DNA of 64,000 nucleotides, taken from a virus. Position numbers and translations under genes: made by a program. The stretch is taken from positions 32,001 through 96,000 of IMG/VR virus record IMGVR_UViG_3300032516_000009, one strand, 5' to 3'. The notes under the pieces are model-generated. The model saw nothing but the letters and a program-made list of their open reading frames with translations. It did no database searches and was not told the origin of the DNA. Every line of letters begins with the position of its first letter. Positions within the stretch are counted from its first letter, which is position 1. Positions 1 to 64,000 of the stretch are shown here, one piece after another.

Positions 1-97
1 ACGATCAGAGATTTCTGGTTTACTGTCTATGTAGATAAGTTTATATCGTTTTGGACAGGTTAAATATGTTTTTCGTCCAGAATAACTAAGATATGAA

Positions 98-1102
98 TTA
101 TTCATCACCTTCTGCCCCGGTTTCAGCTAGTTCTAATGTATTTAGAACTAGATTTTTAAGATCATCCGGGTAATCAGAATTCTGGAATTTTTTCACTTTT
201 TCAGATAAACCGCCATCTTGAGAAAGAGCTAAATCTGAATAGAGCTTAGATATAAATTCGTTTAAATCCTTCCTTTCCTTCTCGAGCTGCTTCTTTCTGT
301 CGAAATCGAATATTTCTGAAGCATCTCGACATGGAATTTCACAGGATTCAACACTTATGCCTTGTGAATTACATGTAATTAAACCGACTTTAGGTTTACG
401 CTCGACATTTTCAAAACTTAGAGCGCCACGCGATATGGCTCCCAAATTTACAAATTTAACGCCACAATGTTCAGTTATTCCTTGATCCTTATGATAATGG
501 CCAAATATATAAACATCTGGACATCCCTGAAAAATCAGATCTCGATAGTCAAATATCCGTTCACAAAAGAAAGACTGAATTCGTTCTTCTGGAGCATAAG
601 CCGCTAATGCATGTATTACTGCTATAGTATAGCAATCATCTTCTTTCTTCTGTATTAACTCACGAAGTCCATCATAATCGAGATCAACAGTATACCCAAC
701 TCCTATTACTCTAACCTTTAACGAATCAGCCAGAAACACTTCACTGGTTAATGAATAGAAAATCCCGGATTCAAGAATAACCCCAAGTGGTTGTTTCGGG
801 ACAGTCTCGAGATTATTATGACTCAAATCATGATTTCCGGGTATCGCATATGTCGGACATGGGTACTGCCTATGAATAGCTGATGCTTGAGCCAATGTGG
901 ACATCGTTGTCTTATTGGCTGCCTTTACATGGAAAAAATCGCCTCCCCTCAGCACCCCATCGGCTCTAAATTTACGAGCCGATTCGCCTTGCCATTCTAG
1001 TTTAGAAAGGATAGCGGAGCGATAGTCATCCTTCCGAAAACCTGGCGGAATATCGGCCAGATGTTCATCGGATGAAGTCAAAAAACGAATTTCGGACATC
1101 AT
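98..1102 (-). CDS. Mre11/SbcD-like metallophosphoesterase nuclease
   Basis: Calcineurin-like motifs SDEH, GDFFH, GNHD, GHYH; next to a RecD2 helicase. Confidence 0.85.
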   Translation of the reverse strand: MMSEIRFLTSSDEHLADIPPGFRKDDYRSAILSKLEWQGESARKFRADGVLRGGDFFHVKAANKTTMSTLAQASAIHRQYPCPTYAIPGNHDLSHNNLETVPKQPLGVILESGIFYSLTSEVFLADSLKVRVIGVGYTVDLDYDGLRELIQKKEDDCYTIAVIHALAAYAPEERIQSFFCERIFDYRDLIFQGCPDVYIFGHYHKDQGITEHCGVKFVNLGAISRGALSFENVERKPKVGLITCNSQGISVESCEIPCRDASEIFDFDRKKQLEKERKDLNEFISKLYSDLALSQDGGLSEKVKKFQNSDYPDDLKNLVLNTLELAETGAEGDE

Positions 1103-1126
1103 GGAAAATATACAATTACCAAATAC

Positions 1127-1155
1127 TTGACAATATGTAACTCATGTGTTACAAT
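1127..1155 (+). promoter_or_regulatory. sigma70-type promoter with overlapping palindromic operator
   Basis: TTGACA(1127-1132)-17 nt-TACAAT(1150-1155) with TGn; inverted repeat TGTAAC-N6-GTTACA (1136-1153). Confidence 0.65.
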
Positions 1156-1228
1156 CATACCATGCCATTATTTAAACAGGGTGATAAATTCGGAATTTTT
1201 ACTTAGTTTTAACTACTGGAGAACAAAA

Positions 1229-1417
1229 ATGAAAAAGAGTTATGCATTCAACCTTCGTCTACCAACAAACCTTGGGCAGAGACTAGAAAAAATTCAAGAA
1301 AAATTAAGCACACAATCTTTTGGGACAGATATAAATAGATCCAGTGTAATCAGAATGTTATTAGAACGTTCACTGCCATTGATAGAAAAAGAACTGAATA
1401 TTAACAGGAACTTATAA
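1229..1417 (+). CDS. ribbon-helix-helix DNA-binding protein
   Basis: MKKSYAFNLRLPTNL...NRSSVIRMLLE pattern; start moved to ATG 1229. Confidence 0.7.
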   Translation: MKKSYAFNLRLPTNLGQRLEKIQEKLSTQSFGTDINRSSVIRMLLERSLPLIEKELNINRNL

Positions 1418-1432
1418 ATCTGATTTCAGACA

Positions 1433-4400
1433 TCAGTTCTCCGATTGATCTGTACATTCGCTAATACATTCGCTAATCAGATCTGATAGCGAAGAATTTC
1501 TAACAGTTTCTCTGATGTTGTTGACGGCAAATAGAAAAGCTCGGGAATCCCCAAAAATAAATGCCTTCTTCTTGGCTCTCGTTAGAGCGGTATAAATCAA
1601 ATTGCGATATAACATATATCCATATTGCATAGTCATCGGCAACAAAACAAAATCAAATTCTTGTCCTTGCGTTCTATGCGCAGTGCATGCATATGCAACT
1701 TTCAGAACAGATCTCGCTTCTTCGATATTAAATGTGAAGATTTTATCTATATACCTCGGAGTTCCAGATTCATAATCAAACCAATTGAAAATACGAACTT
1801 CGACTTCATCATCTCTAATTGAAATTCGATGGACTTTCCCAACATCCCCGTTATAGATCATTCTATCGTAATCATTTTTGATGACCATAATACGGTCACC
1901 CTCATAGAGATCACAGGCTCCATGTTTAATCTTAGCTGCTTTATTTGCTGAATATTGAGTGTTTAGAACTTCTCGCAATTTACGATTTAAGTTATTAACT
2001 CCAAGATCCCCGTCATACTTCGGAGCGATAACTTGAAAATTGGATTGATTATTCCGCATGAGAGATGTGATCTTACACATCTCATCTATAACCTTATTTT
2101 TCTCAAAATTCAAGAATACGACTTCAGAATCTTTTTTGAAAGATATGTCAATATCCCGTCCAGAAAGAATAGCGTGAGCTATCTTAATAATGTCTGATTC
2201 TCCCTCCTGTCTGTATATCTGAGTTAGAGAAACATGAGGGATGATCGGATTTAGCATTAAATTATGTAGAACATAACCAGCTCCAACAGATGGTAACTGA
2301 GCCGGATCGCCAACAAAAATTAAAATTGTTTCATGAGAAAGAGATGAGATCAAATGATAAAGCGTATTTCCATCCACCATGGAATTCGATACTAATATAT
2401 TATTAGAAAAATAATTATGATTATCTTTTACCTCTATATCATACACATATTTTGAATACTGATCATTAGGAGTATATGTTGATATAGATTGAACATAATA
2501 AGAGCCAGTATCATTATAAGGTAAAAACTCTGGTATTTTATATCCTACTTTTCCCTGGATTTTATAGGACATGGAGTCAATAATATAAGGACGGATAATA
2601 TCGAAAAATTTAATGGATGACGCACAAGTTAATCGTATATAATAATGACCACGAGAGCCATTCCTATAAACAGAACCGTTCACTGCCCATTTATCTCGTA
2701 ACCAGTCAACTATAATTCGACATTCTATTTTTGAAAACCCTTCAGTATGAAGGTACGCGCAAATAGATGGATTTTTAGATCTTTTAGTCTTAGTTTTTGA
2801 CAACTGCCCATCATCCATATACCAAGCAGCCAAACCTATGGCATCTATTCGATCTAACCATGTTTTAGTTATGGTTTTTCTTCCATTCAAATATAGCAAA
2901 TCTTTAATATCTTCTAGTCCATCGATTTTCAATGTTGTAGAAGTCCATAAAAATTTATTCTTATTGAAACCACCTCTACATTTACGAATGGAAGAATGAA
3001 AAAGATTAGCCTTAAATTTTAAATAATCTTCTTGTAACTGACCATGAACAAATCTAATATTACATGATTGTTTATTTTTTCCATATTTTGAGATTGAAGA
3101 ATCACCCAATAAACTTCCCAATAAAAATGATTCCTGAAATGAATTAAGGAAACGACCATGAATGATAACGCGATCTTCTTTATTAATATCAGAAGCTCTC
3201 TTTAAAAGACCGCTATCCATGTATACTTTATGCTTACCTGTACATCTTAATATTCGAGTTCGATTATGTGATAATGTTTTGGATAACACGATTTTGTATA
3301 ATTCATTCTTTCTTTCGTATTTAAACCAGTTAGTAACTACCTTTGGCTCTATTTTTTTTGTTTTTTTATTATAAGATAATACCTCAACTTGCTCCTTACT
3401 ATTAACTATCGTTCCGATATATTTTTTACTACCATCAGCAAGATTTACAAACTGTTTGTATGGTAAACACATTTCATCGACAATTACAGCATCTACGTGG
3501 TATTTGTTACCTCGATTAAATTCCCATTCGCCCCCATATCCATACCCTAGAGCGCGATGGATGGTAAAAGCTGGGCGACCTGTCATTTGAGACAAACGTT
3601 TAGCCGCTATTCCAGTGGGTGATAATAAAATGTAATTAAGATTGTTCTCTTCAAATAAATGAACGAAAGCGGATATTAATAGCGTCTTACCAGTTCCAGG
3701 ATATCCGGAAACTACGCAAATTCGTGATTTTTCTAATAAGAAAAAAGCATTTCGCTGTTCATCGGAGAGAATAAGATTCCTCGTCGATTCAAATTTCTGG
3801 AGGATCTCATTCAAATTACCAAGAGATTTTGAGCCGCATCTGATAATCTCAGCCATACATTCTGCAGATTCCGATTCGTATATCCAATTATCATATAAAT
3901 ATATCCTATCATTATGGACATGTATATGTCCGGCTTCCTTTAAAAAATTGATAGATGAATATAGATCAGATTGCGATACATATTCACCATGGACGAAAGG
4001 CTCGAGCTTATATCGAGCAAAAATTTTACTTGCGTGTTCAAGTATTTGATCGGAAGTACAATACATATGGCCTTCTGATCGTGCCAAATCATCAATAACG
4101 AATAATATCAACGCATGGACTCTTCGTATGTCATCAGCCTCAATACCGAGTTTGCAGGCAGCAGTATCAGCCGTCTGAAATCCAACGCCAGGACACCCGT
4201 ATAAGTTATATGGATTCTCTTTTACTATTGAAATTGTGGTCCCACCGAATATAGTATACACAGATTTAATCTGGGCTGAGTTTAATCCGAGATCAGCTAA
4301 AAATAAAGCAGCCGTCCTGGTCTCATTAGACTTTTTCCACTCTTCAACTATGATTTTGGATTGAATTGAAGTTAGAAAATCTAATTTAGCTACTTCTTCA

Positions 4401-4750
4401 GGATGTTCATTAAGCATATTAACTAGGTCATCACCGAATGCGTTATAAAGTTTGGCCGCCGTGATTGGTCCAATAGATGGTATATTATTGGCTAAGTACG
4501 TGATAATTCCATTCCTGCCTTTTTCCGGAATTACTTCACATGTCTGAGCATGGAATTGTTGTCCGTATGTTGGGTGCTCCTCAAATTCACCACCGTTAAA
4601 TTTAACTTTCAATCCAATGCTAAGATTGGCCCCGGGAAAAGTCCCTTTAATCACAATATTCTTATCAGCTACCTTGGTTTTTAATATGTAAAACCCAGTA
4701 TGTACGTTCGAGAAGATGATACTATCTATTTTTCCTACTATTTCTTCCAT
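1433..4750 (-). CDS. recD2: RecD2-like SF1B helicase, intein-containing
   Basis: HPTYGQQF, HhH motifs, Walker A GYPGTGKT, DEM|SMVD, VGDPAQLPSVGAG, YRQ, AYACTAHRTQGQEF, YTALTRAK. Confidence 0.93.
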   Translation of the reverse strand: MEEIVGKIDSIIFSNVHTGFYILKTKVADKNIVIKGTFPGANLSIGLKVKFNGGEFEEHPTYGQQFHAQTCEVIPEKGRNGIITYLANNIPSIGPITAAKLYNAFGDDLVNMLNEHPEEVAKLDFLTSIQSKIIVEEWKKSNETRTAALFLADLGLNSAQIKSVYTIFGGTTISIVKENPYNLYGCPGVGFQTADTAACKLGIEADDIRRVHALILFVIDDLARSEGHMYCTSDQILEHASKIFARYKLEPFVHGEYVSQSDLYSSINFLKEAGHIHVHNDRIYLYDNWIYESESAECMAEIIRCGSKSLGNLNEILQKFESTRNLILSDEQRNAFFLLEKSRICVVSGYPGTGKTLLISAFVHLFEENNLNYILLSPTGIAAKRLSQMTGRPAFTIHRALGYGYGGEWEFNRGNKYHVDAVIVDEMCLPYKQFVNLADGSKKYIGTIVNSKEQVEVLSYNKKTKKIEPKVVTNWFKYERKNELYKIVLSKTLSHNRTRILRCTGKHKVYMDSGLLKRASDINKEDRVIIHGRFLNSFQESFLLGSLLGDSSISKYGKNKQSCNIRFVHGQLQEDYLKFKANLFHSSIRKCRGGFNKNKFLWTSTTLKIDGLEDIKDLLYLNGRKTITKTWLDRIDAIGLAAWYMDDGQLSKTKTKRSKNPSICAYLHTEGFSKIECRIIVDWLRDKWAVNGSVYRNGSRGHYYIRLTCASSIKFFDIIRPYIIDSMSYKIQGKVGYKIPEFLPYNDTGSYYVQSISTYTPNDQYSKYVYDIEVKDNHNYFSNNILVSNSMVDGNTLYHLISSLSHETILIFVGDPAQLPSVGAGYVLHNLMLNPIIPHVSLTQIYRQEGESDIIKIAHAILSGRDIDISFKKDSEVVFLNFEKNKVIDEMCKITSLMRNNQSNFQVIAPKYDGDLGVNNLNRKLREVLNTQYSANKAAKIKHGACDLYEGDRIMVIKNDYDRMIYNGDVGKVHRISIRDDEVEVRIFNWFDYESGTPRYIDKIFTFNIEEARSVLKVAYACTAHRTQGQEFDFVLLPMTMQYGYMLYRNLIYTALTRAKKKAFIFGDSRAFLFAVNNIRETVRNSSLSDLISECISECTDQSEN
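2384..3469 (-). mobile_element. intein with LAGLIDADG homing endonuclease (362 aa)
   Basis: Starts CLPY, ends YVYDIEVKDNHNYFSNNILVSN followed by +1 Ser; internal LLGSLLGDS and LAAWYMDDG; splits DEM/SMVD. Confidence 0.93.
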
Positions 4751-4772
4751 CGATATATCAACTTACACTAAA

Positions 4773-5558
4773 TCACACTGTAAGTAACTGCATTAATTGT
4801 TCTTCATTTATAATAGGAATATTGAGTTTCCTGGCCTTCTGCATTTTAGACGAATTAGTATTTGAATCATTGGTAACTAGATATGAAGTACTGGCTGAAA
4901 CGGTTCCCTTAGCTGAGCCGCCAGCTTCCATCACCATTTTTTCTATAAATTTCCTGGGTTTGGATAACTCTCCAGTAATGCAAACCGATTTACCCTTGAA
5001 AGAGCTACCAATAGGTTTTGCGATATTTATTACCGTATTAAGATCAATAATTAGATCTCGCTTGTTGCTGATGCCATCAATAATTTGATTAGCTGTAATC
5101 TCTCCAATATTTGGAATATTTAATAAATCCGATAATTGCAACGATAGTATTTTATTTATACTATCGTGTCCAGCCTGAACAATATCAGTGGCAGTGGAAA
5201 TCCCGAGATTTGTAATATTCAAAGCAGATAAGAAAACCTCCATGGGCATCGACTTATTCTTATGTAATATATCATAGCATTTAGTAGCCATTTTCATCCC
5301 AGAACTATAATCAGATAATTGTTCGACAGTTAGTCTATAGAGATCAGCAATACTATTAACTGCTGGATTATCTGGCTTGGTGAGCGAAGCTATTAGGGCG
5401 TCACCCCAATATAATAACCCAAGACGCTCTACCCAAGCGCTAATTGATCCAGATAATTTTGCCGGACAGGTTTTGGACCGACAATATAAAAAATCACCTT
5501 CAATGACTGTATGAGAAGAACAAACAGGACAAAATTCTGGTATCTGGAATGGATCCAT
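4773..5558 (-). CDS. ligA: NAD+-dependent DNA ligase, C-terminal half (Zn finger, HhH, BRCT)
   Basis: CPVC...YCRSKTCPAK, IADLYRL, IPNIGEITA, BRCT GKSVCITG...SSKMQKARKLNIPII. Confidence 0.88.
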   Translation of the reverse strand: MDPFQIPEFCPVCSSHTVIEGDFLYCRSKTCPAKLSGSISAWVERLGLLYWGDALIASLTKPDNPAVNSIADLYRLTVEQLSDYSSGMKMATKCYDILHKNKSMPMEVFLSALNITNLGISTATDIVQAGHDSINKILSLQLSDLLNIPNIGEITANQIIDGISNKRDLIIDLNTVINIAKPIGSSFKGKSVCITGELSKPRKFIEKMVMEAGGSAKGTVSASTSYLVTNDSNTNSSKMQKARKLNIPIINEEQLMQLLTV

Positions 5559-5580
5559 GCACTAGTTTACACTAGCGCCA

Positions 5581-6183
5581 TTATTCTTCTTTTTCTTTCT
5601 TCGGCTTCTTAGGTGGAGAGGTCTCTTCCTCTTCTTCTCCCTCGGGCGCCCATTCCTCCGGACCGCCCTCTCCTTCTATCACAACCGGGACCTTCTCTCC
5701 TTCCTCTTCCCCGCCTTCTCCGATAGGAGGTGCTTCCTCGAGAGGTTCTTCCTCAGGGGAAGGAGACATGGGCGGCTCCTCAGGAGACTGCGGATTAGGG
5801 GAAGGCTGCCTTCCTTGTCCCTGTCCTCCTTCGAATGTCATCGATTGTACCATCCGAAGGTCGCCTTTGCTAAACTCTCGTGAGAATTTAGACATTTGTT
5901 CGCCAAGGTCGAGAACCTTCTCAGATATTTCATTCAGATTTTCTAATTCTGATCCGCCAAAGTCCCCCTGTAACCGTGCTAGCTTAGCATAAAGCACGTG
6001 CAGATCCTTCAAAGCATCCGCGATATAGCTATGAACTCGTTGCCATTCTGCGTCCCTATCGACAAACGCAATCCTATTTGATAATTCTCGATTGACTACG
6101 GAAGCCGCTTTCGCCAATATAGACCTCGGCTTTAAAGATTGTTCAACGTCTGTGGCTACTTTATTCAAAATAGAATCAGACAT
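5581..6183 (-). CDS. hypothetical protein, helical with acidic Pro/Glu-rich tail
   Basis: 200-aa ORF, low-complexity C-terminus. Confidence 0.6.
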   Translation of the reverse strand: MSDSILNKVATDVEQSLKPRSILAKAASVVNRELSNRIAFVDRDAEWQRVHSYIADALKDLHVLYAKLARLQGDFGGSELENLNEISEKVLDLGEQMSKFSREFSKGDLRMVQSMTFEGGQGQGRQPSPNPQSPEEPPMSPSPEEEPLEEAPPIGEGGEEEGEKVPVVIEGEGGPEEWAPEGEEEEETSPPKKPKKEKEE

Positions 6184-6224
6184 GTTCCCTCATATCATAC
6201 CAACTACCAAAAGGTTAACTGTCT

Positions 6225-6350
6225 TGAGTTATTTTCCAAACCCATCGTTTTTACCCAAATCCCATATCTTATTATATCCATGAGCCTCACGAATCTGAGT
6301 CTCTGTTAATCCAGAAATCTTTTCGACATTATTTTTCCGAAGAGCGGATT
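6225..6350 (-). pseudogene. remnant of a homing-endonuclease C-terminus
   Basis: Minus frame reads SALRKNNVEKISGLTETQIREAHGYNKIWDLGK with no intact start. Confidence 0.4.
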
Positions 6351-6489
6351 CGATAAGCTGGATCTGAAACTATCCTAATAAGTTCCCATTGAATGGGAAT
6401 CAACATATTCTTTTATACAAAATACAGCAATACATTTTAGATTTTCGATCATTCCGAAAGAACCCATCGCCATGGGTGTAAGTTTCTAT

Positions 6490-7608
6490 ATGGATGATAC
6501 CAGAATCAAGGAACTATCCGAAGAAATTAAAGCCGCCAGGTTAGCTTACTATAATCTAAATCCGATCCTAACCGACCAGGCCTATGATGCATTAATAGAT
6601 GAGCTAAAGAAATTAGATCCAAATCATCCGGAGATATTAGCTATTGGGGCTCCGATCACCCAGCATACCATATGGGAAAAAGTTAAACATATTATTCCGA
6701 TGGGGTCTCTAGATAAGGTCAAAACTTCAGATGAATTCAGAAAATGGGCGGAAGATGCCAAAGTTAAAAACTTCTTGATAACCCATAAGATTGATGGCTC
6801 GTCTCTCGAGGTCGTATATAGAGATGGAAAATTAGCGATGGCAGTGAGTCGAGGTGATGGGACCATAGGAGAAAATATTACTGCAAATGCCATCCAAATA
6901 CCGAATCTACCCAAAACTATCGATATAAGAATAGCCGGAACTGACGCAAAAGAGGTAATCATCCGTGGAGAAGTTGTGATGCTGAAAGAGGTGTTCCAAC
7001 GACTCTATGCCTCTGAGTATGCAAACCCAAGGAACACGGCTGCTGGAAAAATACGAGACAAGAAAAATAAAGGGTCCGATTGTGCGAATCTCACATTCAT
7101 AGCATACACAATTATGTGCGATGGAATACCCAAAACTGAATTTTATCGTTTCATATTACTCAAGAATTTGGGGTTTGAAGTTCCAGTATGTCAGGCGGGA
7201 GATATTGACTCGATAATTCAATACCATGAATCAGTCAAGGCAAATCGTGATGCCGTTCCATACGAAATCGATGGCACCGTCATCCGGATAAATGATGTCG
7301 AAACCCAAGAAGCTCTGGGTGATCTCAATATGAGGCCAAGAGGCCAAATCGCATGGAAATTTGACCCCTACATGGGGGTATCAAAAATCGTGAACATTAA
7401 GTGGCAGGTAGGAGCCAGTAACAGTGGAAGGATCACTCCAGTAGCAGTTATCGAGCCAATCAATGTCGGTGGGGTAACAATTACCAATATATCTTTACAC
7501 AATTTGGGAGTATTCAATGAATTAAAATTAAAGAAAGGGGATAAGGTACTCATTAGCAGACGTTCAGATGTGATCCCATACATCGAAGAGAATTTGGACT
7601 CAAAGTAA
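6490..7608 (+). CDS. ligA: NAD+-dependent DNA ligase, N-terminal half (Ia, adenylation, OB)
   Basis: AYY...DQAYDAL, HIIPMGSLDK, KIDG, SRGDGTIGENIT, RGEV, NPRNTAAG, YEIDGTV, IAWKF, ends RRSDVIPYI. Confidence 0.92.
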   Translation: MDDTRIKELSEEIKAARLAYYNLNPILTDQAYDALIDELKKLDPNHPEILAIGAPITQHTIWEKVKHIIPMGSLDKVKTSDEFRKWAEDAKVKNFLITHKIDGSSLEVVYRDGKLAMAVSRGDGTIGENITANAIQIPNLPKTIDIRIAGTDAKEVIIRGEVVMLKEVFQRLYASEYANPRNTAAGKIRDKKNKGSDCANLTFIAYTIMCDGIPKTEFYRFILLKNLGFEVPVCQAGDIDSIIQYHESVKANRDAVPYEIDGTVIRINDVETQEALGDLNMRPRGQIAWKFDPYMGVSKIVNIKWQVGASNSGRITPVAVIEPINVGGVTITNISLHNLGVFNELKLKKGDKVLISRRSDVIPYIEENLDSK

Positions 7609-7616
7609 CAAAGATA

Positions 7617-8093
7617 TCATTCCATGTCTTCTTTTGACATCGGAATATGCTCCAATACGTCATTCATCCAGTCATCCATAATATTTTCATCCCAAAAGAA
7701 TGGGACCTGAAATTTTTGGCCAGCACCAGATAAAGATACAACCCCACCATCATCATTCGTAAATTTCACGTCCAGCACCTTGATTGGATCTTTCGGGGCT
7801 TCAAAATAACTATGCCTTCTATCATCATCAATGAATCGTTGGAAAAGACTTATTTTATTAAAAATATCATCACCAAACCCTATATTCCCTCTTATGTCAT
7901 CCAAATGTTTGGGATCATCTATGAAATCAGCAAAGGTTTCACCTATTGCACCATAGTCTAAGCAATGCTCACACGAAAGTCTATGCAATATTCGTTTGAT
8001 GTCTCGTGCAACCAATGATTTATCTGGTTTGCGAGACTTTTCAATGCCAGATGCTATACGACGGAGATGATTTATAACCTGACTGGGCTTCAT
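7617..8093 (-). CDS. hypothetical protein with shared MKPSQ..LRRIA N-terminal module
   Basis: N-terminus matches three other ORFs in the window. Confidence 0.7.
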   Translation of the reverse strand: MKPSQVINHLRRIASGIEKSRKPDKSLVARDIKRILHRLSCEHCLDYGAIGETFADFIDDPKHLDDIRGNIGFGDDIFNKISLFQRFIDDDRRHSYFEAPKDPIKVLDVKFTNDDGGVVSLSGAGQKFQVPFFWDENIMDDWMNDVLEHIPMSKEDME

Positions 8094-8118
8094 ACCATTT
8101 TTATCTTAAAAAAAGAAT

Positions 8119-8352
8119 TTATTGATTAAGCATTTTCTCGATATTCTCCAAAGTTTCAAATGACACCATAGTAAGTCGTATTTTCTTGCCCTCTAGAGTA
8201 GATAAAACTATTTGTGGATCAAAAGCAATCTCATCTTCATCTACTATAATAAACCTTCCCTCGTGACTCACAACTGTCCCTTCAACGATAGTTCCAATGT
8301 CCATCCCATGCTTGTATCTACCCCTATCATTATCGAATTTCATGTCACACAC
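8119..8352 (-). CDS. small hypothetical protein
   Basis: Co-oriented ORF downstream of nrdJ. Confidence 0.55.
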   Translation of the reverse strand: MCDMKFDNDRGRYKHGMDIGTIVEGTVVSHEGRFIIVDEDEIAFDPQIVLSTLEGKKIRLTMVSFETLENIEKMLNQ

Positions 8353-8398
8353 TTAGTGTTGATTTAAAATAATAATAATATACGAAACAAACACCATC

Positions 8399-11176
8399 CT
8401 ACGAACAACCGCTGGATTGTCCGCAAGAGTCGCAAAGGTAACACGCTCCGTTCCTACGCATGATGGAACCACAAACGGCACATGGAGGAGCATCCATGGA
8501 CATGCTCGGTGGTCTAACACTCTGAGACCATTCATGTGATGCATCTTCGACTGATTCTTCTGAATTCACGTTATCAGAAGACCTCTTATTGAGCCCAGTG
8601 ATTTCTCCTCCAAAATACTTAATATCTAACAATTTGAATAAATAATCATATAGACTGTCAGCAAATCTGATCCTAGAATTCTTAGTAAACCCTGATGGGT
8701 CAAATTTAGTATGGGCAAAACTACGAATGAGTTTATCCAATGGTACTCCATATTGGAGAGCAATACTCAATAATTGAGTAAACCCGTCAATGAACCCGTT
8801 CATAGTGGACCCGCTCTTACCAAGCTTAAGGAAAACTTCGCCCAACGCCCCATCAGGATACTCATTCATAATGACGTATCCTTTGCATTCACCGATTTCG
8901 AATCTATGACGGGATCCGTTGCAGTCCTCAGGTAACGGTTTGCGCTGAGTTACGTAAACAGGAGCTATCTCCGTCTTGTTATTTATCTTATCTTGCTTGG
9001 TCTCGAGCGGCTGAGATTTCTTACAGCCATCTCGATAAAGAGCGAGACATTTGATTCCAAGTTTCCACCCCTCCATATAAAGATTCGCTATCTCTTCTGC
9101 TGTGATATTATTAGGGAGATTGATCGTCTTGCTTTGCGCGCAAGTGATCAAAGGCTGGATGGCGGCCATCATTTCCAAATGTGCCATTGGGGATAAATAT
9201 CTCATGGAAGGACCAGTCGGCGCCGCACAATCAAATATTGGGAGATGATCCTGTTGCAGTCCGGGAGCCCCTTCAATATAGCCATTATCTTTAACATATT
9301 CGTATATCGATTCGACTGCATTGTGTGAATATCCAAGCCTGTTTAAAGCATCATGTATGGTGTGATTCACCAAGATTTCCTGTCCACCGCCAACCATTGA
9401 TTTATATGATACTAGCGAATAAGCCGGCTCTATACCAGTGGTATCCATGCCCATCATAAAAGAAGTTGTCCCGAGAGGGGCCTGAAGGGTTGCTTGGGAC
9501 ACGCTGTACCCGAATTTATGTCCCAGTCTTATTACTTCACTCCAGACTTCAGCACTCCTGGAAACTACGTCATCTCCAAGTAAATCTTTATCTATGCCCC
9601 ATCTATCGCATATATTCGCATTGGCTTCCTGATGCATTTTCATAATGCCGAGCATTTCTGATCGATTCTTCTCAAAATCGGGAAATGCACCACGTCTCGC
9701 CGCTAACTTAGACGAAACCAAATATGCATTACCAGTCATCAGACTAGCAAGACGAGCCGCAATTGAGCGGCCTTCATCAGAATCGTACCCATGTCCCAAT
9801 CTCATCAATAGAGCCCCGAGGTTTCCATAATTCAATCCAATAGATCGAAGCTGATGAGTATTCTTAGTAATTGCCTCGGTTGGATATGATGCTTTGTCTA
9901 CAATAATATCCTGAGATACTACGAAGACTCTGATTATGTGCTCGAAATGATCAATCCTCAATTCATCACGATCATTGAAGAATTTAGTTAGATTTATGCC
10001 ACACAAATTGCAAGCTGAATCGTCGATATTTAAAAACTCTGCACATGGATTCGATGATCTAATTTTTCCACTATTAGGCACCGTATGCCAACGATTGATC
10101 GTATCAGTATATTGAATCCCGGGATCTCCACACATCCAGGCTGCCTGAGATATTTCCTTCCATAAGTCCTTGGCCTTATATTTATGGATAACTTCGTTCG
10201 TCAATCTTCCCTTTGTAAACCATTCTTCATCATTTATAACAGCCATCATGAACGAATCAGGTATACTAACTGAATGATTTGCATTCTGATACATCACATT
10301 CTTGTATGCAGAATTTGGATCATCGTATGCTGAACTATATCCTATATTAATTAAATCGTGTGCTCTTTTTTCTTCAACAGCTTTGCATTTAATAAATCCG
10401 GGTCTTCCATCCCTTGTTTCTAGAATATCAGGATGGTCCATATCCAGAACAACTATCTTCGCAGCGTTACGCGTAGCGCCGCCAGATTTCATGGCTCCAG
10501 CAAACTGATCTAAACCACGCATAAATGCAATTGGTCCAGAGGTATACGATCCAGCTGAGATCTTTTCATATGAGGATCTGAGATTCGAAAAATTAGCTCC
10601 GGAACCAGATCCACTCTTAAAGATATTGAGTTCAGTTGATTGGAATGCAATAATTTCATCTAACGAATCACCAACGCTAGAAATAAAGCACGCTGATGCT
10701 ATATGTTTACGTCCTGGTACACCTAAATTAAACCAAACTGGAGAATTGAATGATCCAAATTGATGAAGCATAGCATAAATTAACTCATCTTCATATATTT
10801 CAGCATCAGAATTCGTATCAAAATATCCCTGCTCTTCTCCCCATTCACGTAAACAACTCGCCACCCTGGACAGCATTTGTTTAACTGAATCTTCTCGTAT
10901 TTCATTAATAACTCTAAAATATTTCTCAACGACTATGTTTGTGGTTGTCTGATTCCACCATGATGGAACCTCAACATTCCTTTGTTCAAATTTAATCTCG
11001 CCTTTATCTGATATAATGCGAGCATCAACTCGCTTCCATTCAACAGTATTGAATGGATGCAGTCCTTCTACGGTGAAAAATCTATCCCAATGACCGATGT
11101 TTATCCCTTCGGACAAAGAACTCTCCGGTCGACGTATATTATTCATAATATTAACGATTGCTACGTCGTTTGACAT
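8399..11176 (-). CDS. nrdJ: class II (B12-dependent) ribonucleotide reductase
   Basis: FNSPVWFN, SACFI, NPCAEF, ACNL, TTGIEP, SKTINLP, LYRDGCK, C-terminal domain with Zn ribbon. Confidence 0.95.
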   Translation of the reverse strand: MSNDVAIVNIMNNIRRPESSLSEGINIGHWDRFFTVEGLHPFNTVEWKRVDARIISDKGEIKFEQRNVEVPSWWNQTTTNIVVEKYFRVINEIREDSVKQMLSRVASCLREWGEEQGYFDTNSDAEIYEDELIYAMLHQFGSFNSPVWFNLGVPGRKHIASACFISSVGDSLDEIIAFQSTELNIFKSGSGSGANFSNLRSSYEKISAGSYTSGPIAFMRGLDQFAGAMKSGGATRNAAKIVVLDMDHPDILETRDGRPGFIKCKAVEEKRAHDLINIGYSSAYDDPNSAYKNVMYQNANHSVSIPDSFMMAVINDEEWFTKGRLTNEVIHKYKAKDLWKEISQAAWMCGDPGIQYTDTINRWHTVPNSGKIRSSNPCAEFLNIDDSACNLCGINLTKFFNDRDELRIDHFEHIIRVFVVSQDIIVDKASYPTEAITKNTHQLRSIGLNYGNLGALLMRLGHGYDSDEGRSIAARLASLMTGNAYLVSSKLAARRGAFPDFEKNRSEMLGIMKMHQEANANICDRWGIDKDLLGDDVVSRSAEVWSEVIRLGHKFGYSVSQATLQAPLGTTSFMMGMDTTGIEPAYSLVSYKSMVGGGQEILVNHTIHDALNRLGYSHNAVESIYEYVKDNGYIEGAPGLQQDHLPIFDCAAPTGPSMRYLSPMAHLEMMAAIQPLITCAQSKTINLPNNITAEEIANLYMEGWKLGIKCLALYRDGCKKSQPLETKQDKINNKTEIAPVYVTQRKPLPEDCNGSRHRFEIGECKGYVIMNEYPDGALGEVFLKLGKSGSTMNGFIDGFTQLLSIALQYGVPLDKLIRSFAHTKFDPSGFTKNSRIRFADSLYDYLFKLLDIKYFGGEITGLNKRSSDNVNSEESVEDASHEWSQSVRPPSMSMDAPPCAVCGSIMRRNGACYLCDSCGQSSGCS

Positions 11177-12077
11177 TCTTTACTTCCTCCGATAAACGAA
11201 CGATTTCTAATTCTAGTCCGAGATGAGCAGAATCATCTCCACGCTTGTGTGCGATATCTAAGGCGCATATGATATCTAAACTATGGAGTAAAGATTGTCT
11301 ACTCCACAACCCGACACGCGGCAGTATCACATTCTTGTAAACAAATGGGTGCACGCCAACCCTCTCAATGATACTGTTGATCGGCGTCTTTTCGATTATT
11401 AACGCATCGATTCTTATATATTGCAATACATGACGCTGTAGGTATGCTATAATCCACCCGGTTTCGTCCGCTCTCTCCTGGAGCATATCGTAAAAAGCCA
11501 ACGCCCGATCGGTATATCCCTCGCATATTGCGTCCACAATTCCCTTAGGAGACAACTCAGCAGAAAAGCAAATAAGAGCTTTTGCTATTTCCGGTCTGAC
11601 ACTATCCCCAGAGGAGGTGAGAATCGCCAGCTTACGAATCTCGGATGAGATTTTTCGTAGGCTCTTTCCATGGCTCACAAAAAGGGCACCAGCAACTGGA
11701 CTTAGATCTATATTAAGAGATCTACCCTCATCGAGAATCCATTTTATTATTTGGTTATTAGATTCGAATGTCTTGAATTTTGGAAAATTATGTATTCTTC
11801 TAGCTCTATCATCCTTCAATGCTTTCTCTTTAGATACTAAAATTAATATATCAGAATTACCAAAAGGCAATTCCGGGATCTGATCAACGTTCCAAAGAAT
11901 GAATACCCTGGACTCGCCAGAAAGTGGAATGCTTTGTATTTCATCTAAATACTGAGGTAAATTCGATTCACAATCGAATTGGATAATGCTTCTGATTAAC
12001 GAACTGCATGCTTCATCAAAAGCTGCCCGCTCTTTGAGAAATTCTTCCTCCCCATTAATAATGATAAGAGTGGACAA
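11151..12077 (-). CDS. holA: DNA polymerase III delta-like clamp-loader subunit
   Basis: IIINGEEEFL, SEIRKL, DIAHKRG...LELEI; adjacent to delta'. Confidence 0.75.
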   Translation of the reverse strand: MSTLIIINGEEEFLKERAAFDEACSSLIRSIIQFDCESNLPQYLDEIQSIPLSGESRVFILWNVDQIPELPFGNSDILILVSKEKALKDDRARRIHNFPKFKTFESNNQIIKWILDEGRSLNIDLSPVAGALFVSHGKSLRKISSEIRKLAILTSSGDSVRPEIAKALICFSAELSPKGIVDAICEGYTDRALAFYDMLQERADETGWIIAYLQRHVLQYIRIDALIIEKTPINSIIERVGVHPFVYKNVILPRVGLWSRQSLLHSLDIICALDIAHKRGDDSAHLGLELEIVRLSEEVKNVKRRSNR

Positions 12078-12093
12078 TGTTCTAAATAATACA

Positions 12094-12900
12094 CTAAAAT
12101 GCTAAACAAGCTCTCTGCCAATGAATTTCGGCATTAATTGACGGAATTCTTTTTAGATTTGAAACAAAAGATAATAAATTAATGGCAATATTGCGATCAA
12201 GCTTCTGCCCTAGAGAATCCCTAATAGCCATAGAACAAATACGTGAAACAATATCTATTTCGATACTAGATTTACTCGAAATTTTCTTAATAACATCAGG
12301 GATTGAAACAACCATTGGGTTTACAAGGCCGGTGACTATATTGATCATAAGTTTATATAATTCTTCATATGATTTATCACTGATTATTTCATGATATAAA
12401 CCGGGACGACCATCACATACTTTAATTGCGAATTCATCAATTGATAGAGACTCCGCATTGATGAATTCTTCCATTTCAGATCTAGTCAGAGGATTCCACC
12501 CTATTCTACGTGTAATTCTGGAATGTAGTGGGCTCAGAAGCCAATGATCGTCATTACAAATGAGAAATATCTTCAAATGTTCAAACGGCTCTTCAAACAA
12601 TTTCAGGTATGCATCCTGAGCCGGCTCGCTAAGACGATCAGCACCATTTATGACCAAGGCCTGGAATGGGCTGTATATGGACGAGATCGATAAAGAAGAT
12701 GCAACGTATCGAGCTGCGTCTATTGTGTGATCAACTACGAATATATCAGAATCAGTAAATACAACAGCATGCAACTGCTCCATAATGAAACTATGTTTTC
12801 CAATATTCGATGGACCAACTATTGCGATGACTTCAGATATAGAATTATTCAGAGTTGTCTTTAGAATTTCCTGCTGCCGGGAGTTTCCGAATATTTTCAT
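12094..12900 (-). CDS. holB: DNA polymerase III delta'-like clamp-loader subunit
   Basis: GPSNIGK, ADRLSEPAQDAYLKLFEEP, LLSPLHSR. Confidence 0.8.
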   Translation of the reverse strand: MKIFGNSRQQEILKTTLNNSISEVIAIVGPSNIGKHSFIMEQLHAVVFTDSDIFVVDHTIDAARYVASSLSISSIYSPFQALVINGADRLSEPAQDAYLKLFEEPFEHLKIFLICNDDHWLLSPLHSRITRRIGWNPLTRSEMEEFINAESLSIDEFAIKVCDGRPGLYHEIISDKSYEELYKLMINIVTGLVNPMVVSIPDVIKKISSKSSIEIDIVSRICSMAIRDSLGQKLDRNIAINLLSFVSNLKRIPSINAEIHWQRACLAF

Positions 12901-13069
12901 CCGTGACTCTTTTGATAAGACGCAATTCTATCTTCACTTCATAAATACACTTACACTCCTCACACATAAATTGATTGACCAACCCAATATTTACAAGCGG
13001 GCTAGAGCAATTAATGCAATAAAATGTCACTAAATCCCTTGGAATGTCCCACCAACCATCACAGTCCAA
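12845..13069 (-). CDS. small Zn-ribbon protein (true start probably internal)
   Basis: CINC...CEEC. Confidence 0.4.
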   Translation of the reverse strand: MDCDGWWDIPRDLVTFYCINCSSPLVNIGLVNQFMCEECKCIYEVKIELRLIKRVTDENIRKLPAAGNSKDNSE

Positions 13070-13278
13070 CTATAACCGCATTTCTTACATTTATAGCTAA
13101 CATAAGTGGGGGACCCAGTCGGCATTAAATAAGCAGTTTTACTATCACAATGTTGACTTGGCTGATCAGCTGACGACTGGGCGGTTCTTCCCGGATCTGA
13201 AGCAGCATTACGACGACATGCAATCAATACTTCTTTTAGTTCTTCTTGACTCATGTTGGAACTCCTCGACCTGCCCAT
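13030..13278 (-). CDS. small Zn-binding protein
   Basis: C...CDS...YKCKKCGYSW. Confidence 0.55.
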   Translation of the reverse strand: MGRSRSSNMSQEELKEVLIACRRNAASDPGRTAQSSADQPSQHCDSKTAYLMPTGSPTYVSYKCKKCGYSWTVMVGGTFQGI

Positions 13279-13595
13279 TCCAACTGTACCAATGCAAGTA
13301 TTTTATTTAGTGTCATTTTGTGTGTATCGGCCGGAAACATTGGAATATCAATTCTTCCAGCAATATTCCTACATTTAATAAAATCAGACTCGAGAATTAT
13401 CCATTTGTCTCGTCTATTATTTGGGTCACGTAGTGTAACGACTCGATTTCCACCCAGTATTTTAGTCACTGAAATCTGCAGTTTATTTGTTTTTAGTTTA
13501 TAAATTAGCATCGGAAACTGTTCGCTGGCATACTCTAATGTCGCTAGTCTTAATCTTCTCCCATTAACAAACCTATCGCCAGTAATAGAGTCCAT
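13251..13595 (-). CDS. hypothetical protein
   Basis: Co-oriented ORF in a tight operon. Confidence 0.55.
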   Translation of the reverse strand: MDSITGDRFVNGRRLRLATLEYASEQFPMLIYKLKTNKLQISVTKILGGNRVVTLRDPNNRRDKWIILESDFIKCRNIAGRIDIPMFPADTHKMTLNKILALVQLEWAGRGVPT

Positions 13596-13597
13596 GA

Positions 13598-14707
13598 CTA
13601 AAGAAATGCAATCCTATTGGCCATGGCTACTAACTGAACAACTGACGCCTTCTTTTCTGATTTAAGAGTCTTCGGAAGGACGTCACTATGGAACATATCC
13701 CAGAGTGTGTTGACTTCCCTAGATGTTAAATTATACTCAACATATTGTTCTATTTTATCCAATAACTTTTTCCTGGTGTCTGTAACAAACCCAGACCATC
13801 TTTTACCGTATCTGTCTAATATGGCCTGCGCTCGCGGACTTTCTTTATTTGATGGATCATTTGCTATCTCTGTTAATTTTTCTTTTAAGGCTGTCGATTG
13901 CCCCATGTTTTCCTTAATATCTGATGCAAACGATCCGATACCATCATCAAATATTAACTCAAACATTGACTTTTCAGCAAGATCAAGCCCATCCTTTAAA
14001 TCAGGTATGAATTCATCAATTACGTCTAAAAACTCTTTGATTGCTGTTTTATCATCTAGAGCTTGTCCCAGTGGAGACATCTGTGGGGTCGGCATTCTCT
14101 CTTCGCCTCTAGCACGAGGACCGCCCTCTGTGGGACGTTGTCCAAATGCCTCGTCTAGAGATTTTTCCTTAAGCTTTTGGGCTTCCATCATCACAGGTTC
14201 GCCCTTGGTATCGACAAGAGGTTTGCCCTCCGAATCAAGCTTTTGTACCATCTCTTTGGTAAATTTGGTCCTAGACCTACTAATTCCTCTACGACGTAGA
14301 TTGTTATAAATGGCTCTCAAGGCGTCTTCCCATTTATCAAAGTCCTTCTTAAAATTCCATGGCTCGCCTTTAACAGCCTCTTTCGTTATTTCACCAGTCT
14401 CCTTATCTACAACTTCTCGTGGGGTATCGGTCCCGGTAGTGATATAAGTAAGAAATTCCTGTATCAAATCCATCGCATCTTCTGGACTTCGCTGCAATTC
14501 TCTTTTGGCTATATTGAACATCTTATGCCCGACTTGCGCCGGGTTTATATCAACGGTCTGATCCGGATATTGCTTTTTTAAAATATCAAGTACTGCCCTA
14601 CCAAAATTGGCAACAGTATCGGCGTATTTCTGAATTGCAGCTATGAAGAGCCGTACTCGATTGGCTATACGAATAGTCTGAAGGTTAGTTATAATATCCA
14701 TTACCAA
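13598..14707 (-). CDS. hypothetical protein, possibly a divergent sigma-like factor
   Basis: EDAMDLIQEFL resembles ECF region 2; KSLDEAF resembles region 3. Confidence 0.4.
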   Translation of the reverse strand: MVMDIITNLQTIRIANRVRLFIAAIQKYADTVANFGRAVLDILKKQYPDQTVDINPAQVGHKMFNIAKRELQRSPEDAMDLIQEFLTYITTGTDTPREVVDKETGEITKEAVKGEPWNFKKDFDKWEDALRAIYNNLRRRGISRSRTKFTKEMVQKLDSEGKPLVDTKGEPVMMEAQKLKEKSLDEAFGQRPTEGGPRARGEERMPTPQMSPLGQALDDKTAIKEFLDVIDEFIPDLKDGLDLAEKSMFELIFDDGIGSFASDIKENMGQSTALKEKLTEIANDPSNKESPRAQAILDRYGKRWSGFVTDTRKKLLDKIEQYVEYNLTSREVNTLWDMFHSDVLPKTLKSEKKASVVQLVAMANRIAFL

Positions 14708-14725
14708 CTAAATCAGACTAAAAGA

Positions 14726-16246
14726 CTATTGATTCATTTCATGCAGACATTGACGATTGATAGCTGCTGTGATTCTGCTTTCCGGGTAGGAAAAATAAAT
14801 AGACATATCTCTAACTGACATCCCGGCATCATATAGAGTGGAGAATAGCTGAGTCCTGGCTACAACCGCCTGCCCCACAACAGACGACCCGAGTAGTTCA
14901 CTATGTGAGCAATCGCACTTTCGACATACAGAATTGATGGTATTCTTAATTTTGTGTTCAGGAATGCTGGCCCCACGAAGTTTACGGAGAGCAAAATTGT
15001 GCAGCCTATGAACCCGTGGTACGCGTATGCCTGATTGTTCCGCATATTGTCGAACAGTCATCTCAAGGATATCTACGGATCGAATAACCTCTAACTCTTC
15101 TGGAGTGAGATTAGCCCCATTAAGTAACCTCTCAACGTCATTTTGGATATCGACAATATCAAATTGCATTCTAGCTTTAGGATCCAACACCACACACTGA
15201 CGTGATCCGTCTTCCTCATCGGATTCCCATCCAACTAATTCAGATTCATCCTCTCCAGATGATACCCCATCATTTAGAATCATCTTCGCGAGATCGTCAT
15301 TGCGAGTCAACGATTTGAAGTTATTTATAACTTCGTGTTGAATGATATAACTTGTATACTTCAACAGCCCGGCATCTATTCCAGGAGTGAGCGGGTATTT
15401 ATTTCCGCATTTATCGCAACAAGCGACGGGCCCGTGAAATTCATCCAATTCTTTGACGATAATATGAGTTTCGGCATTCGCCCGACACTTTGGGCATTTC
15501 TTAGGACAAGGCTCCGCCTGACGCATAATATAAAGAGGAACAGTCGATACAATATTGTCTCTACGCCAATGACGTAAGAATGGTGTTAATTGCGCGTCAT
15601 TCCATCGTAATTTTTTAACATCAGCCTCAACATCAGGATCATCCCATCTATGGGCCAAAGATAATTTCTTGGCCTTCAGAGATGCACGCCCCCTTTTACA
15701 CTCTGGACATTTATCCCCGATGCATGCATGCTCTGTCAGTTCAGCTGGCTTCAATCTCCCCTGTCTATAGAGAGAGGCCAACGACTCATAGGACTTCAAA
15801 GGGTAACCTAATAATCTCAGCACATGATCGCTATCGATAGTGTGCTTTTGAATTGAATAATAATATCGTTCATAATCAAATTTGGCATAATTTAGCAGAT
15901 CGATGACCCGCCATAACGAGTCCGGACTGGACCTCGGGAGGCTATCTTCGACTGGATATAAAGATCCGATATATATAATTGGGGCGCCGCCGAGAATACG
16001 CTCAGCCTGTGTTCTATCAACAAGCTCTTGATCGAGCCTATGTTTAGGGCTGAAAAACCATCGTCCAATAGAATCCTTTGCTAAGAAACGGAGGCGAGCC
16101 CTCTGTACCGTATCATCGATTCTATCCTTATTTCTCTTGAAACTCCTGGATACTTGTAAATGTATCCAAGGGTGCCATTGCACCAGGAAAGACTGATTAC
16201 TCGGAATATCGACACGGCAATACTTCATCATGTCCCCATGCGGCAA
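14726..16246 (-). CDS. divergent sigma-factor-like protein with Zn ribbons and a C-terminal DnaA-IV-like HTH
   Basis: Region-4-like LTPEELEVI...MTVRQYAEQSGIRVPRVHRLHNFALRKLR; CPEC, CPKC, CDKC. Confidence 0.6.
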   Translation of the reverse strand: MPHGDMMKYCRVDIPSNQSFLVQWHPWIHLQVSRSFKRNKDRIDDTVQRARLRFLAKDSIGRWFFSPKHRLDQELVDRTQAERILGGAPIIYIGSLYPVEDSLPRSSPDSLWRVIDLLNYAKFDYERYYYSIQKHTIDSDHVLRLLGYPLKSYESLASLYRQGRLKPAELTEHACIGDKCPECKRGRASLKAKKLSLAHRWDDPDVEADVKKLRWNDAQLTPFLRHWRRDNIVSTVPLYIMRQAEPCPKKCPKCRANAETHIIVKELDEFHGPVACCDKCGNKYPLTPGIDAGLLKYTSYIIQHEVINNFKSLTRNDDLAKMILNDGVSSGEDESELVGWESDEEDGSRQCVVLDPKARMQFDIVDIQNDVERLLNGANLTPEELEVIRSVDILEMTVRQYAEQSGIRVPRVHRLHNFALRKLRGASIPEHKIKNTINSVCRKCDCSHSELLGSSVVGQAVVARTQLFSTLYDAGMSVRDMSIYFSYPESRITAAINRQCLHEMNQ

Positions 16247-16334
16247 CCACTGTGCCGGCTTCGGAATTTGGTCCCAGAATACTGGAGACCGTCTGGCTCT
16301 ACATCTTACACTCTAACACGGTCGATTTTCGCGT

Positions 16335-17189
16335 TCAAGATTTTGGATGAAGACCTATAACAATTTCGGTTTTAGCAAGCGGGCTCGAGTTTATTATCCC
16401 ACCATGTAGGATATCCATGACTTCCCGATCAGTCAAGGGGGGTTTGTCGTTAGTCAACCAGTCCTGTGCCTTTTTAACTCTATATCGCGAAGGCGCCCAA
16501 TTGACAAGACATTTACCAGCTCCATATACACTAAGCCGATCTTCGATCGGAATTTGTGTACACGAGAAAAAAGATTTCCGAATAAGATTCAACCCTATAC
16601 GGAAACACTTCATACGGTCAGTAACCAATTCATTCCCACCCCACCCTTCATTGGGATCAGATGTCATTTTATAGGCATGCCCATTGAGTAATATGCGAGT
16701 TCTAGTATTACCATCTAGTCCGGGTCTGCCTAATAGCACCTGCATCATGCACCATGATTGGCCGTTATCCCCTCGAGCCAGCGGACCTATTCCTAAATCA
16801 ACGTCTTTGCGAAATCCACTTTCAAAATAAGCCACAGATAGTATTAGAGCTAGTGTTCTGGCACGGCCATATTTGCCAGAAAATATAGGTGGCTCCTCGG
16901 GATCATATATTACAGAAATAAGTGCATTAGCAATCTCTTCATATCTTTGTTTGCCAACTTCAGGAGTCTCTCTGGCATCTTTAACCAGAGATCGTCCCGG
17001 GGGCAACCACGATACCATTCGGTTGACAACCCATTGATGTAGAGAAGTGACGCTAATAGTCTGCGCTTGAATCGCTTGAATGGGGTTAATCAATATTACT
17101 TCATTTTGGTTTTCCTCTTGTGCCTGGGTTGATCCTGTCAGTCCGATCAATCCTAACATCAAAATAACTAAGATCACCTTTTTGAACAT
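16335..17189 (-). CDS. secreted lytic-transglycosylase-like protein
   Basis: Signal peptide; VAYFESGF and SWCMMQV resemble SLT ES and GLMQ motifs. Confidence 0.55.
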   Translation of the reverse strand: MFKKVILVILMLGLIGLTGSTQAQEENQNEVILINPIQAIQAQTISVTSLHQWVVNRMVSWLPPGRSLVKDARETPEVGKQRYEEIANALISVIYDPEEPPIFSGKYGRARTLALILSVAYFESGFRKDVDLGIGPLARGDNGQSWCMMQVLLGRPGLDGNTRTRILLNGHAYKMTSDPNEGWGGNELVTDRMKCFRIGLNLIRKSFFSCTQIPIEDRLSVYGAGKCLVNWAPSRYRVKKAQDWLTNDKPPLTDREVMDILHGGIINSSPLAKTEIVIGLHPKS

Positions 17190-17249
17190 AGCTTTACCTG
17201 TTCTTGTACATGATAGGACTCAATAATTTGATCACAAACCATGACAAGA

Positions 17250-17528
17250 TTATAAAACGCGAATTAACTCGATGTACTGAGTAAGACCGGTTAGCGATGG
17301 CTTATCCGTTCTATATACCAGTTTGCAACGAGTCACTTCGTACGGTCCTTCAACTAATCGAGAATGACTTGTGCGCGGATCTTTTAACGTAAGGTAAAAT
17401 TCCACTACCAATCCTTTCGTTAGTACTGGTAAATCCGGAGCCCTGTATTCATAATGAACTGGGAGGTCCAGAAAAACCAAAAACGTCCTGATGTTCCCAC
17501 CTACGCTAGTCGATCCACCAAAAGTCAC
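17250..17528 (-). CDS. hypothetical protein
   Basis: ORF with upstream GGAGG. Confidence 0.5.
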   Translation of the reverse strand: MTFGGSTSVGGNIRTFLVFLDLPVHYEYRAPDLPVLTKGLVVEFYLTLKDPRTSHSRLVEGPYEVTRCKLVYRTDKPSLTGLTQYIELIRVL

Positions 17529-17682
17529 TCCCTCCTCACTTTCTATTTGTTATTCGTCTCCAATTTTAAATTTGATGATCCAATGTTCACTCTACTGTAA
17601 CTGCTGTCTCTACTGCCGTTTCACGTGTTCAGACTTCAACATTCAATTTCTTCGAAATTGGAATAACATAGGATAGATCGAA

Positions 17683-17937
17683 ATGAGAAAAAGAAAAAGA
17701 AAACAGTGTTTTCTTTTGAATGAAAGAGGCGACAACGTTCAGTTGGCTGCTTTCATCGAGCAATTTGCTCTGCGTTTTTCTCGAGATCTTCAGAGTGACT
17801 CCCTCCGTCAGTTGAATGAGGTAACCTATGTTTTCCTCACTGAGGTTCCCATGACATTGTATCGTCATGTAGTGCCTCACGGTCCGACCCTATGCGCATC
17901 ACTCTACACTCACAAACAGTCTATTCGTTATGAATAA
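17683..17937 (+). CDS. hypothetical protein
   Basis: Overlaps the start of the next + strand gene. Confidence 0.45.
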   Translation: MRKRKRKQCFLLNERGDNVQLAAFIEQFALRFSRDLQSDSLRQLNEVTYVFLTEVPMTLYRHVVPHGPTLCASLYTHKQSIRYE

Positions 17938-18634
17938 AGATCGATCAAATATTATTGATCAAATAGATAAATGTCTCAAGAGAATGTCCGGATCTAAGGA
18001 TCGCCCTTATTTCAAACAATTTCTAGAAAGAATTATAATAAATAATATCGTTCCTGTTGAATTATTGGAAACGATCCCAAAATTAGTTACTTCGGCTGGT
18101 AAAACACGGTTTGATCAAATTTATGATGCTGCGCTATATTTAGTCTTCCCTAAATATAGAAGAGAAACACTAAACAAATTACTTGGGCCAGAGTTGAATA
18201 AAAATGATATTAAGATCTGGCGGATAATGCTGCCAGATAAATTCAAAATCAGTCATGTACTAATCAGGGCAGATTCTTGTCAACAAGCCTTTGCCCTTGG
18301 TTGTGACTATGCATGTCGGATGTCGTTAAGAATGTATGGAAGAATCCCGACTGATTTGACCATTCGAGTTCAATTTGTGAGTGAGAAAGCTGTTAGACGA
18401 ATGCTTGATCTCAGATGGGCAAATCGAGTGCATAAAAGGAAACAATTGCAATTAGTCGGTAGAGAGTATTCATCAAAGGAGATAGTTGGGGCTCGTTTAG
18501 CCGCTATCGGCCATCCGATACAGTCCAACTATTCAATAGCTAAATATGCTGAAAACAAGGATCTCAAACGATTGTTATGTAAGAAAGGAATACTGCGCAT
18601 ATCATCAGTTGAAACAGAAATATTTAAAAAGTGA
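17930..18634 (+). CDS. hypothetical basic protein
   Basis: 234-aa ORF. Confidence 0.6.
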   Translation: MNKDRSNIIDQIDKCLKRMSGSKDRPYFKQFLERIIINNIVPVELLETIPKLVTSAGKTRFDQIYDAALYLVFPKYRRETLNKLLGPELNKNDIKIWRIMLPDKFKISHVLIRADSCQQAFALGCDYACRMSLRMYGRIPTDLTIRVQFVSEKAVRRMLDLRWANRVHKRKQLQLVGREYSSKEIVGARLAAIGHPIQSNYSIAKYAENKDLKRLLCKKGILRISSVETEIFKK

Positions 18635-18639
18635 TCTAT

Positions 18640-19083
18640 TTATAGATATATAACCATGGTTTTTTGGGCATTACACGTAGCAATAACAGGTTTTTCCGAT
18701 TTTGGTCCAATTTGATTTGAAGTATAACCAAATTGTTTTAATGTCTCAATCTCATCTATAGAGTTATGTCCTTTCTTTGAATATGAATTGAAAAATTCTA
18801 TCGGATTTAACTGTTCGCTATTATTTTTCTTCCAATTTGATTTGATCTGATCACATTTTGTACACGCATGTGGAAAACCAGACCTAGATGGTTTTATCAT
18901 TTGACATTTTCGTCTTGAAAATTCTTTTGAACAGAAATCACATCTAAGCACAATCAATTTGATGCTACATCGACTGATGTCTTCAATACGATAACCATAA
19001 ATTTCATGTGTACGGTTTGATAACAACATAGGGAGTACTCCATGCAACAGGGAAAAATTAATTTTATCATCGACCAGGCACAT
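18640..19083 (-). CDS. Zn-finger protein, probable truncated homing-endonuclease N-terminus
   Basis: CDFC, CTKC; ends abruptly after SEKPVIATC. Confidence 0.4.
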   Translation of the reverse strand: MCLVDDKINFSLLHGVLPMLLSNRTHEIYGYRIEDISRCSIKLIVLRCDFCSKEFSRRKCQMIKPSRSGFPHACTKCDQIKSNWKKNNSEQLNPIEFFNSYSKKGHNSIDEIETLKQFGYTSNQIGPKSEKPVIATCNAQKTMVIYL

Positions 19084-20208
19084 GGGTCAAGTGGAAAAGG
19101 TAAACTATCACCATGGTTGGTTGATCATTTCAATTTTAAAAATGTCAGTTCAAGTAACTTCCCGAATGCTGGCCACTGTCTTAGATATACAGATGAATAT
19201 AAATTCATGGCCAAAGTTATACCAACATCGGCTGCATTAAAGAAATTTCAAAATCGTGACATTGTATGCTGGTTAAGCCCAGGGTCTGGCTTCGATCCTG
19301 AAAGACTAATATTAGAATGGAATGAATCTGGCAGACCACAAATATTTATTCACGAAAGAGCCAGCATAGTAACAAAAGAACATAAATTAAGAGAACAGTC
19401 TGGTATTGATTCAACAAAGCATATTGCATCAACTATGCAAGGATCAGCCACTGCGCTAACAGACAAAATACTCAGAAAAGCCAATTGCGTTCTAGCTAAA
19501 AATGTTGATTGGAATAAATATGTGAATCAAAATGATTTATCAGAATTCATGAAGACAGTGAAAATTATGACTGGACAAGAATTTAGAAACAGAACACATG
19601 ATGAATTAAATAAGATGAACGGATTCTGCCATGAAGTATCCCAAGGATACGCACTTTCAATTGATCATGGATCACATTATCCAATGTGCACGAGTAGAAA
19701 CTGCACACTTCAAGCTGGAATGGATCAAATGGCAATTCCACCAAAAATGGTGGGTGATGTTTATTTGAATATCAGATCAATACCGATTCGCGTTGGCAAC
19801 GTGATTGAAAACGGAGAACAAAAGGGATATTCAGGTGATTTTTATCCGGATAGTATTGAATTAACCTGGGAACAGGTGGCCAAAAATGCTAAGATGCCAG
19901 ATGAAGAAGTTGAAAAATTAAAGAAATCTGAGCTAACATCAGTTACAAAACGTCAGCGCAGATGTGCAACTTTTTCATGGATAAACCTTAAAGATGCCGT
20001 TCGGGTCAATGGGGCTACTAGACTCTGCGTCAATTTCATCCAGTATATTAACTGGAATGACCGTGGGTTAAAAGGCGGAAGAGAAGCTTTTGAGAAGTTA
20101 TCCAGAGAAAGTCGTGGTTTCATTTCTAAGATTGAAGAGGAAGTAAATGTTCCTGTGGTTCTGGTCGGAACCGGTGCTCTCCACGATGAGGTTATCTCTC
20201 TTTTATGA
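19042..20208 (+). CDS. purZ: PurA-family synthetase of PurZ type
   Basis: GSSGKGK (Ser at the PurA catalytic Asp position), PNAGH, SQGYALS, YPMCTSR, RSIPIRVGN, TSVTKRQRR, NFIQY. Confidence 0.65.
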   Translation: MQQGKINFIIDQAHGSSGKGKLSPWLVDHFNFKNVSSSNFPNAGHCLRYTDEYKFMAKVIPTSAALKKFQNRDIVCWLSPGSGFDPERLILEWNESGRPQIFIHERASIVTKEHKLREQSGIDSTKHIASTMQGSATALTDKILRKANCVLAKNVDWNKYVNQNDLSEFMKTVKIMTGQEFRNRTHDELNKMNGFCHEVSQGYALSIDHGSHYPMCTSRNCTLQAGMDQMAIPPKMVGDVYLNIRSIPIRVGNVIENGEQKGYSGDFYPDSIELTWEQVAKNAKMPDEEVEKLKKSELTSVTKRQRRCATFSWINLKDAVRVNGATRLCVNFIQYINWNDRGLKGGREAFEKLSRESRGFISKIEEEVNVPVVLVGTGALHDEVISLL

Positions 20209-20262
20209 GACTATTTGATTAAAGTAGAATTCTAATTTGTTCTTGTGTTGGAGGTACTTCAA

Positions 20263-20541
20263 ATGCTTCGTGTCACTTTCATTCTTTGTGCTCTCGCGCT
20301 CGTAGCCTGTACCGAGGAATCGACTTCGAATGTCGGCGGCTCCGGTGGAACCACTGTAGTTGGAGGATCCGGAGGATCCGGAGGTGCTACTGGCGGCAGT
20401 ACGGCCGGCGGGATGGGCGGAGTTGGCGGAGTTGGCGGAGTCGTTGTTGGAGGGGCCGGTGGATCTGGCGGCGCCGTAGTAGGAGGGAATGGTGGTGAGT
20501 CTCCTACTGGGGGATCTGGCGGAGCAGCTGGCAACGGATAA
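20263..20541 (+). CDS. Gly-rich lipoprotein
   Basis: GGAGG then MLRVTFILCALALVA|C lipobox, GGSGG repeats. Confidence 0.7.
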   Translation: MLRVTFILCALALVACTEESTSNVGGSGGTTVVGGSGGSGGATGGSTAGGMGGVGGVGGVVVGGAGGSGGAVVGGNGGESPTGGSGGAAGNG

Positions 20542-20602
20542 TATAAATCCGTTGACACCCGACAGGACTTTGGGAATAGGCCATATAACCTATTTCCTCT
20601 CC

Positions 20603-21118
20603 TTACGCGACGGCTGTCACAAAGCCCGTCCACTGTTCAGGGATATCAGTACCCTGAACTCTTAGCGGGCCTACTGGAAGGGCATCCGGACGGCGAGGAA
20701 CGGTATGCAAGCGCATACCGGCTTCTTCCGGAGTCTTGTCTCCTTTACCCATATTACAGGCACGGCAAGCGCATACTACATTCTCCCACGTTGTCTCACC
20801 TCCGCGAGATTTCGGAAAAACGTGGTCAAAAGTTAAACGGGAAATTGGAAACTTCTCCAAGCAGTATTGGCAACGTCCGCCATCTCTGGTTACGACGTTA
20901 AGCTTGGAAAACTTGACCTTGGGCTTGATCACCTTAGTCTTACGATGGATACGGACCACCGCTGGAACCTTCATCGATATGGATGGAGAACGAACTTCCT
21001 CATCATAATCGATGATAGATTCAACCTTCTTCTGATACAGATCCACGATGGCATCACGCCAAGTGATGATCTGTATTGGCATATACCAACTTGTTAGCAC
21101 CAAGGTCCTGCGTTCCAT
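20603..21118 (-). CDS. HNH endonuclease (McrA-like)
   Basis: RDGGRCQYC, TFDHVFPKSRGG, WENVVCACRACN. Confidence 0.9.
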   Translation of the reverse strand: MERRTLVLTSWYMPIQIITWRDAIVDLYQKKVESIIDYDEEVRSPSISMKVPAVVRIHRKTKVIKPKVKFSKLNVVTRDGGRCQYCLEKFPISRLTFDHVFPKSRGGETTWENVVCACRACNMGKGDKTPEEAGMRLHTVPRRPDALPVGPLRVQGTDIPEQWTGFVTAVA

Positions 21119-21218
21119 AGCTTAAGCCTCCTCCGCTCGTTGCTTCAGTCTCCACATGATTCTTCCCTCTGTCTAAGTACACTACAGTGTACTAGAGTTT
21201 TAGTGCAATTTACAAGAT

Positions 21219-21383
21219 ATGAAGCCGTCACAAACTGCAGGTAAACTACGTCAAATTGCTACTGCTATTGAGAACTCAAAGCGACCCGACCGTAATCTGG
21301 TTGCAGAAGATCTCAAGAAAATAATTGCAAGTTTAACAGAGCCGGATACTGCCGATAAGCCTGAGGCAGAAAATAAAGAATAA
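21219..21383 (+). CDS. 54-aa protein consisting almost only of the MKPSQ..LRQIA module (not in ORF track)
   Basis: MKPSQTAGKLRQIATAIENSKRPDRNLVAEDLKKIIASL... Confidence 0.7.
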   Translation: MKPSQTAGKLRQIATAIENSKRPDRNLVAEDLKKIIASLTEPDTADKPEAENKE

Positions 21384-21387
21384 TACG

Positions 21388-21463
21388 TGGTGCGGGCGAT
21401 TGGACTCGGACCAACGACTTCCAGCTTGTCGAGCTGGCGTTCTACCAACTGAACTACGCCCGC
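21388..21463 (-). tRNA. tRNA-Val(GAC), C33
   Basis: Cloverleaf, loop TCGACAA, encoded CCA. Confidence 0.9.
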
Positions 21464-21504
21464 GATAAATAGTAGGCTGGGACTTGAACCCACAAGCTAA
21501 GTAG

Positions 21505-21588
21505 TGGGCGCGGAGGGAATCGAACCCTCACATCCTTGCGGATCTCCGGGTTTGAGCCGGAGGCGGCTGCCTGTTACGCCACGCGCCC
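21505..21588 (-). tRNA. tRNA-Leu(CAA)
   Basis: Type II cloverleaf, loop CTCAAAC. Confidence 0.9.
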
Positions 21589-21597
21589 ATAAGATAG

Positions 21598-21682
21598 TGG
21601 GATCGGAGGGACTCGAACCCTCACGCCGATGAACGGCACCAGACTCTGATTCTGGCTTGGCTACCAGTTACAACACGATCCC
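21598..21682 (-). tRNA. tRNA-Leu(CAG)
   Basis: Type II, loop ATCAGAG. Confidence 0.85.
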
Positions 21683-21687
21683 TTGAG

Positions 21688-21771
21688 TGTCTAGGGCGGG
21701 AGTCGAACCCGCAAGCCCTTTCGGGCGCTCGCACCTGAAACGAGAGCGGTTACCTGTTTCGCCACCTAGAC
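21688..21771 (-). tRNA. tRNA-Leu(CAG)
   Basis: Type II, loop TTCAGGT. Confidence 0.9.
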
Positions 21772-21826
21772 AAAAGACTTTTCGAATTGGTACGGTATGG
21801 AAGACGCATAATGAAGGAGGAACTTC

Positions 21827-22612
21827 ATGTCTTCCAAATATACTATTGAGTCGCTAGAACCAATAGTGAAGAATTCCATTAGCATGTACGGAGTCTTGCG
21901 ATCTCTTGGTCTTAGATACGCAGGAGGAAATTGGAAACACATTGCCGATCGTATTAAGTATCTTGGAATAGACACGTCGCATTTCCGCGGGTTGGGATCC
22001 AATCATGGTATTAATCATGTTGGAGGGGTAAAACGAATTGAGTGGCGTGATGTATTGGTCTATAATAGGAAAAACGGTAGACGTGAAACTCAAAGAGTAT
22101 TGCGTCGTGCTTTAATTGAGTCTGGTATCAGTGAGAGATGTGAAATATGTAATCTTGACCCGATATGGCATGATAAACCACTAAGCCTACAGATTGATCA
22201 TAAAAATGGGGATTTTTTAGACAATAGACCGGGCAACCCCCGGTTTTTATGTCCGAATTGCCATACTCAAACAGAAAATTACGGATCTAAAAAATTCAAA
22301 CTACACAAAATGTGTGCATCATGTGTACCAAGAACTAAAACCGTACGAACTTGTCTTAAATGTGGTAAACAAATTAACATTAAGTCAAAATACTGTGTTG
22401 AATGTGCACGAATCGAAATCCCGTCCGCTACCAAAATAACTTGGCCAAATGATGGAGAATTACAGTTATTAGTATGGCAGCGTCCGATGACAACTCTTGC
22501 AAAGGAATTTGGGGTTTCAGATAAAGCAATTCTAAACCGATGCAAAAAACATGGAATTAAAAACCCTCCAACTGGTTATTGGTCGAAAATCAAACACGGA
22601 ATCATGCCTTAG
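21827..22612 (+). CDS. HNH homing endonuclease with C-terminal HTH
   Basis: LQIDHKNGDFLDNRPGNPRFLCPNCH; GVSDKAI...PPTGYW. Confidence 0.9.
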   Translation: MSSKYTIESLEPIVKNSISMYGVLRSLGLRYAGGNWKHIADRIKYLGIDTSHFRGLGSNHGINHVGGVKRIEWRDVLVYNRKNGRRETQRVLRRALIESGISERCEICNLDPIWHDKPLSLQIDHKNGDFLDNRPGNPRFLCPNCHTQTENYGSKKFKLHKMCASCVPRTKTVRTCLKCGKQINIKSKYCVECARIEIPSATKITWPNDGELQLLVWQRPMTTLAKEFGVSDKAILNRCKKHGIKNPPTGYWSKIKHGIMP

Positions 22613-22695
22613 TGCGGATGATAGGAATCGAACCTACACGGGATCTCTCCCACTTCCACCTCAAAGAAGCGCGTATTCCATTTCGCCACATCCGC
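22613..22695 (-). tRNA. tRNA-Leu(GAG)
   Basis: Type II, loop TTGAGGT. Confidence 0.9.
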
Positions 22696-22722
22696 ATAAG
22701 CTTTTGTTCAGGTTAATTTAAT

Positions 22723-23052
22723 ATGCAAAATCAATTGCATAAAATTGCAATATTACTAACTACTCCTAAAGAGTATATTGTTATTCATCGGAGTATGGAT
22801 GATGTATATACTATCGTAATCAGTACGGATCAGGTTAGACCAGCGTCTGGAGATTATGCTATCATAAATTTACCCAATGGTGATTCTGTCACCATTGCTA
22901 AAGATTTAGATACTATCAAGGCAAATGAAGATATGACAAACACGGATCTATTGGAAGCATTGCACGAATTTGGAATTATTACGATGGATGATAACGGTAA
23001 TTATGTTGATAAGGACGGCAATCCTGTCGGTCAGGGTAAATCGTCCCCATAA
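22723..23052 (+). CDS. hypothetical protein
   Basis: 109-aa acidic ORF. Confidence 0.55.
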   Translation: MQNQLHKIAILLTTPKEYIVIHRSMDDVYTIVISTDQVRPASGDYAIINLPNGDSVTIAKDLDTIKANEDMTNTDLLEALHEFGIITMDDNGNYVDKDGNPVGQGKSSP

Positions 23053-23156
23053 TATTTGAGATCCATCTGAATTCCTGATCTCATATCCACCCAAATCTTA
23101 GAATTTGAATGGAAAAATTGAGAAATTCCAAAAATACTTCAGTAACAAAGTGTAAG

Positions 23157-23225
23157 TCGCGGTGAGGGGATCTCGAACCCCTGCGGTCAGACGTATGAAA
23201 TCCGCCGACAACCCTGATCACCGCG
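23157..23225 (-). tRNA. atypical tRNA(CAT), Met or Ile2, reduced D arm, 8-nt T loop
   Basis: Acceptor CGCGGTG/CACCGCG, loop TTCATAC, AGGGG-TTCGAGAT-CCCCT. Confidence 0.7.
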
Positions 23226-23260
23226 GATAGTTAATTCTCCATAGCTACACAGCCATGTAG

Positions 23261-23334
23261 TGTCCCCGACGCGAGTCGAACTCACAACCTTCGGCTCCGG
23301 AGGTCGACGCTCTTTCCAATTGAGCTACGAGGAC
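23261..23334 (-). tRNA. tRNA-Arg(CCG)
   Basis: Loop CTCCGGA. Confidence 0.88.
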
Positions 23335-23582
23335 CCGAACAGATTATCCCACAGGCTATGCCACGATTCTGCGTCATGCGTGCCATCGCAGAGAAGAGCC
23401 CCAACGAACTTTCCTGCATCACCACTACACGGCTTGGAGTACTGCAACAGCGCGTCTCGGCGCTTGTCGAAATCTGCTTCATCATACAGGCTCTTCAACC
23501 GCTCCCTAGGAATGCGCCGATAGTTGGTTTCTTCAGATGCGATAACTTGCAGAACGAGGTGACCTGGTACTGGAATCGGCAT
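23325..23582 (-). CDS. small hypothetical protein downstream of the fibre-like gene
   Basis: AGGAG upstream, co-oriented. Confidence 0.5.
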   Translation of the reverse strand: MPIPVPGHLVLQVIASEETNYRRIPRERLKSLYDEADFDKRRDALLQYSKPCSGDAGKFVGALLCDGTHDAESWHSLWDNLFGSS

Positions 23583-23591
23583 GACGCGCTC

Positions 23592-26500
23592 CTAGACGTA
23601 GTCGAGCTTCAGTGTGCCGAGGAAGGTTCCGACGTATGAGGACCAAGACTTGGTCAGACCAGCCGTTCCACCGCTGTTGATGGCGGTCCACACGAGCGGA
23701 GTGGACTTGTACGCCAACCCAGCTAGAACCAAGCCGGGTCCACACGAACTTGGTGTAACAGTCAGGAACCGTGCATCTACCAAATAGACCTTTCCGGTCC
23801 CACCCGCATCACTGACGTGAACGTAACCACCTCCACCTACGATGTTTGCTGCATTGGCACAGCCCGGGAGAGCCACAGTGGCCAGGAGAGAGCCGGGGGC
23901 AGGAAAGGTCGAGATGTCGAACTTCAGAGCGTTACCACCTACTCCTGTACAGGCCCACAGGTGCCAACCACCCGAGCCATCACTGGCATAGACGAGACCA
24001 CTGATGGTCTCTGAAGCGTGCGTGTAGGTCGAGACGATGGCAAGCGTGCCCAGATTGATCTTGAAGATCTTTTTGCTTGTGCCTCCTGCAACCCAAAGGA
24101 AGCCCCCACCGATGCAACAGTCCACCATCTCAGTACCAGGACCGGGGTTCGTAGTCGTTGCCTCGGCGTTCATCTGGCTCTTGTAGTCTCCCCAGCAGCG
24201 CAAGAGGTCAGACTTGGCAAATCGGCGCACGCTGGAATTGAACGCTTCCGTGGTGCCCGAGCTGACGGCGTAGATCTTGTCACCACTAATGGCAACGCCC
24301 AATACGTTTCCATTCGTGACATACCTTCCGCAGCTCCCATACCCAGCAAGTGTGTAGTATTGACCGTCGAAGCTGCTCTTTCTCACCAAGGTGATCATGC
24401 TGTCGGAGTCATTGGCAATTACGATATGGGTCTCATCATGGGTAACACGACCACCCTTGGTCACCAGCCCGAAAAGCGCCGGGTAGCTCATGTCCACTTT
24501 GTGGACCGAAGTCTCGCCAGAGTAGAGATATAGGATCGATGACGAACTGTCCGTTATGATTAACTTGCCGTGACTAGAATCGTAGTCGACCCCCTTGGGC
24601 GCTGTGGGAATGTCATGAACCACGGTCAAGACTTTACCAACGGCGGCATTGGTCATGTCCGCAACAGGCATCCCCTTGATGCTGCGAAGGACTGGTACTG
24701 GAGCATAGTTGCGTTGGTCTACAGACATATCCCCCTTCGGTGAGCCGAAGTTCATCCAGTCCAGGTTGCCGGGTCTATAGTCCTCAAAGTTATTGACGAC
24801 ATAGGAGCCGGCTCCTGGGTAGGTCGAACACCACGTGGCCTCGCCCGTTTCATCTTGGGCAATCCAGTAGATGTAGTCCCAACTAGGGTCAAAGAGGACT
24901 CCGCGCAGTACTGCGTTCTGCGACCAGAAGTCTCCAAGAGCCATAGTGCCGAATGGAACCGTGATGTTCTGGATCCCCACGTAGTCCATTGTGACCATGA
25001 TCGTGGGCGTGTCGGCCTCGTAGCACAAGTCGTAGGTCGGACCCTGGATCGTGATGCTGTCGATGATAGAAAACGTGGTGGGATCGAACCTACACAGGTT
25101 GGTGCCTCTCTCAGAAACGAAGAAGATGATTCCCTTCTCACAGATAGCCCGCACGCGATTCGACGTTGCGCTTGGGATGGGCAGCGACGTGGAAGAACTC
25201 CACGAGGCCAGGTCGAACTTAAATACATTGGCCGTGCCAAAGAAGAACGCAGCCGAACCGACTACAATGATTCCACGTCCTTCCTCACCCAATACCAAGT
25301 CATGCCGCTTGACCTGATTCGTCTCGGCGTCGATCTCGATGACGATCCCGCTGTCATGCTCAAGAGTCGTCAAGACTCGATTTCCAACAGGGTCCCACGC
25401 TAGACCTTGTCCCCCGTACCTAAAATCAGGGCTCGGGATCGGGATGCCATACTCCAATACGTCCCAGGTGTTCCGGTCGATCTTGACCAAGTTAGGTAAG
25501 TTGGTGAGCACCCACACGTAGTTGGGAGTCATCAGCAACGTGTGAGGACGACTGTCTGCTCCCAGGCCCGTCCGGAGTGGGATGCTGTAGTGCGAGGAAT
25601 CCGTGTCGAGGTCATGTACGAGAATGTCACTCACTCCCTCACGACACATCCACGCATAGGGGCCCTCCCATTTTTGCGCCGAGGGGTTGTAGGTCCGGTC
25701 TAGAAGCATGTGACCACAGACGACCCTACTCTGCCCACGTTCTGCGCCCACAATGGGAACGTAGCCAACTCCCGGCTTGTACTGACCCTGTAGACCTTCC
25801 AGAAGGTCTAAGCGGCCACTCGACGCAACACGCTTCGGCACCGAGCCATAGGCCTGTTCCGTCACATAGCCGACTAACCCCGAGCCCCCATCAGGGTAGT
25901 TAACGTAGTAGATTCCAGTTCTACTGCCCTGAATGCCTGGTAGGAAGCCTCCAATGTACGCAATATTCCCGATGGCCGCTGCGCCCTCGCTGTGGAATTC
26001 ACCAGGCGTGAACGTAGCCTCTACCGTGTTCGTATTCGGGTCGATGACCCACACAAAGGCGGAGTCTTCATCCGTCACATATAGCCGCGTGTTTAGAGTG
26101 CCCGCGCTATCAGGCCCAAGCGCAATCTCACTGGTCGCGCTGGCATTCGGAAGTGTGACAGCCGCGAGCGAAGATAAATCCACCGTGCTTAGTCGCTGGA
26201 CCTGAGTCCCATCCGAAATCCATAAATCACCGAACGCAAGACAAGAGGACAGAGCCGCTGTGGTGCCGTCTGCAACCACTAGCGTCATCGTGCCCGGATC
26301 GACTTTTTGCGTACCCGTGCCGTCGAACATACCCCCCTGCGTGAACCAGATATATCCTCCGCCGTAGCGAATGAAACGTCCTCGCGCATTGTAGCTTGCA
26401 ACCCGCGTGATCGTGCTTGGGGGCTGGCCAAGGCAGGCTACCGTACTGAACTTGGCAATTCCCTTTGGTGTCCCATTGCCGTAGCAGTAAAAATTACCCG

Positions 26501-27506
26501 CCCCATCCGCACAGACGCTCGTGGCCTGCTGACCAGCTCCTAGCCACCCCCAGCCCGCAATCGTCATCGTGGCCTTGTCAATGATGGCCACATTTTCGGA
26601 AGTCCAACATGCAGCGTAAATATACGTACTGTCAACAGCTAAATCACGAACGCGGTCGATTGTAGGGAGCACAGTCCTCAGGTCAACTCGTTTAACCACG
26701 GACAGCGCAGGGCCCCCATTCATCGGCAACATCTTTACGACCAGGCCAGAACCGGCAAGGCTGTTGGAGGTGTCGCTGACGGTTGTTGACTCGGCCGCGT
26801 AGAGATAGGTTCCATCCGACACGAGCGAGCGAGGCGAATACAGACCTGATCCTTTGTCTTGTGGAGCAACAATCAAACCTCTACCCGCAAGTGCTGAGTC
26901 AGGTGATGGAATACGGTTAATTGACGCAACGGTTTGCTCTATACTTGTGCCTGTTAAATCTCCATCGGCTGTAAATCCGCCACCCGTAGGATCTTGTGCG
27001 GTCCATCCAGTTGATATTACTTCTCCTCCTCCCACTGCCCATGTCAGTACTTGCCCTATTCCTGGTGTACAACTTAATGCAGCATTGCCTTGAATACCAA
27101 CTACAGTTTGATTCGTACTGGTGCCACTCAAATCACCACCAGCTGTGAATCCACCAGTAGCGGTTACAGCTGTTATTCCTGCTGGTCCTTTAGGCCCAAT
27201 AAATCCTGGTGGACCTTGGAATTGTCGAGCGAGAGAATCTATTGTGCCTTTCTGGACGTATCGAACTCCAAATTCATATGCAGTTTGTCCAGTAAATGGA
27301 CTTTTAACTTCTAAGAACGATAACTGCGATAAATCATGGGATCCAGAAGTGATGCCCAAACCTGTTAAAACTTGAGAATATATAGTAGAACTCATAAGTG
27401 TCGCATAAGGATTGGATAAAATTTCATCAGTGCTCAGGAGTATGACTCCTTGCACTACATTGAATAGACCTGAAGCAATTTTCTGTACACCTACAGTTGT
27501 AGCCAT
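23592..27506 (-). CDS. large beta-propeller-rich virion fibre/receptor-binding-like protein
   Basis: Short collagen-like GPPGFIGPKGPAG, repeated GGFTA(G/D)GDL(S/T)GT, YncE/YVTN-like blades (VWVIDPNTNTVEAT). Confidence 0.6.
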   Translation of the reverse strand: MATTVGVQKIASGLFNVVQGVILLSTDEILSNPYATLMSSTIYSQVLTGLGITSGSHDLSQLSFLEVKSPFTGQTAYEFGVRYVQKGTIDSLARQFQGPPGFIGPKGPAGITAVTATGGFTAGGDLSGTSTNQTVVGIQGNAALSCTPGIGQVLTWAVGGGEVISTGWTAQDPTGGGFTADGDLTGTSIEQTVASINRIPSPDSALAGRGLIVAPQDKGSGLYSPRSLVSDGTYLYAAESTTVSDTSNSLAGSGLVVKMLPMNGGPALSVVKRVDLRTVLPTIDRVRDLAVDSTYIYAACWTSENVAIIDKATMTIAGWGWLGAGQQATSVCADGAGNFYCYGNGTPKGIAKFSTVACLGQPPSTITRVASYNARGRFIRYGGGYIWFTQGGMFDGTGTQKVDPGTMTLVVADGTTAALSSCLAFGDLWISDGTQVQRLSTVDLSSLAAVTLPNASATSEIALGPDSAGTLNTRLYVTDEDSAFVWVIDPNTNTVEATFTPGEFHSEGAAAIGNIAYIGGFLPGIQGSRTGIYYVNYPDGGSGLVGYVTEQAYGSVPKRVASSGRLDLLEGLQGQYKPGVGYVPIVGAERGQSRVVCGHMLLDRTYNPSAQKWEGPYAWMCREGVSDILVHDLDTDSSHYSIPLRTGLGADSRPHTLLMTPNYVWVLTNLPNLVKIDRNTWDVLEYGIPIPSPDFRYGGQGLAWDPVGNRVLTTLEHDSGIVIEIDAETNQVKRHDLVLGEEGRGIIVVGSAAFFFGTANVFKFDLASWSSSTSLPIPSATSNRVRAICEKGIIFFVSERGTNLCRFDPTTFSIIDSITIQGPTYDLCYEADTPTIMVTMDYVGIQNITVPFGTMALGDFWSQNAVLRGVLFDPSWDYIYWIAQDETGEATWCSTYPGAGSYVVNNFEDYRPGNLDWMNFGSPKGDMSVDQRNYAPVPVLRSIKGMPVADMTNAAVGKVLTVVHDIPTAPKGVDYDSSHGKLIITDSSSSILYLYSGETSVHKVDMSYPALFGLVTKGGRVTHDETHIVIANDSDSMITLVRKSSFDGQYYTLAGYGSCGRYVTNGNVLGVAISGDKIYAVSSGTTEAFNSSVRRFAKSDLLRCWGDYKSQMNAEATTTNPGPGTEMVDCCIGGGFLWVAGGTSKKIFKINLGTLAIVSTYTHASETISGLVYASDGSGGWHLWACTGVGGNALKFDISTFPAPGSLLATVALPGCANAANIVGGGGYVHVSDAGGTGKVYLVDARFLTVTPSSCGPGLVLAGLAYKSTPLVWTAINSGGTAGLTKSWSSYVGTFLGTLKLDYV

Positions 27507-27533
27507 AGCATAAATACATCATAGGAAGCGTAT

Positions 27534-27610
27534 TGGTACCCCCGGTGCGAGTCGAACGCACAAACCTCGTGATCCGTAGTCACGCGCTCTATCCATTGAG
27601 CTACGGGGGC
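27534..27610 (-). tRNA. tRNA-Arg(ACG)
   Basis: Loop CTACGGA, CCA. Confidence 0.92.
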
Positions 27611-27614
27611 ATAG

Positions 27615-27688
27615 TATCCTCGGCGAGAGTCGAACTCGCAACATTCGGATCCGAAGTCCGACGCTCTTTCCAATTGAGCTACGAGGAC
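27615..27688 (-). tRNA. tRNA-Arg(TCG)
   Basis: Loop CTTCGGA. Confidence 0.92.
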
Positions 27689-27692
27689 ATAG

Positions 27693-27764
27693 TGATCCCA
27701 ACGGGATTCGAACCCGTATTGCCGGCGTGAGGGGCCGGATTCCTGGCCGTTAGAAGATGGGATC
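27693..27764 (-). tRNA. tRNA-Glu(CTC), C33
   Basis: Loop CCCTCAC. Confidence 0.88.
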
Positions 27765-27767
27765 GAA

Positions 27768-28367
27768 TTACTGATCCATTACATATTCAGTAGCATCATT
27801 ACTATTATCTATGAACATTGATGATATGACACTAGTCATGAATTTTCGATATCTGGGTTGCTGATTATGTTTTCTAGTCGGACTTCTACCAGACATCGGA
27901 TATGAACGAAATGAAAGGACTTTTCGTTTTGAACTTTTTTCAATACCAACTCGTCTATATTCAACTGCTATATAAATGAATTTATGCGGGATGAAAATCC
28001 GCTGACAGTATGGATAAGATGGAGAACGAATTTTTCGCACCTGAATGAACTTTTGAGCAAGAAAATGAATTTCTCCAGTAAATGTTCCTTTATATGAAAA
28101 AGTCATATTGCATCTGAATGTTTTCTCAGATCTCGAAATATTATTTATGTTGACCAAAAATGCGCGCTTGCGGAACAGCACCTTCATTATTGAAGTGAAT
28201 GGCATTACTGCATAAGACGGGATGGTGTCTTGTATTTGATTAAGAAATGGTTGAAATTCATCAAAACTGATAAAAATTGTCTTACCAAACGCTGCCATTG
28301 CAGTAGATATATTAATTTTTTGCAGGCAATCCGTCGCCATTGCAGCTTCACGTACGGAAGTTTCCAT
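27768..28367 (-). CDS. hypothetical protein
   Basis: 199-aa ORF; the N-terminal REAAMxxDC segment is duplicated about 150 nt upstream. Confidence 0.55.
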   Translation of the reverse strand: METSVREAAMATDCLQKINISTAMAAFGKTIFISFDEFQPFLNQIQDTIPSYAVMPFTSIMKVLFRKRAFLVNINNISRSEKTFRCNMTFSYKGTFTGEIHFLAQKFIQVRKIRSPSYPYCQRIFIPHKFIYIAVEYRRVGIEKSSKRKVLSFRSYPMSGRSPTRKHNQQPRYRKFMTSVISSMFIDNSNDATEYVMDQ

Positions 28368-28560
28368 GCACCAGAATTTACATTTGATGTATAAATGCTG
28401 CTATTGCAATCTAGCAAATTGCTGAACAGGAGAACCGTAACACGGTTTCGAAATCACGTTACGCCATATTGGGCAGTCCATCGTCATCGCAGCTTCACGT
28501 ATGGGTGTATCCAAAAGGCGAGGGCAATCTACATTGACAACGGATTGATCTAATATTTTG

Positions 28561-28633
28561 AGGCGGAGGTGGGTTACGATCCCACGCATGTCGCTTTTGC
28601 AGAGCGATACCTTCCCAACTTGGCTACTCCGCC
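28561..28633 (-). tRNA. tRNA-Cys(GCA)
   Basis: Loop CTGCAAA, U73, T loop ATCGTAA. Confidence 0.88.
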
Positions 28634-28644
28634 AGATTGAATAG

Positions 28645-28717
28645 AGCTCCCGGTGAGATTTGAACTCACGACCCGCGACTTACGAAATCGCTGCTCTACC
28701 TACTGAGCTACAGGAGC
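28645..28717 (-). tRNA. tRNA-Thr(CGT)
   Basis: Loop TTCGTAA. Confidence 0.92.
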
Positions 28718-28739
28718 AAACAATCTACTTTACAATTAG

Positions 28740-28826
28740 CGGAGAGAGTGGGATTTGAACCCACGGACGGGTTTATTCGTCGCTCGCTTAGCAAGCGAGT
28801 GCCATAGGCCACTCGGCCATCTCTCC
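28740..28826 (-). tRNA. tRNA-Ser(GCT)
   Basis: Type II, loop TTGCTAA. Confidence 0.92.
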
Positions 28827-28832
28827 AAAGTT

Positions 28833-29465
28833 TTATAGTGTTTTATGATACTCTTCGAAAATTTGTTGTACTATTGAGTTATTGTCTAATTCTTCAATAA
28901 ACGCTGGCACCTCTGATTCGTAGATCACATTCGGATCTGGTTCAAATTCGATATAAGGGGCGTCCATATCCATAATAAAATCACTATCTAAATAATGATC
29001 ATAAAAACCGCCTTTTACATGAAATGCATGGAATTTATGAGATGACTTATATTTATGTGATACATCACCAATATCTGTTATAATAATGTTTACTACTGGT
29101 ATTAGAAAACTATTGTGTGTCTTTATTTCCTCTTCTAAATCATCCACTAAATCTGGAGGTAAAGGGCTTGGGTCTGGGTTCCATTGAGCAGACCCGCCCC
29201 GATCATTTTTGGTATTAAAGATAATGTCATGATCTATTGGAATTCCTTTATACATCCCTTTTGCATGAACGGTAAACTCAAATTTTTTGTCATCTCGACG
29301 GAATCTATCAACCGTCAGACCGTCAATTTTGGCCGTAGGATTATGCAACATTATGGCGATGAGCGTTCTAAGATCTTTAGCTACCAAAGTTTTACTTGGT
29401 TTACAAGAATTATCAATCATTTTAGCAATCTGACGTAATCTATTTACAATTTGTGATGGTTGCAT
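28833..29465 (-). CDS. hypothetical protein with MQPSQ..LRQIA N-terminal module
   Basis: Shared N-terminus. Confidence 0.7.
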   Translation of the reverse strand: MQPSQIVNRLRQIAKMIDNSCKPSKTLVAKDLRTLIAIMLHNPTAKIDGLTVDRFRRDDKKFEFTVHAKGMYKGIPIDHDIIFNTKNDRGGSAQWNPDPSPLPPDLVDDLEEEIKTHNSFLIPVVNIIITDIGDVSHKYKSSHKFHAFHVKGGFYDHYLDSDFIMDMDAPYIEFEPDPNVIYESEVPAFIEELDNNSIVQQIFEEYHKTL

Positions 29466-29549
29466 AACAATTCGATATAATTAAAAATTGATGTAGCTTG
29501 GTATAGTTTGGTTAACCTTGGGAAGCACCCCAAGAAGTATGGAGACCAA

Positions 29550-31886
29550 ATGAAACCCTCATCTTTCAAGGTAGCAGAGTCATTATTCATCGTAAAACAA
29601 ATCGTTAGCAAAAAGGCCCCCGCGAAGCCGGTTGAAATACCGACAAATCACATCGCGGTAATAGACTGTTCCGGGTCAATGTCCTGGGATTTGCCGAAAA
29701 TCCGGGAACAGCTTAAGAAGAAATTACCAAAGATCCTTCGAGAGCAAGATACAATTTCAATAATCTGGTTCTCGGGCAGAAAAGAATTCGGTGTTTTGCT
29801 CGAGGCCGAACCCGTTGCAACATTAGTTGATCTGTCCAACGTCAACAAAGCTATCGACCGTTGGCTCAAACCCAATTGCCTTACAGGATTCAAAGAGCCG
29901 TTGGAAGAAGCCAAGGATCTTGTCGAACGTGTCAGTAAAAAGCGTAAAGGTAGCGTCTGTAACCTATTCTTTATGTCTGATGGTATGGATAACTGTTGGG
30001 GCCGTCCTGAAATACTAAAGGCCGTTGAACAAGCTGCTGGTGGACTGGCATCGGCTACCTTTGTTGAATATGGATACTATGCCGATCGTCCATTACTGAC
30101 GGCAATGGCCGAAAAAGCTGGCGGAACACTTATATTTAGTGAAGACTTCGATAAATACGCTCCATTATTCGAAGCTGCTATGCAGAAGAAGTTATCTGGA
30201 GCACTTCGCATCGAAGTGAAAGTCGACGGCGATCCTATTGGCGGATTCGTTTACGCACTCGTTGGCGGAGACCTCATGACTTTCTCCGTTACCGGAGATA
30301 CCGTGTCAGTTCCGGAGGATATGTCGGCCGTCTTCTATTTGTCTTCGTCCGCAATTGGTGCCGAGACTGAGATCGTATCGGTCTCAAAAAAGAAGGATAA
30401 AGCGGATGACGACGTCATGGCTCCTGCCTATGCAGCGGTGTCATTATTTAGTTTACGTATGAAATCTGACGTCGTCTTCCCGTTACTTAAGGCGCTCGGT
30501 GATATAGACTATATAGATCGCTTTAGTTCATGTTTCGGGAAGCAGCGATATTCAGAATTCATGGACGCGACCAAAGCTGCAGCATTTGATCCATCTAAAC
30601 GATTTACTAAGGGTTGGGATCCCAACAAGGTCCCGCGAGAAGATGCATTCACCATTCTCGAATTATTGCAGCTTTTGTCCAAAGATGACGGGAATCGGGT
30701 TCTACTCGATCATCCAGACTTCAAGTATAGCCGTATTGGACGTGGGCGTGTTGATGCTAGCACACAGTTAACTGAAGCGGAAATCGAGGAAATCCAGAAG
30801 CTCACTCTCCGCATCGCAGCTGAGCGTGACGTCAAGAAATTGAAGATTCTTCAGGAGCAACTCGCTGACATCACGGATAAGAAATCAGACGCGCTCAAAT
30901 TTGAAACTGATCCGGCTCCAGATGGTTATCCAATTTCTTCCCTTACGTTCAATGAAGAGCGGCCCAATGTCAGCTTCCTGGTCAAGAAACCCGGGGTTGT
31001 TGATATTTCGAGCCGAGTCCCGAAAGAATTCAAAGGAAAGATTCCAGAGAAATTCCAGACGTTCATCTACCGTAACTACACGGTGGTAAAGGATGGACTT
31101 GTCAACGTCGAATTCCTTCCGGTTAAAGTTACCGCGGAAACCCTGGATAAATTGGTAGAAGCAGGAGTGATCGACAAGGATCACGTTAAAAATTTCAAGC
31201 TTTGTGATTCCATCACGATTAACCTTAGAGATCTTCCTATCATCAACCGTAAGATGGTGAAGGCTACGAGTGCAAAGACGCTGTTTGAACTCGAGTACGA
31301 GCTTACTAAAGCCCGCGCTGCTCAGAAAGTTTATAATAGCGTCAAAAAAGAGAAGTTCCCGCGTAAAGCCGAAGGCTTCGTTGTCATGTATGGGGACGAC
31401 GCAGCGAAATGGCTCAAAGAGCATGGTTTCACCGACTATTCAGGATTTTCGCCTAAGACCGTCCAGGCGGAAGCTACGGACTTCTATCTTGGAAAATGTC
31501 TAGAAATTTCTCTTAAGGGGTTATCAACTCTCCCATCACTCAAAGATCTGCATGAACAAATTAAAAAGAATAAACTGAATGCATGCGGCCGGCTTATGAA
31601 ACCCCATCTTGATCGTATCGAGTCTTTTTTGGCCAGTGATATTTATAATAAGGCAGCGGATAAAGATGGTGTTTTTGAAGCATGGCTAGACGGAGAAGCC
31701 AAATCGGTAAGACAGCAAACGCAGACGCTTATTTATCAAGTTGCCCAAACCACGTTCTGCTTGATTGTCGGACAGATATGGCCAATAGAATTCTCCAGTT
31801 TGGATGAGAATTCCATGACCATCGATTTCGATGGCCAAAAGATTGTATGTTCGATGAATTTGAAAGAAATTCAAATTAAGATTTAA
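29550..31886 (+). CDS. vWA-domain protein
   Basis: MIDAS IDCSGSM, T, FFMSDG; GGAG before ATG 29550. Confidence 0.85.
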   Translation: MKPSSFKVAESLFIVKQIVSKKAPAKPVEIPTNHIAVIDCSGSMSWDLPKIREQLKKKLPKILREQDTISIIWFSGRKEFGVLLEAEPVATLVDLSNVNKAIDRWLKPNCLTGFKEPLEEAKDLVERVSKKRKGSVCNLFFMSDGMDNCWGRPEILKAVEQAAGGLASATFVEYGYYADRPLLTAMAEKAGGTLIFSEDFDKYAPLFEAAMQKKLSGALRIEVKVDGDPIGGFVYALVGGDLMTFSVTGDTVSVPEDMSAVFYLSSSAIGAETEIVSVSKKKDKADDDVMAPAYAAVSLFSLRMKSDVVFPLLKALGDIDYIDRFSSCFGKQRYSEFMDATKAAAFDPSKRFTKGWDPNKVPREDAFTILELLQLLSKDDGNRVLLDHPDFKYSRIGRGRVDASTQLTEAEIEEIQKLTLRIAAERDVKKLKILQEQLADITDKKSDALKFETDPAPDGYPISSLTFNEERPNVSFLVKKPGVVDISSRVPKEFKGKIPEKFQTFIYRNYTVVKDGLVNVEFLPVKVTAETLDKLVEAGVIDKDHVKNFKLCDSITINLRDLPIINRKMVKATSAKTLFELEYELTKARAAQKVYNSVKKEKFPRKAEGFVVMYGDDAAKWLKEHGFTDYSGFSPKTVQAEATDFYLGKCLEISLKGLSTLPSLKDLHEQIKKNKLNACGRLMKPHLDRIESFLASDIYNKAADKDGVFEAWLDGEAKSVRQQTQTLIYQVAQTTFCLIVGQIWPIEFSSLDENSMTIDFDGQKIVCSMNLKEIQIKI

Positions 31887-31934
31887 TTTGATGTGGACAA
31901 TATTCATATAGACCTTTGGACATATTGCAATTAG

Positions 31935-32021
31935 CGGAGGAAGTAGGATTCGAACCCACGGTAGACTTACGCCTACAACGGTTTTCAAAACCGTCGCCTT
32001 CGACCACTCGGCCATTCCTCC
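31935..32021 (-). tRNA. tRNA-Ser(TGA)
   Basis: Type II, loop TTTGAAA. Confidence 0.93.
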
Positions 32022-32030
32022 AATTATTCG

Positions 32031-32113
32031 CGGAGGGAAGAGGAATCGAACCTCGTGCCTTGCGGCACCCCGGGATTTCCAATCCCGTTACCGACCAATC
32101 AGAGGTACCCTCC
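32031..32113 (-). tRNA. tRNA-Ser(GGA), atypical D arm
   Basis: Type II, loop TTGGAAA. Confidence 0.8.
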
Positions 32114-32120
32114 TTTCTAG

Positions 32121-32193
32121 AGCGAACGACGGGGTACGATCCCGTGACCTCAACTTTGGGAAAGTTGTGCTCTACCAACTGAGCTACGTTCGC
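32121..32193 (-). tRNA. tRNA-Gly(CCC)
   Basis: Loop TTCCCAA, T loop ATCGTAC. Confidence 0.9.
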
Positions 32194-32267
32194 AAAATTT
32201 TTTGACAGTGGTTCCACTTATATTAAATTCTCTACCGACCAGAGTGTAATTTTGCATTTTCAAGTAC

Positions 32268-32346
32268 ATGGGTAAACCACTGTCCCTCCAATTAGATCAC
32301 AAGAACGGCGATCATCATGACAATAGAGTTTCAAATCTGAGATTTA
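32268..32346 (+). pseudogene. HNH endonuclease remnant
   Basis: MGKPLSLQLDHKNGDHHDNRVSNLRF, same motif as the HNHs at 21827, 42994 and 51072. Confidence 0.75.
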
Positions 32347-32347
32347 G

Positions 32348-32419
32348 AGCGGCCTGCGAGTAACGATCTCGCCTCTTTAGGTTGGAAACCTAAGGCCCAT
32401 CCGTCTAGACCAAGGCCGC
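32348..32419 (-). tRNA. tRNA-Gly(TCC)
   Basis: Loop TTTCCAA, T loop ATCGTTA. Confidence 0.85.
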
Positions 32420-32436
32420 AGAGTCTTTGATCTACT

Positions 32437-33108
32437 TTACTTTAAAAAATCTTTATCAAGATAAGCTGGATCTATTCTTTGTATTTCAGCTAAAGCATAG
32501 TCAACTTCTTTGTTTCCCCGAAGTTTCACAAGAGTAGAGACCGCTATTTTTATAGCTGTGGTGATATTATGACGAGAATTGTTGCTGTTATTTATGGCTC
32601 CAGCTAATCTCTCTTTAATCTGTGTTTCCTGCCTTTTTGATGCTAAATATTCACGCATTATTTGATAACGCACCATCTCTATTCTATTTTCAGCTGCAAT
32701 TCTCTGTTGCTCAAGTTCAAAACGCTGTGTCAAAGTCAGGGTTTCTAGTAATAACTGTTCTTCTGTTTTAGCATGCTGCTGTTCTATTTTTTTATTTCTA
32801 TCAGATGCCCTATCATCTGCATATTCCTGCATCAACTCTATTTCTTCTTCTGGAATGCCTTTAAATTCAGCTTCCGGCAGAATCGTTTTACAAATAACTC
32901 TTCCTCTAACATATTTACCAACTAATACAATGTCAGGATTAGATATTTGCCATTGATTATCACCATTAATTGTTTTTTGCTTTAACGGAACGGCATCAAG
33001 CGAACGTCTAATTAATAATGATTTCGCTTCATTAAACGACATCTCAGGAGCATGTCGTTGAACGAAACGTTCAACAGCATGATCACTTATGACAATGTCT
33101 CCGATCAT
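32437..33108 (-). CDS. hypothetical protein (ISDHAVERF N-terminal domain plus coiled coil)
   Basis: Start trimmed to lie downstream of tRNA-Val. Confidence 0.6.
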   Translation of the reverse strand: MIGDIVISDHAVERFVQRHAPEMSFNEAKSLLIRRSLDAVPLKQKTINGDNQWQISNPDIVLVGKYVRGRVICKTILPEAEFKGIPEEEIELMQEYADDRASDRNKKIEQQHAKTEEQLLLETLTLTQRFELEQQRIAAENRIEMVRYQIMREYLASKRQETQIKERLAGAINNSNNSRHNITTAIKIAVSTLVKLRGNKEVDYALAEIQRIDPAYLDKDFLK

Positions 33109-33113
33109 GATAG

Positions 33114-33186
33114 TAGGTCCGGCCAGGATCGAACTGACGACATCTACCGTGTAGGGGTAGCACTCTACCGACTGAGTTACGGACCC
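33114..33186 (-). tRNA. tRNA-Val(TAC), C33
   Basis: Loop CCTACAC. Confidence 0.88.
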
Positions 33187-33272
33187 GTAGCGCAATAGCG
33201 AAACATTCATGTCCCCTATTCAGTATGAATTTGACTTGAAATTTACATCTAGATAAATGTAATTTTCGCTAG

Positions 33273-33348
33273 TGGGACAGGGCAGGATTGAACTGCCGAC
33301 CTCGACCTTATCAGGATCGCGCTCTGAAACCAACTGAGCTACTGTCCC
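33273..33348 (-). tRNA. tRNA-Ile(GAT)
   Basis: Loop CTGATAA. Confidence 0.93.
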
Positions 33349-33355
33349 GTGAGTT

Positions 33356-33904
33356 TTATATAACATGTGGTATTATCCATAAAGACCGTGGAAAATTTTG
33401 CAATTTTTCTCGCATCTTAACAAACGCAGAGTTGATTTTATTAGTTGGTACTACACCGCCATGAATCTCTCCATGACAATTATGGCATATTAATATACAT
33501 TTCTTCATTTCTGCTAGAACTCGGCTGAATGATAACTGAAAACCACGTTCTGATATTGAAAAAGATTTGTCTTTTATATTTACATGATGAAATGATAAAC
33601 TACCGTTATACTTAAAATATCCACATATAAAACATTTTCCGCCCAAGTGTGCTACACAATTTGATTTTCTTCCCTCTCTAAGAATTCTTGTATAATCAAC
33701 ACCATTTGATTCTTTGAAACGCCAATATCTATTTCTAGCTTGTGTCGCTCTGTCTGCCTTTAGTTGTGTTATTTCTCGTTTTGGGTGTGGAAACTGACCA
33801 AATGGCAAACACTTTAAGCATTTCTTCCTGTTTTTCAGGTTATGGCTTTTCTCGCCAATTTTTATTCTGTACGGAATATAATTACCGCATGCACATGTTC
33901 TCAT
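33356..33904 (-). CDS. HNH homing endonuclease
   Basis: GGKCFICGY...LSFHH...KCILICHNCHGEIH. Confidence 0.88.
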   Translation of the reverse strand: MRTCACGNYIPYRIKIGEKSHNLKNRKKCLKCLPFGQFPHPKREITQLKADRATQARNRYWRFKESNGVDYTRILREGRKSNCVAHLGGKCFICGYFKYNGSLSFHHVNIKDKSFSISERGFQLSFSRVLAEMKKCILICHNCHGEIHGGVVPTNKINSAFVKMREKLQNFPRSLWIIPHVI

Positions 33905-33943
33905 ATTTCCATGTGCTATAAAACACCTACCATTAAGCTATAG

Positions 33944-34013
33944 AGCAGCTGCGGGGAATCGAACCCCGATCATCAGAGTGGCACTCTGAGTTCGTCACCA
34001 TCCGATCAGCTGC
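33944..34013 (-). tRNA. tRNA-Gly(GCC), compact D arm
   Basis: Acceptor GCAGCTG/CAGCTGC, loop GTGCCAC. Confidence 0.75.
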
Positions 34014-34071
34014 CAATGAAGGGTCGCCACCTGTAATTTGAGCGCTACAGGCGGAGCCTTTGACGACCCAG

Positions 34072-34143
34072 AGCTGACGGCGAGATTTGAACTCGCGGCC
34101 TTCGCCTTACCAAGGCGCTGCACCACCACTGTGCTACGTCAGC
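34072..34143 (-). tRNA. tRNA-Thr(GGT)
   Basis: Loop TTGGTAA. Confidence 0.9.
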
Positions 34144-34236
34144 AAGCGCACTGTCAATTACTTCATAGGCGCCTACTTTTCATCGACTTCTTCTGGACAG
34201 TTAAGACCAACCGTCACCGCCAGTGCGTTGGCGCGG

Positions 34237-34308
34237 TGGAGCTGAAGGGGTACGATCCCTCGACTCAGGCTTGCAAAGCCTGCGCTCTCCCAACTGAGCT
34301 ACAGCCCC
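34237..34308 (-). tRNA. tRNA-Ala(TGC)
   Basis: G3:U70, loop TTTGCAA. Confidence 0.9.
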
Positions 34309-34314
34309 GAATTG

Positions 34315-34388
34315 TGGACCTGGCCGGACTTGAACCGGCGACCTCCTGACTGCCAGTCAGACGCTACTCCCAACTGAGCTACAGGCCC
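34315..34388 (-). tRNA. tRNA-Ala(GGC)
   Basis: G3:U70, loop CTGGCAG. Confidence 0.92.
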
Positions 34389-34393
34389 ATTTG

Positions 34394-34466
34394 TGGATCG
34401 ACCGGGATTCGAACCCGGATTTGATCGCTGCGAACGATCTGTGCTGCCCATTATCACTATCGACCC
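34394..34466 (-). tRNA. tRNA-Ala(CGC)
   Basis: G3:U70, loop TTCGCAG. Confidence 0.88.
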
Positions 34467-34468
34467 AT

Positions 34469-34542
34469 TGGCAGACGGTGAAGGAATCGAACCCTCTCGA
34501 CGCGAGATTTGGAATCTCGCCGGCTGCCTTAGCCTACCGCCT
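34469..34542 (-). tRNA. tRNA-Trp(CCA)
   Basis: Loop TTCCAAA, CCA end. Confidence 0.85.
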
Positions 34543-34696
34543 TTAATAACCGATACCACCCCTGTTCACGGGCAGTTATCCCCCTAATTGCAGCCATCTT
34601 GATCTTCCGATGGCTAAAATCTTTGGATTTTCTATGACAAATAGACTATGAATTGGGTCTTGTAATTGGGTTATCAACCCGATATATGGAGTAGCT

Positions 34697-35110
34697 ATGA
34701 CCACCCCCGCAACATTAACTGCGCAATTAACCTATACTCCGCCTGGCGGCGGGGCAAATGCCGGTGTTGAGCCATTGGGTTTAGCCCCAACTTATTTAGT
34801 AATGAATGCGGCCATACTGGATGTTCCGGGTCTTACTGCTGCCGTTACTACATTCAATGTTCCTTTCGGTAGCGTCAGCAAACCAAAGATGGTTGTCATA
34901 AAGAATAAAGTGGGTCAGGCCATGAGTCTTGTGCTCAATGGGGCGCCCACCACTATTGATATACCAACAAATGGTGAATTCATTTTTGGAGCACCACTCG
35001 TTCTTGCTGCTCCTGCCACCGGGTTTATGACATCAGTCGCTTTAATCACCACAGATACTCAGGGTGCAACGGCGGGTTATATTGAAACCTTTGTATTTGG
35101 CGACGAGTAG
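34697..35110 (+). CDS. putative virion structural beta-sandwich protein
   Basis: Paralog of the next gene (YTPPGGG, VPFGSVS, VIKN, FVFG). Confidence 0.6.
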   Translation: MTTPATLTAQLTYTPPGGGANAGVEPLGLAPTYLVMNAAILDVPGLTAAVTTFNVPFGSVSKPKMVVIKNKVGQAMSLVLNGAPTTIDIPTNGEFIFGAPLVLAAPATGFMTSVALITTDTQGATAGYIETFVFGDE

Positions 35111-35122
35111 GAGATTTGAATC

Positions 35123-35746
35123 ATGTCTAACGCAATATTGACAGCCTCTCTTGGTTATACTCCCCCTGGTGGCGGCTCTGGGAGTGCCACGGCAGTATTA
35201 ACTGCAACTGCTCCATATACAGCCGAGAGTATCGGTATTATGGACATTCCGGCTAGTACAATAGAAGGTGTAGAATTTCAGATCCCATTCGGTACAATTA
35301 GCGAAGCTTTTTGTCTAGTTATTAAAAATACCAATAGTCAGAGCATGGGTGTTCGTTTCAATGCAGTTGTGGGCGTTGGACCTGATGAATACCAAATGCC
35401 GCCTGGTGGTGAGTTAATTATCAATCATCCTGTTGGTGCTGGTACGACTGTTGCTGATGGTGTAACTAATACTGATGTATCATTCGTATCAGCAACAGCT
35501 GCATTCGTGACAGCCGATGAAACTAAACGAATCATCATAGCGGGAGCTGGCGCTGGTGGTACTGATCTGGATACCACAATCGATACAGTCACTAATCCAA
35601 CCACCATCATACTGACTGACCCCACTTCTTCTACTGATACCGATGTAACAGCCACATGGTCTACTCCTATGGCGAAAGCATCAGTAGTAACGACCGCCGT
35701 TCAAGGTGCTTCTGGAACTGTTCAATATTTCGTATTCGGTATATAA
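35123..35746 (+). CDS. putative virion structural protein, paralog with a Thr-rich insert
   Basis: YTPPGGG, IPFGTIS, VIKN, YFVFG. Confidence 0.6.
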   Translation: MSNAILTASLGYTPPGGGSGSATAVLTATAPYTAESIGIMDIPASTIEGVEFQIPFGTISEAFCLVIKNTNSQSMGVRFNAVVGVGPDEYQMPPGGELIINHPVGAGTTVADGVTNTDVSFVSATAAFVTADETKRIIIAGAGAGGTDLDTTIDTVTNPTTIILTDPTSSTDTDVTATWSTPMAKASVVTTAVQGASGTVQYFVFGI

Positions 35747-35753
35747 TATTTAG

Positions 35754-35826
35754 CGGGGATGACGGGGTACGATCCCGCAACCTCTGGATCGACAATCCAG
35801 CGCGCTGCCAATTGCGCCACATCCCC
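35754..35826 (-). tRNA. tRNA-Asp(GTC)
   Basis: Loop TTGTCGA, G73. Confidence 0.9.
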
Positions 35827-35950
35827 AAAAGCCGGTTTCGCAAGGTACGGGCCCGGCAACCCGATTTCTAAACACTCGTACCTAGACCCCAGCAAGTGGG
35901 TAACCTACGAGCGGCCTTGCTGAAGAAACTTTTTATATATTATATATAAT

Positions 35951-36712
35951 TTATTGCTCAATAAAACTATGGCATTTTGGATGAGTTTTTCGATATCTAG
36001 CTTTTGTTCTATTAGCTATGCATCGTTTACATCGGTAGAGAATATGCCCAGTATTTCGTACATATGTTTCATAGCATTCTGTAAATGGTACGAGTCCGTG
36101 TTTCCCACATGAAACGTACCCATCCACTTCTCTTCGGAAAGCAGAAGTGGCTTTAGAAAGTGCTAAGCGAGTAGCTTGAGAACACGGTTTACCGATTTGT
36201 TGTAACCTAATCTTCTCACGCCATTCCAACCACTCCGGTCTAGAAAACACTTCAGATAACGTAGCCGAGATTTTGGCTTTTACAATCGGATCATTAACTA
36301 TGGTACGCATCTTTTCTCCATGTTTTCGTCGATACTCAGGATCATTCCAGACATAATTCGGATCTCTCCACGGATTTTTTCGTTCTGGATTAGGTAGATA
36401 TTTACCGCCTTTTGCTAAATTAAATCCCTTTTCCGGATTCCTGGCATCATAAAATTCGATCCATTTTTCTTCAGCTAAATTGGCCGCTTCTAATGTATTA
36501 CATGTCTCCAATATTTCATGAGAAAATGCATCTTTCCCATATTTACGAATAGCATTCCAGAAATGAGCGCATCTTCTACCCATACCCCTCTTACATGCGT
36601 TGTAAACATGTTCATTCCAGCGTTGAAGCATGCGCTTCTTTGTTAATCCAACGTATTGACGTCCAGACTCAATATGAATATGACAATAAATTGTCCATTT
36701 TGAAGATTCCAT
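35951..36712 (-). CDS. GIY-YIG homing endonuclease
   Basis: TIYC...QYVG, RWNEH, AIRKYG, EEKWI, GFN. Confidence 0.88.
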   Translation of the reverse strand: MESSKWTIYCHIHIESGRQYVGLTKKRMLQRWNEHVYNACKRGMGRRCAHFWNAIRKYGKDAFSHEILETCNTLEAANLAEEKWIEFYDARNPEKGFNLAKGGKYLPNPERKNPWRDPNYVWNDPEYRRKHGEKMRTIVNDPIVKAKISATLSEVFSRPEWLEWREKIRLQQIGKPCSQATRLALSKATSAFRREVDGYVSCGKHGLVPFTECYETYVRNTGHILYRCKRCIANRTKARYRKTHPKCHSFIEQ

Positions 36713-37256
36713 TCTTAAACTGTACCAGATCAACAATCTTCAGAGAACGGCAGCACCGCATCCCCGTCTCATAAAATTGAAACGCTGGCTCATGAAAATC
36801 ATTTGATTTGTAGCAAGAACTGACGGCGTGAGCCCACCACCCGCCTTTTAAAGTATAAGGCCAGTCACGACCTTTACGTGAAATTACCCATTCTTCAACA
36901 TTTCCAATTAAGTCATAAACTCCGCTTGAGGTTCTACAATTAACATATGACCCTGACCTTGAACCCTGCCATAATTCATCATGTCGCCAATTTTTGGACC
37001 AAGGAATCCATTGTTTGTCGTTATTGCATGGTCCGCTAGAAATTTCGCAAGCGGTGTCCCATTCATATTCAGTGCAGAGCCGCTTACCACGCTCCTTACA
37101 CCATGTCTGAGCATCAATGGCTGATTGCATAACTAGCGGAAACGCCCCTTTAACATTGGGCGCTTCATATTTATCTATGCAAAAATATTTAATCGGGGCC
37201 ATGTCCGCTGGACAAAGCCCCAAAAAATTAACTACTACAGCGATTAAATCCCACAC
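36669..37256 (-). CDS. FGE/SUMF1-like (C-type lectin fold) protein
   Basis: CIDKYE, GKRLCTEYEW, GVYDLIGNVEEWV, KGGWW, GMRCC. Confidence 0.85.
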   Translation of the reverse strand: MWDLIAVVVNFLGLCPADMAPIKYFCIDKYEAPNVKGAFPLVMQSAIDAQTWCKERGKRLCTEYEWDTACEISSGPCNNDKQWIPWSKNWRHDELWQGSRSGSYVNCRTSSGVYDLIGNVEEWVISRKGRDWPYTLKGGWWAHAVSSCYKSNDFHEPAFQFYETGMRCCRSLKIVDLVQFKNGIFKMDNLLSYSY

Positions 37257-37345
37257 TCTAGTAGACTACATTCATCAAAGATTATAGCAGTTATAAGTTG
37301 GGTATCGAAATTATCGTTTTCAATTTCTTATTGCTATTTCTAAGT

Positions 37346-37969
37346 ATGGAGACAATAATTCTGACATGCGAAAAATGTGGCAAGATTTTCGAACGTAATG
37401 CATCATTGTATAGATCTGATATAAATCGAGGTCGGAGTAGAACGTTTTGTTCCAAATTATGCATCGGGATAACAGGCGCCCCACCTCTTAAGACTAAATG
37501 CGATAACTGTGGCAAAGAAATCATCAAAACACTTAAAGATGCCAAGAAGTCTTTAAGTGGTAGACATTATTGTTCTATCTCTTGTTCTGTATCAAAAAAT
37601 AATAAATATAGACTAAATAGGTCAAAAATACGAATCTGTATTGATTGTGGTTCTACATTTAATAAATGTAGAACCACAAGATGTTCTCATTGTCTTAAAG
37701 AATGGAGCAATAGATTATTGAAACGGAAAAAGTCAGAAGCTAATAGACAAGATATTGGTTCTCATGCTAGATACGTTGCCAATAAAAATGGGTTATTAGA
37801 AAAATGTATGATATGCGGATATTCATTTCATGTAGACACGTGTCATCGTAAGGCAGTTAGATCATTTCCTGGCGATACGTTAATTAGAGACATAAACAAC
37901 ATTTCAAATTTATTAGGATTGTGTAAAAACCATCACTGGGAATTCGATAATAAATTGTTAGCGCTCTAG
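37346..37969 (+). CDS. Zn-ribbon-rich HNH endonuclease
   Basis: FCSxxC repeats; CMICGY..HVDTCHR...NLLGLCKNHHWEFD. Confidence 0.8.
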   Translation: METIILTCEKCGKIFERNASLYRSDINRGRSRTFCSKLCIGITGAPPLKTKCDNCGKEIIKTLKDAKKSLSGRHYCSISCSVSKNNKYRLNRSKIRICIDCGSTFNKCRTTRCSHCLKEWSNRLLKRKKSEANRQDIGSHARYVANKNGLLEKCMICGYSFHVDTCHRKAVRSFPGDTLIRDINNISNLLGLCKNHHWEFDNKLLAL

Positions 37970-38104
37970 TGGGGGATTGGGACTCGAACCCAGTGCTTGT
38001 TAGGACCACATATTGCTTCCTTTAATGGGAAGCGAGGAATGGACCTGGGAGCTTGCGCTCCAGCTTGTATGGCTGGCGAGGGAACCACACCCTCTGTATC
38101 CCCC
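37970..38104 (-). ncRNA. oversized tRNA-like RNA G1 (135 nt) with the Y-like module in the variable region
   Basis: Acceptor GGGGGAT/ATCCCCC, D arm, CCAGC-CATACAA-GCTGG, inserted module, T arm TGGG-TTCGAGT-CCCA. Confidence 0.8.
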
Positions 38105-38108
38105 GAAC

Positions 38109-38234
38109 GAGATCAGAGATTGGTTGAACGTTCGAGACGTGGTACTTTTGGTTTTGTGCTCCACATTGAGAGCACAAAGGCTGACTTAGACAGTTAGCTT
38201 GTTAGCACCACAAATTGAACGCCCAACTGATCTC
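38109..38234 (-). ncRNA. Y-RNA-like RNA A
   Basis: GGCGTTC AATTT GTGGTGCT AACAAGC...AGTACCAC GTCTC GAACGTT. Confidence 0.75.
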
Positions 38235-38268
38235 CTACTCCGTGACGTGATCTGTCCGTCGCTTTTCC

Positions 38269-38297
38269 ACTTTACACTTGAAAAACCCAAGTGTCAA
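38269..38297 (-). promoter_or_regulatory. promoter upstream of RNA A/G1
   Basis: TTGACA-17 nt-TAAAGT, the latter preceded by TG. Confidence 0.55.
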
Positions 38298-38308
38298 GTG
38301 TCAAAAAA

Positions 38309-38436
38309 TTTGGTGTCCGAGATGCGGCGCTGGACTTGGTTGCAATACCGGGTTTGAACCGGCGACTTTCTGTACCAAAACAGATGCCCTACCAACTGGG
38401 CGAATTGCGTGTTAGCACCGCTAGTTGGACACCGAA
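38309..38436 (-). ncRNA. Y-RNA-like RNA B with an embedded Pro-like cloverleaf
   Basis: GTGTCC AACTA GCGGTGCT AACAC + D, anticodon and T arms + ACCA + AGCGCCGC ATCTC GGACAC. Confidence 0.8.
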
Positions 38437-38534
38437 AATATTTTACACCGAGACTGGTTTATTACGCAAGGTGTAGCGAAATAGTGGAATCGAATAAATT
38501 CCCAACATTTCGACTTTTAATTCTTGCTACAGGT

Positions 38535-39149
38535 ATGAAAATGATTACTCTAGTATGTACGGGATGTGGGAAAAATTTCCAACGAAGAGAATCGTGTTAC
38601 AAAGCAAACATAGCTCGTGGAAGAATTAAAGTTTACTGTTCGAGAATTTGTCTAGGGGAGTCTCAACGGGTTCCGATAGCTGAGATTGAATGTAAAAACT
38701 GTGGAAAAATAATAGATAGATTAAATAAAGATGTGAACAGGTCTAAAAATCATTTCTGTTCGATATCATGTTCTACAGTATATAACAATAAACATCGTCA
38801 ACATAAATTATATACATGTGCATGCGGTACTAAATTCATTAGACATAATGGAAGTATAAAATGCAACAAATGTATAGAAACATGGAAAAATAGATTGTTA
38901 AAACGAGAAAAATCTAAAGTCGCTAAACGCGATATTACAGGCAGTGCAAGAATAATAGCAAAAAAACATGGGTTACTAAAACAATGTGCAGTTTGCAGTT
39001 ATTCTCTACATGTAGACGCGTGTCATCGTAGATCAATAAATTCATTCCCCGACAATACACTAATTCAAGAAATCAATAATGTAAAAAATCTAATTGGATT
39101 GTGTAAAAATCATCATTGGGAATTTGATCATGGACATCTTACAATTTAG
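38535..39149 (+). CDS. Zn-ribbon-rich HNH endonuclease, paralog of 37346
   Basis: HVDACHR...NLIGLCKNHHWEFD. Confidence 0.8.
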   Translation: MKMITLVCTGCGKNFQRRESCYKANIARGRIKVYCSRICLGESQRVPIAEIECKNCGKIIDRLNKDVNRSKNHFCSISCSTVYNNKHRQHKLYTCACGTKFIRHNGSIKCNKCIETWKNRLLKREKSKVAKRDITGSARIIAKKHGLLKQCAVCSYSLHVDACHRRSINSFPDNTLIQEINNVKNLIGLCKNHHWEFDHGHLTI

Positions 39150-39225
39150 TAGCGGAGGTGAGATTCGAACTCACGATCTCTTGGTTATGAGCCAAGTGGG
39201 AACGACCAGACTTCCCTACCCCGCA
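39150..39225 (-). tRNA. tRNA-Met(CAT), initiator-like
   Basis: Loop CTCATAA, unpaired 1:72. Confidence 0.85.
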
Positions 39226-39230
39226 ATATT

Positions 39231-39346
39231 TGGAATTGAACGTTCGAGGTGCGACGCTTTTGGGAGTCGGTCATCATTGTGTGACCGACTGTATATTCCT
39301 TATGAGGGAATGCGTGTTAGCGCCGCGAATTGAACATCCATTTCCA
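39231..39346 (-). ncRNA. Y-RNA-like RNA C
   Basis: GATGTTC AATTC GCGGCGCT AACACGC...AGCGTCGC ACCTC GAACGTT. Confidence 0.75.
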
Positions 39347-39355
39347 CTTTACATT

Positions 39356-39898
39356 TTAGCACCGATTGTTTACGGTGACAAGAATTGATCGCCAAGGCTG
39401 GGATCGCCATTCCCCAAATATCCCCATCTCTGTTACCAGTTTTATTACCGGTATGAACTGTTTCCAGGCTTCATACGGCATATCATTGCGAACGTAATTA
39501 CACCTAATGCATGCCGGTATAACATTATCTTTCATATGAGCCTTATTATTGTCTATCCTATCTAGTGTTATACGTAAAGATTTGCTTCCGCAGTATGAAC
39601 ACCCGTTCTGAATCAGATCGCGAACGAACTCGCGGTCTAAATCATTACCCTGCCTACCATGTCTCTGATCCGACTGTTTACTATCGTGCACAATAAACGT
39701 ATGCGGATATTTTTGTCGTCTTAGGGACCTATACTCTTTTTCCTGTATGGCAGTCTTATTTTTCTGACATTTATTGCATACTCTAGCTCTATGGCCATTC
39801 CATATACGACCACGTGACCCTGTAGGTCTAAGCCAACTCTTGGGAAACGCAGTAATCTTTTTCTTTAGAAGACATTTAGTACAGACTCTATGATCCAT
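39356..39898 (-). CDS. HNH-type endonuclease
   Basis: CSYCG..TLDRIDNNKAHMKDNVIPACIRCN. Confidence 0.85.
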   Translation of the reverse strand: MDHRVCTKCLLKKKITAFPKSWLRPTGSRGRIWNGHRARVCNKCQKNKTAIQEKEYRSLRRQKYPHTFIVHDSKQSDQRHGRQGNDLDREFVRDLIQNGCSYCGSKSLRITLDRIDNNKAHMKDNVIPACIRCNYVRNDMPYEAWKQFIPVIKLVTEMGIFGEWRSQPWRSILVTVNNRC

Positions 39899-39928
39899 AC
39901 TAACAAGCACTATGAAAGGTTTAGCACA

Positions 39929-39956
39929 TGCTTGTTAGGTCTCCCTGATGGACGCG
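39929..39956 (-). ncRNA. partial Y-like module (5' strand only), followed by an HNH gene
   Basis: GCGTCC ATCAG GGAGACCT AACAAGC; partner strand not found. Confidence 0.45.
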
Positions 39957-39961
39957 AGTAG

Positions 39962-40088
39962 CGGGGTGTTCCGGATTCGAACCGGTGCTTGTGAGGACTA
40001 CCGAGTGCTTCCTTAATAGAAGCGAGGAGCAATCCTGGTTGTTCCCAATTGCAAATAACTGGTGGGCTGCCATTGCCCTGTACACCCC
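39962..40088 (-). ncRNA. oversized tRNA-like RNA G2 (127 nt) with the Y-like module in the variable region
   Basis: Acceptor GGGGTGT/ACACCCC, D arm GGGC/GCCC, module AGGATTGC TCCTC GCTTC...GAAGC ACTCG GTAGTCCT CACAAGC, T arm. Confidence 0.8.
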
Positions 40089-40091
40089 AAA

Positions 40092-40180
40092 ATGTAAACG
40101 TTCGAGACGCGGTGCTTGGTTTCAGCTTCTTTACCTTAGCAGGGTATTGCTTGTTAGCACTGCAATTTGAACGCCTACAT
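40092..40180 (-). ncRNA. Y-RNA-like RNA D
   Basis: GGCGTTC AAATT GCAGTGCT AACAAGC...AGCACCGC GTCTC GAACGTT. Confidence 0.75.
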
Positions 40181-40201
40181 CAAACTTTACATTGAGCCAT
40201 A

Positions 40202-40777
40202 TTAAATGCGAGTGGCCCCGCCCGGGAAGATTTGATATCCGATTTTCTTCCCGTGTTCGATGAAAATCTGAACTGACATGGCCATATATGACGAAACTAT
40301 TGAAATAAATGGCAAATGTTCCCCATTTTCACAGGTAGCAGCCCCGGCATTAGTTTCATCGTCAATTTGGAAGCTTTCGTCCCAAATGGATCGACCGAAT
40401 TGTCCATCGGCAGCCAGCGCGCCATGAAGACATGGAACCTTATTCTGGCGTGCGAAATTTTGCACCAGCCTTCGAGCTTCACCATTATCTAAACAATCAA
40501 CGATAAGATCTGACTGTGAAAGAAGTTGACTATCGTTATTAGCTACGAGTTTGTGAGGAATTACCTGAACCTTCAAACCAAATAGAAATTGCAGTGTCTG
40601 CTGAAGTGCCACCACCTTGGCCTTCCCGACGGAAGATTTGGCGTGGAACTGGGACATTACGTTCTTCTGTTCAATTCTATCAAAGTCAATAACGCGGATG
40701 GACACGCCTAGATTCCGCAGCAAAGGAACCAAATGAGAACCCAGTGCCCCAACACCAACGATCGTTACAATCTTCAT
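40202..40777 (-). CDS. ThiF/E1-like adenylyltransferase
   Basis: IVGVGALGS, IDFDRIEQKN..SQ, VDCLDN.EAR, candidate catalytic Cys in ATCE. Confidence 0.9.
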   Translation of the reverse strand: MKIVTIVGVGALGSHLVPLLRNLGVSIRVIDFDRIEQKNVMSQFHAKSSVGKAKVVALQQTLQFLFGLKVQVIPHKLVANNDSQLLSQSDLIVDCLDNGEARRLVQNFARQNKVPCLHGALAADGQFGRSIWDESFQIDDETNAGAATCENGEHLPFISIVSSYMAMSVQIFIEHGKKIGYQIFPGGATRI

Positions 40778-41010
40778 TTATTCTTCTTGGTCTTTATGCG
40801 TTTACGAACATTAGTCTTTCCGCGCCACCGGCAATTTTGTTCGTGTTTCTTAGCGCTCTTCTCAGCAGATTCCTGGGTGAAGAACTTATAACTGGATCCC
40901 CAATAAGCTTCACATACCCCATCGAAATCTGCTGAGAAGCACCCGTGTCGATTGTCTCGCCCATCACAGCGGTATTCCCAATCACGGGTCTTTTTACGTG
41001 CAGTAGCCAT
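40774..41010 (-). CDS. small basic Cys/His protein
   Basis: GAGG before ATG; stop overlaps the E1 start. Confidence 0.5.
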   Translation of the reverse strand: MATARKKTRDWEYRCDGRDNRHGCFSADFDGVCEAYWGSSYKFFTQESAEKSAKKHEQNCRWRGKTNVRKRIKTKKNK

Positions 41011-41020
41011 GAATTCCTCG

Positions 41021-41389
41021 TTACCCCCGGAGCCGGCGCCGACGTCCGAATGGCGTCTTAGGTCGAAGCATGCAACGTGCGACAGGCACGGCCTCATTCG
41101 CCGGGAACCTATCGACCACGAAATCCGTGAAATCCGCATTCGGATCGGCCGGAATTCCCGGCACGCTCCCAGCACGTACAGCCTCGGTCGCCCAACGCTT
41201 AATGTCTGCGTCACTGGCGTCCCTAGTTACTGGATCGGGCAAATCCCCGTTGGCGCCATTGTAGGTTACGTTGAGTCTGGCCATGTCGGCTTCCATGACC
41301 TCAGCAACCATACTCATGCGCTCTCCAGGCTCCCCAACTAGGTCAACAGCCGCCTCAATCCTATCAACCGCGTCGTTTCGATCTACCAT
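41021..41389 (-). CDS. putative ubiquitin-like (beta-grasp) protein
   Basis: Strong SD; ends with a beta strand then RPKTPFG-RRRRLRG; lies in the E1/JAB operon. Confidence 0.65.
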   Translation of the reverse strand: MVDRNDAVDRIEAAVDLVGEPGERMSMVAEVMEADMARLNVTYNGANGDLPDPVTRDASDADIKRWATEAVRAGSVPGIPADPNADFTDFVVDRFPANEAVPVARCMLRPKTPFGRRRRLRG

Positions 41390-41435
41390 TTGCGTCTCCT
41401 CCTGTTATTTACACCGGAAGTCTTGAAATTTACGA

Positions 41436-41648
41436 CTATCGTGAATGAATATATTCTTTCCACATATCATCCCAATAATCAGCGTATTCTTTTGAACAAT
41501 CTTCGCAGAACCAATATCCCGCACCAACCTCTTCATCAGCATAGGCCGTAAGAGACGGGTGAAACGCTATCTCTTTCGTATCGCCACATCGTTCACATTC
41601 GACTTCCATCACCTCAGTAACTATGGCAATGGCGTCTGTGGCATTCAT
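41436..41648 (-). CDS. small Zn-finger protein
   Basis: CERC, CEDC. Confidence 0.55.
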   Translation of the reverse strand: MNATDAIAIVTEVMEVECERCGDTKEIAFHPSLTAYADEEVGAGYWFCEDCSKEYADYWDDMWKEYIHSR

Positions 41649-42157
41649 GTAACTGGATGCAACTGCTGGATCATTTGTTCCATATATTCAAGCTGATCCT
41701 GCGGCCCAATAACTTCACGCCGCGTATCACCTGCTTTAACTAGGATGATGATTTTATCTGATGCAAGATGATTCAGTAAATCTTGTGATTTATCAAAAGA
41801 GCCCGGAATAACCTCCCTGGCAACCAATGCCTGCCCTCCGGGATAAATAATGGCTCTATCATTTGCCAATGTCACATCAAATACGATCCCCAAGGAGTCA
41901 GGTCGATCCTTATTAGTAAGTAATCCTAATCGCCAAAGACAACTCCATGCTCTGCATCCAGATGGGCGCTTGTTGTAAATAGCGCAGCCATCTTGGCCAA
42001 CGTGCGGACATGATTCGAATGCGGGTTTATTGATTTCTCCAACAGCCTGAGAAAAACAACAAGCCGTACAGGGGCCACAGCAGCGATTCTTCATCGCTTG
42101 CTTGATCGAATGCTGCATCTGTTTTTTAGATGCCCTGCGAGCCGCTCTATTACTCAT
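41645..42157 (-). CDS. CxxCxxCC (YkgJ-like) protein
   Basis: CGPCTACC, CPH, GCAIYNKRPSGCR. Confidence 0.8.
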   Translation of the reverse strand: MSNRAARRASKKQMQHSIKQAMKNRCCGPCTACCFSQAVGEINKPAFESCPHVGQDGCAIYNKRPSGCRAWSCLWRLGLLTNKDRPDSLGIVFDVTLANDRAIIYPGGQALVAREVIPGSFDKSQDLLNHLASDKIIILVKAGDTRREVIGPQDQLEYMEQMIQQLHPVT

Positions 42158-42361
42158 CTAGCTATCCTGTATTGATTCGACGATTGCGACACTACATTCT
42201 CCGATAATGCTATCTTCTAAACCATCACCCGTAACATAAGTTGTGCTGTTATTGTAGCTTACTGGAGGGTTCCCGCGTAAAACTAAGAGATGCCACCCGC
42301 AGCGGCATTCCCATTCGTCATTGGGCCCATTTCTTCCTATCCATTTCCATTTGTGTGACAT
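42158..42361 (-). CDS. small Zn-ribbon protein
   Basis: HKW...WECRCG...EC...IQDS. Confidence 0.6.
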   Translation of the reverse strand: MSHKWKWIGRNGPNDEWECRCGWHLLVLRGNPPVSYNNSTTYVTGDGLEDSIIGECSVAIVESIQDS

Positions 42362-42567
42362 TATTCGTTCTGTATTGATCTAACAATTTTTACATCACAT
42401 TCATCATACATATTTTCAACTGGTTCTCCTATAATCGTTAAATCAATTTCTGGAGATAACCCCGGTCTTGTCATAATGTAACTGCCGCATCTTTTACATG
42501 TCCATTCATCGTACATGGGGGTAGCACCCTTGTGCACTCTGGTTGATTTTTCCCATTCATGTGCCAT
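42361..42567 (-). CDS. small Zn-ribbon protein, paralog
   Basis: HEW...WTCKRCG...ECD...IQNE. Confidence 0.6.
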   Translation of the reverse strand: MAHEWEKSTRVHKGATPMYDEWTCKRCGSYIMTRPGLSPEIDLTIIGEPVENMYDECDVKIVRSIQNE

Positions 42568-42937
42568 ATGAGGCTTTACGTAGATCGTCGACCCAATCTA
42601 AACAATCACTCAATTCCGATTCCAGATTTGATACTTGATAATCACATTTATCCGGTCCTTTCCACATAACTAATGAAACATAATACTGATTGATTATCCA
42701 CCAGTTGAGTCTTCGACCTAAAGCCGCTTCGACTGCGGCAAAAGTCGTAATATCTTCCCAGGAAGGCCCAACAGGCCCGCTACCTGGATGGGAATGAGCA
42801 AATCCATCCAAGGTGTGCCTGAATTTCCAAAATTGATTCCATAATTCAGTACTATCTGGTAGACATGAAGTACTGCGATCCGGTGGTATGTGCCAGTATA
42901 ATGGTTCACCTTTACTAATTATTACACCTGCTTCCAT
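42557..42937 (-). CDS. JAB/MPN+ metallo-isopeptidase
   Basis: N-terminal Glu and HSHPGSGPVGPSWED (HxH...SxxD). Confidence 0.88.
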   Translation of the reverse strand: MEAGVIISKGEPLYWHIPPDRSTSCLPDSTELWNQFWKFRHTLDGFAHSHPGSGPVGPSWEDITTFAAVEAALGRRLNWWIINQYYVSLVMWKGPDKCDYQVSNLESELSDCLDWVDDLRKASYGT

Positions 42938-42993
42938 AACTAAAAATACATGAATGAAATAACCATTTTCGGATTTTAATCATTATTTCAGTT

Positions 42994-43779
42994 ATGAGAA
43001 AATGGCGAGACGATCAATTGATCGAAGCTGTTAAAGCATCCCGTAATATATCAGAAGTAATAACTAGATTATATGATACGGAATGCGGTGGTCATTTTAA
43101 AACAGTTTGGAAATATGTTAACCAATTACAATTAGATGTATCTCATTTTTCTAAGATCCCGGGTCCTACCGGTGTTGAATACCAGCCACAATATACGGAT
43201 TCAATTCTATGTGAAAATAGTTCTATAAGTCATGGTACATTGCGTGCGTATTTATTACGTAATCGGATTATTCCATATACATGTATTCTATGTAATAATG
43301 ACGGATATCATAATGGCAACAGGTTAGTATTACAATTAGACCACATAAATGGCATTAAAAATGATAATAGGACAACGAATCTTAGATTTTTATGCCCAAA
43401 CTGTCATAGTCAAACGAAGACTTTCGGTAGAAAATCGCCAAAACCCTGCCCGAAGGGTCGAATTGGATCACTAAAATCGCCATGCCCACCACGCAGAAAA
43501 TTAGACCATTCAAAAATATTATCATTATATGAACAAGGCATAAGCATGCCAATTATAGCTCATCAATTTGGAGTTAAACACGCCGCTATACGGTACATAT
43601 GTAAAAAATCACATATGTATAAGGGCAGAAATGAACATAGAGACCTAGTTAATTTGCGTAAACAAGCAATCTCCATGGTAAACTCCGGTCACAGTAGACG
43701 CAAAGCAGCAAGTTTACTTGGGGCTTCTAATAATTCAGTGGCTCGATGGATACGTGAACAAAATCACATCACTTCATAG
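42994..43779 (+). CDS. HNH homing endonuclease with HTH domains
   Basis: LQLDHINGIKNDNRTTNLRFLCPNCHSQT. Confidence 0.9.
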   Translation: MRKWRDDQLIEAVKASRNISEVITRLYDTECGGHFKTVWKYVNQLQLDVSHFSKIPGPTGVEYQPQYTDSILCENSSISHGTLRAYLLRNRIIPYTCILCNNDGYHNGNRLVLQLDHINGIKNDNRTTNLRFLCPNCHSQTKTFGRKSPKPCPKGRIGSLKSPCPPRRKLDHSKILSLYEQGISMPIIAHQFGVKHAAIRYICKKSHMYKGRNEHRDLVNLRKQAISMVNSGHSRRKAASLLGASNNSVARWIREQNHITS

Positions 43780-43961
43780 ATTCTACGAGTCACTTGGGGA
43801 ATTGAAGCTTCCCGGAACTTGTAGTCCGTGCGTTCGTCTACGGCCTCGATTTCAAGCATTGACCCGTCGGTGAACTCAATGGAGCCATACTTAATGTCTA
43901 GGTTTACACTCTTGATGGTCTTATTTGCGATCTTCTCCGCAATCTCATAGCTTTTCGTATA

Positions 43962-44939
43962 TTACCAATCCTCGTCTTCATCTCTATCATCGTCCACGTG
44001 TCTGAACACATGAAGTACCCTCTTGTGTTCCGCTTCTCTAATTACACCCGGAAGGGATTCTAGCGTGAAGTACGCATCCCCTCTCTCCCCAGTGTGGTGA
44101 TCAGTTAAACAAATACCAGCTTCAATTATCTGAAGAGTGCGTGCATCACACGTACATTCGAATCGTCTTTGGTTTATCCTGAATGTAACAACCATTTCAC
44201 CACGATTGTATGAACATCGGTGATCTAAGTACTCAGCGCCTCCAATAGCCAGAGCCGCTCGAGCCGCTTCCCCGAAATCGACTTGTGCCATGGTGCGACG
44301 ACCAGCGGCATCACCAAGCTGTTTGACTAATTGCGCTCGCCGTTCTTCCTTTGCTCGCCGTTCTTCCTCTTCTACTCGGCGTCGTTCGGCTTCAGCTCGG
44401 CGTCGTTCGGCTTCAGCACGATACCAAGTCTCCATTCTGAACGCTGCATCGAGTGCTGGCGAAACACCTTGAACATCATTGACAGAATCAGCTCTGTTTT
44501 GATATGCTTCTGCGACTTTCTCTTCCGGTCCTAATGGCATTTCTTGATTTTGGTAGATCAGCGGGCCATCGTCACAAACTCGACCGGCAGCAATACGAAC
44601 AAACCTATCGAGTCCAGGTTCGATCAAATAAACTTGTTCTGAACAACTGATAAGTTGTGTGGGATCCGGGTCAACTCGAACATTATCGAGGACAATCCGA
44701 TCTCCAATTAGATACCCATGAACTACGGACCTTAGGATTTCTGGTATTGCGTCAGCAGTTCCTTTAACCGTAGCTTTGCGAGCGGAAATTTTGAAACTAA
44801 ACCATCCATGCTCGCGGGGTAATGCCCCGTCAATATGCCATACACGATCGATAGATCGGAGAGATCTACTTCCAGTCCAAGGAAGAACTGTAACTTCTTC
44901 GTTAGATTGTAGTAGATCTCTCCAACCCATCACTGTCAC
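43962..44939 (-). CDS. putative E2-like (UBC-fold) domain protein with central coiled coil
   Basis: C-terminal AGICL...FTLESLPGVIRE resembles the UBC GxICL catalytic motif; translationally coupled to the TROVE gene. Confidence 0.5.
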   Translation of the reverse strand: MTVMGWRDLLQSNEEVTVLPWTGSRSLRSIDRVWHIDGALPREHGWFSFKISARKATVKGTADAIPEILRSVVHGYLIGDRIVLDNVRVDPDPTQLISCSEQVYLIEPGLDRFVRIAAGRVCDDGPLIYQNQEMPLGPEEKVAEAYQNRADSVNDVQGVSPALDAAFRMETWYRAEAERRRAEAERRRVEEEERRAKEERRAQLVKQLGDAAGRRTMAQVDFGEAARAALAIGGAEYLDHRCSYNRGEMVVTFRINQRRFECTCDARTLQIIEAGICLTDHHTGERGDAYFTLESLPGVIREAEHKRVLHVFRHVDDDRDEDEDW

Positions 44940-46798
44940 GCAGCAAATGATGGCTTAGCTAGAAGATCCGTTTGTAGGATCGTCTCGACCAAAGATACAC
45001 GGTGAACCGTGCGACTTACAGTGGTCTTCGACTGCCCGACCGGAGTAGACGCTACGAGCGCCCTGATCGTACGCGGAATCGCGTACACATCCTCGAACGT
45101 CTTTTCATCGATCAAGAAGCATGGGATCTTCAGCTGATCTGCCGTGTCCTGAACCGCCCTGTAGTGAGGATTGTTCCTGACTTTGACAAATCCGAATGCC
45201 ATCGGGTTCAGGCCCGACGCATTCACCGCTGCAGTGAATGGCCCCGCTTCCTCATCCCCAATGAACATAAATAGTGTGTCTTCGTTTGGAAGAGGCTGAT
45301 ACTTCATCAAGGCCCTGACGCCAGCGCCGTAATCGGTCCCGCCGCCCGCGGAAATACCACGGAAGGCGTTCTCGACCCCGGCAGCGGAGGGATGCTTCAA
45401 GGGGAGTTCACGTCCTGCCGTATTGAAGACGGAGATGTGAACCTTATCCGGTGGAAACGCCTGGAGAAACTTAGCTACGTGGCTCTTCGCCTGGACAATA
45501 GCATCCTCCATGGACCCGGAAATATCAACCATGAAGTAGACTCGGATTCCCTTCATGACTTCCTCTACCGCCTTTTGAACGGCGGTGTCAGCAGCCTCTT
45601 GAAGTTTTTCCTTCGTCTGCTTGTTCTTCACCCTGGATGCGATATTGGCAGCGCGCATGTCATCTGCAGACTTAACTGCCTTTTCCCAACGGTTCTTGAC
45701 TTCCTGTACCTTCAGTAGGCCAAGCTCTTCAAGTGTTGGCGTTGCGATGATCAAGTCCTTGTCAGACATGGCCCCGGATTCGATGGCCGCTGTGACGATG
45801 GCTCGAGTGAGTCCAACGCTCTTCGGCACCAGTCCGACAATGCGCTTATACCCGGGCTTCTCCTTGATGATTTGTTCGCAGATCTGCATCTCATTAAGAT
45901 CGCCCCAGTTGTCCGCCGCCTTCACCGCTTGTCCGATGGCCATCGTGCGACGACCATCCTTGGCCTGGGACTGCTTCCAGCGCAAAGCTTCAAAGAATTG
46001 CGGCATGATAGGCTTGTAACCTACCCGACGCGCCAATTCCATGACAGTCGTGCGGAATCCCGCCTTCATAAGCCCCCGCATCAGATTCGGATTGGCCTCT
46101 CGGTGTTCCAGCCATTTCGTTACAACCTTTGGCCATCGACCGAGGAACGGATGACGAGCCGACTTGCCGAAACCAAGCTCGCGATTGATCTCGGCCACTT
46201 GAGGCATGGACAAGATATCGTGAATACGCAGAAGTAACTTGGGATTTAGGTCCTTACCGTCACGACGAATGATCAGCGCCATGGCTTCTCCGACGTCTCT
46301 ATAGTCTTCGTCATGAAATGCGACGGTGTCACCATCCTTAACCGGATCGCCCTTACGGCTCTGTACAAGCATCAATGCCGCAAGAACGACTTTGAGATCC
46401 CGATGCTCCTGAGCGAAAGCGTAAGACGCCCATCGAGCGGAGAACTCGTTGTCAAGTCGCCAAACCTCAACGACTTGGCGATACATCCAGGTAACAACTT
46501 CAGGAAAGAGTCCTGCCGGTCGGTAGTCACCGACCTTCCTGCGGTCTTCGGTACGAATAGTATTATCGGCCCAAAGAGTACCAATCTTGACCTTGTTTGT
46601 CTTTCGTCCAACCTTGGTCAGTTGATACACAACCTTTTGACCGTTCTCCTCCTTATGGGTTACGGGAGTCCATTTCACTCCAACAACCGCAGTGGGATCG
46701 GGAACCACGATCCCCGGCCTTCCGTGATATGCATGATCCACATATGACAAAATGGACTGAATAGTGCGCTCGGCTGGTCCTAAATTCTCATTTTGCAC
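44936..46798 (-). CDS. divergent Ro60/TROVE-vWA protein
   Basis: Helical N-domain with TROVE-like FRTTVMELARRVGYKP and DLIIATPTLEELGLL; C-terminal vWA MIDAS VDISGSM, GGGTD, FIGDEE; GTG start after AGGAG. Confidence 0.7.
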   Translation of the reverse strand: MQNENLGPAERTIQSILSYVDHAYHGRPGIVVPDPTAVVGVKWTPVTHKEENGQKVVYQLTKVGRKTNKVKIGTLWADNTIRTEDRRKVGDYRPAGLFPEVVTWMYRQVVEVWRLDNEFSARWASYAFAQEHRDLKVVLAALMLVQSRKGDPVKDGDTVAFHDEDYRDVGEAMALIIRRDGKDLNPKLLLRIHDILSMPQVAEINRELGFGKSARHPFLGRWPKVVTKWLEHREANPNLMRGLMKAGFRTTVMELARRVGYKPIMPQFFEALRWKQSQAKDGRRTMAIGQAVKAADNWGDLNEMQICEQIIKEKPGYKRIVGLVPKSVGLTRAIVTAAIESGAMSDKDLIIATPTLEELGLLKVQEVKNRWEKAVKSADDMRAANIASRVKNKQTKEKLQEAADTAVQKAVEEVMKGIRVYFMVDISGSMEDAIVQAKSHVAKFLQAFPPDKVHISVFNTAGRELPLKHPSAAGVENAFRGISAGGGTDYGAGVRALMKYQPLPNEDTLFMFIGDEEAGPFTAAVNASGLNPMAFGFVKVRNNPHYRAVQDTADQLKIPCFLIDEKTFEDVYAIPRTIRALVASTPVGQSKTTVSRTVHRVSLVETILQTDLLAKPSFAA

Positions 46799-47429
46799 TT
46801 GCTTTCTCCTGTTTTCGTTTGTGTGTACGTATCTTATGACAGTTGGCACATACTACGTCACACTTTTTAATTTCATCAAGTAATTGTCTTAATGATCCTT
46901 TGAATATGAGCGTACTAACCTTAGTTATTTTGGTTGAAGGATCACGATGGTCGAAATCCATGACATATGTTGGGTACGTTTCTTTACAGTCCATGCATGG
47001 CTGTTCTTTAAATGTTTCAACTACATGTTTTAACTTCGCTACCGTTCTAGCCTTTGACAAATATTCACCACGTTTATTTAGATACTCAGCCTTTCTTTTG
47101 GAAGATTGACATTTTCGACATCTAATGCTGCGTCTACCAAGTGACTTTCCATTCCAGCCGAATTCAATTGTGAGTTTCTTACACCCACAGTCACAACATT
47201 TAGTATATTTTGGTTCGATAATGCCAGATTTCACTGCTTCTCGACATTTTTGTCTATAACGTTCTTCCCGAGCCTTAACAACGTTTAAATGTGATGCACG
47301 GTATTCTCTCCTGTAAACAATAGAACATTGTTTACAGCGAGCATGTCTTTCTTGCCTTGCTTTCGATCTCCAATGGAATTCAGATTCCGATTTTAAAATT
47401 TTACATTGGATGCATTGTTTATTAACCAT
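46788..47429 (-). CDS. HNH homing endonuclease
   Basis: PCMDC...MDFDHRDP...KCDVVCANCHKIRT. Confidence 0.88.
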   Translation of the reverse strand: MVNKQCIQCKILKSESEFHWRSKARQERHARCKQCSIVYRREYRASHLNVVKAREERYRQKCREAVKSGIIEPKYTKCCDCGCKKLTIEFGWNGKSLGRRSIRCRKCQSSKRKAEYLNKRGEYLSKARTVAKLKHVVETFKEQPCMDCKETYPTYVMDFDHRDPSTKITKVSTLIFKGSLRQLLDEIKKCDVVCANCHKIRTHKRKQEKASAK

Positions 47430-47467
47430 GAGTTACTATACCATACGATTTCGTTACTCATAATTAC

Positions 47468-47521
47468 ACCAGACTTCACTCGATTTTCGGTCTGCACATC
47501 GAAAATCGAGTGAAGTCTGGT
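47468..47521. repeat. perfect 22-bp inverted repeat
   Basis: ACCAGACTTCACTCGATTTTCG-N10-CGAAAATCGAGTGAAGTCTGGT. Confidence 0.9.
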
Positions 47522-47543
47522 ACAGCGTACAAATTTACACCAG

Positions 47544-47616
47544 CACCCCCTATTGGATTCGAACCAATGTGATCCTCTTTAGGAAAGAGGTGCCTGATCC
47601 GCTAGGCTAAGGGGGC
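47544..47616 (-). tRNA. tRNA-Arg(CCT)
   Basis: Loop TTCCTAA. Confidence 0.9.
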
Positions 47617-47621
47617 GATAG

Positions 47622-47695
47622 GGTGATGTACCGGTAACGATCCGGCCAATCCTGGAGCCACAATCCAGTGGGTTCTCCTGCTCCCTCACATCACC
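47622..47695 (-). tRNA. tRNA-His(GTG)
   Basis: Loop TTGTGGC, G-1:C73. Confidence 0.8.
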
Positions 47696-47722
47696 ATAAA
47701 TTTTTGGTTGGATGACTAATAT

Positions 47723-48154
47723 ATGAAACCGAGTCAAGTTGTATTAAAATTACGTCGGATTGCCGCCGCTATTGAGAATTCGAAAAAACCAGATAAATTA
47801 CTGGTGGCAAAAGACTTAAAGAAGTTAATGGCCGCTATAAACCCACCCGATCTACCCTCATGGGATGAAGTAGAAAATTCCCTTTCCAATGCGTTCGATA
47901 ATCTGGATTGGGAAGCCGTAGCTCAGCAAGAGAAGGGTTCACTCCTTTTAACTAGTGAACCAGCCTACACTATCTATAAAACACATAGTGTAGCTATCCA
48001 AGCCCATAATATTGGCGGAAAGTATTCTGTATCGGTATCTGAACCGGGTGATTTCGAGCAGGTATATTCAGCAACACCTGATACATTCAATGCAGATGCC
48101 GCTGCTAAAGAAGTCGTCGAAGTTCTTCGTAATATTCTTGAATCTGGAGAATAG
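47723..48154 (+). CDS. hypothetical protein with MKPSQ..LRRIA N-terminal module
   Basis: Shared N-terminus. Confidence 0.7.
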   Translation: MKPSQVVLKLRRIAAAIENSKKPDKLLVAKDLKKLMAAINPPDLPSWDEVENSLSNAFDNLDWEAVAQQEKGSLLLTSEPAYTIYKTHSVAIQAHNIGGKYSVSVSEPGDFEQVYSATPDTFNADAAAKEVVEVLRNILESGE

Positions 48155-48169
48155 GTTTTTATATCACAG

Positions 48170-48242
48170 CGCTCCCGGCGGGAATCGAACCCGCGCCTCC
48201 AGATTGAGGGTCTGGCCACCTAACCGCTAGTAAGACGGGAGC
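48170..48242 (-). tRNA. tRNA-Glu(CTC), C33
   Basis: Loop CCCTCAA. Confidence 0.88.
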
Positions 48243-48325
48243 AAGCGCCTCACTTTCTAATCAAGGTGGTTCACTTTCAGCTGCTCGCGAGACAGCACCC
48301 ATTCCTCAAATAGAAAGCAAGGCGG

Positions 48326-48398
48326 TCGGACTGGCCGGTCACGATCCGGCGACCTCGACGTCCCCGACGTCGCGCTCTTCCAACTGAGCTACAGCCCG
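48326..48398 (-). tRNA. tRNA-Pro(GGG), C33
   Basis: Loop TCGGGGA, C1:G72. Confidence 0.85.
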
Positions 48399-48458
48399 GA
48401 AATCTGTTTATTTGAACTGTTTATATTGTATTGTTAATATAACCGATTGGAGGTTCGA

Positions 48459-49166
48459 ATGACAGAATGGAAAAGAAATATGAAGAGGAATAGTAGAATC
48501 AGAGAATTGCGAAAGAAGGGCTACAGTATTCCGGAAATAGCCAGAAAACTTAATATCAGCAAATCAACTACATCGTTACATTGTAAGAATGTCACAATAG
48601 AAAATCCGGAAAGAATGAAGAAGAGAATTAAAGAGAACGGAATGAATGGTTGTAAAGCAGCAAAGAAAAAATGGGATGATAAGAAGACAGAGATCAAAAA
48701 ATTAGCGGAGAAAGAATGGACACTGATTAGAAAAGACCCCGAGATGATGGGGTTTCTCGGATTGTATTGGGGAGAAGGTAGTAAACGCAATGGAAAAGTA
48801 GAAATAGTCAATAATGATTATGGAGTAATATTAGCTGCGATTAAAATATTTGAGCGGCTATGTCCAGATAAGAATTTCGAAATTACTGTGAAGTACTATC
48901 CCGAACAAAAACCTGAACAATGCAGGAAATTTTGGGAGAAAATTCTCAGAAAGCCAATAAGACTACGAGAAAAGAAATGGTTAGGGAAAACTAGAAGAAT
49001 TTATTCAATTAATGGATTATGTACTGTCAGATTCAGTGATTGGTCAACGTATACAAGAATCGTGACCTGGCTAAATTTATGGAAAAAAGAATTATTAAAT
49101 GAGTCGGGCAGGGCGGATTCGAACCGCCGATCTCGAGTACCCAAAACTCGCGCCTTACCAAACTAG
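48459..49166 (+). CDS. HTH plus LAGLIDADG-like protein
   Basis: GYSIPEIARKLNISKST; FLGLYWGEGSK; 3' end overlaps tRNA-Pro antisense. Confidence 0.65.
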   Translation: MTEWKRNMKRNSRIRELRKKGYSIPEIARKLNISKSTTSLHCKNVTIENPERMKKRIKENGMNGCKAAKKKWDDKKTEIKKLAEKEWTLIRKDPEMMGFLGLYWGEGSKRNGKVEIVNNDYGVILAAIKIFERLCPDKNFEITVKYYPEQKPEQCRKFWEKILRKPIRLREKKWLGKTRRIYSINGLCTVRFSDWSTYTRIVTWLNLWKKELLNESGRADSNRRSRVPKTRALPN

Positions 49167-49177
49167 GCCACTGCCCG
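49104..49177 (-). tRNA. tRNA-Pro(TGG)
   Basis: Loop TTTGGGT. Confidence 0.9.
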
Positions 49178-49184
49178 GAAAATT

Positions 49185-49502
49185 TTACGTTACCATTATT
49201 TCTTCGATAGAAGCTAATCGATAAGCGTCACAATCCTTAGCAAAAATTGCGTGAATACCAACCTCTTCGGTTCCCCCATACCTACGTCTAACTTCTTTCG
49301 TACGGCTTTCACTATCATGTATGCTGTTAATCTTATTCGCTAATTCTGTAAATGCTAAAATCAATTGTAGTCTCTTTTGAAATTCAGACATTCCGTCCCA
49401 GTAAAAAACTTCTCCACCACACCTGGTGCATTTATACCAATCACCAGGATCATTTTGATGATTTATTCCACGACGATCAAACATCCAATTATGAGGTCTC
49501 AT
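49185..49502 (-). CDS. small Zn-ribbon protein
   Basis: HNW...YKCTRCG...DCD...IEEIMVT. Confidence 0.55.
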   Translation of the reverse strand: MRPHNWMFDRRGINHQNDPGDWYKCTRCGGEVFYWDGMSEFQKRLQLILAFTELANKINSIHDSESRTKEVRRRYGGTEEVGIHAIFAKDCDAYRLASIEEIMVT

Positions 49503-49503
49503 A

Positions 49504-49839
49504 TTATCGCTCGATAAAATTTGCTAATTCGGGTTTTGGTTCATCTGTATCCGTACATTTTATGCTAATAGCATCGCATTCACGACATTTAAAATGTCTG
49601 TGAACACCCGACAACGGACATCGTTTACGCCAGAACCAAAAACCTTTTACTATAACACGTTTGGTTGGGTAACAAGCTTTACCTTCGCTAGTATCACCAA
49701 CCCAGTTCGTAAACCGTTTACCGCACACTGGGCAATAAGACGCGGAATATCCGTCTTTTTTGACAACATAATATGTGAAAATATTAGCTAAAGGTTTCTC
49801 GTATTCGACAATAGCTTGTGTGCGATAGGGCACTGCCAT
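49504..49839 (-). CDS. small Zn-binding protein
   Basis: CPVC, HRHFKCREC. Confidence 0.55.
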   Translation of the reverse strand: MAVPYRTQAIVEYEKPLANIFTYYVVKKDGYSASYCPVCGKRFTNWVGDTSEGKACYPTKRVIVKGFWFWRKRCPLSGVHRHFKCRECDAISIKCTDTDEPKPELANFIER

Positions 49840-49857
49840 GTTTCACATTACAATCAG

Positions 49858-50473
49858 TGCCCCTGGCGGGATTCGAACCCGCGAAATTCAGACACCTAAT
49901 TGGATCGAATTCCATACGCAGTATGTTTCCGGTGACAATTTGAACAAATCAATTCACATTTAGAAAGTTCCTTTACAATATTATCCCAACTCTGACGCAT
50001 TAAATTAGTCCAGTCCATTTCCTTTTCTTTTATATGGTGGAAATCATAAATGCATGGGTCATCTACAATATTACAACAGACGCATTTTCCGCCTAGAAAT
50101 GCAACTGCTTTTGCTTTAACTTTTTTCCATCGATTTGCTTGATATTCATCCTGGCAAACTCTACAATACGCACATAAATATGTTCGTTTTGAATTGTAGA
50201 ATCTGAATTCCGTAGCAGGTTTAGTATCTTTACATTTGGCACAATGTTTTGGTTTCATCCCTTCATAATATGGCGCTAATTTAGCCCGAGCCAGACGGAC
50301 TTTATTATTCTGAGCACAAACTCCACCACAAAATTTTCCTCTTGCCGATCTATTACGTTTACGAAGTACTTTTAAATCAAATTCTTGTTTGCATTCGATA
50401 CATATCATACACTACTTTAGTCATAGAAAGACTAAAGATGTCTCAGGTGCTCGAACCTCCGAGCGTCGTGGGC
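49858..50473 (-). pseudogene. tRNA-like gene split by an HNH ORF
   Basis: 5' piece 50473-50437 (GCCC, D arm GCTCG/CGAGC); 3' piece 49896-49858 (T arm GCGGG-TTCGAAT-CCCGC, CAGGGGCA). Confidence 0.55.
49896..50408 (-). CDS. HNH homing endonuclease
   Basis: LGGKCVCC...YDFHH...KCELICSNCHRKH. Confidence 0.88.
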   Translation of the reverse strand: MICIECKQEFDLKVLRKRNRSARGKFCGGVCAQNNKVRLARAKLAPYYEGMKPKHCAKCKDTKPATEFRFYNSKRTYLCAYCRVCQDEYQANRWKKVKAKAVAFLGGKCVCCNIVDDPCIYDFHHIKEKEMDWTNLMRQSWDNIVKELSKCELICSNCHRKHTAYGIRSN

Positions 50474-50479
50474 AAAAAA

Positions 50480-50821
50480 TCACGGCATTTCAGCAGAAAT
50501 TGTAACGATGCCGTCCGTAGCTTCAAAATACACGTTCGTCTCTAGATCTTCGACAAACTTAGCATCGGTATCAAGATTAAATACAACATTATTGTTATCG
50601 ACAATTTGTTCTATCTGATATTCACCAGTCGAATAGCCTTTGCTCTCTATAATAACTTTGGCCACCTTTATTGCGTCATCAGCACTCATAGTAGAAGGGT
50701 GCTCGACTCCCATGAAAATAACATTTTCACCAGTTTCGAACCCGAGATCCTCGTCTTCATCAATTGCATGGGCTGCAACACGCATGGCTATCTTGACGAG
50801 ATCCATACTAATTGTTTCCAT
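50480..50821 (-). CDS. acidic hypothetical protein with KIAMRVAA leader
   Basis: Start trimmed to lie below the tRNA genes. Confidence 0.55.
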   Translation of the reverse strand: METISMDLVKIAMRVAAHAIDEDEDLGFETGENVIFMGVEHPSTMSADDAIKVAKVIIESKGYSTGEYQIEQIVDNNNVVFNLDTDAKFVEDLETNVYFEATDGIVTISAEMP

Positions 50822-50835
50822 AACAGACTTATAGG

Positions 50836-50904
50836 TCGGACTGGCCGGACTCGAACTGGCGACTGGTCCCGAACCACGCGCGCTACCAACTGCGCTACAG
50901 CCCG
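50836..50904 (-). tRNA. tRNA-Pro(CGG) with about 4 nt deleted at the anticodon stem/variable loop (possible pseudogene)
   Basis: CGTGG-TTCGGGA-CCA then directly GTC and the T arm; 69 nt. Confidence 0.65.
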
Positions 50905-50949
50905 TGAATCGCGGAACATTCCGCGATAAACAGCTTTGACTGACGTCGG

Positions 50950-51022
50950 TGCCCCAGGCCGGATTTGAACCGGCGACGCCTACCTCTTCAGGGTAGCGCT
51001 CTACCAACTGAGCTACCGGGGC
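50950..51022 (-). tRNA. tRNA-Phe(GAA)
   Basis: Loop CTGAAGA. Confidence 0.92.
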
Positions 51023-51071
51023 ATATTCGAACTAAATTCGAATATTAGACTTGTTGTAAAATTGGTTCGAT

Positions 51072-51803
51072 ATGGGGTATCGAACTTGGACAGATAAAGA
51101 TCTAGAGTTAGCGGTTAAATCAAGTAAGACCAAATCAGATGTTATTCGTAAACTTGGACTAAAATCCAATAGTTCTGGTAATTTTCAGGTTATCGACATC
51201 CATATTAAACGACTCGGGTTGGATATAGCACATTTTCACGAAGTCGTATTAGGAAAACCTAGCAAACCGAAACAGATTGAGGATTTATTAATTAAAAACA
51301 GTACTTATACAAATACTGGAAAACTCAAGTCTAGATTAATTAGAGCTGGTCTTCTTAGAGAAGAGTGTTATGAATGTAAAACAACCACATGGATGGGTAA
51401 AAAGTTATCTCTACAACTTGATCACATAGACGGTGATCGAAGTAATAATGAATTAAACAATCTTAGACTGTTATGCCCAAACTGTCACTCTCTAACATCA
51501 ACTTATTCCCGTTCCCGTACTAAAATGCAGAATAAACTATCAGAAAATAAGTGTAAATGCGGAGCATTTATTTGTCGGCGTTCCAGCATGTGTATTACTT
51601 GTGATGCTATTTCTAGGAGAGGTAAAAATTTAAAAATTAAATGGCCAAACATGAAAACATTACTAAATATGGTGGAAGAAGCCGGATATGTTCAAACTGG
51701 TGTTAAATTAGGCGTTTCGGATAGAGCCGTAAAAAAACATATTCTCAGAAATAACAAGAACTGCGCACCGAATGGCAGTAGAAAATTGACAGTACCCGAG
51801 TAA
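51072..51803 (+). CDS. HNH homing endonuclease with C-terminal HTH
   Basis: LQLDHIDGDRSNNELNNLRLLCPNCH. Confidence 0.9.
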   Translation: MGYRTWTDKDLELAVKSSKTKSDVIRKLGLKSNSSGNFQVIDIHIKRLGLDIAHFHEVVLGKPSKPKQIEDLLIKNSTYTNTGKLKSRLIRAGLLREECYECKTTTWMGKKLSLQLDHIDGDRSNNELNNLRLLCPNCHSLTSTYSRSRTKMQNKLSENKCKCGAFICRRSSMCITCDAISRRGKNLKIKWPNMKTLLNMVEEAGYVQTGVKLGVSDRAVKKHILRNNKNCAPNGSRKLTVPE

Positions 51804-51945
51804 TGAAGCTGGATCTTTGACAGATTGAATATCTGTTGCCTTACCATTAGGCTATTCCCCCATTGTAGAGTCAGATGACTCGGCGGGGAAAGGGGACTCG
51901 AACCCCCATAGCTTTTGCTTGTGAGCTTCACGTAGTGGGTACTGC
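51789..51945 (-). ncRNA. Y-RNA-like RNA F with a circularly permuted tRNA domain
   Basis: GCAGTACCC ACTAC GTGAAGCT CACAAGC, T arm, acceptor 3' strand, linker hairpin, acceptor 5' strand, D arm, anticodon arm, AGCTTCAT TACTC GGGTACTGT. Confidence 0.82.
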
Positions 51946-51947
51946 GG

Positions 51948-52021
51948 TGCTCCCACCGGGGTACGATCCCGGACCTCCAGCTTGAAGGGCTGGCCACCTA
52001 TCCGTTTAGTTAGATGGGAGC
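51948..52021 (-). tRNA. tRNA-Glu(TTC), C33
   Basis: Loop CCTTCAA. Confidence 0.85.
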
Positions 52022-52339
52022 AAGTTCGTTCCTACGGAACTCGTTACCGTCAATGATACGAACGAATGTTCGTTGAAAATCTTGTTTATTCCATACTATG
52101 ATATCTCCACCACAGCGAACATCAATCAAATTGTCACTAAATTTATCTCCCAAATCGGTTATATCGACTTTAACGCCAACTCTTAAAAACTTAAGAAATC
52201 GAGGATCCTTTTTCGCATCATTGCATTCAGATTGCGTCGGTGGTCGGATACGTACGTAATCGCCTAATTTAATAGAACCTTGCATGAAGGAGTTAATGAC
52301 TTCTTCACCATATCTTGACAGTCTGTCCCAATTTTTCAT
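52010..52339 (-). CDS. hypothetical protein
   Basis: 109-aa ORF. Confidence 0.5.
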   Translation of the reverse strand: MKNWDRLSRYGEEVINSFMQGSIKLGDYVRIRPPTQSECNDAKKDPRFLKFLRVGVKVDITDLGDKFSDNLIDVRCGGDIIVWNKQDFQRTFVRIIDGNEFRRNELAPI

Positions 52340-52380
52340 GAATTACTATACACGTAGAGCTTTGTTTGTACGGTCTAAGT

Positions 52381-52878
52381 ATGTCAGATCAAATTAAGTC
52401 ATGGGGACAATTGCTCAAAGAATGGATGGTAAATTTCTTTGGTGCGCTTTCTAAGAAGCCTAATATCATGCTACTTTACTTGCTTGTAATCGGAGGTTGG
52501 GTGTCAGGTATAAAAACCTGTAACAAGGTCGATGTTGCCTCCGGAAAAGCTGCTGGGGCAGCTCAAGTAGCAGATGAAGCTAAAAAGACAGCAGAGAACA
52601 AGGATTTAGAACAGGCATCTTATGAAGCTTTGGCTAAAACAATTGAAGATTTGCAGACGGAAAATGACGCGGTAAAAGAGCGGTTAGCGTTATTATTAGG
52701 ACATGTCCAGAATATCGCAGCTCAACCGCCAGCAGTTGTTAGAGTGTTTACTCCAACAGGACCCGTGTCAGCTGCGCCACCTATTAAGCCACCGTTAGTT
52801 CCATCTTCAATAATAGATGAACCGGCTCCGCCCCCACCTCCTGCATGGGAGACACTCAAATCTCAGATGAAGAAGTAG
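52381..52878 (+). CDS. membrane-anchored coiled-coil Pro-rich protein (spanin-like architecture)
   Basis: One TM segment, coiled coil, poly-Pro. Confidence 0.5.
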   Translation: MSDQIKSWGQLLKEWMVNFFGALSKKPNIMLLYLLVIGGWVSGIKTCNKVDVASGKAAGAAQVADEAKKTAENKDLEQASYEALAKTIEDLQTENDAVKERLALLLGHVQNIAAQPPAVVRVFTPTGPVSAAPPIKPPLVPSSIIDEPAPPPPPAWETLKSQMKK

Positions 52879-52929
52879 AGCCCGCTGCGACTTACGAAAT
52901 CACTGCTCTACCTGCTGAGCTATGTGGGC
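52879..52929 (-). pseudogene. T-armless tRNA-Thr(CGT)-like sequence (51 nt)
   Basis: D and anticodon arms nearly identical to the tRNA-Thr at 28645, joined directly to GCGGGCT. Confidence 0.65.
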
Positions 52930-52933
52930 AAAA

Positions 52934-53104
52934 GCTGAGTATCCGAGGAGAAGGACGTTGTCTTTACTCAAGACGGATTGAAAGATCCGTTGCCTATTCC
53001 ATTCGGCCACTCCGGCAGATTTAGAGTCTAAAGACTCGGAGCCGGAGGCAGGAGTCGAACCTGCATTTTGTGCGTGTTTGTCCATCGAATCGGATACCGA
53101 TAGC
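52934..53104 (-). ncRNA. Y-RNA-like RNA E with a circularly permuted tRNA domain
   Basis: GTATCC GATTC GATGGAC AAACACGC, T arm, CTCCGGC, linker, GCCGGAG, D, anticodon and variable arms, GTCCTTC TCCTC GGATAC. Confidence 0.82.
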
Positions 53105-53127
53105 GCCAGAGGTTGGGTTCGCACCAA

Positions 53128-53790
53128 CTAAGTGTCTCCTATATGAGACTCACTAGCTTTCTTGGCCCAGTAACCTGGACCGGGAGTTGGAATACCTCGT
53201 TTATCACAGTGTTTTTTAACGGCCTTATCAGAAACGCCAAGTTGTTTAGATATCGTAGTCATTGGTTTTTTCCAGACCAGAAGTCGTAACTTGGCGTTTA
53301 TTGGCCATATTGTTCTAATTTTTCTACCTTTCTCTTGTACTATTAATCTATGCGCTTGATGCATATTTTGACATATTTTATTACAAAAGTGTAATGCATA
53401 TTTCATTTGTGATGGTATTTTATATATTTCTTTATTACAGTATGCACATAAAACCAAGCTACCTTTGGGCTTCTTAAATTCTGAAAGTTTGCGCTGATAC
53501 TCTTTAATTCTCGACAAATTCAACTCATAGTGCATTTCCTTATGGCAGTTAGAACATAATAAATCACATTTATCCAATTCTTTTACAACCCTTTCCCACT
53601 TAATGGATCTACCATTTGATATTCTAAAATCTTTCTGTGAAGGATCTCTATGGTGGAATTCCATCGCCGCCATACACTTAAAATATCCGCATTTAATACA
53701 TTTACCGCCCAAGTAATCAACAGCTTTGATTTTCATTTGACGTCGAAATTCAGCCACTGCCATTCGAAAATATTCTCTTCTGGTTCCCAT
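53128..53790 (-). CDS. HNH homing endonuclease with C-terminal HTH
   Basis: LGGKCIKCGY...MEFHHRDP...KCDLLCSNCHKEMH; GVSDKAV...PGPGYW. Confidence 0.9.
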   Translation of the reverse strand: MGTRREYFRMAVAEFRRQMKIKAVDYLGGKCIKCGYFKCMAAMEFHHRDPSQKDFRISNGRSIKWERVVKELDKCDLLCSNCHKEMHYELNLSRIKEYQRKLSEFKKPKGSLVLCAYCNKEIYKIPSQMKYALHFCNKICQNMHQAHRLIVQEKGRKIRTIWPINAKLRLLVWKKPMTTISKQLGVSDKAVKKHCDKRGIPTPGPGYWAKKASESHIGDT

Positions 53791-53813
53791 CCTTAACTTT
53801 ACCAAAGAGGAAA

Positions 53814-53889
53814 TGGCGACCGCGGCAGGGTATGATCCTGCGACCATTCGCTTAACAGGCGAACGCTCTACCAACTGAGCTACGCGGTC
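53814..53889 (-). tRNA. tRNA-Asn(GTT)
   Basis: Loop CTGTTAA, GCCA end. Confidence 0.88.
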
Positions 53890-53890
53890 G

Positions 53891-53964
53891 TGGTAGGGGA
53901 ACCGGGATTCGAACCCGGATTCTAGGCTTCAAAGGCCTATGTCCTGCCATTGGACGATTCCCCT
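53891..53964 (-). tRNA. tRNA-Gln(TTG)
   Basis: Loop CTTTGAA, CCA. Confidence 0.9.
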
Positions 53965-54088
53965 GTAAAAGGAGTCCTCCTCGGGTGAAGAGGACTCCCA
54001 GGAGAGGTACGATCACTCGCTTGCGCGGCGACCGCCCAAAGTCCTGTCAGGTTGTCAGAGAGCAAGGGGTTTTTGCAAAACCCCCGGT

Positions 54089-54163
54089 TGGCTGGGGAAG
54101 AAGGGGTCGAACCTTCAACTTCTAGTTCCAGAGACTAGCGTTCTGCCATTGAACTATTCCCCA
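54089..54163 (-). tRNA. tRNA-Gln(CTG)
   Basis: Loop CTCTGGA, GCCA. Confidence 0.9.
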
Positions 54164-54168
54164 ATTTC

Positions 54169-54244
54169 TGGTGGGCCAAGACGGGGTCGAACCGTCGACC
54201 TGTCGGTTAAGAGCCGACTGCTCTACCGATTGAGCTATTGACCC
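54169..54244 (-). tRNA. tRNA-Lys(CTT)
   Basis: Loop CTCTTAA, CCA. Confidence 0.92.
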
Positions 54245-54252
54245 GTTGCGAG

Positions 54253-54325
54253 TGGGACCGGTCGGATTTGAACCGACGACCCGCCGGTTAAAAGCCGGCA
54301 GCTCTACCAACTGAGCTACGATCCC
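54253..54325 (-). tRNA. tRNA-Lys(TTT)
   Basis: Loop CTTTTAA. Confidence 0.92.
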
Positions 54326-54497
54326 GCAGTAAGTCGTTGCTCTATTGGTTTTATCTTTGTCACGACGATCTCCTTTTCCCAACAACTGATGTAGAGAAAA
54401 TCTCCGTTTTTGTCCAAGTGAACATGAGAATTAGCGCTAGGGAATTGTGCGCTAAGTTTCTGTTCCAGTCGTTTTGCTTCTATCTTAGTCATTGTTT

Positions 54498-54583
54498 TGG
54501 TGGGGCGTGAGGGATTTGAACCCCCGTGGGACTATGCCATCTGGTTTACAGCCAGACCTCATCAACCGCTCGAGCAACGCCCC
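54498..54583 (-). tRNA. tRNA-Tyr(GTA)
   Basis: Type II, loop CTGTAAA, CCA. Confidence 0.9.
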
Positions 54584-54801
54584 ATGAATCAAGGGTGCGC
54601 GCACGCGCTGCGGTATAATATGTCCTGACTTTTCCCATTTGCCGAGTCTTTCTGTTGTGAAGTCTCTTACGAACCGCTTTCATTCCGCTGGTCAGCAGGC
54701 CCGAGCCTCGGCCCTGCGTTCTTGTCTCGCACGGAAGCATTTTGAACGCTGGAAAACTGTGTCTGTTGTGACTTCGTATCATCTTGAACTCCAATAACGC
54801 T

Positions 54802-54835
54802 GAGGGCCACCGGGAATCTCTTCCGGGCGGCCCTC
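54802..54835 (-). terminator. GC-rich terminator-like hairpin of a putative attenuator
   Basis: GAGGGCCGCCCGGAA-GAGA-TTCCCGGTGGCCCTC followed by AGCGTTATT (weak U tract). Confidence 0.6.
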
Positions 54836-54859
54836 TGTGTCGTTACCGACTAACTGACA

Positions 54860-55027
54860 CTAAGGGCCGCCGGGATCCTCCTTGAGATTGCGGGCCTGGC
54901 AGCTTTCGTGAATCAAACTAAACAGGCCCGCTTGCGCTTTATAGGAGGTACCGGGCACACACGGGACCGTCATGGTTGCCAATGATGGCGACCACAAGGT
55001 CATAGTTTGTGTCCGTCCTAGTGTCAT
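54860..55027 (-). CDS. putative attenuator leader peptide (55 aa, not in ORF track)
   Basis: AAGGGA upstream; MTLGRTQTMTLWSPSLATMTVPCVPGTSYKAQAGLFSLIHESCQARNLKEDPGGP; stop lies inside the antiterminator arm. Confidence 0.6.
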   Translation of the reverse strand: MTLGRTQTMTLWSPSLATMTVPCVPGTSYKAQAGLFSLIHESCQARNLKEDPGGP

Positions 55028-55076
55028 CGAACTTGGTGTCCCTTAGTCGAACTATACAACGACCAACGTCTAGTTT

Positions 55077-55105
55077 AACATAGCATATCCGCGCTCATTT
55101 GTCAA
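55077..55105 (-). promoter_or_regulatory. sigma70-type promoter of the tRNA array
   Basis: TTGACA-17 nt-TATGTT with extended -10 TGn. Confidence 0.7.
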
Positions 55106-55132
55106 TACATCGCATTCAGTGTAATTTTCGAA

Positions 55133-55366
55133 ATGGTCGAATTGCCTCGCGTTTTTGAAAACGGAACGATTACGTTAACGGTAAATCCTGATGGGTTTAG
55201 GCTTTATGTCGGATCGCTCGAGGTCGATCGCGTTGACGATGTCAAGATAGATCTCAATAGGTTAAATAGGCCTGATATATCCGTCAAAATAGGTGATGGG
55301 ACATCGCTCGAAATAGATGAGACGATGCGTATATTAAAAACGTTTCCGTGGCTGAAGATTGTCTAA
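55133..55366 (+). CDS. small hypothetical protein
   Basis: ORF preceded by the TG-TANNNT motif. Confidence 0.55.
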   Translation: MVELPRVFENGTITLTVNPDGFRLYVGSLEVDRVDDVKIDLNRLNRPDISVKIGDGTSLEIDETMRILKTFPWLKIV

Positions 55367-55382
55367 TATCTATCTGTGATCT

Positions 55383-55943
55383 TTATTTATGCTTCTGTCT
55401 TTTTAAATGTATTCCGATTTGGTCCGGGTATTTTATCATGTAATCATACGCCGATTTGAAGTATCCCTTAATCGGAATGGCGGTATCTCTTTTCATTAAT
55501 TTTTCGAATATTAACTCCCCGTCAGACTCTGACCATATCCATTCTTCAGTTATCGGAACATCTGGTTCGGCCTGACTCCAAACATTTCCGTATGGAAACA
55601 TCAATAATATAAATTCAATTTTTTCAAATCTGGGTTCAGGATCAGAATAATATTTTTCACGTCTCTTAATCGACAGGTATGCTCCTTCTGGTAGCTTTAT
55701 TCCTTCCGGAGACGTGGTTATCCATCTCTTTATGGACATCCATTTGACTTCCGGAGCTTTATATCCCATTTTCTTTCGGTAGGGGAGAGAACAGTTGTAA
55801 AGCGCCGATGGCGACAACCCGCTCAACCAAGGACGGAAATTTCTTGGTATTCCGTTGCATGAATGTACAGACTCAATCCAAATTGGATTTAATCTATCAA
55901 TCCGTTGCTGAATTTTTTCTCTTAATTCGTTGTCCATACTCAT
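55383..55943 (-). CDS. hypothetical protein
   Basis: Coupled (ATGA) to the upstream gene. Confidence 0.6.
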   Translation of the reverse strand: MSMDNELREKIQQRIDRLNPIWIESVHSCNGIPRNFRPWLSGLSPSALYNCSLPYRKKMGYKAPEVKWMSIKRWITTSPEGIKLPEGAYLSIKRREKYYSDPEPRFEKIEFILLMFPYGNVWSQAEPDVPITEEWIWSESDGELIFEKLMKRDTAIPIKGYFKSAYDYMIKYPDQIGIHLKRQKHK

Positions 55944-56299
55944 CGTTCACATTGATTCTTGATCATCATCATTCTCATCTGATCATCATTCAATGTTTCG
56001 CGCTCATGCAAAACTGGCGGAGAAAATATTTTAGTTATTTGATATGTTTCTAATCCAGAACATTCATCGATAATTGGCACTTCAGCAATGGTTAGACATG
56101 GCCCATGCTCTACAGCCAATTTCTTACTTTCCTCAGATAATACACCAGGATCAACCGGTTTTTTACCGTACCCGCCAATCAAACGACATAACATCATCTG
56201 TCCACTGGGTAGCACCAGAGGTGAAGATCCTGATTTTGGACAATGACTAGATACTCGACAATTTACACACTCAACAGATAAAATATGCGGTAATGACAT
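55940..56299 (-). CDS. Cys-rich hypothetical protein
   Basis: CVNC...CPK. Confidence 0.6.
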   Translation of the reverse strand: MSLPHILSVECVNCRVSSHCPKSGSSPLVLPSGQMMLCRLIGGYGKKPVDPGVLSEESKKLAVEHGPCLTIAEVPIIDECSGLETYQITKIFSPPVLHERETLNDDQMRMMMIKNQCER

Positions 56300-56325
56300 A
56301 TAATTACATTACCGACTGATATAAT

Positions 56326-56787
56326 TTAAGATTCCATAATCGTAACTAAATCTTTGGCTAGCCTATCGGCCTCGAGCATATCCACCGGACCCGCAGGTCG
56401 GACTACAAGCCTGACTTCATTTAAAAGATTTTGAAATCTCCCAAGTTCTTTATCTGCAGACTGGATGGCTTCAAAATTTAAAGGGTTATACAACAATCTA
56501 GTATCTTTGTCGAGATTGTATAATAACTTAATATCCTCACTGGACAAATTAGATAAGTATATAGTCTCTTCCGTATTCTGAGATACAATTTCATAACACA
56601 TACGGGACATGATATGTATAGCCCTTAGTACATTCTTCATTGGGCCATTACCATTCACGACATCTTTATAATTCGGACCAACAATCACTGTCCGAATTTT
56701 GGAGCGCATGATACTGAACAGAATTTCAGCTGTTCGATTATCTAATTCGATTGTGGCCAACCCGTTAGTTATTGTAACGCCATTCAC
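56326..56787 (-). CDS. hypothetical protein
   Basis: 153-aa ORF ending LVTIMES. Confidence 0.55.
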   Translation of the reverse strand: MNGVTITNGLATIELDNRTAEILFSIMRSKIRTVIVGPNYKDVVNGNGPMKNVLRAIHIMSRMCYEIVSQNTEETIYLSNLSSEDIKLLYNLDKDTRLLYNPLNFEAIQSADKELGRFQNLLNEVRLVVRPAGPVDMLEADRLAKDLVTIMES

Positions 56788-56826
56788 AATATATTATACA
56801 CACCTTTACCCCAAATTTACAATTAA

Positions 56827-57627
56827 CTATCTTTCGGTAGGTGGCTTGGTGGATATTTGATCCTCTCTTTCAGCATCTCGATTATATTGTTCGGCGGCTT
56901 CTTGAAATTTATCGGAGTGGAATCTCCACTGTTCAAATTCATGAATAGGGTCTTTGGTTTTACCTTTTTCTTTTGACTTAGGATACCCATCTAATTCGAA
57001 TTCATAATCATACATTATACTATCGACACCTATAGTTACATCAAAATCATGGGTAACCATGTGTAATACTGGAGGTTCGTCATTAGTAATTTCAAACTTC
57101 CATCCCTTTTGTTTTGCCTCGGTTTGAAGGTTAATTAAAATACGTTCTTCCATCCTAAAATCCGCGGGGTTCGCAGCAGCATAGTGTTTAACTATAGAAT
57201 GAAGTAAATCGAAATTGGGCAATATTATCATTCGTCGCATTAATTTGGATGAACATTGTCCGGAATGTTCTATATCAGATGCTATGCGCCGAAGCATGAC
57301 AGCATATGCACCAGGGTCAATCGATGCTTTTTGTTTAAGAGTTTCTTCCTCATCCTCTTCTCCAGGCATGCCCTTCCTGAGAAATTTTGTGAGCACGTCA
57401 AGAGGCTTATTGGTAATCTTATGCGTAGAATCTGATGGATCATCCTCTGCTTCGACATCTACATTATACATAACATATTTCGCATCTATCTTTACTGATA
57501 TGTCAGTAAGATCTTGACCAAAGAATGCCCCATCTTTCGTTATTTCCGATCGCCACTTGGGCGGTGGGAAATAATCTTTAATATCCTTCATTATCACTAA
57601 TGCAAATCTACTACGCATATCATACAA
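56827..57627 (-). CDS. hypothetical protein with internal duplication and a central LRRIA motif
   Basis: Two similar halves around MLRRIASDIE. Confidence 0.6.
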   Translation of the reverse strand: MYDMRSRFALVIMKDIKDYFPPPKWRSEITKDGAFFGQDLTDISVKIDAKYVMYNVDVEAEDDPSDSTHKITNKPLDVLTKFLRKGMPGEEDEEETLKQKASIDPGAYAVMLRRIASDIEHSGQCSSKLMRRMIILPNFDLLHSIVKHYAAANPADFRMEERILINLQTEAKQKGWKFEITNDEPPVLHMVTHDFDVTIGVDSIMYDYEFELDGYPKSKEKGKTKDPIHEFEQWRFHSDKFQEAAEQYNRDAEREDQISTKPPTER

Positions 57628-57641
57628 TATTTATAGGAGAG

Positions 57642-58568
57642 CTATCTATAACCCAGGAATGCATGCATAACCTGTTTAATTAGAATGTCTGGACTCGGAA
57701 GCCCCTGCATATTGCATCCGGCGGCCTTATCGTGCCCTCCACCGCCAAATTTTTCGGCAATCAATCTAACATTGACTTTATCATTTGAACGGAATGAGAC
57801 GACCGTACGAGGGTTGTCTCCATGCATATAGAAATATGAGACAGCTACATCGATCCCATAATCTGTCCGTAAGAACTCAGCCGTGTCACTGAATGTCGGT
57901 TCTGTTAAATTAAAGAATGCAAATTCGCATTGTTGATAGTTAATAATCTCTATCTGCGTGTGGGCAGTTTTCGCAATGACCTTGGTCTTACGTTTGATCT
58001 TATCGATAACTAACTTTCCTAATTGATATATTTTATCGAAATCGAGAAAATTTATGGATTCCAGCAATGAATCATGGCCTGCAGATAATAGGCCGTGGCC
58101 CATTGCTGCAGCATGATACCAATCAGGGTGTTTCGTATTCCAGGTATCACGAATAGCACATAACTTTGCAAAATTTTCCCACCGATGTAATTCGTCTTCA
58201 GAAATTAAGTCCCTGATCGGATACATCAAATATTCATAGGCCAGTAACGCTCCTGATTTACTTTCGTCTCCAAATACTCCGTTGAGCATGCGCGTTACAG
58301 TTTCGGCCGTTTTATGGTGGTCCAGTACGATCGGATCGAGATTAACCCAATCTTGCCATCGGGTTAATGGGGGCGTGATGTCCACAAACAACTGATGGGG
58401 CTTGGCTTCTAGATTCTTGTGTTCTGGTGTCTGATATTGAATAAAATGAATTTCTGGTTTAATACCTATGATTTCAGCGACTTTCGCACATATGAGTGCC
58501 GAAGCTATCCCATCAGGACAAGATGCGTGAACGTAAATCTCAGTTATTTGTTTGAATCTTTCGATCAT
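57642..58568 (-). CDS. DHH/DHHA1 phosphoesterase
   Basis: HASCPDG, FVD, LDHH, SFRS, GGGGHDKAAG. Confidence 0.9.
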   Translation of the reverse strand: MIERFKQITEIYVHASCPDGIASALICAKVAEIIGIKPEIHFIQYQTPEHKNLEAKPHQLFVDITPPLTRWQDWVNLDPIVLDHHKTAETVTRMLNGVFGDESKSGALLAYEYLMYPIRDLISEDELHRWENFAKLCAIRDTWNTKHPDWYHAAAMGHGLLSAGHDSLLESINFLDFDKIYQLGKLVIDKIKRKTKVIAKTAHTQIEIINYQQCEFAFFNLTEPTFSDTAEFLRTDYGIDVAVSYFYMHGDNPRTVVSFRSNDKVNVRLIAEKFGGGGHDKAAGCNMQGLPSPDILIKQVMHAFLGYR

Positions 58569-59494
58569 ATGCTTACCATAGACCCAGGACGTCCGGACTC
58601 CAGTATATACTTCATGGCTTTGTCCACTTTCAAATCCAAGTCATGTATGCTACCATCATTATTCAGTACAAAGTCAAATTCTGAATCCGGAATAGTAGCT
58701 TGTTCAAGCTCTGATCTGTGTTGATATGGTGGCTTCGGAATACTTGGCATTTTGACCCTAATAATAATTGGAATAACATCACCTTTCCCATATTCTCTTG
58801 TTAATTTGATCTCATGCTTATGTCTAAAATCTGGTGAACAAGTAACAATATATTCGGGGTCGATCAATAAAGGAATAACTATATATGATATTCCTTTCAT
58901 ATTTGAATAACAACAATGACGCCATTCTCTAGCTACTTGTATTTGAGTTTCGATTGATTTCCTAATCCAAGTATTTAAGTACATAGTATTCATTAATTCG
59001 CAATGTCCCTGCAATGTCTCTCTTGGAGATAACCAAAAATTTGGGTCTCCTTTTTCCACATAATAAATTTTATGCCTTTTTACATTTTCACATGGAAGTT
59101 GGTAATACGAATTATCGACACAGGAGAATAAATAATATTCTTTATTTGGATCGAGCTTTGTCGGTTTGCCATCCAAAGATAAATTCCCAGTGTCACTTGG
59201 ATCAATAACTTTGATTAATTCGAATTTATGATGTTTTGGATATCTCAAATCGCCAGCATTGCGTTTTTCACTTGGACCGAATAGCTGTTCTTCAGTAAAC
59301 CCATACAAATCGGCCATGTGGCGCTTGGCTGGATCAGCAAGCCCTATTCTGATGGCTTTAAATTGTTCTATTAACCTATTGGCTATAGTATCTTTTCCAG
59401 TACCAGAAAAACCGGATATTCCTATCATATAATGTCGCATTATTTCTCCGACTTTATTGTTCTGCGTTATTATACAATGGGAAATGTATGACAA
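58565..59494 (-). CDS. deoxynucleoside monophosphate kinase
   Basis: IGISGFSGTGKDT, LADPAK, SPRETLQ, DFRHKHE, HRSE, NDGS. Confidence 0.85.
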   Translation of the reverse strand: MSYISHCIITQNNKVGEIMRHYMIGISGFSGTGKDTIANRLIEQFKAIRIGLADPAKRHMADLYGFTEEQLFGPSEKRNAGDLRYPKHHKFELIKVIDPSDTGNLSLDGKPTKLDPNKEYYLFSCVDNSYYQLPCENVKRHKIYYVEKGDPNFWLSPRETLQGHCELMNTMYLNTWIRKSIETQIQVAREWRHCCYSNMKGISYIVIPLLIDPEYIVTCSPDFRHKHEIKLTREYGKGDVIPIIIRVKMPSIPKPPYQHRSELEQATIPDSEFDFVLNNDGSIHDLDLKVDKAMKYILESGRPGSMVSI

Positions 59495-60672
59495 CTATTG
59501 ACGATATAAAATGGGTACCATTCGATAAATTTGAAGGGCCAATGTATTTAGGTCAATATAGATATAAACTCCCGGATAATCCAGATTTTCTAGACAAAGC
59601 TCTCTACGTTTTTTCTCACGTTGAATCTGGCAGGTACGATGCCATAAACATGTATGATAAATGCATTGTTTCATTAGGTTTGATTCAAAGATGTGAAGCT
59701 GCACCGATTTTTGGCACAAGTGAAATGTTGAGCAAATGTGCTAAAATTAACCCAGATGAATTTAATAAATGCATAGATCTTATGCCCGCCCATCCAGTTT
59801 TTCAGGAGACAAAACTCGGGTGGAGATTTTTCCAAGATGGGAATGAAGTAAATAACAGGTCAGCTCAACAAAAGCTATTTTTGAGCACTAATGGACTACG
59901 CGAGAATTGGAATGATGAATCGAAAGAATATGCAAAGGCCACAGCCGTCGCTTTATGTTCGATATATAACAATGAATCATTTAGAAGTATTCAAATGGAA
60001 TATGCAAAATCTCTACTAATGAAATTCGTATATAAAAATGCACAGGATGCGTTATTCACAAGAACGGATGAAGACGGATTGTGGGGAGCACTAAAAGCTG
60101 CTTATATTTCGTTTGCGGGGAATTCACCATCCATGGCCAATAACTGTGTGCGATCCATAATGGAAAATGGCGTATGGAATTTGATGGACGATAGAGATAA
60201 ATGTATCGCTGTGTTACAATCTCTTGTATTTGATTCAGAAATATCAATTTGGCCAATTCGATACAACGACATACGAGGCCCACTCGAGAATTTATTTAAT
60301 GTTGATCTGCCAGATTTTGCTAGTGAGCTCAAACAATGGAATGATAATTATAAGTATGGACGAACTGTACATGAAGTCCAAGCAGGACTCCAGTATTTAG
60401 GATACGATATCGGCCCCGAAGGAGTGAATGGGAAGATCACTCGTGGAACCAGTGCAGCTATTGCTGAATTTAAAAGGGATCAGCATCTAACTCCGGATAA
60501 TATATTGGATATAGTTACAGTTGAATTGTTACACCAGATGGTAGAATCGCTAGATTCTATAGCGGCGGGAAGGTTGATAGATTTATCCAATGCTGTGATG
60601 AACGGAAAAGATGATATAGTGGCAATACTAGACGATATTACAAATCGGCAAAAGAAATCTCCGGAAGCCTGA
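59488..60672 (+). CDS. peptidoglycan-binding-domain protein (endolysin candidate)
   Basis: PG_binding_1-like VQAGLQYLGY...NGKITRGTSAAIAEFKR; N-terminal ESG motif. Confidence 0.6.
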   Translation: MTTIDDIKWVPFDKFEGPMYLGQYRYKLPDNPDFLDKALYVFSHVESGRYDAINMYDKCIVSLGLIQRCEAAPIFGTSEMLSKCAKINPDEFNKCIDLMPAHPVFQETKLGWRFFQDGNEVNNRSAQQKLFLSTNGLRENWNDESKEYAKATAVALCSIYNNESFRSIQMEYAKSLLMKFVYKNAQDALFTRTDEDGLWGALKAAYISFAGNSPSMANNCVRSIMENGVWNLMDDRDKCIAVLQSLVFDSEISIWPIRYNDIRGPLENLFNVDLPDFASELKQWNDNYKYGRTVHEVQAGLQYLGYDIGPEGVNGKITRGTSAAIAEFKRDQHLTPDNILDIVTVELLHQMVESLDSIAAGRLIDLSNAVMNGKDDIVAILDDITNRQKKSPEA

Positions 60673-61186
60673 TGGGCTTCGCATTTTTTTCCTCTTCATC
60701 CTTGATGATTTGACGAAGAGTCTTTTGCAAGGCGTCTATGGCCTTTTGAAAACTATCAACCGTGGATAATATGATATCCTTATCTTGAGTTTTACTCCAA
60801 TTGTCTATATGTGTTTGCCCCTTTTCGATAGCGTCTATTAGTGCATCCGATAGATATGCAGGCCCAACCGGGATGCATGTTGAATTGATTAATTCTAAAA
60901 ATATCCAATTGCTTCTAGAAGACCCATCATATGGAGCATGATAATAGCTGCGAATCCCGTCTACTAACCCGGTCTTCTTATTCCTGGTTTTACCAATTCG
61001 AGTCTGGCCACTAACTCTAACCCAATCCCCGATAGACACCTTGCCCGACATTTCAAGTCTGTAGCCCGATATTTCAAGTCTGTAGGCCACCTTGGATGTA
61101 TAGCATTCTACGGTTGGAAATTTACCCTGTTTATTCAGATAACAAACTCGACCGAATACTGGCGGAATATCTACTGTAATCAGCAT
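60638..61186 (-). CDS. hypothetical protein
   Basis: 182-aa ORF. Confidence 0.55.
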   Translation of the reverse strand: MLITVDIPPVFGRVCYLNKQGKFPTVECYTSKVAYRLEISGYRLEMSGKVSIGDWVRVSGQTRIGKTRNKKTGLVDGIRSYYHAPYDGSSRSNWIFLELINSTCIPVGPAYLSDALIDAIEKGQTHIDNWSKTQDKDIILSTVDSFQKAIDALQKTLRQIIKDEEEKNAKPIRLPEISFADL

Positions 61187-61267
61187 TCAATTAACTTACA
61201 TTGAGAAGAATATTTACACAAACAGTTCAAAAAGCTTGCTAATCACATTCTATTTTCCTATAATTGT

Positions 61268-61501
61268 ATGGATATTCTATGGGATCCGGAAATTGCTATA
61301 TGCACTGAATGTGGTAATAGACGCGTTGTCAGAAGATATACTTCTGATAATTTGCACAGAATCTTCTGCTATACATGCTGGCATAAAATGCAAAAAGATA
61401 TGGAATTAGATGATTCAGAATGGACTGAGCGTAGTTGTATAGTCATGGAGTGTGAGCAGCAGCATAAAAATGGAACCACACAAGATTATTCCTTCCATTG
61501 A
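61268..61501 (+). CDS. small Zn-finger protein
   Basis: CTEC, CYTC. Confidence 0.5.
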   Translation: MDILWDPEIAICTECGNRRVVRRYTSDNLHRIFCYTCWHKMQKDMELDDSEWTERSCIVMECEQQHKNGTTQDYSFH

Positions 61502-62150
61502 TATTAATGATATACCAATTCTAAGTTTAGGGGCTAAAGATTATTTTATTAAAGCACATAAATTCGCTTATCACTATTACTATGATGTAATAGAAAAAAT
61601 AGCATCTACTAGATTTAACCAACTCAGTCCAGAATATTTTTTCAGAGAATATATTTGGGTAGTCTATACTTCCGGATTTTCGGCTAAAGCTGTTAGTAGA
61701 TTCTATGATAAATTAACTACAACTTATGGTAACTATTCCGAATTGAGTAAAGAATCACTAGATTCAATTATGCCTAGAATTAAACCTATATGCAATAATA
61801 AACAAAAAGCGAATTCAGTATTTAGAACTTCCAAAATCTTGAATGATGCAATTGCTAAATTTGGTTGGGAGACTTATCGAAATAAATATTTATCATCAAC
61901 ATCATCATTGACCAGTTTACCTCATATTGGACCGATTACTTGTTTTCATCTTGCCCGGAATATTGGATTATTAGATTCAGTAAAACCAGATCTTCACCTG
62001 GTTAGAGCAGCTAAATATTGGGGGTATAGCAATTGCGAAGAAATGTGCAAAGATGTTCAACCAGAAGGCATGCCGCTCGGAATCGTAGACTTGATTTTGT
62101 GGTATTCATTATCTTCGTTTGGTTCATCACCGATACAGAAATCTAAATAA
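61452..62150 (+). CDS. HhH-GPD-like DNA glycosylase-fold protein
   Basis: LPHIGPITCFHLARNIG, KPDLHLVR, VDLILW. Confidence 0.65.
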   Translation: MSSSIKMEPHKIIPSIDINDIPILSLGAKDYFIKAHKFAYHYYYDVIEKIASTRFNQLSPEYFFREYIWVVYTSGFSAKAVSRFYDKLTTTYGNYSELSKESLDSIMPRIKPICNNKQKANSVFRTSKILNDAIAKFGWETYRNKYLSSTSSLTSLPHIGPITCFHLARNIGLLDSVKPDLHLVRAAKYWGYSNCEEMCKDVQPEGMPLGIVDLILWYSLSSFGSSPIQKSK

Positions 62151-62258
62151 ACTGATTGACCTATTAAATTGTGGTGAAGATATTAACTAACTTAGTATTT
62201 TCATCCTCTGCAGATTCGGGTTCAATAATTATGAAAAGCGGATCTTGAAATATACCCA

Positions 62259-62576
62259 TTATGCTTCGTAACATATTAGACGCTTCTTTTTTGATTTATA
62301 CTCTTGAGTCATGAGAGCGCTTATTAATTGTGCGCGATCTAAAGATATGTCGCATGATTTCAATAATTCAGAACAAATAATGAACTGCACTTGAATAGTA
62401 TCACATACTGACGACATGTATCTAGTTGGGATGAATAACTCGAATTCAGCTAATTTCAAAAAAACGTAATCTTTATTCTCGATCTTCCTTTTGGATACTA
62501 ATACTTGAGAATCATTCACGTACGAAGAAAATCCTTCGCGTGACTTCTTGGTTGAATTTAAGACTTTTTCTCTCAT
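62259..62576 (-). CDS. hypothetical protein
   Basis: GGAGG upstream. Confidence 0.55.
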   Translation of the reverse strand: MREKVLNSTKKSREGFSSYVNDSQVLVSKRKIENKDYVFLKLAEFELFIPTRYMSSVCDTIQVQFIICSELLKSCDISLDRAQLISALMTQEYKSKKKRLICYEA

Positions 62577-62649
62577 ACGAATACCTCCGTATGACGATAA
62601 TAACCTACACTTAAAATTATAAATCAGTCAAATTCTTTTTACAATATTT

Positions 62650-62949
62650 CTATTTTTCTTCAGTTTCTTCGGTCGGCTGATCCACAACATGACTAATCGC
62701 ATTTTCCATATTATCAATGAATTCTTTAAATTCTTTAAACTGTGAGTCCATATAATCTGGAACCCATTGTAAAGAAGATTCAGCGTAAAGACCTCTACTA
62801 TGCTGACGGGCTAATGCCATTGCTTCTTTGGCCGTATTCATCAATTCGATCATAGATTCAACGTTTCTTTTGATATTCCCTTCAATAGCTACGCGATTAA
62901 TCAAATATTTAGCCGCCACTCTTTTGGCTAAATTCGATATATTTGGCAT
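62650..62949 (-). CDS. hypothetical protein with LAKRVAA leader
   Basis: 99-aa ORF. Confidence 0.55.
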   Translation of the reverse strand: MPNISNLAKRVAAKYLINRVAIEGNIKRNVESMIELMNTAKEAMALARQHSRGLYAESSLQWVPDYMDSQFKEFKEFIDNMENAISHVVDQPTEETEEK

Positions 62950-62963
62950 ACTTCAATACATTA

Positions 62964-63500
62964 TTAGAGAGATAACACTCCAATATAGTCTAGATTTCTA
63001 TATTTCTGAGCATAATCCAACCCATAACCAATGACGAATTTATCATCAATCATAAAACCAAGAAAATCCATTGGCACACGCACCTTCATTCTTGACGGTT
63101 TGTGTAGTAAAGAACAAACTTTTATGCTATTCGGACCTCGAGTTCGAAGCATCTTGATTAGATAATCCATAGTTAATCCAGTATCTATGATATCTTCAAT
63201 GATTATTACATCCCTATTCTTTATTGGTTCGGATAAATCTTTCGTAATTTCAACCACTCCCGATGACTTGGTATCTGCCCCATATGAAGAAGTGCCGAGG
63301 AAGTCTACAGTTACAGGTAAATCGATGTATCGAATTAAATCAGCTATGAAAATGAAGCTACCCTTTAATATACATATTAAGACCGGGGCCTCTTTCGCCT
63401 CTGCATATGCTTTAGTTATTTCGGCACCAAGTTCTTGCACGCGTGATAATAATTTATCAGTCGGTATCAGGATCTCTATAGTCTTGTCGATAATCTTCAT
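62964..63500 (-). CDS. hpt: hypoxanthine-guanine phosphoribosyltransferase
   Basis: LKGSFIFIADL, SSYG, IIEDIIDTGLT, FVIGYGLDY..YRNL. Confidence 0.95.
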   Translation of the reverse strand: MKIIDKTIEILIPTDKLLSRVQELGAEITKAYAEAKEAPVLICILKGSFIFIADLIRYIDLPVTVDFLGTSSYGADTKSSGVVEITKDLSEPIKNRDVIIIEDIIDTGLTMDYLIKMLRTRGPNSIKVCSLLHKPSRMKVRVPMDFLGFMIDDKFVIGYGLDYAQKYRNLDYIGVLSL

Positions 63501-63668
63501 AGTAAACGGTACATTCTTTTCGAATGTTTGATGCAGCTACTCTTCGACAGCGTCGATTGTACCCACGTTTAGTAGAACGCCGCGCTTTGGTGTGCCAGTG
63601 CAGAGATTTGCGCCAGTGAGTGAGTGCGTCGTACTCGTCGCCTGAGATCATTGGTAGTTCGTGCATAG

Positions 63669-63926
63669 CTAATGTTCCGGATTATCGATGAAATTTGACA
63701 GATTTTCAAAGTCTAAGTTATTATTCTCTTGATATTCAATCAGTTGTTGTCGATCTTCTTCATCCACAGATTGTGGATCCAAAGCAGCAATTAAACAAAA
63801 TTCAGATTGACTGATGTTAATTATTGACCCCTCTCCCGCCTTAATAACATCCCAAAACGATACCCAAGGCGACCACCCATCTAACTCAGTACTCGGCCCC
63901 CATTCATCAACAGAATACGCTGTCAT
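63669..63926 (-). CDS. hypothetical acidic protein
   Basis: 85-aa ORF. Confidence 0.5.
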   Translation of the reverse strand: MTAYSVDEWGPSTELDGWSPWVSFWDVIKAGEGSIINISQSEFCLIAALDPQSVDEEDRQQLIEYQENNNLDFENLSNFIDNPEH

Positions 63927-64000
63927 ATGTATTAGCCAAACATTATATTCATCAAAATCCAGAGACGGATCTATAGACTTTCCACATTGTGGACAGAATT

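What the first reader, a model, noticed from the sequence alone, without database searches (positions are those of the whole stretch)
37970..53104. Candidate new system: phage Ro60/TROVE protein, a ubiquitin-like conjugation cassette and a repertoire of tRNA-mimic Y-like RNAs
Seen: one minus-strand stretch carries TROVE-vWA (46798), a coupled GICL-containing E2-like protein, a JAB peptidase, a Ubl candidate ending in Gly and an E1/ThiF enzyme. About 20 nt after the E1 stop a run of related structured RNAs begins (D, G2, partial, C, B, A, G1), with two more (E, F) upstream. Established: Ro60 rings bind the stem of Y RNAs, which tether effector proteins (PNPase in Deinococcus); bacterial YrlA RNAs mimic tRNA; E1/E2/JAB/Ubl sets conjugate proteins. 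Inference: Ro holds the constant stem while the variable tRNA-like heads act as baits or adaptors. This would bring tRNA-binding host proteins (for example anticodon nucleases), or damaged RNA, to the Ubl machinery, making the RNA an E3-like specificity factor. No RING/E3 protein is evident. The protein cassette alone may have been noted in comparative genomics; I cannot check that.
Basis: partly seen in the sequence, partly recalled or inferred. Interest (0 to 1): 0.95.

Follow-up and report, generated by a model that had tools for sequence, protein, structure and literature searches.

The report
Ro60-like RNA particle with ubiquitin-like module
A huge phage, its relatives and myxobacterial chromosomes share one gene set that joins a divergent Ro60-type RNA-binding protein and a new family of tRNA-shaped small RNAs to a small ubiquitin-like protein with its activating and trimming enzymes, a link between RNA handling and protein tagging that I found in no paper I could search.

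Summary
On the minus strand lie a 620-aa vWA protein whose best fold matches are Ro60/TROVE proteins. Profile comparison gives 84% directly and 95% through distant relatives. Next come a 325-aa OB-like/coiled-coil/Cys protein (no E2 fold found), an intact JAMM peptidase and an ~85-aa ubiquitin-like protein ending in invariant PKTPFG. Last is a 191-aa ThiF/E1 enzyme, predicted to hold that tail in its adenylation site.

These five genes keep their order in about 43 of 48 huge-phage loci and in Corallococcus, Myxococcus and Cystobacter chromosomes.

Twenty-seven bases after the E1 stop begins a real RNA family. It has a 7-bp helix, a 5x5 loop (NNCUC), an 8-bp helix and ACANGC, topped by variable heads: permuted tRNA (YrlA-like), ordinary tRNA-like, or short hairpins. 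Covariation is strong (29 of 32 pairs). Linkage to the genes holds in three different arrangements.

Best reading: a Ro/Y-RNA-type particle coupled to an E2-less Ubl system. How the two connect is inferred. The E3-like bait idea is untested.

This scan has noted the same system before on other DNA (at least 34 genomes).

The parts
44936..46798 (-). Ro60-like protein (620 aa): N-terminal beta domain (aa 20-95), helical repeat (aa 99-415), C-terminal vWA domain with a complete MIDAS motif (DxSxS...T...D)
   Evidence: Pfam VWA_2 E 8e-8. AF2 model pLDDT 81.6. Foldseek top PDB hits are TROVE/Ro60 entries 9kop, 2nvo, 9l5y and 1yvr, E 4e-7 to 1e-5 over 513-577 columns, but TM only 0.25-0.34. BFVD top hits are TROVE/Ro-like phage proteins. 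hhalign against phage Ro60: 84% directly, 95% through distant homologues. More than 1600 homologues found.
43962..44939 (-). 325-aa partner protein. Its start overlaps the stop of the Ro-like gene. Two OB-like beta barrels, a long coiled coil (aa 161-208) and a C-terminal alpha/beta domain with invariant CxC...Cx3H
   Evidence: No Pfam, PHROG or NCBIfam family. AF2 model pLDDT 81. Only weak OB/S1/Mpa-interdomain matches, Z 5.1 or less, and no E2 match. More than 1200 homologues at about 60% identity. Syntenic in phages and bacteria.
42557..42937 (-). JAB/JAMM metallopeptidase (126 aa)
   Evidence: Prok-JAB E 0.002, below the Pfam cut-off. The E2...H-S-H-x7-S-x2-D residues are conserved in 41 homologues. 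Syntenic.
41021..41389 (-). Ubiquitin-like protein. The core is aa 30-115 and ends in invariant RPKTPFG. The window copy has a 7-aa tail to be trimmed
   Evidence: Alignments: ORFs stop at the Gly or carry variable tails of 1 to about 50 aa. The complex model with ThiF scores 0.85 against a best control of 0.37, and tail residues 109-115 lie in the adenylation site.
40202..40777 (-). Minimal E1-like adenylating enzyme (ThiF family, 191 aa) with invariant Thr148-Cys149
   Evidence: Pfam ThiF E 5.9e-26. PDB MoeB E 2e-10, with Uba4, TcdA, SAE2 and Cap2 also matched. NCBIfam and PADLOC E1 hits. Invariant columns listed.
40097..40175 (-). Starts 27 nt after the E1 stop
   Evidence: CM R1 gives 28.7 bits.
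39960..40090 (-). Oversized tRNA-like RNA (G2). It has acceptor, D, anticodon-like and T arms, and a long extra arm ending in CACAAGC before the T arm
   Evidence: Sequence and fold.
39895..39958 (-). Partial module copy: CCUAACAAGCA paired with its complement as a hairpin
39239..39338 (-). It is followed by tRNA-Met at 39149-39225
38312..38433 (-). A T-run follows
   Evidence: ARAGORN calls 'tRNA-???'. Rfam tRNA 41.8 bits.. R1 gives 35.6 bits.
38127..38223 (-).
37970..38100 (-). Oversized tRNA-like RNA (G1) with the module motif inside a long extra arm
51791..51943 (-). Class P module (E). The head is a permuted tRNA in the order T arm, closed acceptor stem, D arm, anticodon-like arm
   Evidence: R1 gives 107 bits. 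Rfam YrlA gives 23.9 bits, below threshold.
52938..53098 (-). Class P module (F), same architecture as E
   Evidence: R1 gives 96 bits.

Best explanation
This is a conserved cassette for a Ro60/Y-RNA-type ribonucleoprotein that is genetically wired to an E2-less ubiquitin-like (Ubl) system.

Shown:
- Five genes keep order and strand across huge phages, a second phage clade and myxobacterial chromosomes. They are the Ro60-like vWA protein, an OB/coiled-coil/Cys protein, a JAMM peptidase, a Ubl ending in Gly, and a ThiF-type E1.
- A covarying RNA family is always encoded inside or beside this set. It has a 7-bp helix, a 5x5 internal loop with NNCUC, an 8-bp helix and ACANGC, below a tRNA-shaped or short head.

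Inferred mechanism:
1. The Ro-like protein, perhaps together with the OB-fold partner, holds the constant basal helix.
2. The head displays a tRNA elbow and a variable anticodon-like arm to tRNA-binding factors. This parallels how YrlA is thought to act.
3. The JAMM peptidase trims the Ubl to its PFG end.
4. The E1 adenylates that Gly, with Cys149 probably taking it as a thioester.
5. The Ubl is then attached, without a canonical E2, to a component or client of the particle. This resembles archaeal SAMPs or Thermus TtuB. The vWA MIDAS site is a candidate docking point.

In the phage, the particle most likely acts on the tRNA pool during infection, for example by decoying or handling tRNA-directed host factors or damaged RNAs.
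For: Synteny of the five genes:
- Kept in about 43 of 48 IMG/VR loci.
- Ro-like, p325-like and ThiF-like genes are linked in a distant phage clade.
- The same order holds in bacterial genome records, including complete Corallococcus chromosomes.

Ro60 likeness:
- Foldseek top hits in PDB and BFVD.
- hhalign 84% (E 7.7e-6) directly. Through bridging homologues it is 95% (E 4e-8), and these are themselves 100% related to the family.
- Complete MIDAS motif.

Ubl/E1/JAB:
- ThiF E 6e-26.
- Invariant PKTPFG end with variable tails.
- Conserved JAMM residues.
- The complex model scores 0.85 against a best control of 0.37. That mark was reached by 58 of 80 solved complexes and 2 of 110 mismatched pairs. 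Partner pLDDT is 91 and the runs agree in at least 95% of contacts. The pass may reflect likeness to solved MoeB-MoaD or ThiF-ThiS complexes.

RNA family:
- 66 modules found against 3 in shuffled sequence.
- 29 of 32 pairs show compensatory changes. 93% of cells are paired, against 65% when shuffled and 33-46% when slid.
- 45 of 51 modules lie within 3 kb downstream of ThiF, a zone holding 12% of the sequence.
- All 11 module-bearing loci found from the RNA side lie in records that encode the Ro-like protein.
- The RNA sits 23 nt upstream of the Ro-like gene in a distant phage. It sits 100-250 nt upstream of it in myxobacteria.
- Class P heads have the YrlA order (T arm, closed acceptor stem, D arm) and give the only non-tRNA Rfam signal, YrlA at 24-30 bits.
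Against: - No Pfam TROVE hit, even at E 10.
- The N-terminal domain alone against phage Ro60 reaches only E 0.099.
- TM-scores to Ro60 are low, 0.25-0.34. Ro60 did not reach the top 50 of the VIA list, which vWA domains filled.
- The RNAs fail Rfam's YrlA threshold of 69 bits. They lack the GNCGAAN0-1G Ro-binding motif described in PMC4201824, and their ends leave from the variable-region position rather than the anticodon stem.
- No E2 or E3 was found, so conjugation itself is not shown.
- The Ubl ends in FG, not GG.
- No binding, expression or conjugate data exist.
- Many class N heads score as ordinary tRNAs, 44-59 bits.
Confidence: 0.5

Rival explanations
1. Sulfur-carrier reading. The Ubl/E1/JAMM triad makes a Ubl thiocarboxylate, as with ThiS, MoaD, CysO, TtuB or Urm1. 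This donates sulfur for thiolation of tRNAs or of the tRNA-like RNAs. The Ro-like and OB-fold proteins present the RNA substrate.
For: - No E2 was found.
- The E1 is a minimal 191-aa enzyme whose best family hits are ThiF/MoeB adenylyltransferases.
- JAMM trimming of a tailed carrier is the CysO/Mec+ and QbsE/QbsD pattern (own knowledge).
- The cassette sits in tRNA arrays.
- The TtuB/TtuC, SAMP2/UbaA and Urm1/Uba4 systems link Ubls to tRNA thiolation (PMC5349211, PMC2948915).
Against: - The carrier ends in FG rather than the GG of known sulfur carriers.
- No PP-loop thiolase (PF01171, the TtuA/Ncs6/TilS type) is present in a complete 436-kb relative.
- No rhodanese or desulfurase is part of the conserved set.
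- It gives no role to a Ro-like ring or to short-headed RNAs.
Confidence: 0.17
2. Processing-signal reading. The shared helix-loop-helix is a splice or processing signal, analogous to the bulge-helix-bulge motif of archaeal and algal permuted, split and intron-bearing tRNAs. Class P RNAs would be circularised, G1/G2 spliced and class N trimmed, so the end products are working tRNAs. The adjacent proteins would be the processing machinery.
For: - The same module closes permuted tRNAs (class P), flanks normal-order tRNAs (class N) and sits inside the extra arm of G1/G2.
- Several anticodon loops are canonical, with varied anticodons.
- Some acceptor linkers begin with ACCA.
- A complete relative encodes RtcB, the ligase used in tRNA splicing.
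- Permuted pre-tRNAs are known in algae and one archaeon, as cited in 10.1101/312249.
Against: - U33 is present in only about 10 of 19 seven-nucleotide loops, and some loops have 6 or 8 nt.
- Many acceptor stems are closed by 2-4-nt loops with no discriminator or CCA.
- About a fifth of modules have short heads with no tRNA body.
- The motif is a 5x5 loop, not a 3-4-3 bulge-helix-bulge.
- No endonuclease domain was recognised in the conserved set.
- RtcB lies 260 kb from the cassette.
Confidence: 0.1
3. Coincidence reading. The RNAs are only odd members of the phage tRNA arrays that surround the genes, and the protein set works on something unrelated to them.
For: - The cassette is embedded in tRNA arrays in the window and in Rctr197k.
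- Extra module copies lie far from the cassette: E and F in the window, and a cluster at 99-100 kb in the complete 436-kb relative.
Against: - 45 of 51 modules lie in the 12% of sequence just downstream of ThiF.
- In myxobacterial chromosomes and Verrucomicrobiota MAGs the RNA lies directly beside or between the cassette genes.
- All 11 RNA-side hits lie in records that carry the Ro-like gene.
Confidence: 0.04

Closest known systems
Bacterial and phage Ro60 (Rsr) with Y RNAs: Salmonella and Mycobacterium YrlA (Rfam RF02553; PMC4201824; 10.1101/312249), Deinococcus Yrn1-PNPase, mycobacteriophage Bxz1-type Ro-like proteins, Thermus phage phiLo Ro60 (PMC12135203; PDB 9l5y)
   Same: - A helical-repeat domain plus a vWA/MIDAS domain.
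- RNA genes encoded beside the protein gene.
- RNAs built from a long basal stem formed by the 5' and 3' ends, plus a tRNA-like domain with the T arm 5' of the D arm and a closed acceptor stem.
- Conserved T and D loops (tRNA elbow).
- Several RNA paralogues per genome.
   Different: - No Pfam TROVE match, and an extra N-terminal beta domain.
- The RNAs score 24-30 bits against the Rfam threshold of 69.
- They keep a full anticodon-like arm and leave the tRNA body at the variable-region position.
- They carry other conserved motifs (ACANGC and NNCUC, not GNCGAAN0-1G).
- They come with three kinds of head.
- The cassette carries Ubl, E1, JAMM and OB-fold genes instead of RtcB/RtcA next to the Ro gene.
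E2-less prokaryotic Ubl systems: archaeal SAMP/UbaA/HvJAMM1 and Thermus TtuB/TtuC with a JAMM peptidase (PMC4895103, PMC2948915)
   Same: - A small Ubl with a C-terminal Gly.
- A MoeB/ThiF-type E1 with a conserved Cys.
- A JAMM peptidase.
- No recognisable E2 or E3.
- A functional link to tRNA biology.
   Different: - The Ubl ends in FG, not GG, and often needs its tail trimmed.
- The E1 is only 191 aa.
- The system is fixed to a Ro-like protein, an OB/coiled-coil/Cys protein and dedicated RNAs.
- No thiolase partner is present in the set.
Bacterial Ubl-conjugation defence systems: Bil (BilABCD) and CBASS Cap2/Cap3 (PMC10097602)
   Same: - An E1 domain related to Cap2 (PDB 7tsx E 4e-5, PADLOC E1-E2 models E 5e-17).
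- A JAB peptidase.
- A C-terminal Gly as the attachment point.
   Different: - No E2 domain was found here.
- The system is present in phages as well as bacteria.
- It is coupled to RNAs and a Ro-like protein.
- The PADLOC hits are to the E1 part only.
Circularly permuted and intron-bearing tRNA genes with bulge-helix-bulge signals (Cyanidioschyzon, some archaea; cited in 10.1101/312249)
   Same: - The T-arm half is encoded before the D-arm half.
- The acceptor stem is closed by a linker.
- The RNA ends pair in a conserved helix-loop-helix.
- The same motif is used in permuted and in 'intron' form (G1/G2).
   Different: - The motif is a 5x5 loop between a 7-bp and an 8-bp helix.
- About half of the anticodon loops are non-canonical.
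- Short-headed copies exist.
- No splicing endonuclease was recognised.

Membership tests
Ro60 / TROVE (Pfam PF05731) | Match to the TROVE profile | tested here: not met
   No hit by hmmscan. No hit in the whole record even at E 10. None in 10 distant homologues. The same profile finds Bxz1 Ro at 78 bits.
Ro60 / TROVE (Pfam PF05731) | Helical-repeat domain followed by a vWA domain with a MIDAS motif, collinear with Ro60 | tested here: met
   AF2 model shows helices at 99-415 and vWA at 418-585. MIDAS residues D425, S427, S429, T488 and D515 are invariant. hhalign to phage Ro60 is collinear: 84% (E 7.7e-6) directly and 95% (E 4e-8) through bridging homologues.
Ro60 / TROVE (Pfam PF05731) | Closed ring fold like solved Ro60 structures | tested here: inconclusive
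   Foldseek ranks Ro60/TROVE entries first in PDB and BFVD. However, TM is 0.25-0.34 and rmsd 12-14 A. pTM of the model is 0.50. The VIA list was filled by vWA domains.
Ro60 / TROVE (Pfam PF05731) | Binds Y RNA stems and misfolded RNA ends | not testable with these tools
   Needs pull-down or EMSA.
YrlA Y RNA (Rfam RF02553) | Reaches the Rfam gathering score (69 bits) | tested here: not met
   23.9 bits on E in the window. 30.1 and 28.1 bits on class P copies in L012 and L017.
YrlA Y RNA (Rfam RF02553) | T arm 5' of the D arm, with a closed acceptor-like stem between them and conserved elbow nucleotides | tested here: met
   Alignment A5 and its consensus structure. GGTTCGANTCC and the TGG of the D loop are invariant or nearly so.
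YrlA Y RNA (Rfam RF02553) | The 5' and 3' ends pair in the stem that replaces the anticodon arm and carries GNCGAAN0-1G on the 5' strand (PMC4201824) | tested here: not met
   A complete anticodon-like arm is present, and the basal helices leave between it and the T arm. The conserved motifs are ACANGC and NNCUC.
YrlA Y RNA (Rfam RF02553) | Encoded next to a Ro60 gene | tested here: met
E1 / ThiF-MoeB adenylyltransferases (PF00899) | Profile match above the cut-off, with an intact nucleotide-binding motif | tested here: met
   91.5 bits against a cut-off of 28.1. G8, G10, G13, D31, D94, D97 and R102 are invariant, as are T148 and C149.
JAB/JAMM peptidases (PF14464) | Profile match above the cut-off | tested here: not met
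   18.2 bits against a cut-off of 25.
JAB/JAMM peptidases (PF14464) | E...HxHx7Sx2D metal-site motif | tested here: met
   Present in the window protein and conserved in 41 homologues.
Ubiquitin-like beta-grasp modifiers/carriers | Conserved C-terminal Gly, exposed directly or after trimming, that enters the E1 active site | tested here: met
   Invariant G115 in RPKTPFG with variable tails. In the complex model the tail contacts ThiF residues 10-12, 95-99 and 147-149, with a score of 0.85 against 0.37. This is a prediction, and it may rest on likeness to solved MoeB-MoaD-type complexes.
Ubiquitin-like beta-grasp modifiers/carriers | Beta-grasp fold | not tested
E2 / UBC superfamily | UBC fold with a catalytic Cys | tested here: inconclusive
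   No UBC match for the 325-aa model in Foldseek PDB or the VIA wide search. The best match for the C-terminal part is an RWD-domain chain at Z 4.4, rmsd 3.5, 72 aligned residues. The C-terminal domain was not folded alone. The conserved Cys residues form CxC...Cx3H.
Sulfur-carrier systems (ThiS/MoaD/TtuB type) | GG C-terminus and a partner thiolase or sulfurtransferase | tested here: not met
   The terminus is FG. No PF01171 protein is present in a complete relative. Other thiolase families were not searched.

The most novel reading that the evidence does not exclude
The RNA is the specificity element or the substrate of the Ubl system. In one form, the tRNA-shaped heads recruit chosen tRNA-binding proteins to the particle for Ubl tagging, making this RNA-guided protein tagging. 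In the other form, the E1-made Ubl-adenylate is passed to a hydroxyl of the tRNA-like RNA, as an aminoacyl-tRNA synthetase would do. That would create a protein-RNA conjugate.
Probability: 0.15. Interest if true: 0.95.

Novelty: new variant of a known kind. Interest (0 to 1): 0.8.

Why it matters
Ro60/Y-RNA particles and prokaryotic ubiquitin-like systems are each known, but I found no description of them fused into one conserved unit.

- The cassette is abundant. The Ro-like protein alone has more than 1600 homologues at 90% clustering.
- It spans huge phages and cultured myxobacteria, so it can be studied at the bench in Corallococcus or Myxococcus.
- It defines a new RNA family with interchangeable tRNA-like heads on a constant handle.

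If the link is functional, it would give Y-RNA biology a biochemical output. It could also reveal how an E2-less Ubl system chooses its targets. The effector of YrlA-type RNAs is still unknown.

Tried and rejected
Searches that found nothing:
- Sequence searches for TROVE: Pfam, PHROGs, NCBIfam, PADLOC, and PDB by single sequence and by profile.
- E2 reading of the 325-aa protein: Foldseek PDB and the VIA wide search gave only weak OB-like matches. The ESM Atlas gave no usable hit and holds no model.
- The VIA second look at the Ro-like model was saturated by vWA domains and says nothing on the helical part.

Expression:
- No RNA holder is listed among the sequencing runs. Only sediment DNA runs hold the stretch.

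Literature:
- Searches with Ro60, TROVE, ThiF, JAB, huge phages, permuted tRNA and tRNA-like found no description of this cassette.
- The jumbo-phage survey PMC7824862 mentions TROVE proteins only with RNA repair.
- Burroughs and Aravind 2016 (NAR 44:8525) is not held, so it could not be checked.

Tools and limits:
- RtcB and PF01171 are absent from the window's own record, but that record is only 26% complete.
- The promoter and terminator scan was not above background.
- The megablast search against the phage collection found nothing. The only relative by protein was Virus Rctr197k.

Functional permuted tRNAs were considered and ranked low because of non-canonical loops and tetraloop-closed acceptor stems.

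Full report
**Setting**

The window is bases 32001-96000 of a 110,922-bp IMG/VR virus record that CheckV rates 26% complete, so it is part of a huge phage. It carries 38 tRNA genes, ribonucleotide reductase, an intein-bearing RecD2-type helicase and many HNH endonuclease genes. The only relative in the phage collection is Virus Rctr197k, which has the same vWA gene, a ThiF-like gene downstream and flanking tRNA arrays.

**The proteins**

The minus strand encodes the following, in order:
- an HNH gene (46788-47429)
- a 620-aa vWA protein (44936-46798)
- a 325-aa protein whose start overlaps the preceding stop (43962-44939)
- an HNH gene on the opposite strand (42994-43779)
- a 126-aa JAB protein (42557-42937)
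- five small ORFs
- a 122-aa protein (41021-41389)
- a 191-aa ThiF protein (40202-40777)

tblastn against 48 related IMG/VR loci shows that the vWA, 325-aa, JAB, 122-aa and ThiF genes recur in the same order and strand in about 43 of them. The small ORFs between them do not recur. The conserved unit is therefore five genes.

**Is the vWA protein a Ro60?**

Sequence methods see only the vWA domain, and the Pfam TROVE profile finds nothing in the record even at E 10.

The AlphaFold model (pLDDT 81.6) has a small beta domain, a helical repeat at 99-415 and a vWA domain at 418-585. Foldseek ranks TROVE/Ro60 structures first in the PDB. These include 9kop, Deinococcus Rsr 2nvo, Thermus phage phiLo Ro60 9l5y, and Xenopus and human Ro60, with E 4e-7 to 1e-5 over 513-577 columns. 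It also ranks TROVE/Ro-like phage proteins first in BFVD. TM-scores are low, however, at 0.25-0.34.

For a sequence-level test I built a profile of seven canonical phage Ro-like proteins, Bxz1 and relatives.
- The family profile matches it at 84% probability (E 7.7e-6), collinearly through the last TROVE repeats and the vWA domain.
- The N-terminal part alone gives only E 0.099.
- A profile search of 1.84 billion representatives found distant 520-570-aa homologues that lack the beta domain.
- These are 100% related to the family (E 1e-43) and match phage Ro60 at 95% (E 4e-8).

I take the protein to be a very divergent Ro60 relative, with odds of about 0.8. It is not a member by the Pfam definition.

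**The 325-aa protein**

It has more than 1200 homologues at about 60% identity and no known family. The model (pLDDT 81) shows two beta barrels, a 48-residue coiled coil and a C-terminal alpha/beta domain.

Fold searches give only weak OB-type matches, with Z 5.1 or less (rmsd 4.2, 105 aligned) to the Mpa inter-domain. No UBC fold was found. Its invariant residues C262, C264, C277 and H281 look like a zinc site rather than a lone catalytic cysteine. The E2 reading is therefore not supported, although the C-terminal domain was never searched on its own.

**The Ubl triad**

- E1: ThiF is solid, at E 5.9e-26. MoeB, Uba4, TcdA, SAE2 and Cap2 appear among solved relatives. The nucleotide-binding residues and T148-C149 are invariant.
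- JAB: the protein falls below the Pfam cut-off but keeps E...HSHx7SxxD in all 41 homologues.
- Ubl: the 122-aa protein has an ~85-aa conserved core ending in invariant RPKTPFG. Homologous ORFs stop exactly there or run on for 1 to about 50 unrelated residues. The window copy has 7 such residues. This is the signature of a Ubl or carrier that a JAMM peptidase trims.
- Complex model: ThiF dimer plus Ubl core scores 0.85 against a best control of 0.37. That mark was reached by 58 of 80 solved complexes and 2 of 110 mismatched pairs. Partner pLDDT is 91 and the runs agree in at least 95% of contacts. Tail residues 109-115 touch the GxG loop, the DCLDN site and T148/C149. Because MoeB-MoaD-type complexes are solved, the pass may come from likeness. 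It supports the pairing but does not show it.

**The RNAs**

Twenty-seven bases after the ThiF stop a series of structured RNAs begins. Six window copies share one basal module:
- a 7-bp helix
- a 5-nt strand that usually starts with A
- an 8-bp helix
- N-ACA-N-GC
- a variable head
- the 8-bp return strand
- NNCUC
- the 7-bp return strand

A scanner for this architecture finds 66 copies in the window plus related loci and 3 in shuffled sequence. In the related loci 59 of 60 are on the operon strand.

There are three kinds of head:
- Class P, 24 copies. A permuted tRNA in the order T arm, 7-bp acceptor stem closed by a loop or linker, D arm, anticodon-like arm.
- Class N, 21 copies. A tRNA in normal order whose acceptor stem runs into the module. 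Rfam scores several of these as tRNA at 44-59 bits.
- Short hairpin heads, 12 copies.

G1 and G2 are tRNA-like RNAs that carry the motif inside a long extra arm.

An alignment of 23 class P copies gives a consensus with 32 pairs, of which 29 show compensatory changes. 93% of cells are paired, against 65% in shuffles and 33-46% when partners are slid. The three helices the scanner did not select for are 89-100% paired.

Class P copies are the only ones that draw a non-tRNA Rfam signal, YrlA at 24-30 bits against a threshold of 69. They differ from YrlA in three ways:
- They keep an anticodon-like arm.
- Their ends leave from the variable-region position.
- They lack the GNCGAAN0-1G motif (PMC4201824; 10.1101/312249).

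Only about 10 of 19 seven-nucleotide anticodon-like loops have U33. Several loops have 6 or 8 nt, and many acceptor stems are closed by tetraloops. This argues for mimics rather than decoding tRNAs.

**Linkage of RNA and genes**

- In the related phage loci, 45 of 51 modules lie within 3 kb downstream of ThiF, a zone that holds 12% of the sequence (binomial p about 1e-34).
- 25 of 33 loci are positive by the strict scanner. A covariance model adds L029, L030 and L033.
- Starting from the RNA side, an IMG/VR pattern scan gave 111 loci. 11 of these had a full module, and all 11 lie in records that encode the Ro-like protein.
- In a complete 436-kb relative, two model hits lie 66 and 215 nt after ThiF, and a second cluster lies at 99-100 kb.
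- In a distant phage clade the Ro-like gene is again followed by p325-like and ThiF-like genes. A class P RNA (63 bits) ends 23 nt before the Ro-like gene.
- In bacterial genome records, including complete chromosomes of Corallococcus exercitus and C. coralloides and assemblies of Myxococcus, Cystobacter and Citreicoccus, the same five genes occur in the same order at 38-41% identity. The RNA (50-77 bits) lies 100-250 nt upstream of the Ro-like gene.
- In a Verrucomicrobia MAG, three copies lie between the Ro-like and p325-like genes.

Three different placements with constant neighbours are strong evidence for one functional unit.

**Reading**

The best-supported explanation is a Ro/Y-RNA-type particle coupled to an E2-less Ubl system. 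The cassette and the RNA family are shown. That the Ro-like protein binds the basal helix, that the Ubl is conjugated, and what it is attached to are all inferred.

Rivals:
- A sulfur-carrier role for tRNA thiolation. A minimal ThiF and the absence of an E2 favour it. The FG end and the lack of a PF01171 thiolase in a complete relative count against it.
- A processing signal for permuted or intron-bearing tRNAs. RtcB is present in a complete relative, but loops and acceptor ends are often non-canonical.
- Coincidence with tRNA arrays. The bacterial synteny contradicts this.

**Earlier findings of this scan**

The same system was noted before on other DNA, in at least 34 genomes, with similar follow-up verdicts. 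One early report is marked 'part of it fell', without saying which part. I re-tested the main claims here: the five-gene synteny, presence in bacteria, the module definition, and the permuted heads.

I found no paper describing the cassette. One relevant survey, Burroughs and Aravind 2016, could not be read.

Noticed in passing
window 42994-43779 (+), 39356-39910 (-), 46788-47429 (-), 49896-50408 (-): HNH/endonuclease VII-type genes are scattered through the cassette and the tRNA arrays. One sits on the opposite strand between the 325-aa and JAB genes. Related loci show inserts of varying length at the same points.
   Followed up: partly
window 37765-37951 and 38945-39131: A 187-nt direct repeat at 72% identity. 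It probably marks the ends of two paralogous Cys-rich endonuclease-like genes that flank the RNA genes.
   Followed up: no
window about 21097 (-): One more copy of the GGUGCUAACAAG motif lies far from the others, next to the tRNA-Val/Leu block. The strict scanner did not call it a full module.
   Followed up: no
window 50836-50904 (-) and 49866-49883 (-): Rfam calls a tRNA at 50836-50904 (44 bits) that ARAGORN misses. A T-arm-like piece at 49866-49883 matches the tmRNA 3' end.
   Followed up: no
L017 15904-15996: A related 497-kb phage encodes a bacterial small SRP RNA (57.7 bits, above threshold) directly after its two class P modules.
   Followed up: no
L178-L204 (genome contigs): Contigs binned as Myxococcota, Polyangia, Kofleriaceae or Gemmatimonadota MAGs carry the cassette at 55-62% identity to the phage proteins. 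This is much closer than the 38-41% of true myxobacterial chromosomes. They may be phage contigs binned with their hosts, which would hint at a myxobacterial host range.
   Followed up: partly
window 1433-4750 (-): A RecD2-type helicase is interrupted by an intein with a LAGLIDADG endonuclease.
   Followed up: no
G001:C1:69276-70397: A complete 436-kb relative encodes RtcB RNA ligase (E 3e-125), 260 kb from the cassette. Canonical rsr-yrlA operons carry rtcB next door.
   Followed up: partly
L172 and L174: The distant phage clade has two ThiF-like paralogues downstream of the Ro-like gene. No JAB or Ubl was detectable with the family profiles.
   Followed up: no

What the first reader, a model, noticed from the sequence alone, without database searches (positions are those of the whole stretch)
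37970..53104. Covarying RNA module repeated 8.5 times with swappable heads
Each copy has a lower stem, a 5x5 internal loop (purine-led 5-mer opposite NNCUC), a 7-8 bp upper stem, then unpaired (A/C)ACA(A/C)GC. Upper stems differ in sequence but keep pairing: A GTGGTGCT/AGTACCAC, B GCGGTGCT/AGCGCCGC, C GCGGCGCT/AGCGTCGC, D GCAGTGCT/AGCACCGC, F GTGAAGCT/AGCTTCAT, G2 GTAGTCCT/AGGATTGC, E GATGGAC/GTCCTTC. Compensatory changes with invariant loop bases indicate a protein-binding handle. It differs from the single bulged-C helix of animal Y RNAs, so it may be a new Y-RNA class.
Basis: seen in the sequence. Interest (0 to 1): 0.9.

Follow-up and report, generated by a model that had tools for sequence, protein, structure and literature searches.

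The report
Phage Y-like RNAs with tRNA heads
A giant phage carries eight copies of a conserved RNA "handle" joined to hairpin or tRNA-shaped heads, next to a very divergent Ro60-like gene, which points to an undescribed class of Y-type RNA-protein particles built on tRNA look-alikes.

Summary
The minus strand of the window holds eight full copies and one partial copy of one module: a lower stem closed by C-G, a 5x5 internal loop (A/G-NNNN opposite NNCUC), an 8-bp upper stem, then unpaired MACAMGC. Two covariance models built here find about 200 further copies in 50 of 60 related jumbo-phage loci, almost all on the strand of one gene. Base pairing holds in 90-95% of cells and every pair shows compensatory changes. 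The module comes in two circular permutations. In one, its ends are open and it encloses a hairpin head, a tRNA-like head or a permuted tRNA-like head. In the other it is a capped hairpin in the variable-arm position of a full cloverleaf. No Rfam family matches it.

The gene it accompanies (window 44936-46849, minus strand) has no Pfam TROVE hit. It folds into a helical-repeat domain plus a VWA domain, and its best structural matches are solved Ro60 proteins. The best reading is a new structural class of Y RNA that serves a divergent phage Ro60. Binding and expression are untested. One module-bearing contig has no detectable Ro60-like gene. This is a new variant of a known kind. Earlier scan notes on this same genome reached a similar reading; none concerned other DNA.

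The parts
37970..38104 (-). G1: tRNA-like RNA (acceptor, D-like arm, anticodon-like arm with loop CAUACAA, GNRA mini-hairpin, T arm). The module sits as a capped hairpin (about 37994-38046) in the variable-arm position.
   Evidence: Sequence read; scan; R2 hit of 53.5 bits; module hairpin in the fold.
38127..38223 (-). A: linear module with a two-hairpin head; the second helix is followed by ACCA.
   Evidence: R1 65.7 bits; the MFE fold equals the proposed structure, z -5.9.
38312..38433 (-). B: linear module enclosing a standard-order tRNA-like head (6-nt anticodon loop, 5-bp acceptor stem, then ACCA).
   Evidence: ARAGORN calls tRNA-??? at 38338-38410; Rfam tRNA 41.8 bits; R1 50.5 bits; fold.
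39239..39338 (-). C: linear module with a two-hairpin head (loop CUCAUAA; a long helix, then CCCA). tRNA-Met 39149-39225 follows directly.
   Evidence: R1 58.4 bits; fold z -5.2.
39893..39957 (-). Partial copy. Its AACAAGC tail is paired with a downstream GCUUGUU. It has no NNCUC strand and overlaps the start of an HNH ORF.
   Evidence: Sequence read; not found by R1 or R2.
39961..40089 (-). G2: full cloverleaf tRNA-like RNA with the module hairpin (about 39986-40036) as its variable arm.
   Evidence: R2 56 bits; the MFE fold gives acceptor, D, anticodon, module and T arms, z -3.7.
40097..40175 (-). D: linear module with a short head (hairpin loop CUGCUAA, then ACCA). G2 follows 8-9 nt later.
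   Evidence: R1 60.2 bits; fold.
51791..51943 (-). F: linear module whose head is a circularly permuted tRNA-Glu(UUC)-like body, in the order T arm, acceptor stem closed by the linker hairpin CCGAGUC-N4-GACUCU, D arm, anticodon arm.
   Evidence: R1 34.6 bits; fold z -5.9; ARAGORN calls Glu(ttc) after in-silico un-permutation; weak YrlA hit of 23.9 bits on the head.
52938..53098 (-). E: same architecture as F. This is the weakest copy: 6 of 8 upper-stem pairs, and the 5' loop strand starts with G.
   Evidence: R1 18 bits, E 0.43; the MFE fold shows the module and the permuted cloverleaf, z -4.3.
44936..46849 (-). Ro60-like gene (P0001, 637 aa): a small beta subdomain, alpha-helical repeats, and a C-terminal VWA domain with a complete MIDAS motif (D442, S444, S446, T505, D532 invariant).
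   Evidence: Pfam finds VWA only; AF2 models; Foldseek PDB top hits are TROVE/Ro60; the N-domain alone has Ro60s as its top three of 48,161 chains; BFVD hits include Ro-like and TROVE phage proteins.
40202..44939 (-). Conserved cassette between the Ro60-like gene and the RNAs: a 325-aa unknown protein (43962-44939), a JAB-like protein (42557-42937, motif HSHx8SxxD), a 122-aa small protein (41021-41389) and a ThiF/E1-like protein (40202-40777).
   Evidence: tblastn finds these genes in the same order in 53-57 of 60 loci; Pfam and PADLOC results.
38269..40191 (-). Four TGTAAA(G/A)T extended -10-like boxes (38269-38276, 38440-38447, 39346-39353, 40184-40191), each 8-50 nt upstream of A, B, C or D.
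   Evidence: 4 of the 7 window matches lie just upstream of a linear copy on the correct strand.

Best explanation
These are genes for a family of small structured RNAs built like Y RNAs, with a constant handle and a variable head.

The handle has a lower helix closed by C-G and an internal loop with invariant A on one strand and CUC on the other. An 8-bp helix of free sequence follows, then single-stranded NACA(A/C)GC and an A/C-rich 3' joiner. The two conserved patches sit a fixed 8 bp apart, as expected for a protein docking site. The most likely partner is the divergent Ro60-like ring protein (helical repeats plus VWA) encoded in the same cluster.

The heads are hairpins, tRNA-like bodies, or permuted tRNA-like bodies. 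In the other permutation the handle itself is the variable arm of a complete cloverleaf.

The RNAs are probably transcribed from their own -10-like boxes or as part of the tRNA array. They would be released by the tRNA-processing enzymes, because they are packed 3-15 nt from tRNA-like neighbours. Permuted heads whose acceptor linker begins with NCCA are probably opened by RNase P and 3' trimming, as shown for Mycobacterium smegmatis YrlA. That would leave a two-piece tRNA body held together by the handle.

Inferred function: the tRNA-shaped head presents a tRNA surface to tRNA-binding enzymes (nucleases, repair or processing factors) while the handle tethers the Ro60-like protein. The particle would act as a decoy or as a tRNA quality-control and repair platform for a phage that carries 38 tRNA genes.

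Shown here: the module, its conservation and covariation, its two permutations, the three head types, the gene linkage and the Ro60-like fold. Inferred: transcription, processing, binding and function.
For: 1. The module is a real structured RNA.
- R1 gives 100 hits at E<=1 over 1.26 Mb, all on the gene strand.
- In the resulting alignment 95.4% of cells are paired and 15 of 15 pairs show compensatory changes. There are 481 double-changed cells against 129+-13 in shuffles, and slid controls pair in 27-44% of cells.
- R2, the hairpin form, gives 113 hits, 111 of them on the gene strand. Pairing is 90% and 14 of 14 pairs are compensatory.
- A and CUC in the loops are invariant in 56 of 56 copies. 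The loop strands avoid pairing: 3 pairs against 11.3 expected at one position.

2. The module acts as an independent unit.
- The same module occurs with open ends and as a capped hairpin. 99 of 104 distinct hairpin copies are followed by a T arm, and an acceptor-like pairing of at least 6 of 7 bp (mostly 7 of 7) lies about 45-60 nt upstream.

3. It is linked to the Ro60-like gene.
- 50 of 60 loci chosen by that gene hold modules within 10 kb, at a median of 6 kb downstream, just after a conserved five-gene cassette.
- In five complete genomes of 377-529 kb, 11 of 13 hits lie in the 22-kb locus around the gene.
- In an unbiased IMG/VR pattern scan, 6 of the 7 contigs with properly paired matches carry the gene. 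The other 15 matching contigs (14 distinct sequences) have unpaired chance matches.

4. The protein resembles Ro60.
- For the full-length model, nine of the ten best Foldseek PDB hits are Ro60/TROVE, at E 7e-8 to 1e-5.
- For the N-domain alone the top three of 48,161 chains are Rsr (Z 9.4), phiLo Ro60 (Z 9.1) and Xenopus Ro (Z 7.2). The next hit scores 6.3.
- BFVD returns 'Ro-like RNA binding protein' and 'TROVE domain' phage proteins.

5. Precedent exists.
- YrlA Y RNAs carry a permuted tRNA-like domain, are encoded beside rsr, and occur in phages. M. smegmatis YrlA is cut by RNase P and receives CCA (PMC4201824).
- Thermus phage phiLo Ro60 binds two adjacent Y-like RNAs (PMC12135203).

6. 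There are signs of transcription units and processing.
- TGTAAA(G/A)T boxes precede A-D.
- Copies in relatives are packed head to tail with tRNA-like RNAs.
- About 10 of 23 permuted heads in relatives have a linker beginning NCCA.
Against: - Binding was not and cannot be tested here, and no expression data were available.
- The protein has no sequence-level link to TROVE. Pfam finds nothing at E<=10, and the family profile against PDB sequences finds only VWA. Ten distant relatives from the 1.84-billion-protein search also lack a Pfam TROVE hit.
- The structural Z-scores (7-9, rmsd 14-18 A) are modest for helical repeats. Foldseek on the N-domain alone is not significant.
- The handle lacks the Ro-binding motif known from other Y RNAs (GGUCCGA or GNCGAA on the 5' strand).
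- One contig (L075, 109.6 kb, estimated 68% complete) has three good modules inside a tRNA array but no detectable Ro60-like or TROVE gene and none of the cassette genes.
- The Ro60-like gene itself sits inside the tRNA array. Part of the co-location could therefore come from both features belonging to that array.
Confidence: 0.6

Rival explanations
1. The handle is real but docks a different partner. Candidates are the 325-aa protein or the JAB/E1/small-protein cassette next door, or a host enzyme of tRNA metabolism such as RNase P, a CCA-adding enzyme, PNPase or a modification enzyme. On this reading the Ro60-like gene is a neighbour only because both live in the tRNA array.
For: The cassette genes are as tightly linked to the RNAs as the Ro60-like gene. 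L075 has modules in a tRNA array without a detectable Ro60-like gene. The known Ro-binding motif is absent.
Against: None of the cassette proteins shows an RNA-binding family. L075 also lacks the cassette genes. Ro60-type proteins are the one family known to be encoded beside tRNA-like, stem-plus-loop RNAs (PMC4201824, PMC12135203).
Confidence: 0.2
2. The module is chiefly a maturation device for unusual but functional tRNA genes. These would be permuted genes (E, F), genes with a giant variable arm (G1, G2) and leader-trailer clamped genes (B). The end products would be decoding tRNAs, for example the tRNA-Glu(UUC) that the array otherwise lacks.
For: E and F carry UUC anticodon loops, and no ordinary Glu(UUC) gene was called in the window. 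Once the module is removed in silico, 63 of 99 hairpin-form RNAs are called as tRNAs, many with ordinary anticodons such as UCC, UUG, CAU, GUU and GUA. About 10 of 23 permuted heads have linkers starting with NCCA.
Against: Heads A, C and D are not tRNAs. Many tRNA-like heads have defective loops: 6- or 8-nt loops, A33, and A34 anticodons such as AUC, AUU and AAA. Several permuted heads have their acceptor stems sealed by tetraloops. The loop is a symmetric 5x5, not a bulge-helix-bulge splice motif. After any processing the handle would remain on the RNA. Relatives have ordinary Glu(UUC) genes as well.
Confidence: 0.12
3. It is a self-cleaving ribozyme, a riboswitch or another cis-acting element whose stems can be permuted.
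For: Circular permutation of a conserved core with free stems is typical of small ribozymes.
Against: No Rfam ribozyme or riboswitch family matches at E<=10. The elements are not placed in mRNA leaders. The conserved bases are few and lie in one loop and one tail.
Confidence: 0.04
4. It is a DNA-level repeat, such as a homing-endonuclease target or recombination site, and not an RNA.
For: Many HNH and GIY-YIG genes lie between the copies.
Against: Compensatory changes that include G-U, strict strand bias (211 of 213 model hits on one strand) and free stem sequences are signatures of RNA.
Confidence: 0.01

Closest known systems
YrlA (Rfam RF02553), the bacterial and mycobacteriophage Y RNA with a tRNA-like domain
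   Same: Both are encoded beside a Ro60-type gene. Both have a stem formed by the 5' and 3' ends with an internal loop. In E, F and about 22 relatives the head is a circularly permuted tRNA body in the order T arm, closed acceptor stem, D arm. By precedent, the acceptor loop can be opened by RNase P and CCA added (PMC4201824).
   Different: The YrlA model scores at most 23.9 bits against a 69-bit cut-off, and only on a head. In YrlA the tRNA body is attached through the anticodon-stem position, whereas here it is attached at the variable-arm position and the anticodon arm is kept. There is no GNCGAA on the 5' strand. Here the loop is 5x5 with A/CUC and there is an extra ACAAGC tail. Hairpin heads, standard-order tRNA heads and the capped-hairpin permutation also exist.
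Metazoan and Deinococcus Y RNAs (RF00019, Yrn1)
   Same: All have a modular design, with a Ro-binding stem and a variable effector-binding part, and several paralogues per genome.
   Different: There is no bulged-C helix and no GGUCCGA/UUGACC sequence, and no Rfam hit. The partner protein is far more divergent.
Thermus phage phiLo Ro60 with Yrl1 and Yrl2 (PMC12135203; PDB 9KOP, 9L5Y)
   Same: A phage-encoded Ro60 with Y-like RNAs encoded next to it. phiLo Ro60 is among the best structural matches of the protein here.
   Different: phiLo Ro60 is recognisable by sequence, and its RNAs were picked by a CGAA motif and have no tRNA-like body. Here up to 10 RNAs were found per locus, with a different handle.
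Permuted tRNA genes of Cyanidioschyzon merolae and archaeal split or intron-bearing tRNAs (from my own knowledge)
   Same: The 3' half lies upstream of the 5' half and the acceptor ends are joined by a linker. The same RNA shape is encoded with its ends at different places.
   Different: Those tRNAs use a bulge-helix-bulge motif that is cut and ligated away. Here the junction is a conserved 5x5 loop between two long helices, and it would stay in the product.
Class II tRNAs (Leu, Ser, Tyr) with long variable arms
   Same: In G1, G2 and 99 relatives a helix emerges between the anticodon arm and the T arm.
   Different: The arm here is about 55-65 nt with a conserved internal loop and tail, compared with 13-21 nt in class II tRNAs. 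ARAGORN and the Rfam tRNA model do not call these RNAs until the arm is removed.

Membership tests
Y RNA (Ro60-associated RNA, functional class) | Encoded next to a Ro60/TROVE gene | tested here: met
   A Ro60-like gene lies in the same cluster in the window. 50 of 60 related loci have modules within 10 kb. The caveat is that the protein is Ro60-like by structure only.
Y RNA (Ro60-associated RNA, functional class) | Stem formed by the 5' and 3' ends, carrying an internal loop or bulge, with a variable second module | tested here: met
   Linear copies A-F and 87 distinct relatives show it. The capped-hairpin form departs from it.
Y RNA (Ro60-associated RNA, functional class) | Conserved Ro-binding sequence (GGUCCGA, or GNCGAAN0-1G / CGAA, on the 5' strand) | tested here: not met
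   The consensus here is A-NNNN on the 5' strand and NNCUC|G on the 3' strand. CGAA occurs only as CUCGAA on the 3' strand of A, C and D.
Y RNA (Ro60-associated RNA, functional class) | Physically bound by Ro60 | not testable with these tools
   This needs EMSA or co-purification.
Rfam Y_RNA RF00019 / YrlA RF02553 | Covariance-model score at or above the gathering cut-off | tested here: not met
   There is no Y_RNA hit at E<=10. The best YrlA score is 23.9 bits against a 69-bit cut-off, and it falls on the tRNA-like head of F only.
YrlA | Permuted tRNA-like domain (T arm, closed acceptor stem, D arm) | tested here: met
   Seen in E and F. In 23 permuted heads, E and F included, 20 are called tRNA after in-silico un-permutation.
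YrlA | tRNA-like domain joined to the Ro-binding stem through the anticodon-stem position | tested here: not met
   Here the junction is at the variable-arm position and an anticodon arm is present.
Ro60 / TROVE protein family (for the 637-aa protein) | Match to Pfam TROVE PF05731 | tested here: not met
   No hit at E<=10 on the protein. None in the record or in five complete relatives. Ten distant relatives are also negative.
Ro60 / TROVE protein family (for the 637-aa protein) | Alpha-helical repeat domain followed by a VWA domain with a MIDAS motif | tested here: met
   Pfam VWA_2 covers residues 437-520. DxSxS, T and D are invariant in 30 homologues. The AF2 models show helical repeats at 116-431 followed by an alpha/beta domain.
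Ro60 / TROVE protein family (for the 637-aa protein) | Fold of the helical domain matches solved Ro60 rings | tested here: inconclusive
   The top three of 48,161 chains are Ro60s (Z 9.4, 9.1, 7.2; 234-281 residues aligned). However, the rmsd is 14-18 A, Z is below the level that is safe for helical repeats, and Foldseek on this domain alone gives E 0.099. Full-length Foldseek ranks Ro60 first.
Permuted or spliced tRNA genes using a bulge-helix-bulge motif | Two 3-nt bulges separated by a 4-bp helix at the junction | tested here: not met
   The junction is a symmetric 5x5 loop between an 8-bp helix and a helix of at least 6 bp. The loop strands avoid pairing.
tRNA (RF00005) | Detected as tRNA with a canonical 7-nt anticodon loop | tested here: inconclusive
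   Only head B is called as it stands, and it has a 6-nt loop. G1 and G2 are not called. After the module is removed, 63 of 99 relatives are called. Standard-order heads often have A34 anticodons.

The most novel reading that the evidence does not exclude
Jumbo phages of this group may run a dedicated particle in which a Ro60-like ring is clamped, through a handle in the variable-arm position, onto complete tRNA bodies that can end in CCA. Some of these bodies would be made in two pieces from permuted genes. The particle would work together with the adjacent JAB/E1/small-protein conjugation cassette. Its role would be to sense, decoy or repair attacks on tRNAs by host anticodon nucleases. That would be a new arm of the phage-host conflict over tRNA.
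Probability: 0.2. Interest if true: 0.85.

Novelty: new variant of a known kind. Interest (0 to 1): 0.7.

Why it matters
Ro60 and its Y RNAs are conserved from bacteria to humans, yet the role of the tRNA-like domain of bacterial Y RNAs is still open. This finding offers a large natural series for that question. It comprises about 200 RNAs in some 50 giant phages, with one constant handle and heads that range from hairpins to complete cloverleaves, in two circular permutations.

The series makes the rules of handle recognition directly testable, and also the question of what the tRNA shape is for. It reveals a widespread protein family (over 1,600 relatives, mostly labelled hypothetical or VWA) as probable Ro60 homologues that sequence models miss. 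It also ties that family to phage tRNA arrays and to a ubiquitin-like conjugation cassette.

Tried and rejected
- **Rfam.** Gathering and E-value searches found only tRNAs and weak YrlA matches on tRNA-like parts. There was no Y_RNA, ribozyme or riboswitch hit.
- **GenBank phages.** Megablast of 10 kb against the phage collection found nothing. tblastn of the protein found one uncultured record, Virus Rctr197k, annotated as hypothetical.
- **Sequence link to TROVE.** phmmer and a family profile against PDB sequences found only weak VWA matches. The N-domain profile against 1.84 billion proteins gave 205 relatives. Ten distant ones scanned with Pfam had no TROVE hit.
- **N-domain structure.** Foldseek with the N-domain alone was not significant. 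VIA-align on the full model was swamped by the VWA domain.
- **Neighbouring proteins.** PHROGs and PADLOC gave nothing for the Ro60-like, 325-aa, JAB-like and 122-aa proteins. The ESM Atlas gave no usable hit for the 325-aa protein and only weak beta-grasp leads (TM 0.42-0.46) for the 122-aa protein.
- **Sequencing runs.** No RNA holder was listed. The DNA holders are mainly sediment and wetland metagenomes.
- **Own record.** RtcB and TROVE were sought there and not found, but the record is only 26% complete.
- **Pairing inside the 5x5 loop.** This was tested and rejected.
- **Bulge-helix-bulge reading.** Rejected on geometry.
- **L075.** A search for a Ro60-like gene, TROVE or the cassette genes in its record found nothing. 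The record is incomplete.
- **Promoter and terminator scans.** The totals were not enriched over shuffles. Only the position of the TGTAAA(G/A)T boxes is informative.

Full report
**Setting.** The window is bases 32001-96000 of a 110,922-bp IMG/VR virus record that CheckV estimates to be 26% complete. Its relatives are complete phage genomes of 377-529 kb with terminal repeats. ARAGORN finds 38 tRNA genes in the window, all on the minus strand. Homing-endonuclease genes lie between them. The DNA holders listed are mainly sediment and wetland metagenomes.

- Six are linear copies: A, B, C, D, F and E. Each has a lower stem, a 5-nt strand, an 8-bp upper stem, MACAMGC, a head, the returning upper strand, NNCUC, and the returning lower strand.
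- Two are permuted copies: G1 and G2. The order is upper 3' strand, NNCUC, a lower stem capped by a loop, the 5-nt strand, the upper 5' strand, then ACAAGC.
- One is a partial copy near 39930.

D, G1 and E each carry one or two mismatches in the upper stem. MFE folding reproduces the module in A, B, C, D, E, F and G2, and gives the module hairpin in G1. Neither the motif scan nor the two covariance models find a further convincing copy in the whole record.

**What the heads are.**
- A, C and D carry small hairpins.
- B encloses a nearly complete tRNA in normal order, with a 6-nt anticodon loop.
- E and F enclose a circularly permuted tRNA body. The order is T arm, a 7-bp acceptor stem closed by a shared linker hairpin, D arm, then an anticodon arm with UUC.
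- G1 and G2 have normal acceptor ends, D-like, anticodon-like and T arms. The module sits where the variable arm would be.

E/F and G1/G2 are therefore the same shape encoded with the ends in different places.

**Relatives.** The 637-aa ORF at 44936-46849 (P0001) has more than 1,600 close relatives on contigs of up to 529 kb, labelled hypothetical or VWA. I fetched 60 loci around such genes.

- A seed of 12 linear copies gave model R1. It finds 100 matches at E<=1 in 1.26 Mb, and every one lies on the strand of the gene.
- On the 87 distinct sequences, 95.4% of cells pair and all 15 pairs show changes on both sides. There are 481 double-changed cells against 129+-13 in shuffles. Sliding the partner by 1-3 columns drops pairing to 27-44%.
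- A second model for the capped-hairpin form, R2, finds 113 matches, 111 of them on the gene strand. Pairing is 90% and all 14 pairs are compensatory.
- The seeds were chosen by a pairing scan and the alignments are fitted to the models, which inflates the pairing percentages somewhat. The strand bias, the slid controls and the variety of pair types do not depend on that choice.

**Consensus.**
- The lower stem is closed by C-G in 53 of 56 copies.
- The 5' loop strand is A-NNNN, with A in 56 of 56 copies and almost no G.
- The 3' loop strand is NNCUC, with CUC in 56 of 56 copies.
- The upper stem ends in C-U paired with A-G.
- The tail is (U/A/C)ACA(A/C)GCAA.
- The 3' joiner is A/C-rich.
- The loop strands do not covary and avoid pairing, so the 5x5 loop is real.

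**Head classes in relatives.**
- About 18 linear copies have short hairpin heads and about 22 have permuted tRNA heads.
- About 40 have standard-order tRNA heads. ARAGORN of these, often with odd anticodons such as AUC, AUU, AAA or UAA.
- Of 104 distinct hairpin-form copies, 99 are followed by a T arm and have an acceptor-like pairing of at least 6 of 7 bp about 45-60 nt upstream.
- With the module removed in silico, 63 of 99 hairpin-form RNAs are called as tRNAs.
- Of 23 permuted heads, 20 are called as tRNAs after un-permutation. Their acceptor linkers are either tetraloops or begin with NCCA followed by a spacer.

**Linkage to the gene.**
- 50 of 60 loci have at least one module within 10 kb. 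Five of the ten without one are truncated loci. The median position is 6 kb downstream of the gene start.
- That position lies just past a cassette kept in the same order in 53-57 loci: the Ro60-like gene, a 325-aa protein, a JAB-like protein, a 122-aa protein and a ThiF/E1-like protein.
- In five complete genomes, 11 of 13 R1 hits fall inside the 22-kb locus.
- As a reverse test I scanned IMG/VR with a sequence-only pattern of the hairpin form and obtained 22 contigs. Seven have properly paired matches followed by a T loop, and six of those are contigs already known to carry the gene. The other 15 (14 distinct sequences) are unpaired chance matches.
- The seventh contig, L075, holds three good modules inside a 23-tRNA array. 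Its 109.6-kb record, estimated 68% complete, has no detectable Ro60-like, TROVE or cassette gene. This is the main caveat.

**The protein.**
- Pfam sees only a VWA domain at residues 437-533. The MIDAS residues are invariant.
- An AF2 model from 30 homologues (pLDDT 79.6) shows a small beta subdomain, helical repeats and the VWA domain.
- Nine of its ten best Foldseek PDB matches are Ro60/TROVE structures, at E 7e-8 to 1e-5 over 490-560 columns. They include phiLo Ro60 9KOP/9L5Y, human and Xenopus Ro60; Deinococcus Rsr ranks 11th.
- To exclude a VWA-driven result I folded residues 22-432 alone (pLDDT 83) and aligned the model to 48,161 representative chains. The top three are Rsr (Z 9.4, 251 residues), phiLo Ro60 (Z 9.1, 234) and Xenopus Ro (Z 7.2, 281). 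The next match scores 6.3.
- BFVD gives 'Ro-like RNA binding protein' of Gordonia phage VanLee and a 'TROVE domain' phage protein among the best hits.
- Against this, there is no sequence-level link to TROVE. The Z-scores are modest with large rmsd, and Foldseek on the N-domain alone is not significant.
- I rate it about 80-85% likely to be a very divergent Ro60 homologue.

**Known precedent.**
- YrlA RNAs are encoded beside rsr in more than 250 bacteria and phages and contain a permuted tRNA-like domain. M. smegmatis YrlA is cut by RNase P and receives CCA (PMC4201824).
- The Rfam YrlA consensus shows that its tRNA body hangs from the anticodon-stem position and that CGAA lies on the 5' strand.
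- Thermus phage phiLo Ro60 binds two adjacent Y-like RNAs and host PNPase (PMC12135203).
- A survey of jumbo phages mentions ROT/TROVE proteins in a small subset (PMC7824862).
- None of these sources describes this handle, this attachment point, the capped-hairpin permutation or this protein family. The one GenBank relative is annotated as hypothetical and also has the module after its ThiF-like gene.

**Transcription and processing (inference).**
- TGTAAA(G/A)T boxes lie 8-50 nt upstream of A, B, C and D. These are 4 of only 7 matches in the window.
- D-G2, A-G1 and C-tRNA-Met are adjacent pairs.
- In relatives, linear copies usually start 3-5 nt after a tRNA-like 3' end and stop 8-15 nt before the next tRNA-like 5' end. 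This suggests release by RNase P and the 3'-processing enzymes.
- RtcB is present in 4 of 5 complete relatives, and in one of them it lies about 3 kb upstream of the gene.

**Verdict.** The repeated covarying module is real and widespread. It is not a member of any described RNA family. The best explanation is a new structural class of Y RNA for a divergent phage Ro60 (0.6). The main rivals are another docking partner (0.2) and a maturation device for unusual functional tRNAs (0.12). It works like the Ro60-YrlA system but fails the sequence-defined membership tests for both YrlA and TROVE, so I class it as a new variant of a known kind.

Noticed in passing
window 40202-46849 (-): A five-gene cassette is conserved in order in 53-57 of 60 related loci. 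It comprises the Ro60-like gene, a 325-aa coiled-coil protein of no known family, a JAB-like protein (HSHx8SxxD), a 122-aa protein ending in LRG with weak beta-grasp resemblance (TM 0.42-0.46), and a ThiF/E1-like protein that matches the E1 part of CBASS E1-E2 models. A ubiquitin-like conjugation set linked to a Ro60-type gene is unusual.
   Followed up: partly
window 49855-50475 (-): A tRNA-Arg(UCU)-like gene appears to be interrupted. Its acceptor/D half and its T/acceptor half lie about 550 nt apart. A 6-bp helix joins them and encloses a UCU-loop hairpin and a whole 170-aa HNH ORF (49896-50408). Rfam finds no group I intron.
   Followed up: partly
window 51950-52019 (-): A degenerate tRNA-Glu-like sequence (Rfam tRNA 24.2 bits, below the cut-off; 79% identical to tRNA-Glu(CUC) at 48169-48242) lies directly upstream of copy F. 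No ordinary tRNA-Glu(UUC) is called in the window.
   Followed up: no
L075:3397-3735 (+), IMGVR_UViG_3300050821_006280: Three good hairpin-form modules (R2 49-53 bits) sit between tRNA-Phe and tRNA-Lys in a 23-tRNA array. The contig shows no Ro60-like, TROVE or cassette gene in its 109.6 kb.
   Followed up: partly
window 28727-28734 (-) and 38269-40191 (-): The octamer TGTAAAGT occurs four times in the window, always on the minus strand. Three copies precede module copies A, C and D, and one precedes tRNA-Thr(CGU). It is probably the extended -10 box of this phage's small-RNA promoters.
   Followed up: partly
window 37298-37969 (+) and 38409-39149 (+): Two paralogous plus-strand ORFs (the DNA repeat is 72% identical over 187 nt; one has an HNH_2 domain) are inserted antisense between the RNA genes. 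Further HNH or GIY-YIG ORFs lie at 35951-36736, 39356-39910, 42994-43779, 46788-47429 and 51072-51803.
   Followed up: no
G001:C1:123416-124681 (within L002, about 3 kb upstream of the Ro60-like gene): RtcB RNA ligase is encoded in 4 of 5 complete relatives and lies beside the Ro60-like gene in one of them. This recalls the bacterial rsr-yrlA-rtcBA arrangement.
   Followed up: partly
L061 (KX853510.1 175300-195177): In Virus Rctr197k the Ro60-like reading frame is annotated only as a misc_feature, 'similar to conserved hypothetical protein'. It directly follows a 35-tRNA array. A module copy and a tRNA-Met follow its ThiF-like gene, as in the window.
   Followed up: partly
window 37970-38104 and relatives: Many hairpin-form tRNA-like RNAs carry an extra GAGC-(GNRA-like loop)-GCUC mini-hairpin just before the module, and an unusual D arm (ACAGAGG...GGUUCCUC). 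E has a comparable extra hairpin.
   Followed up: no
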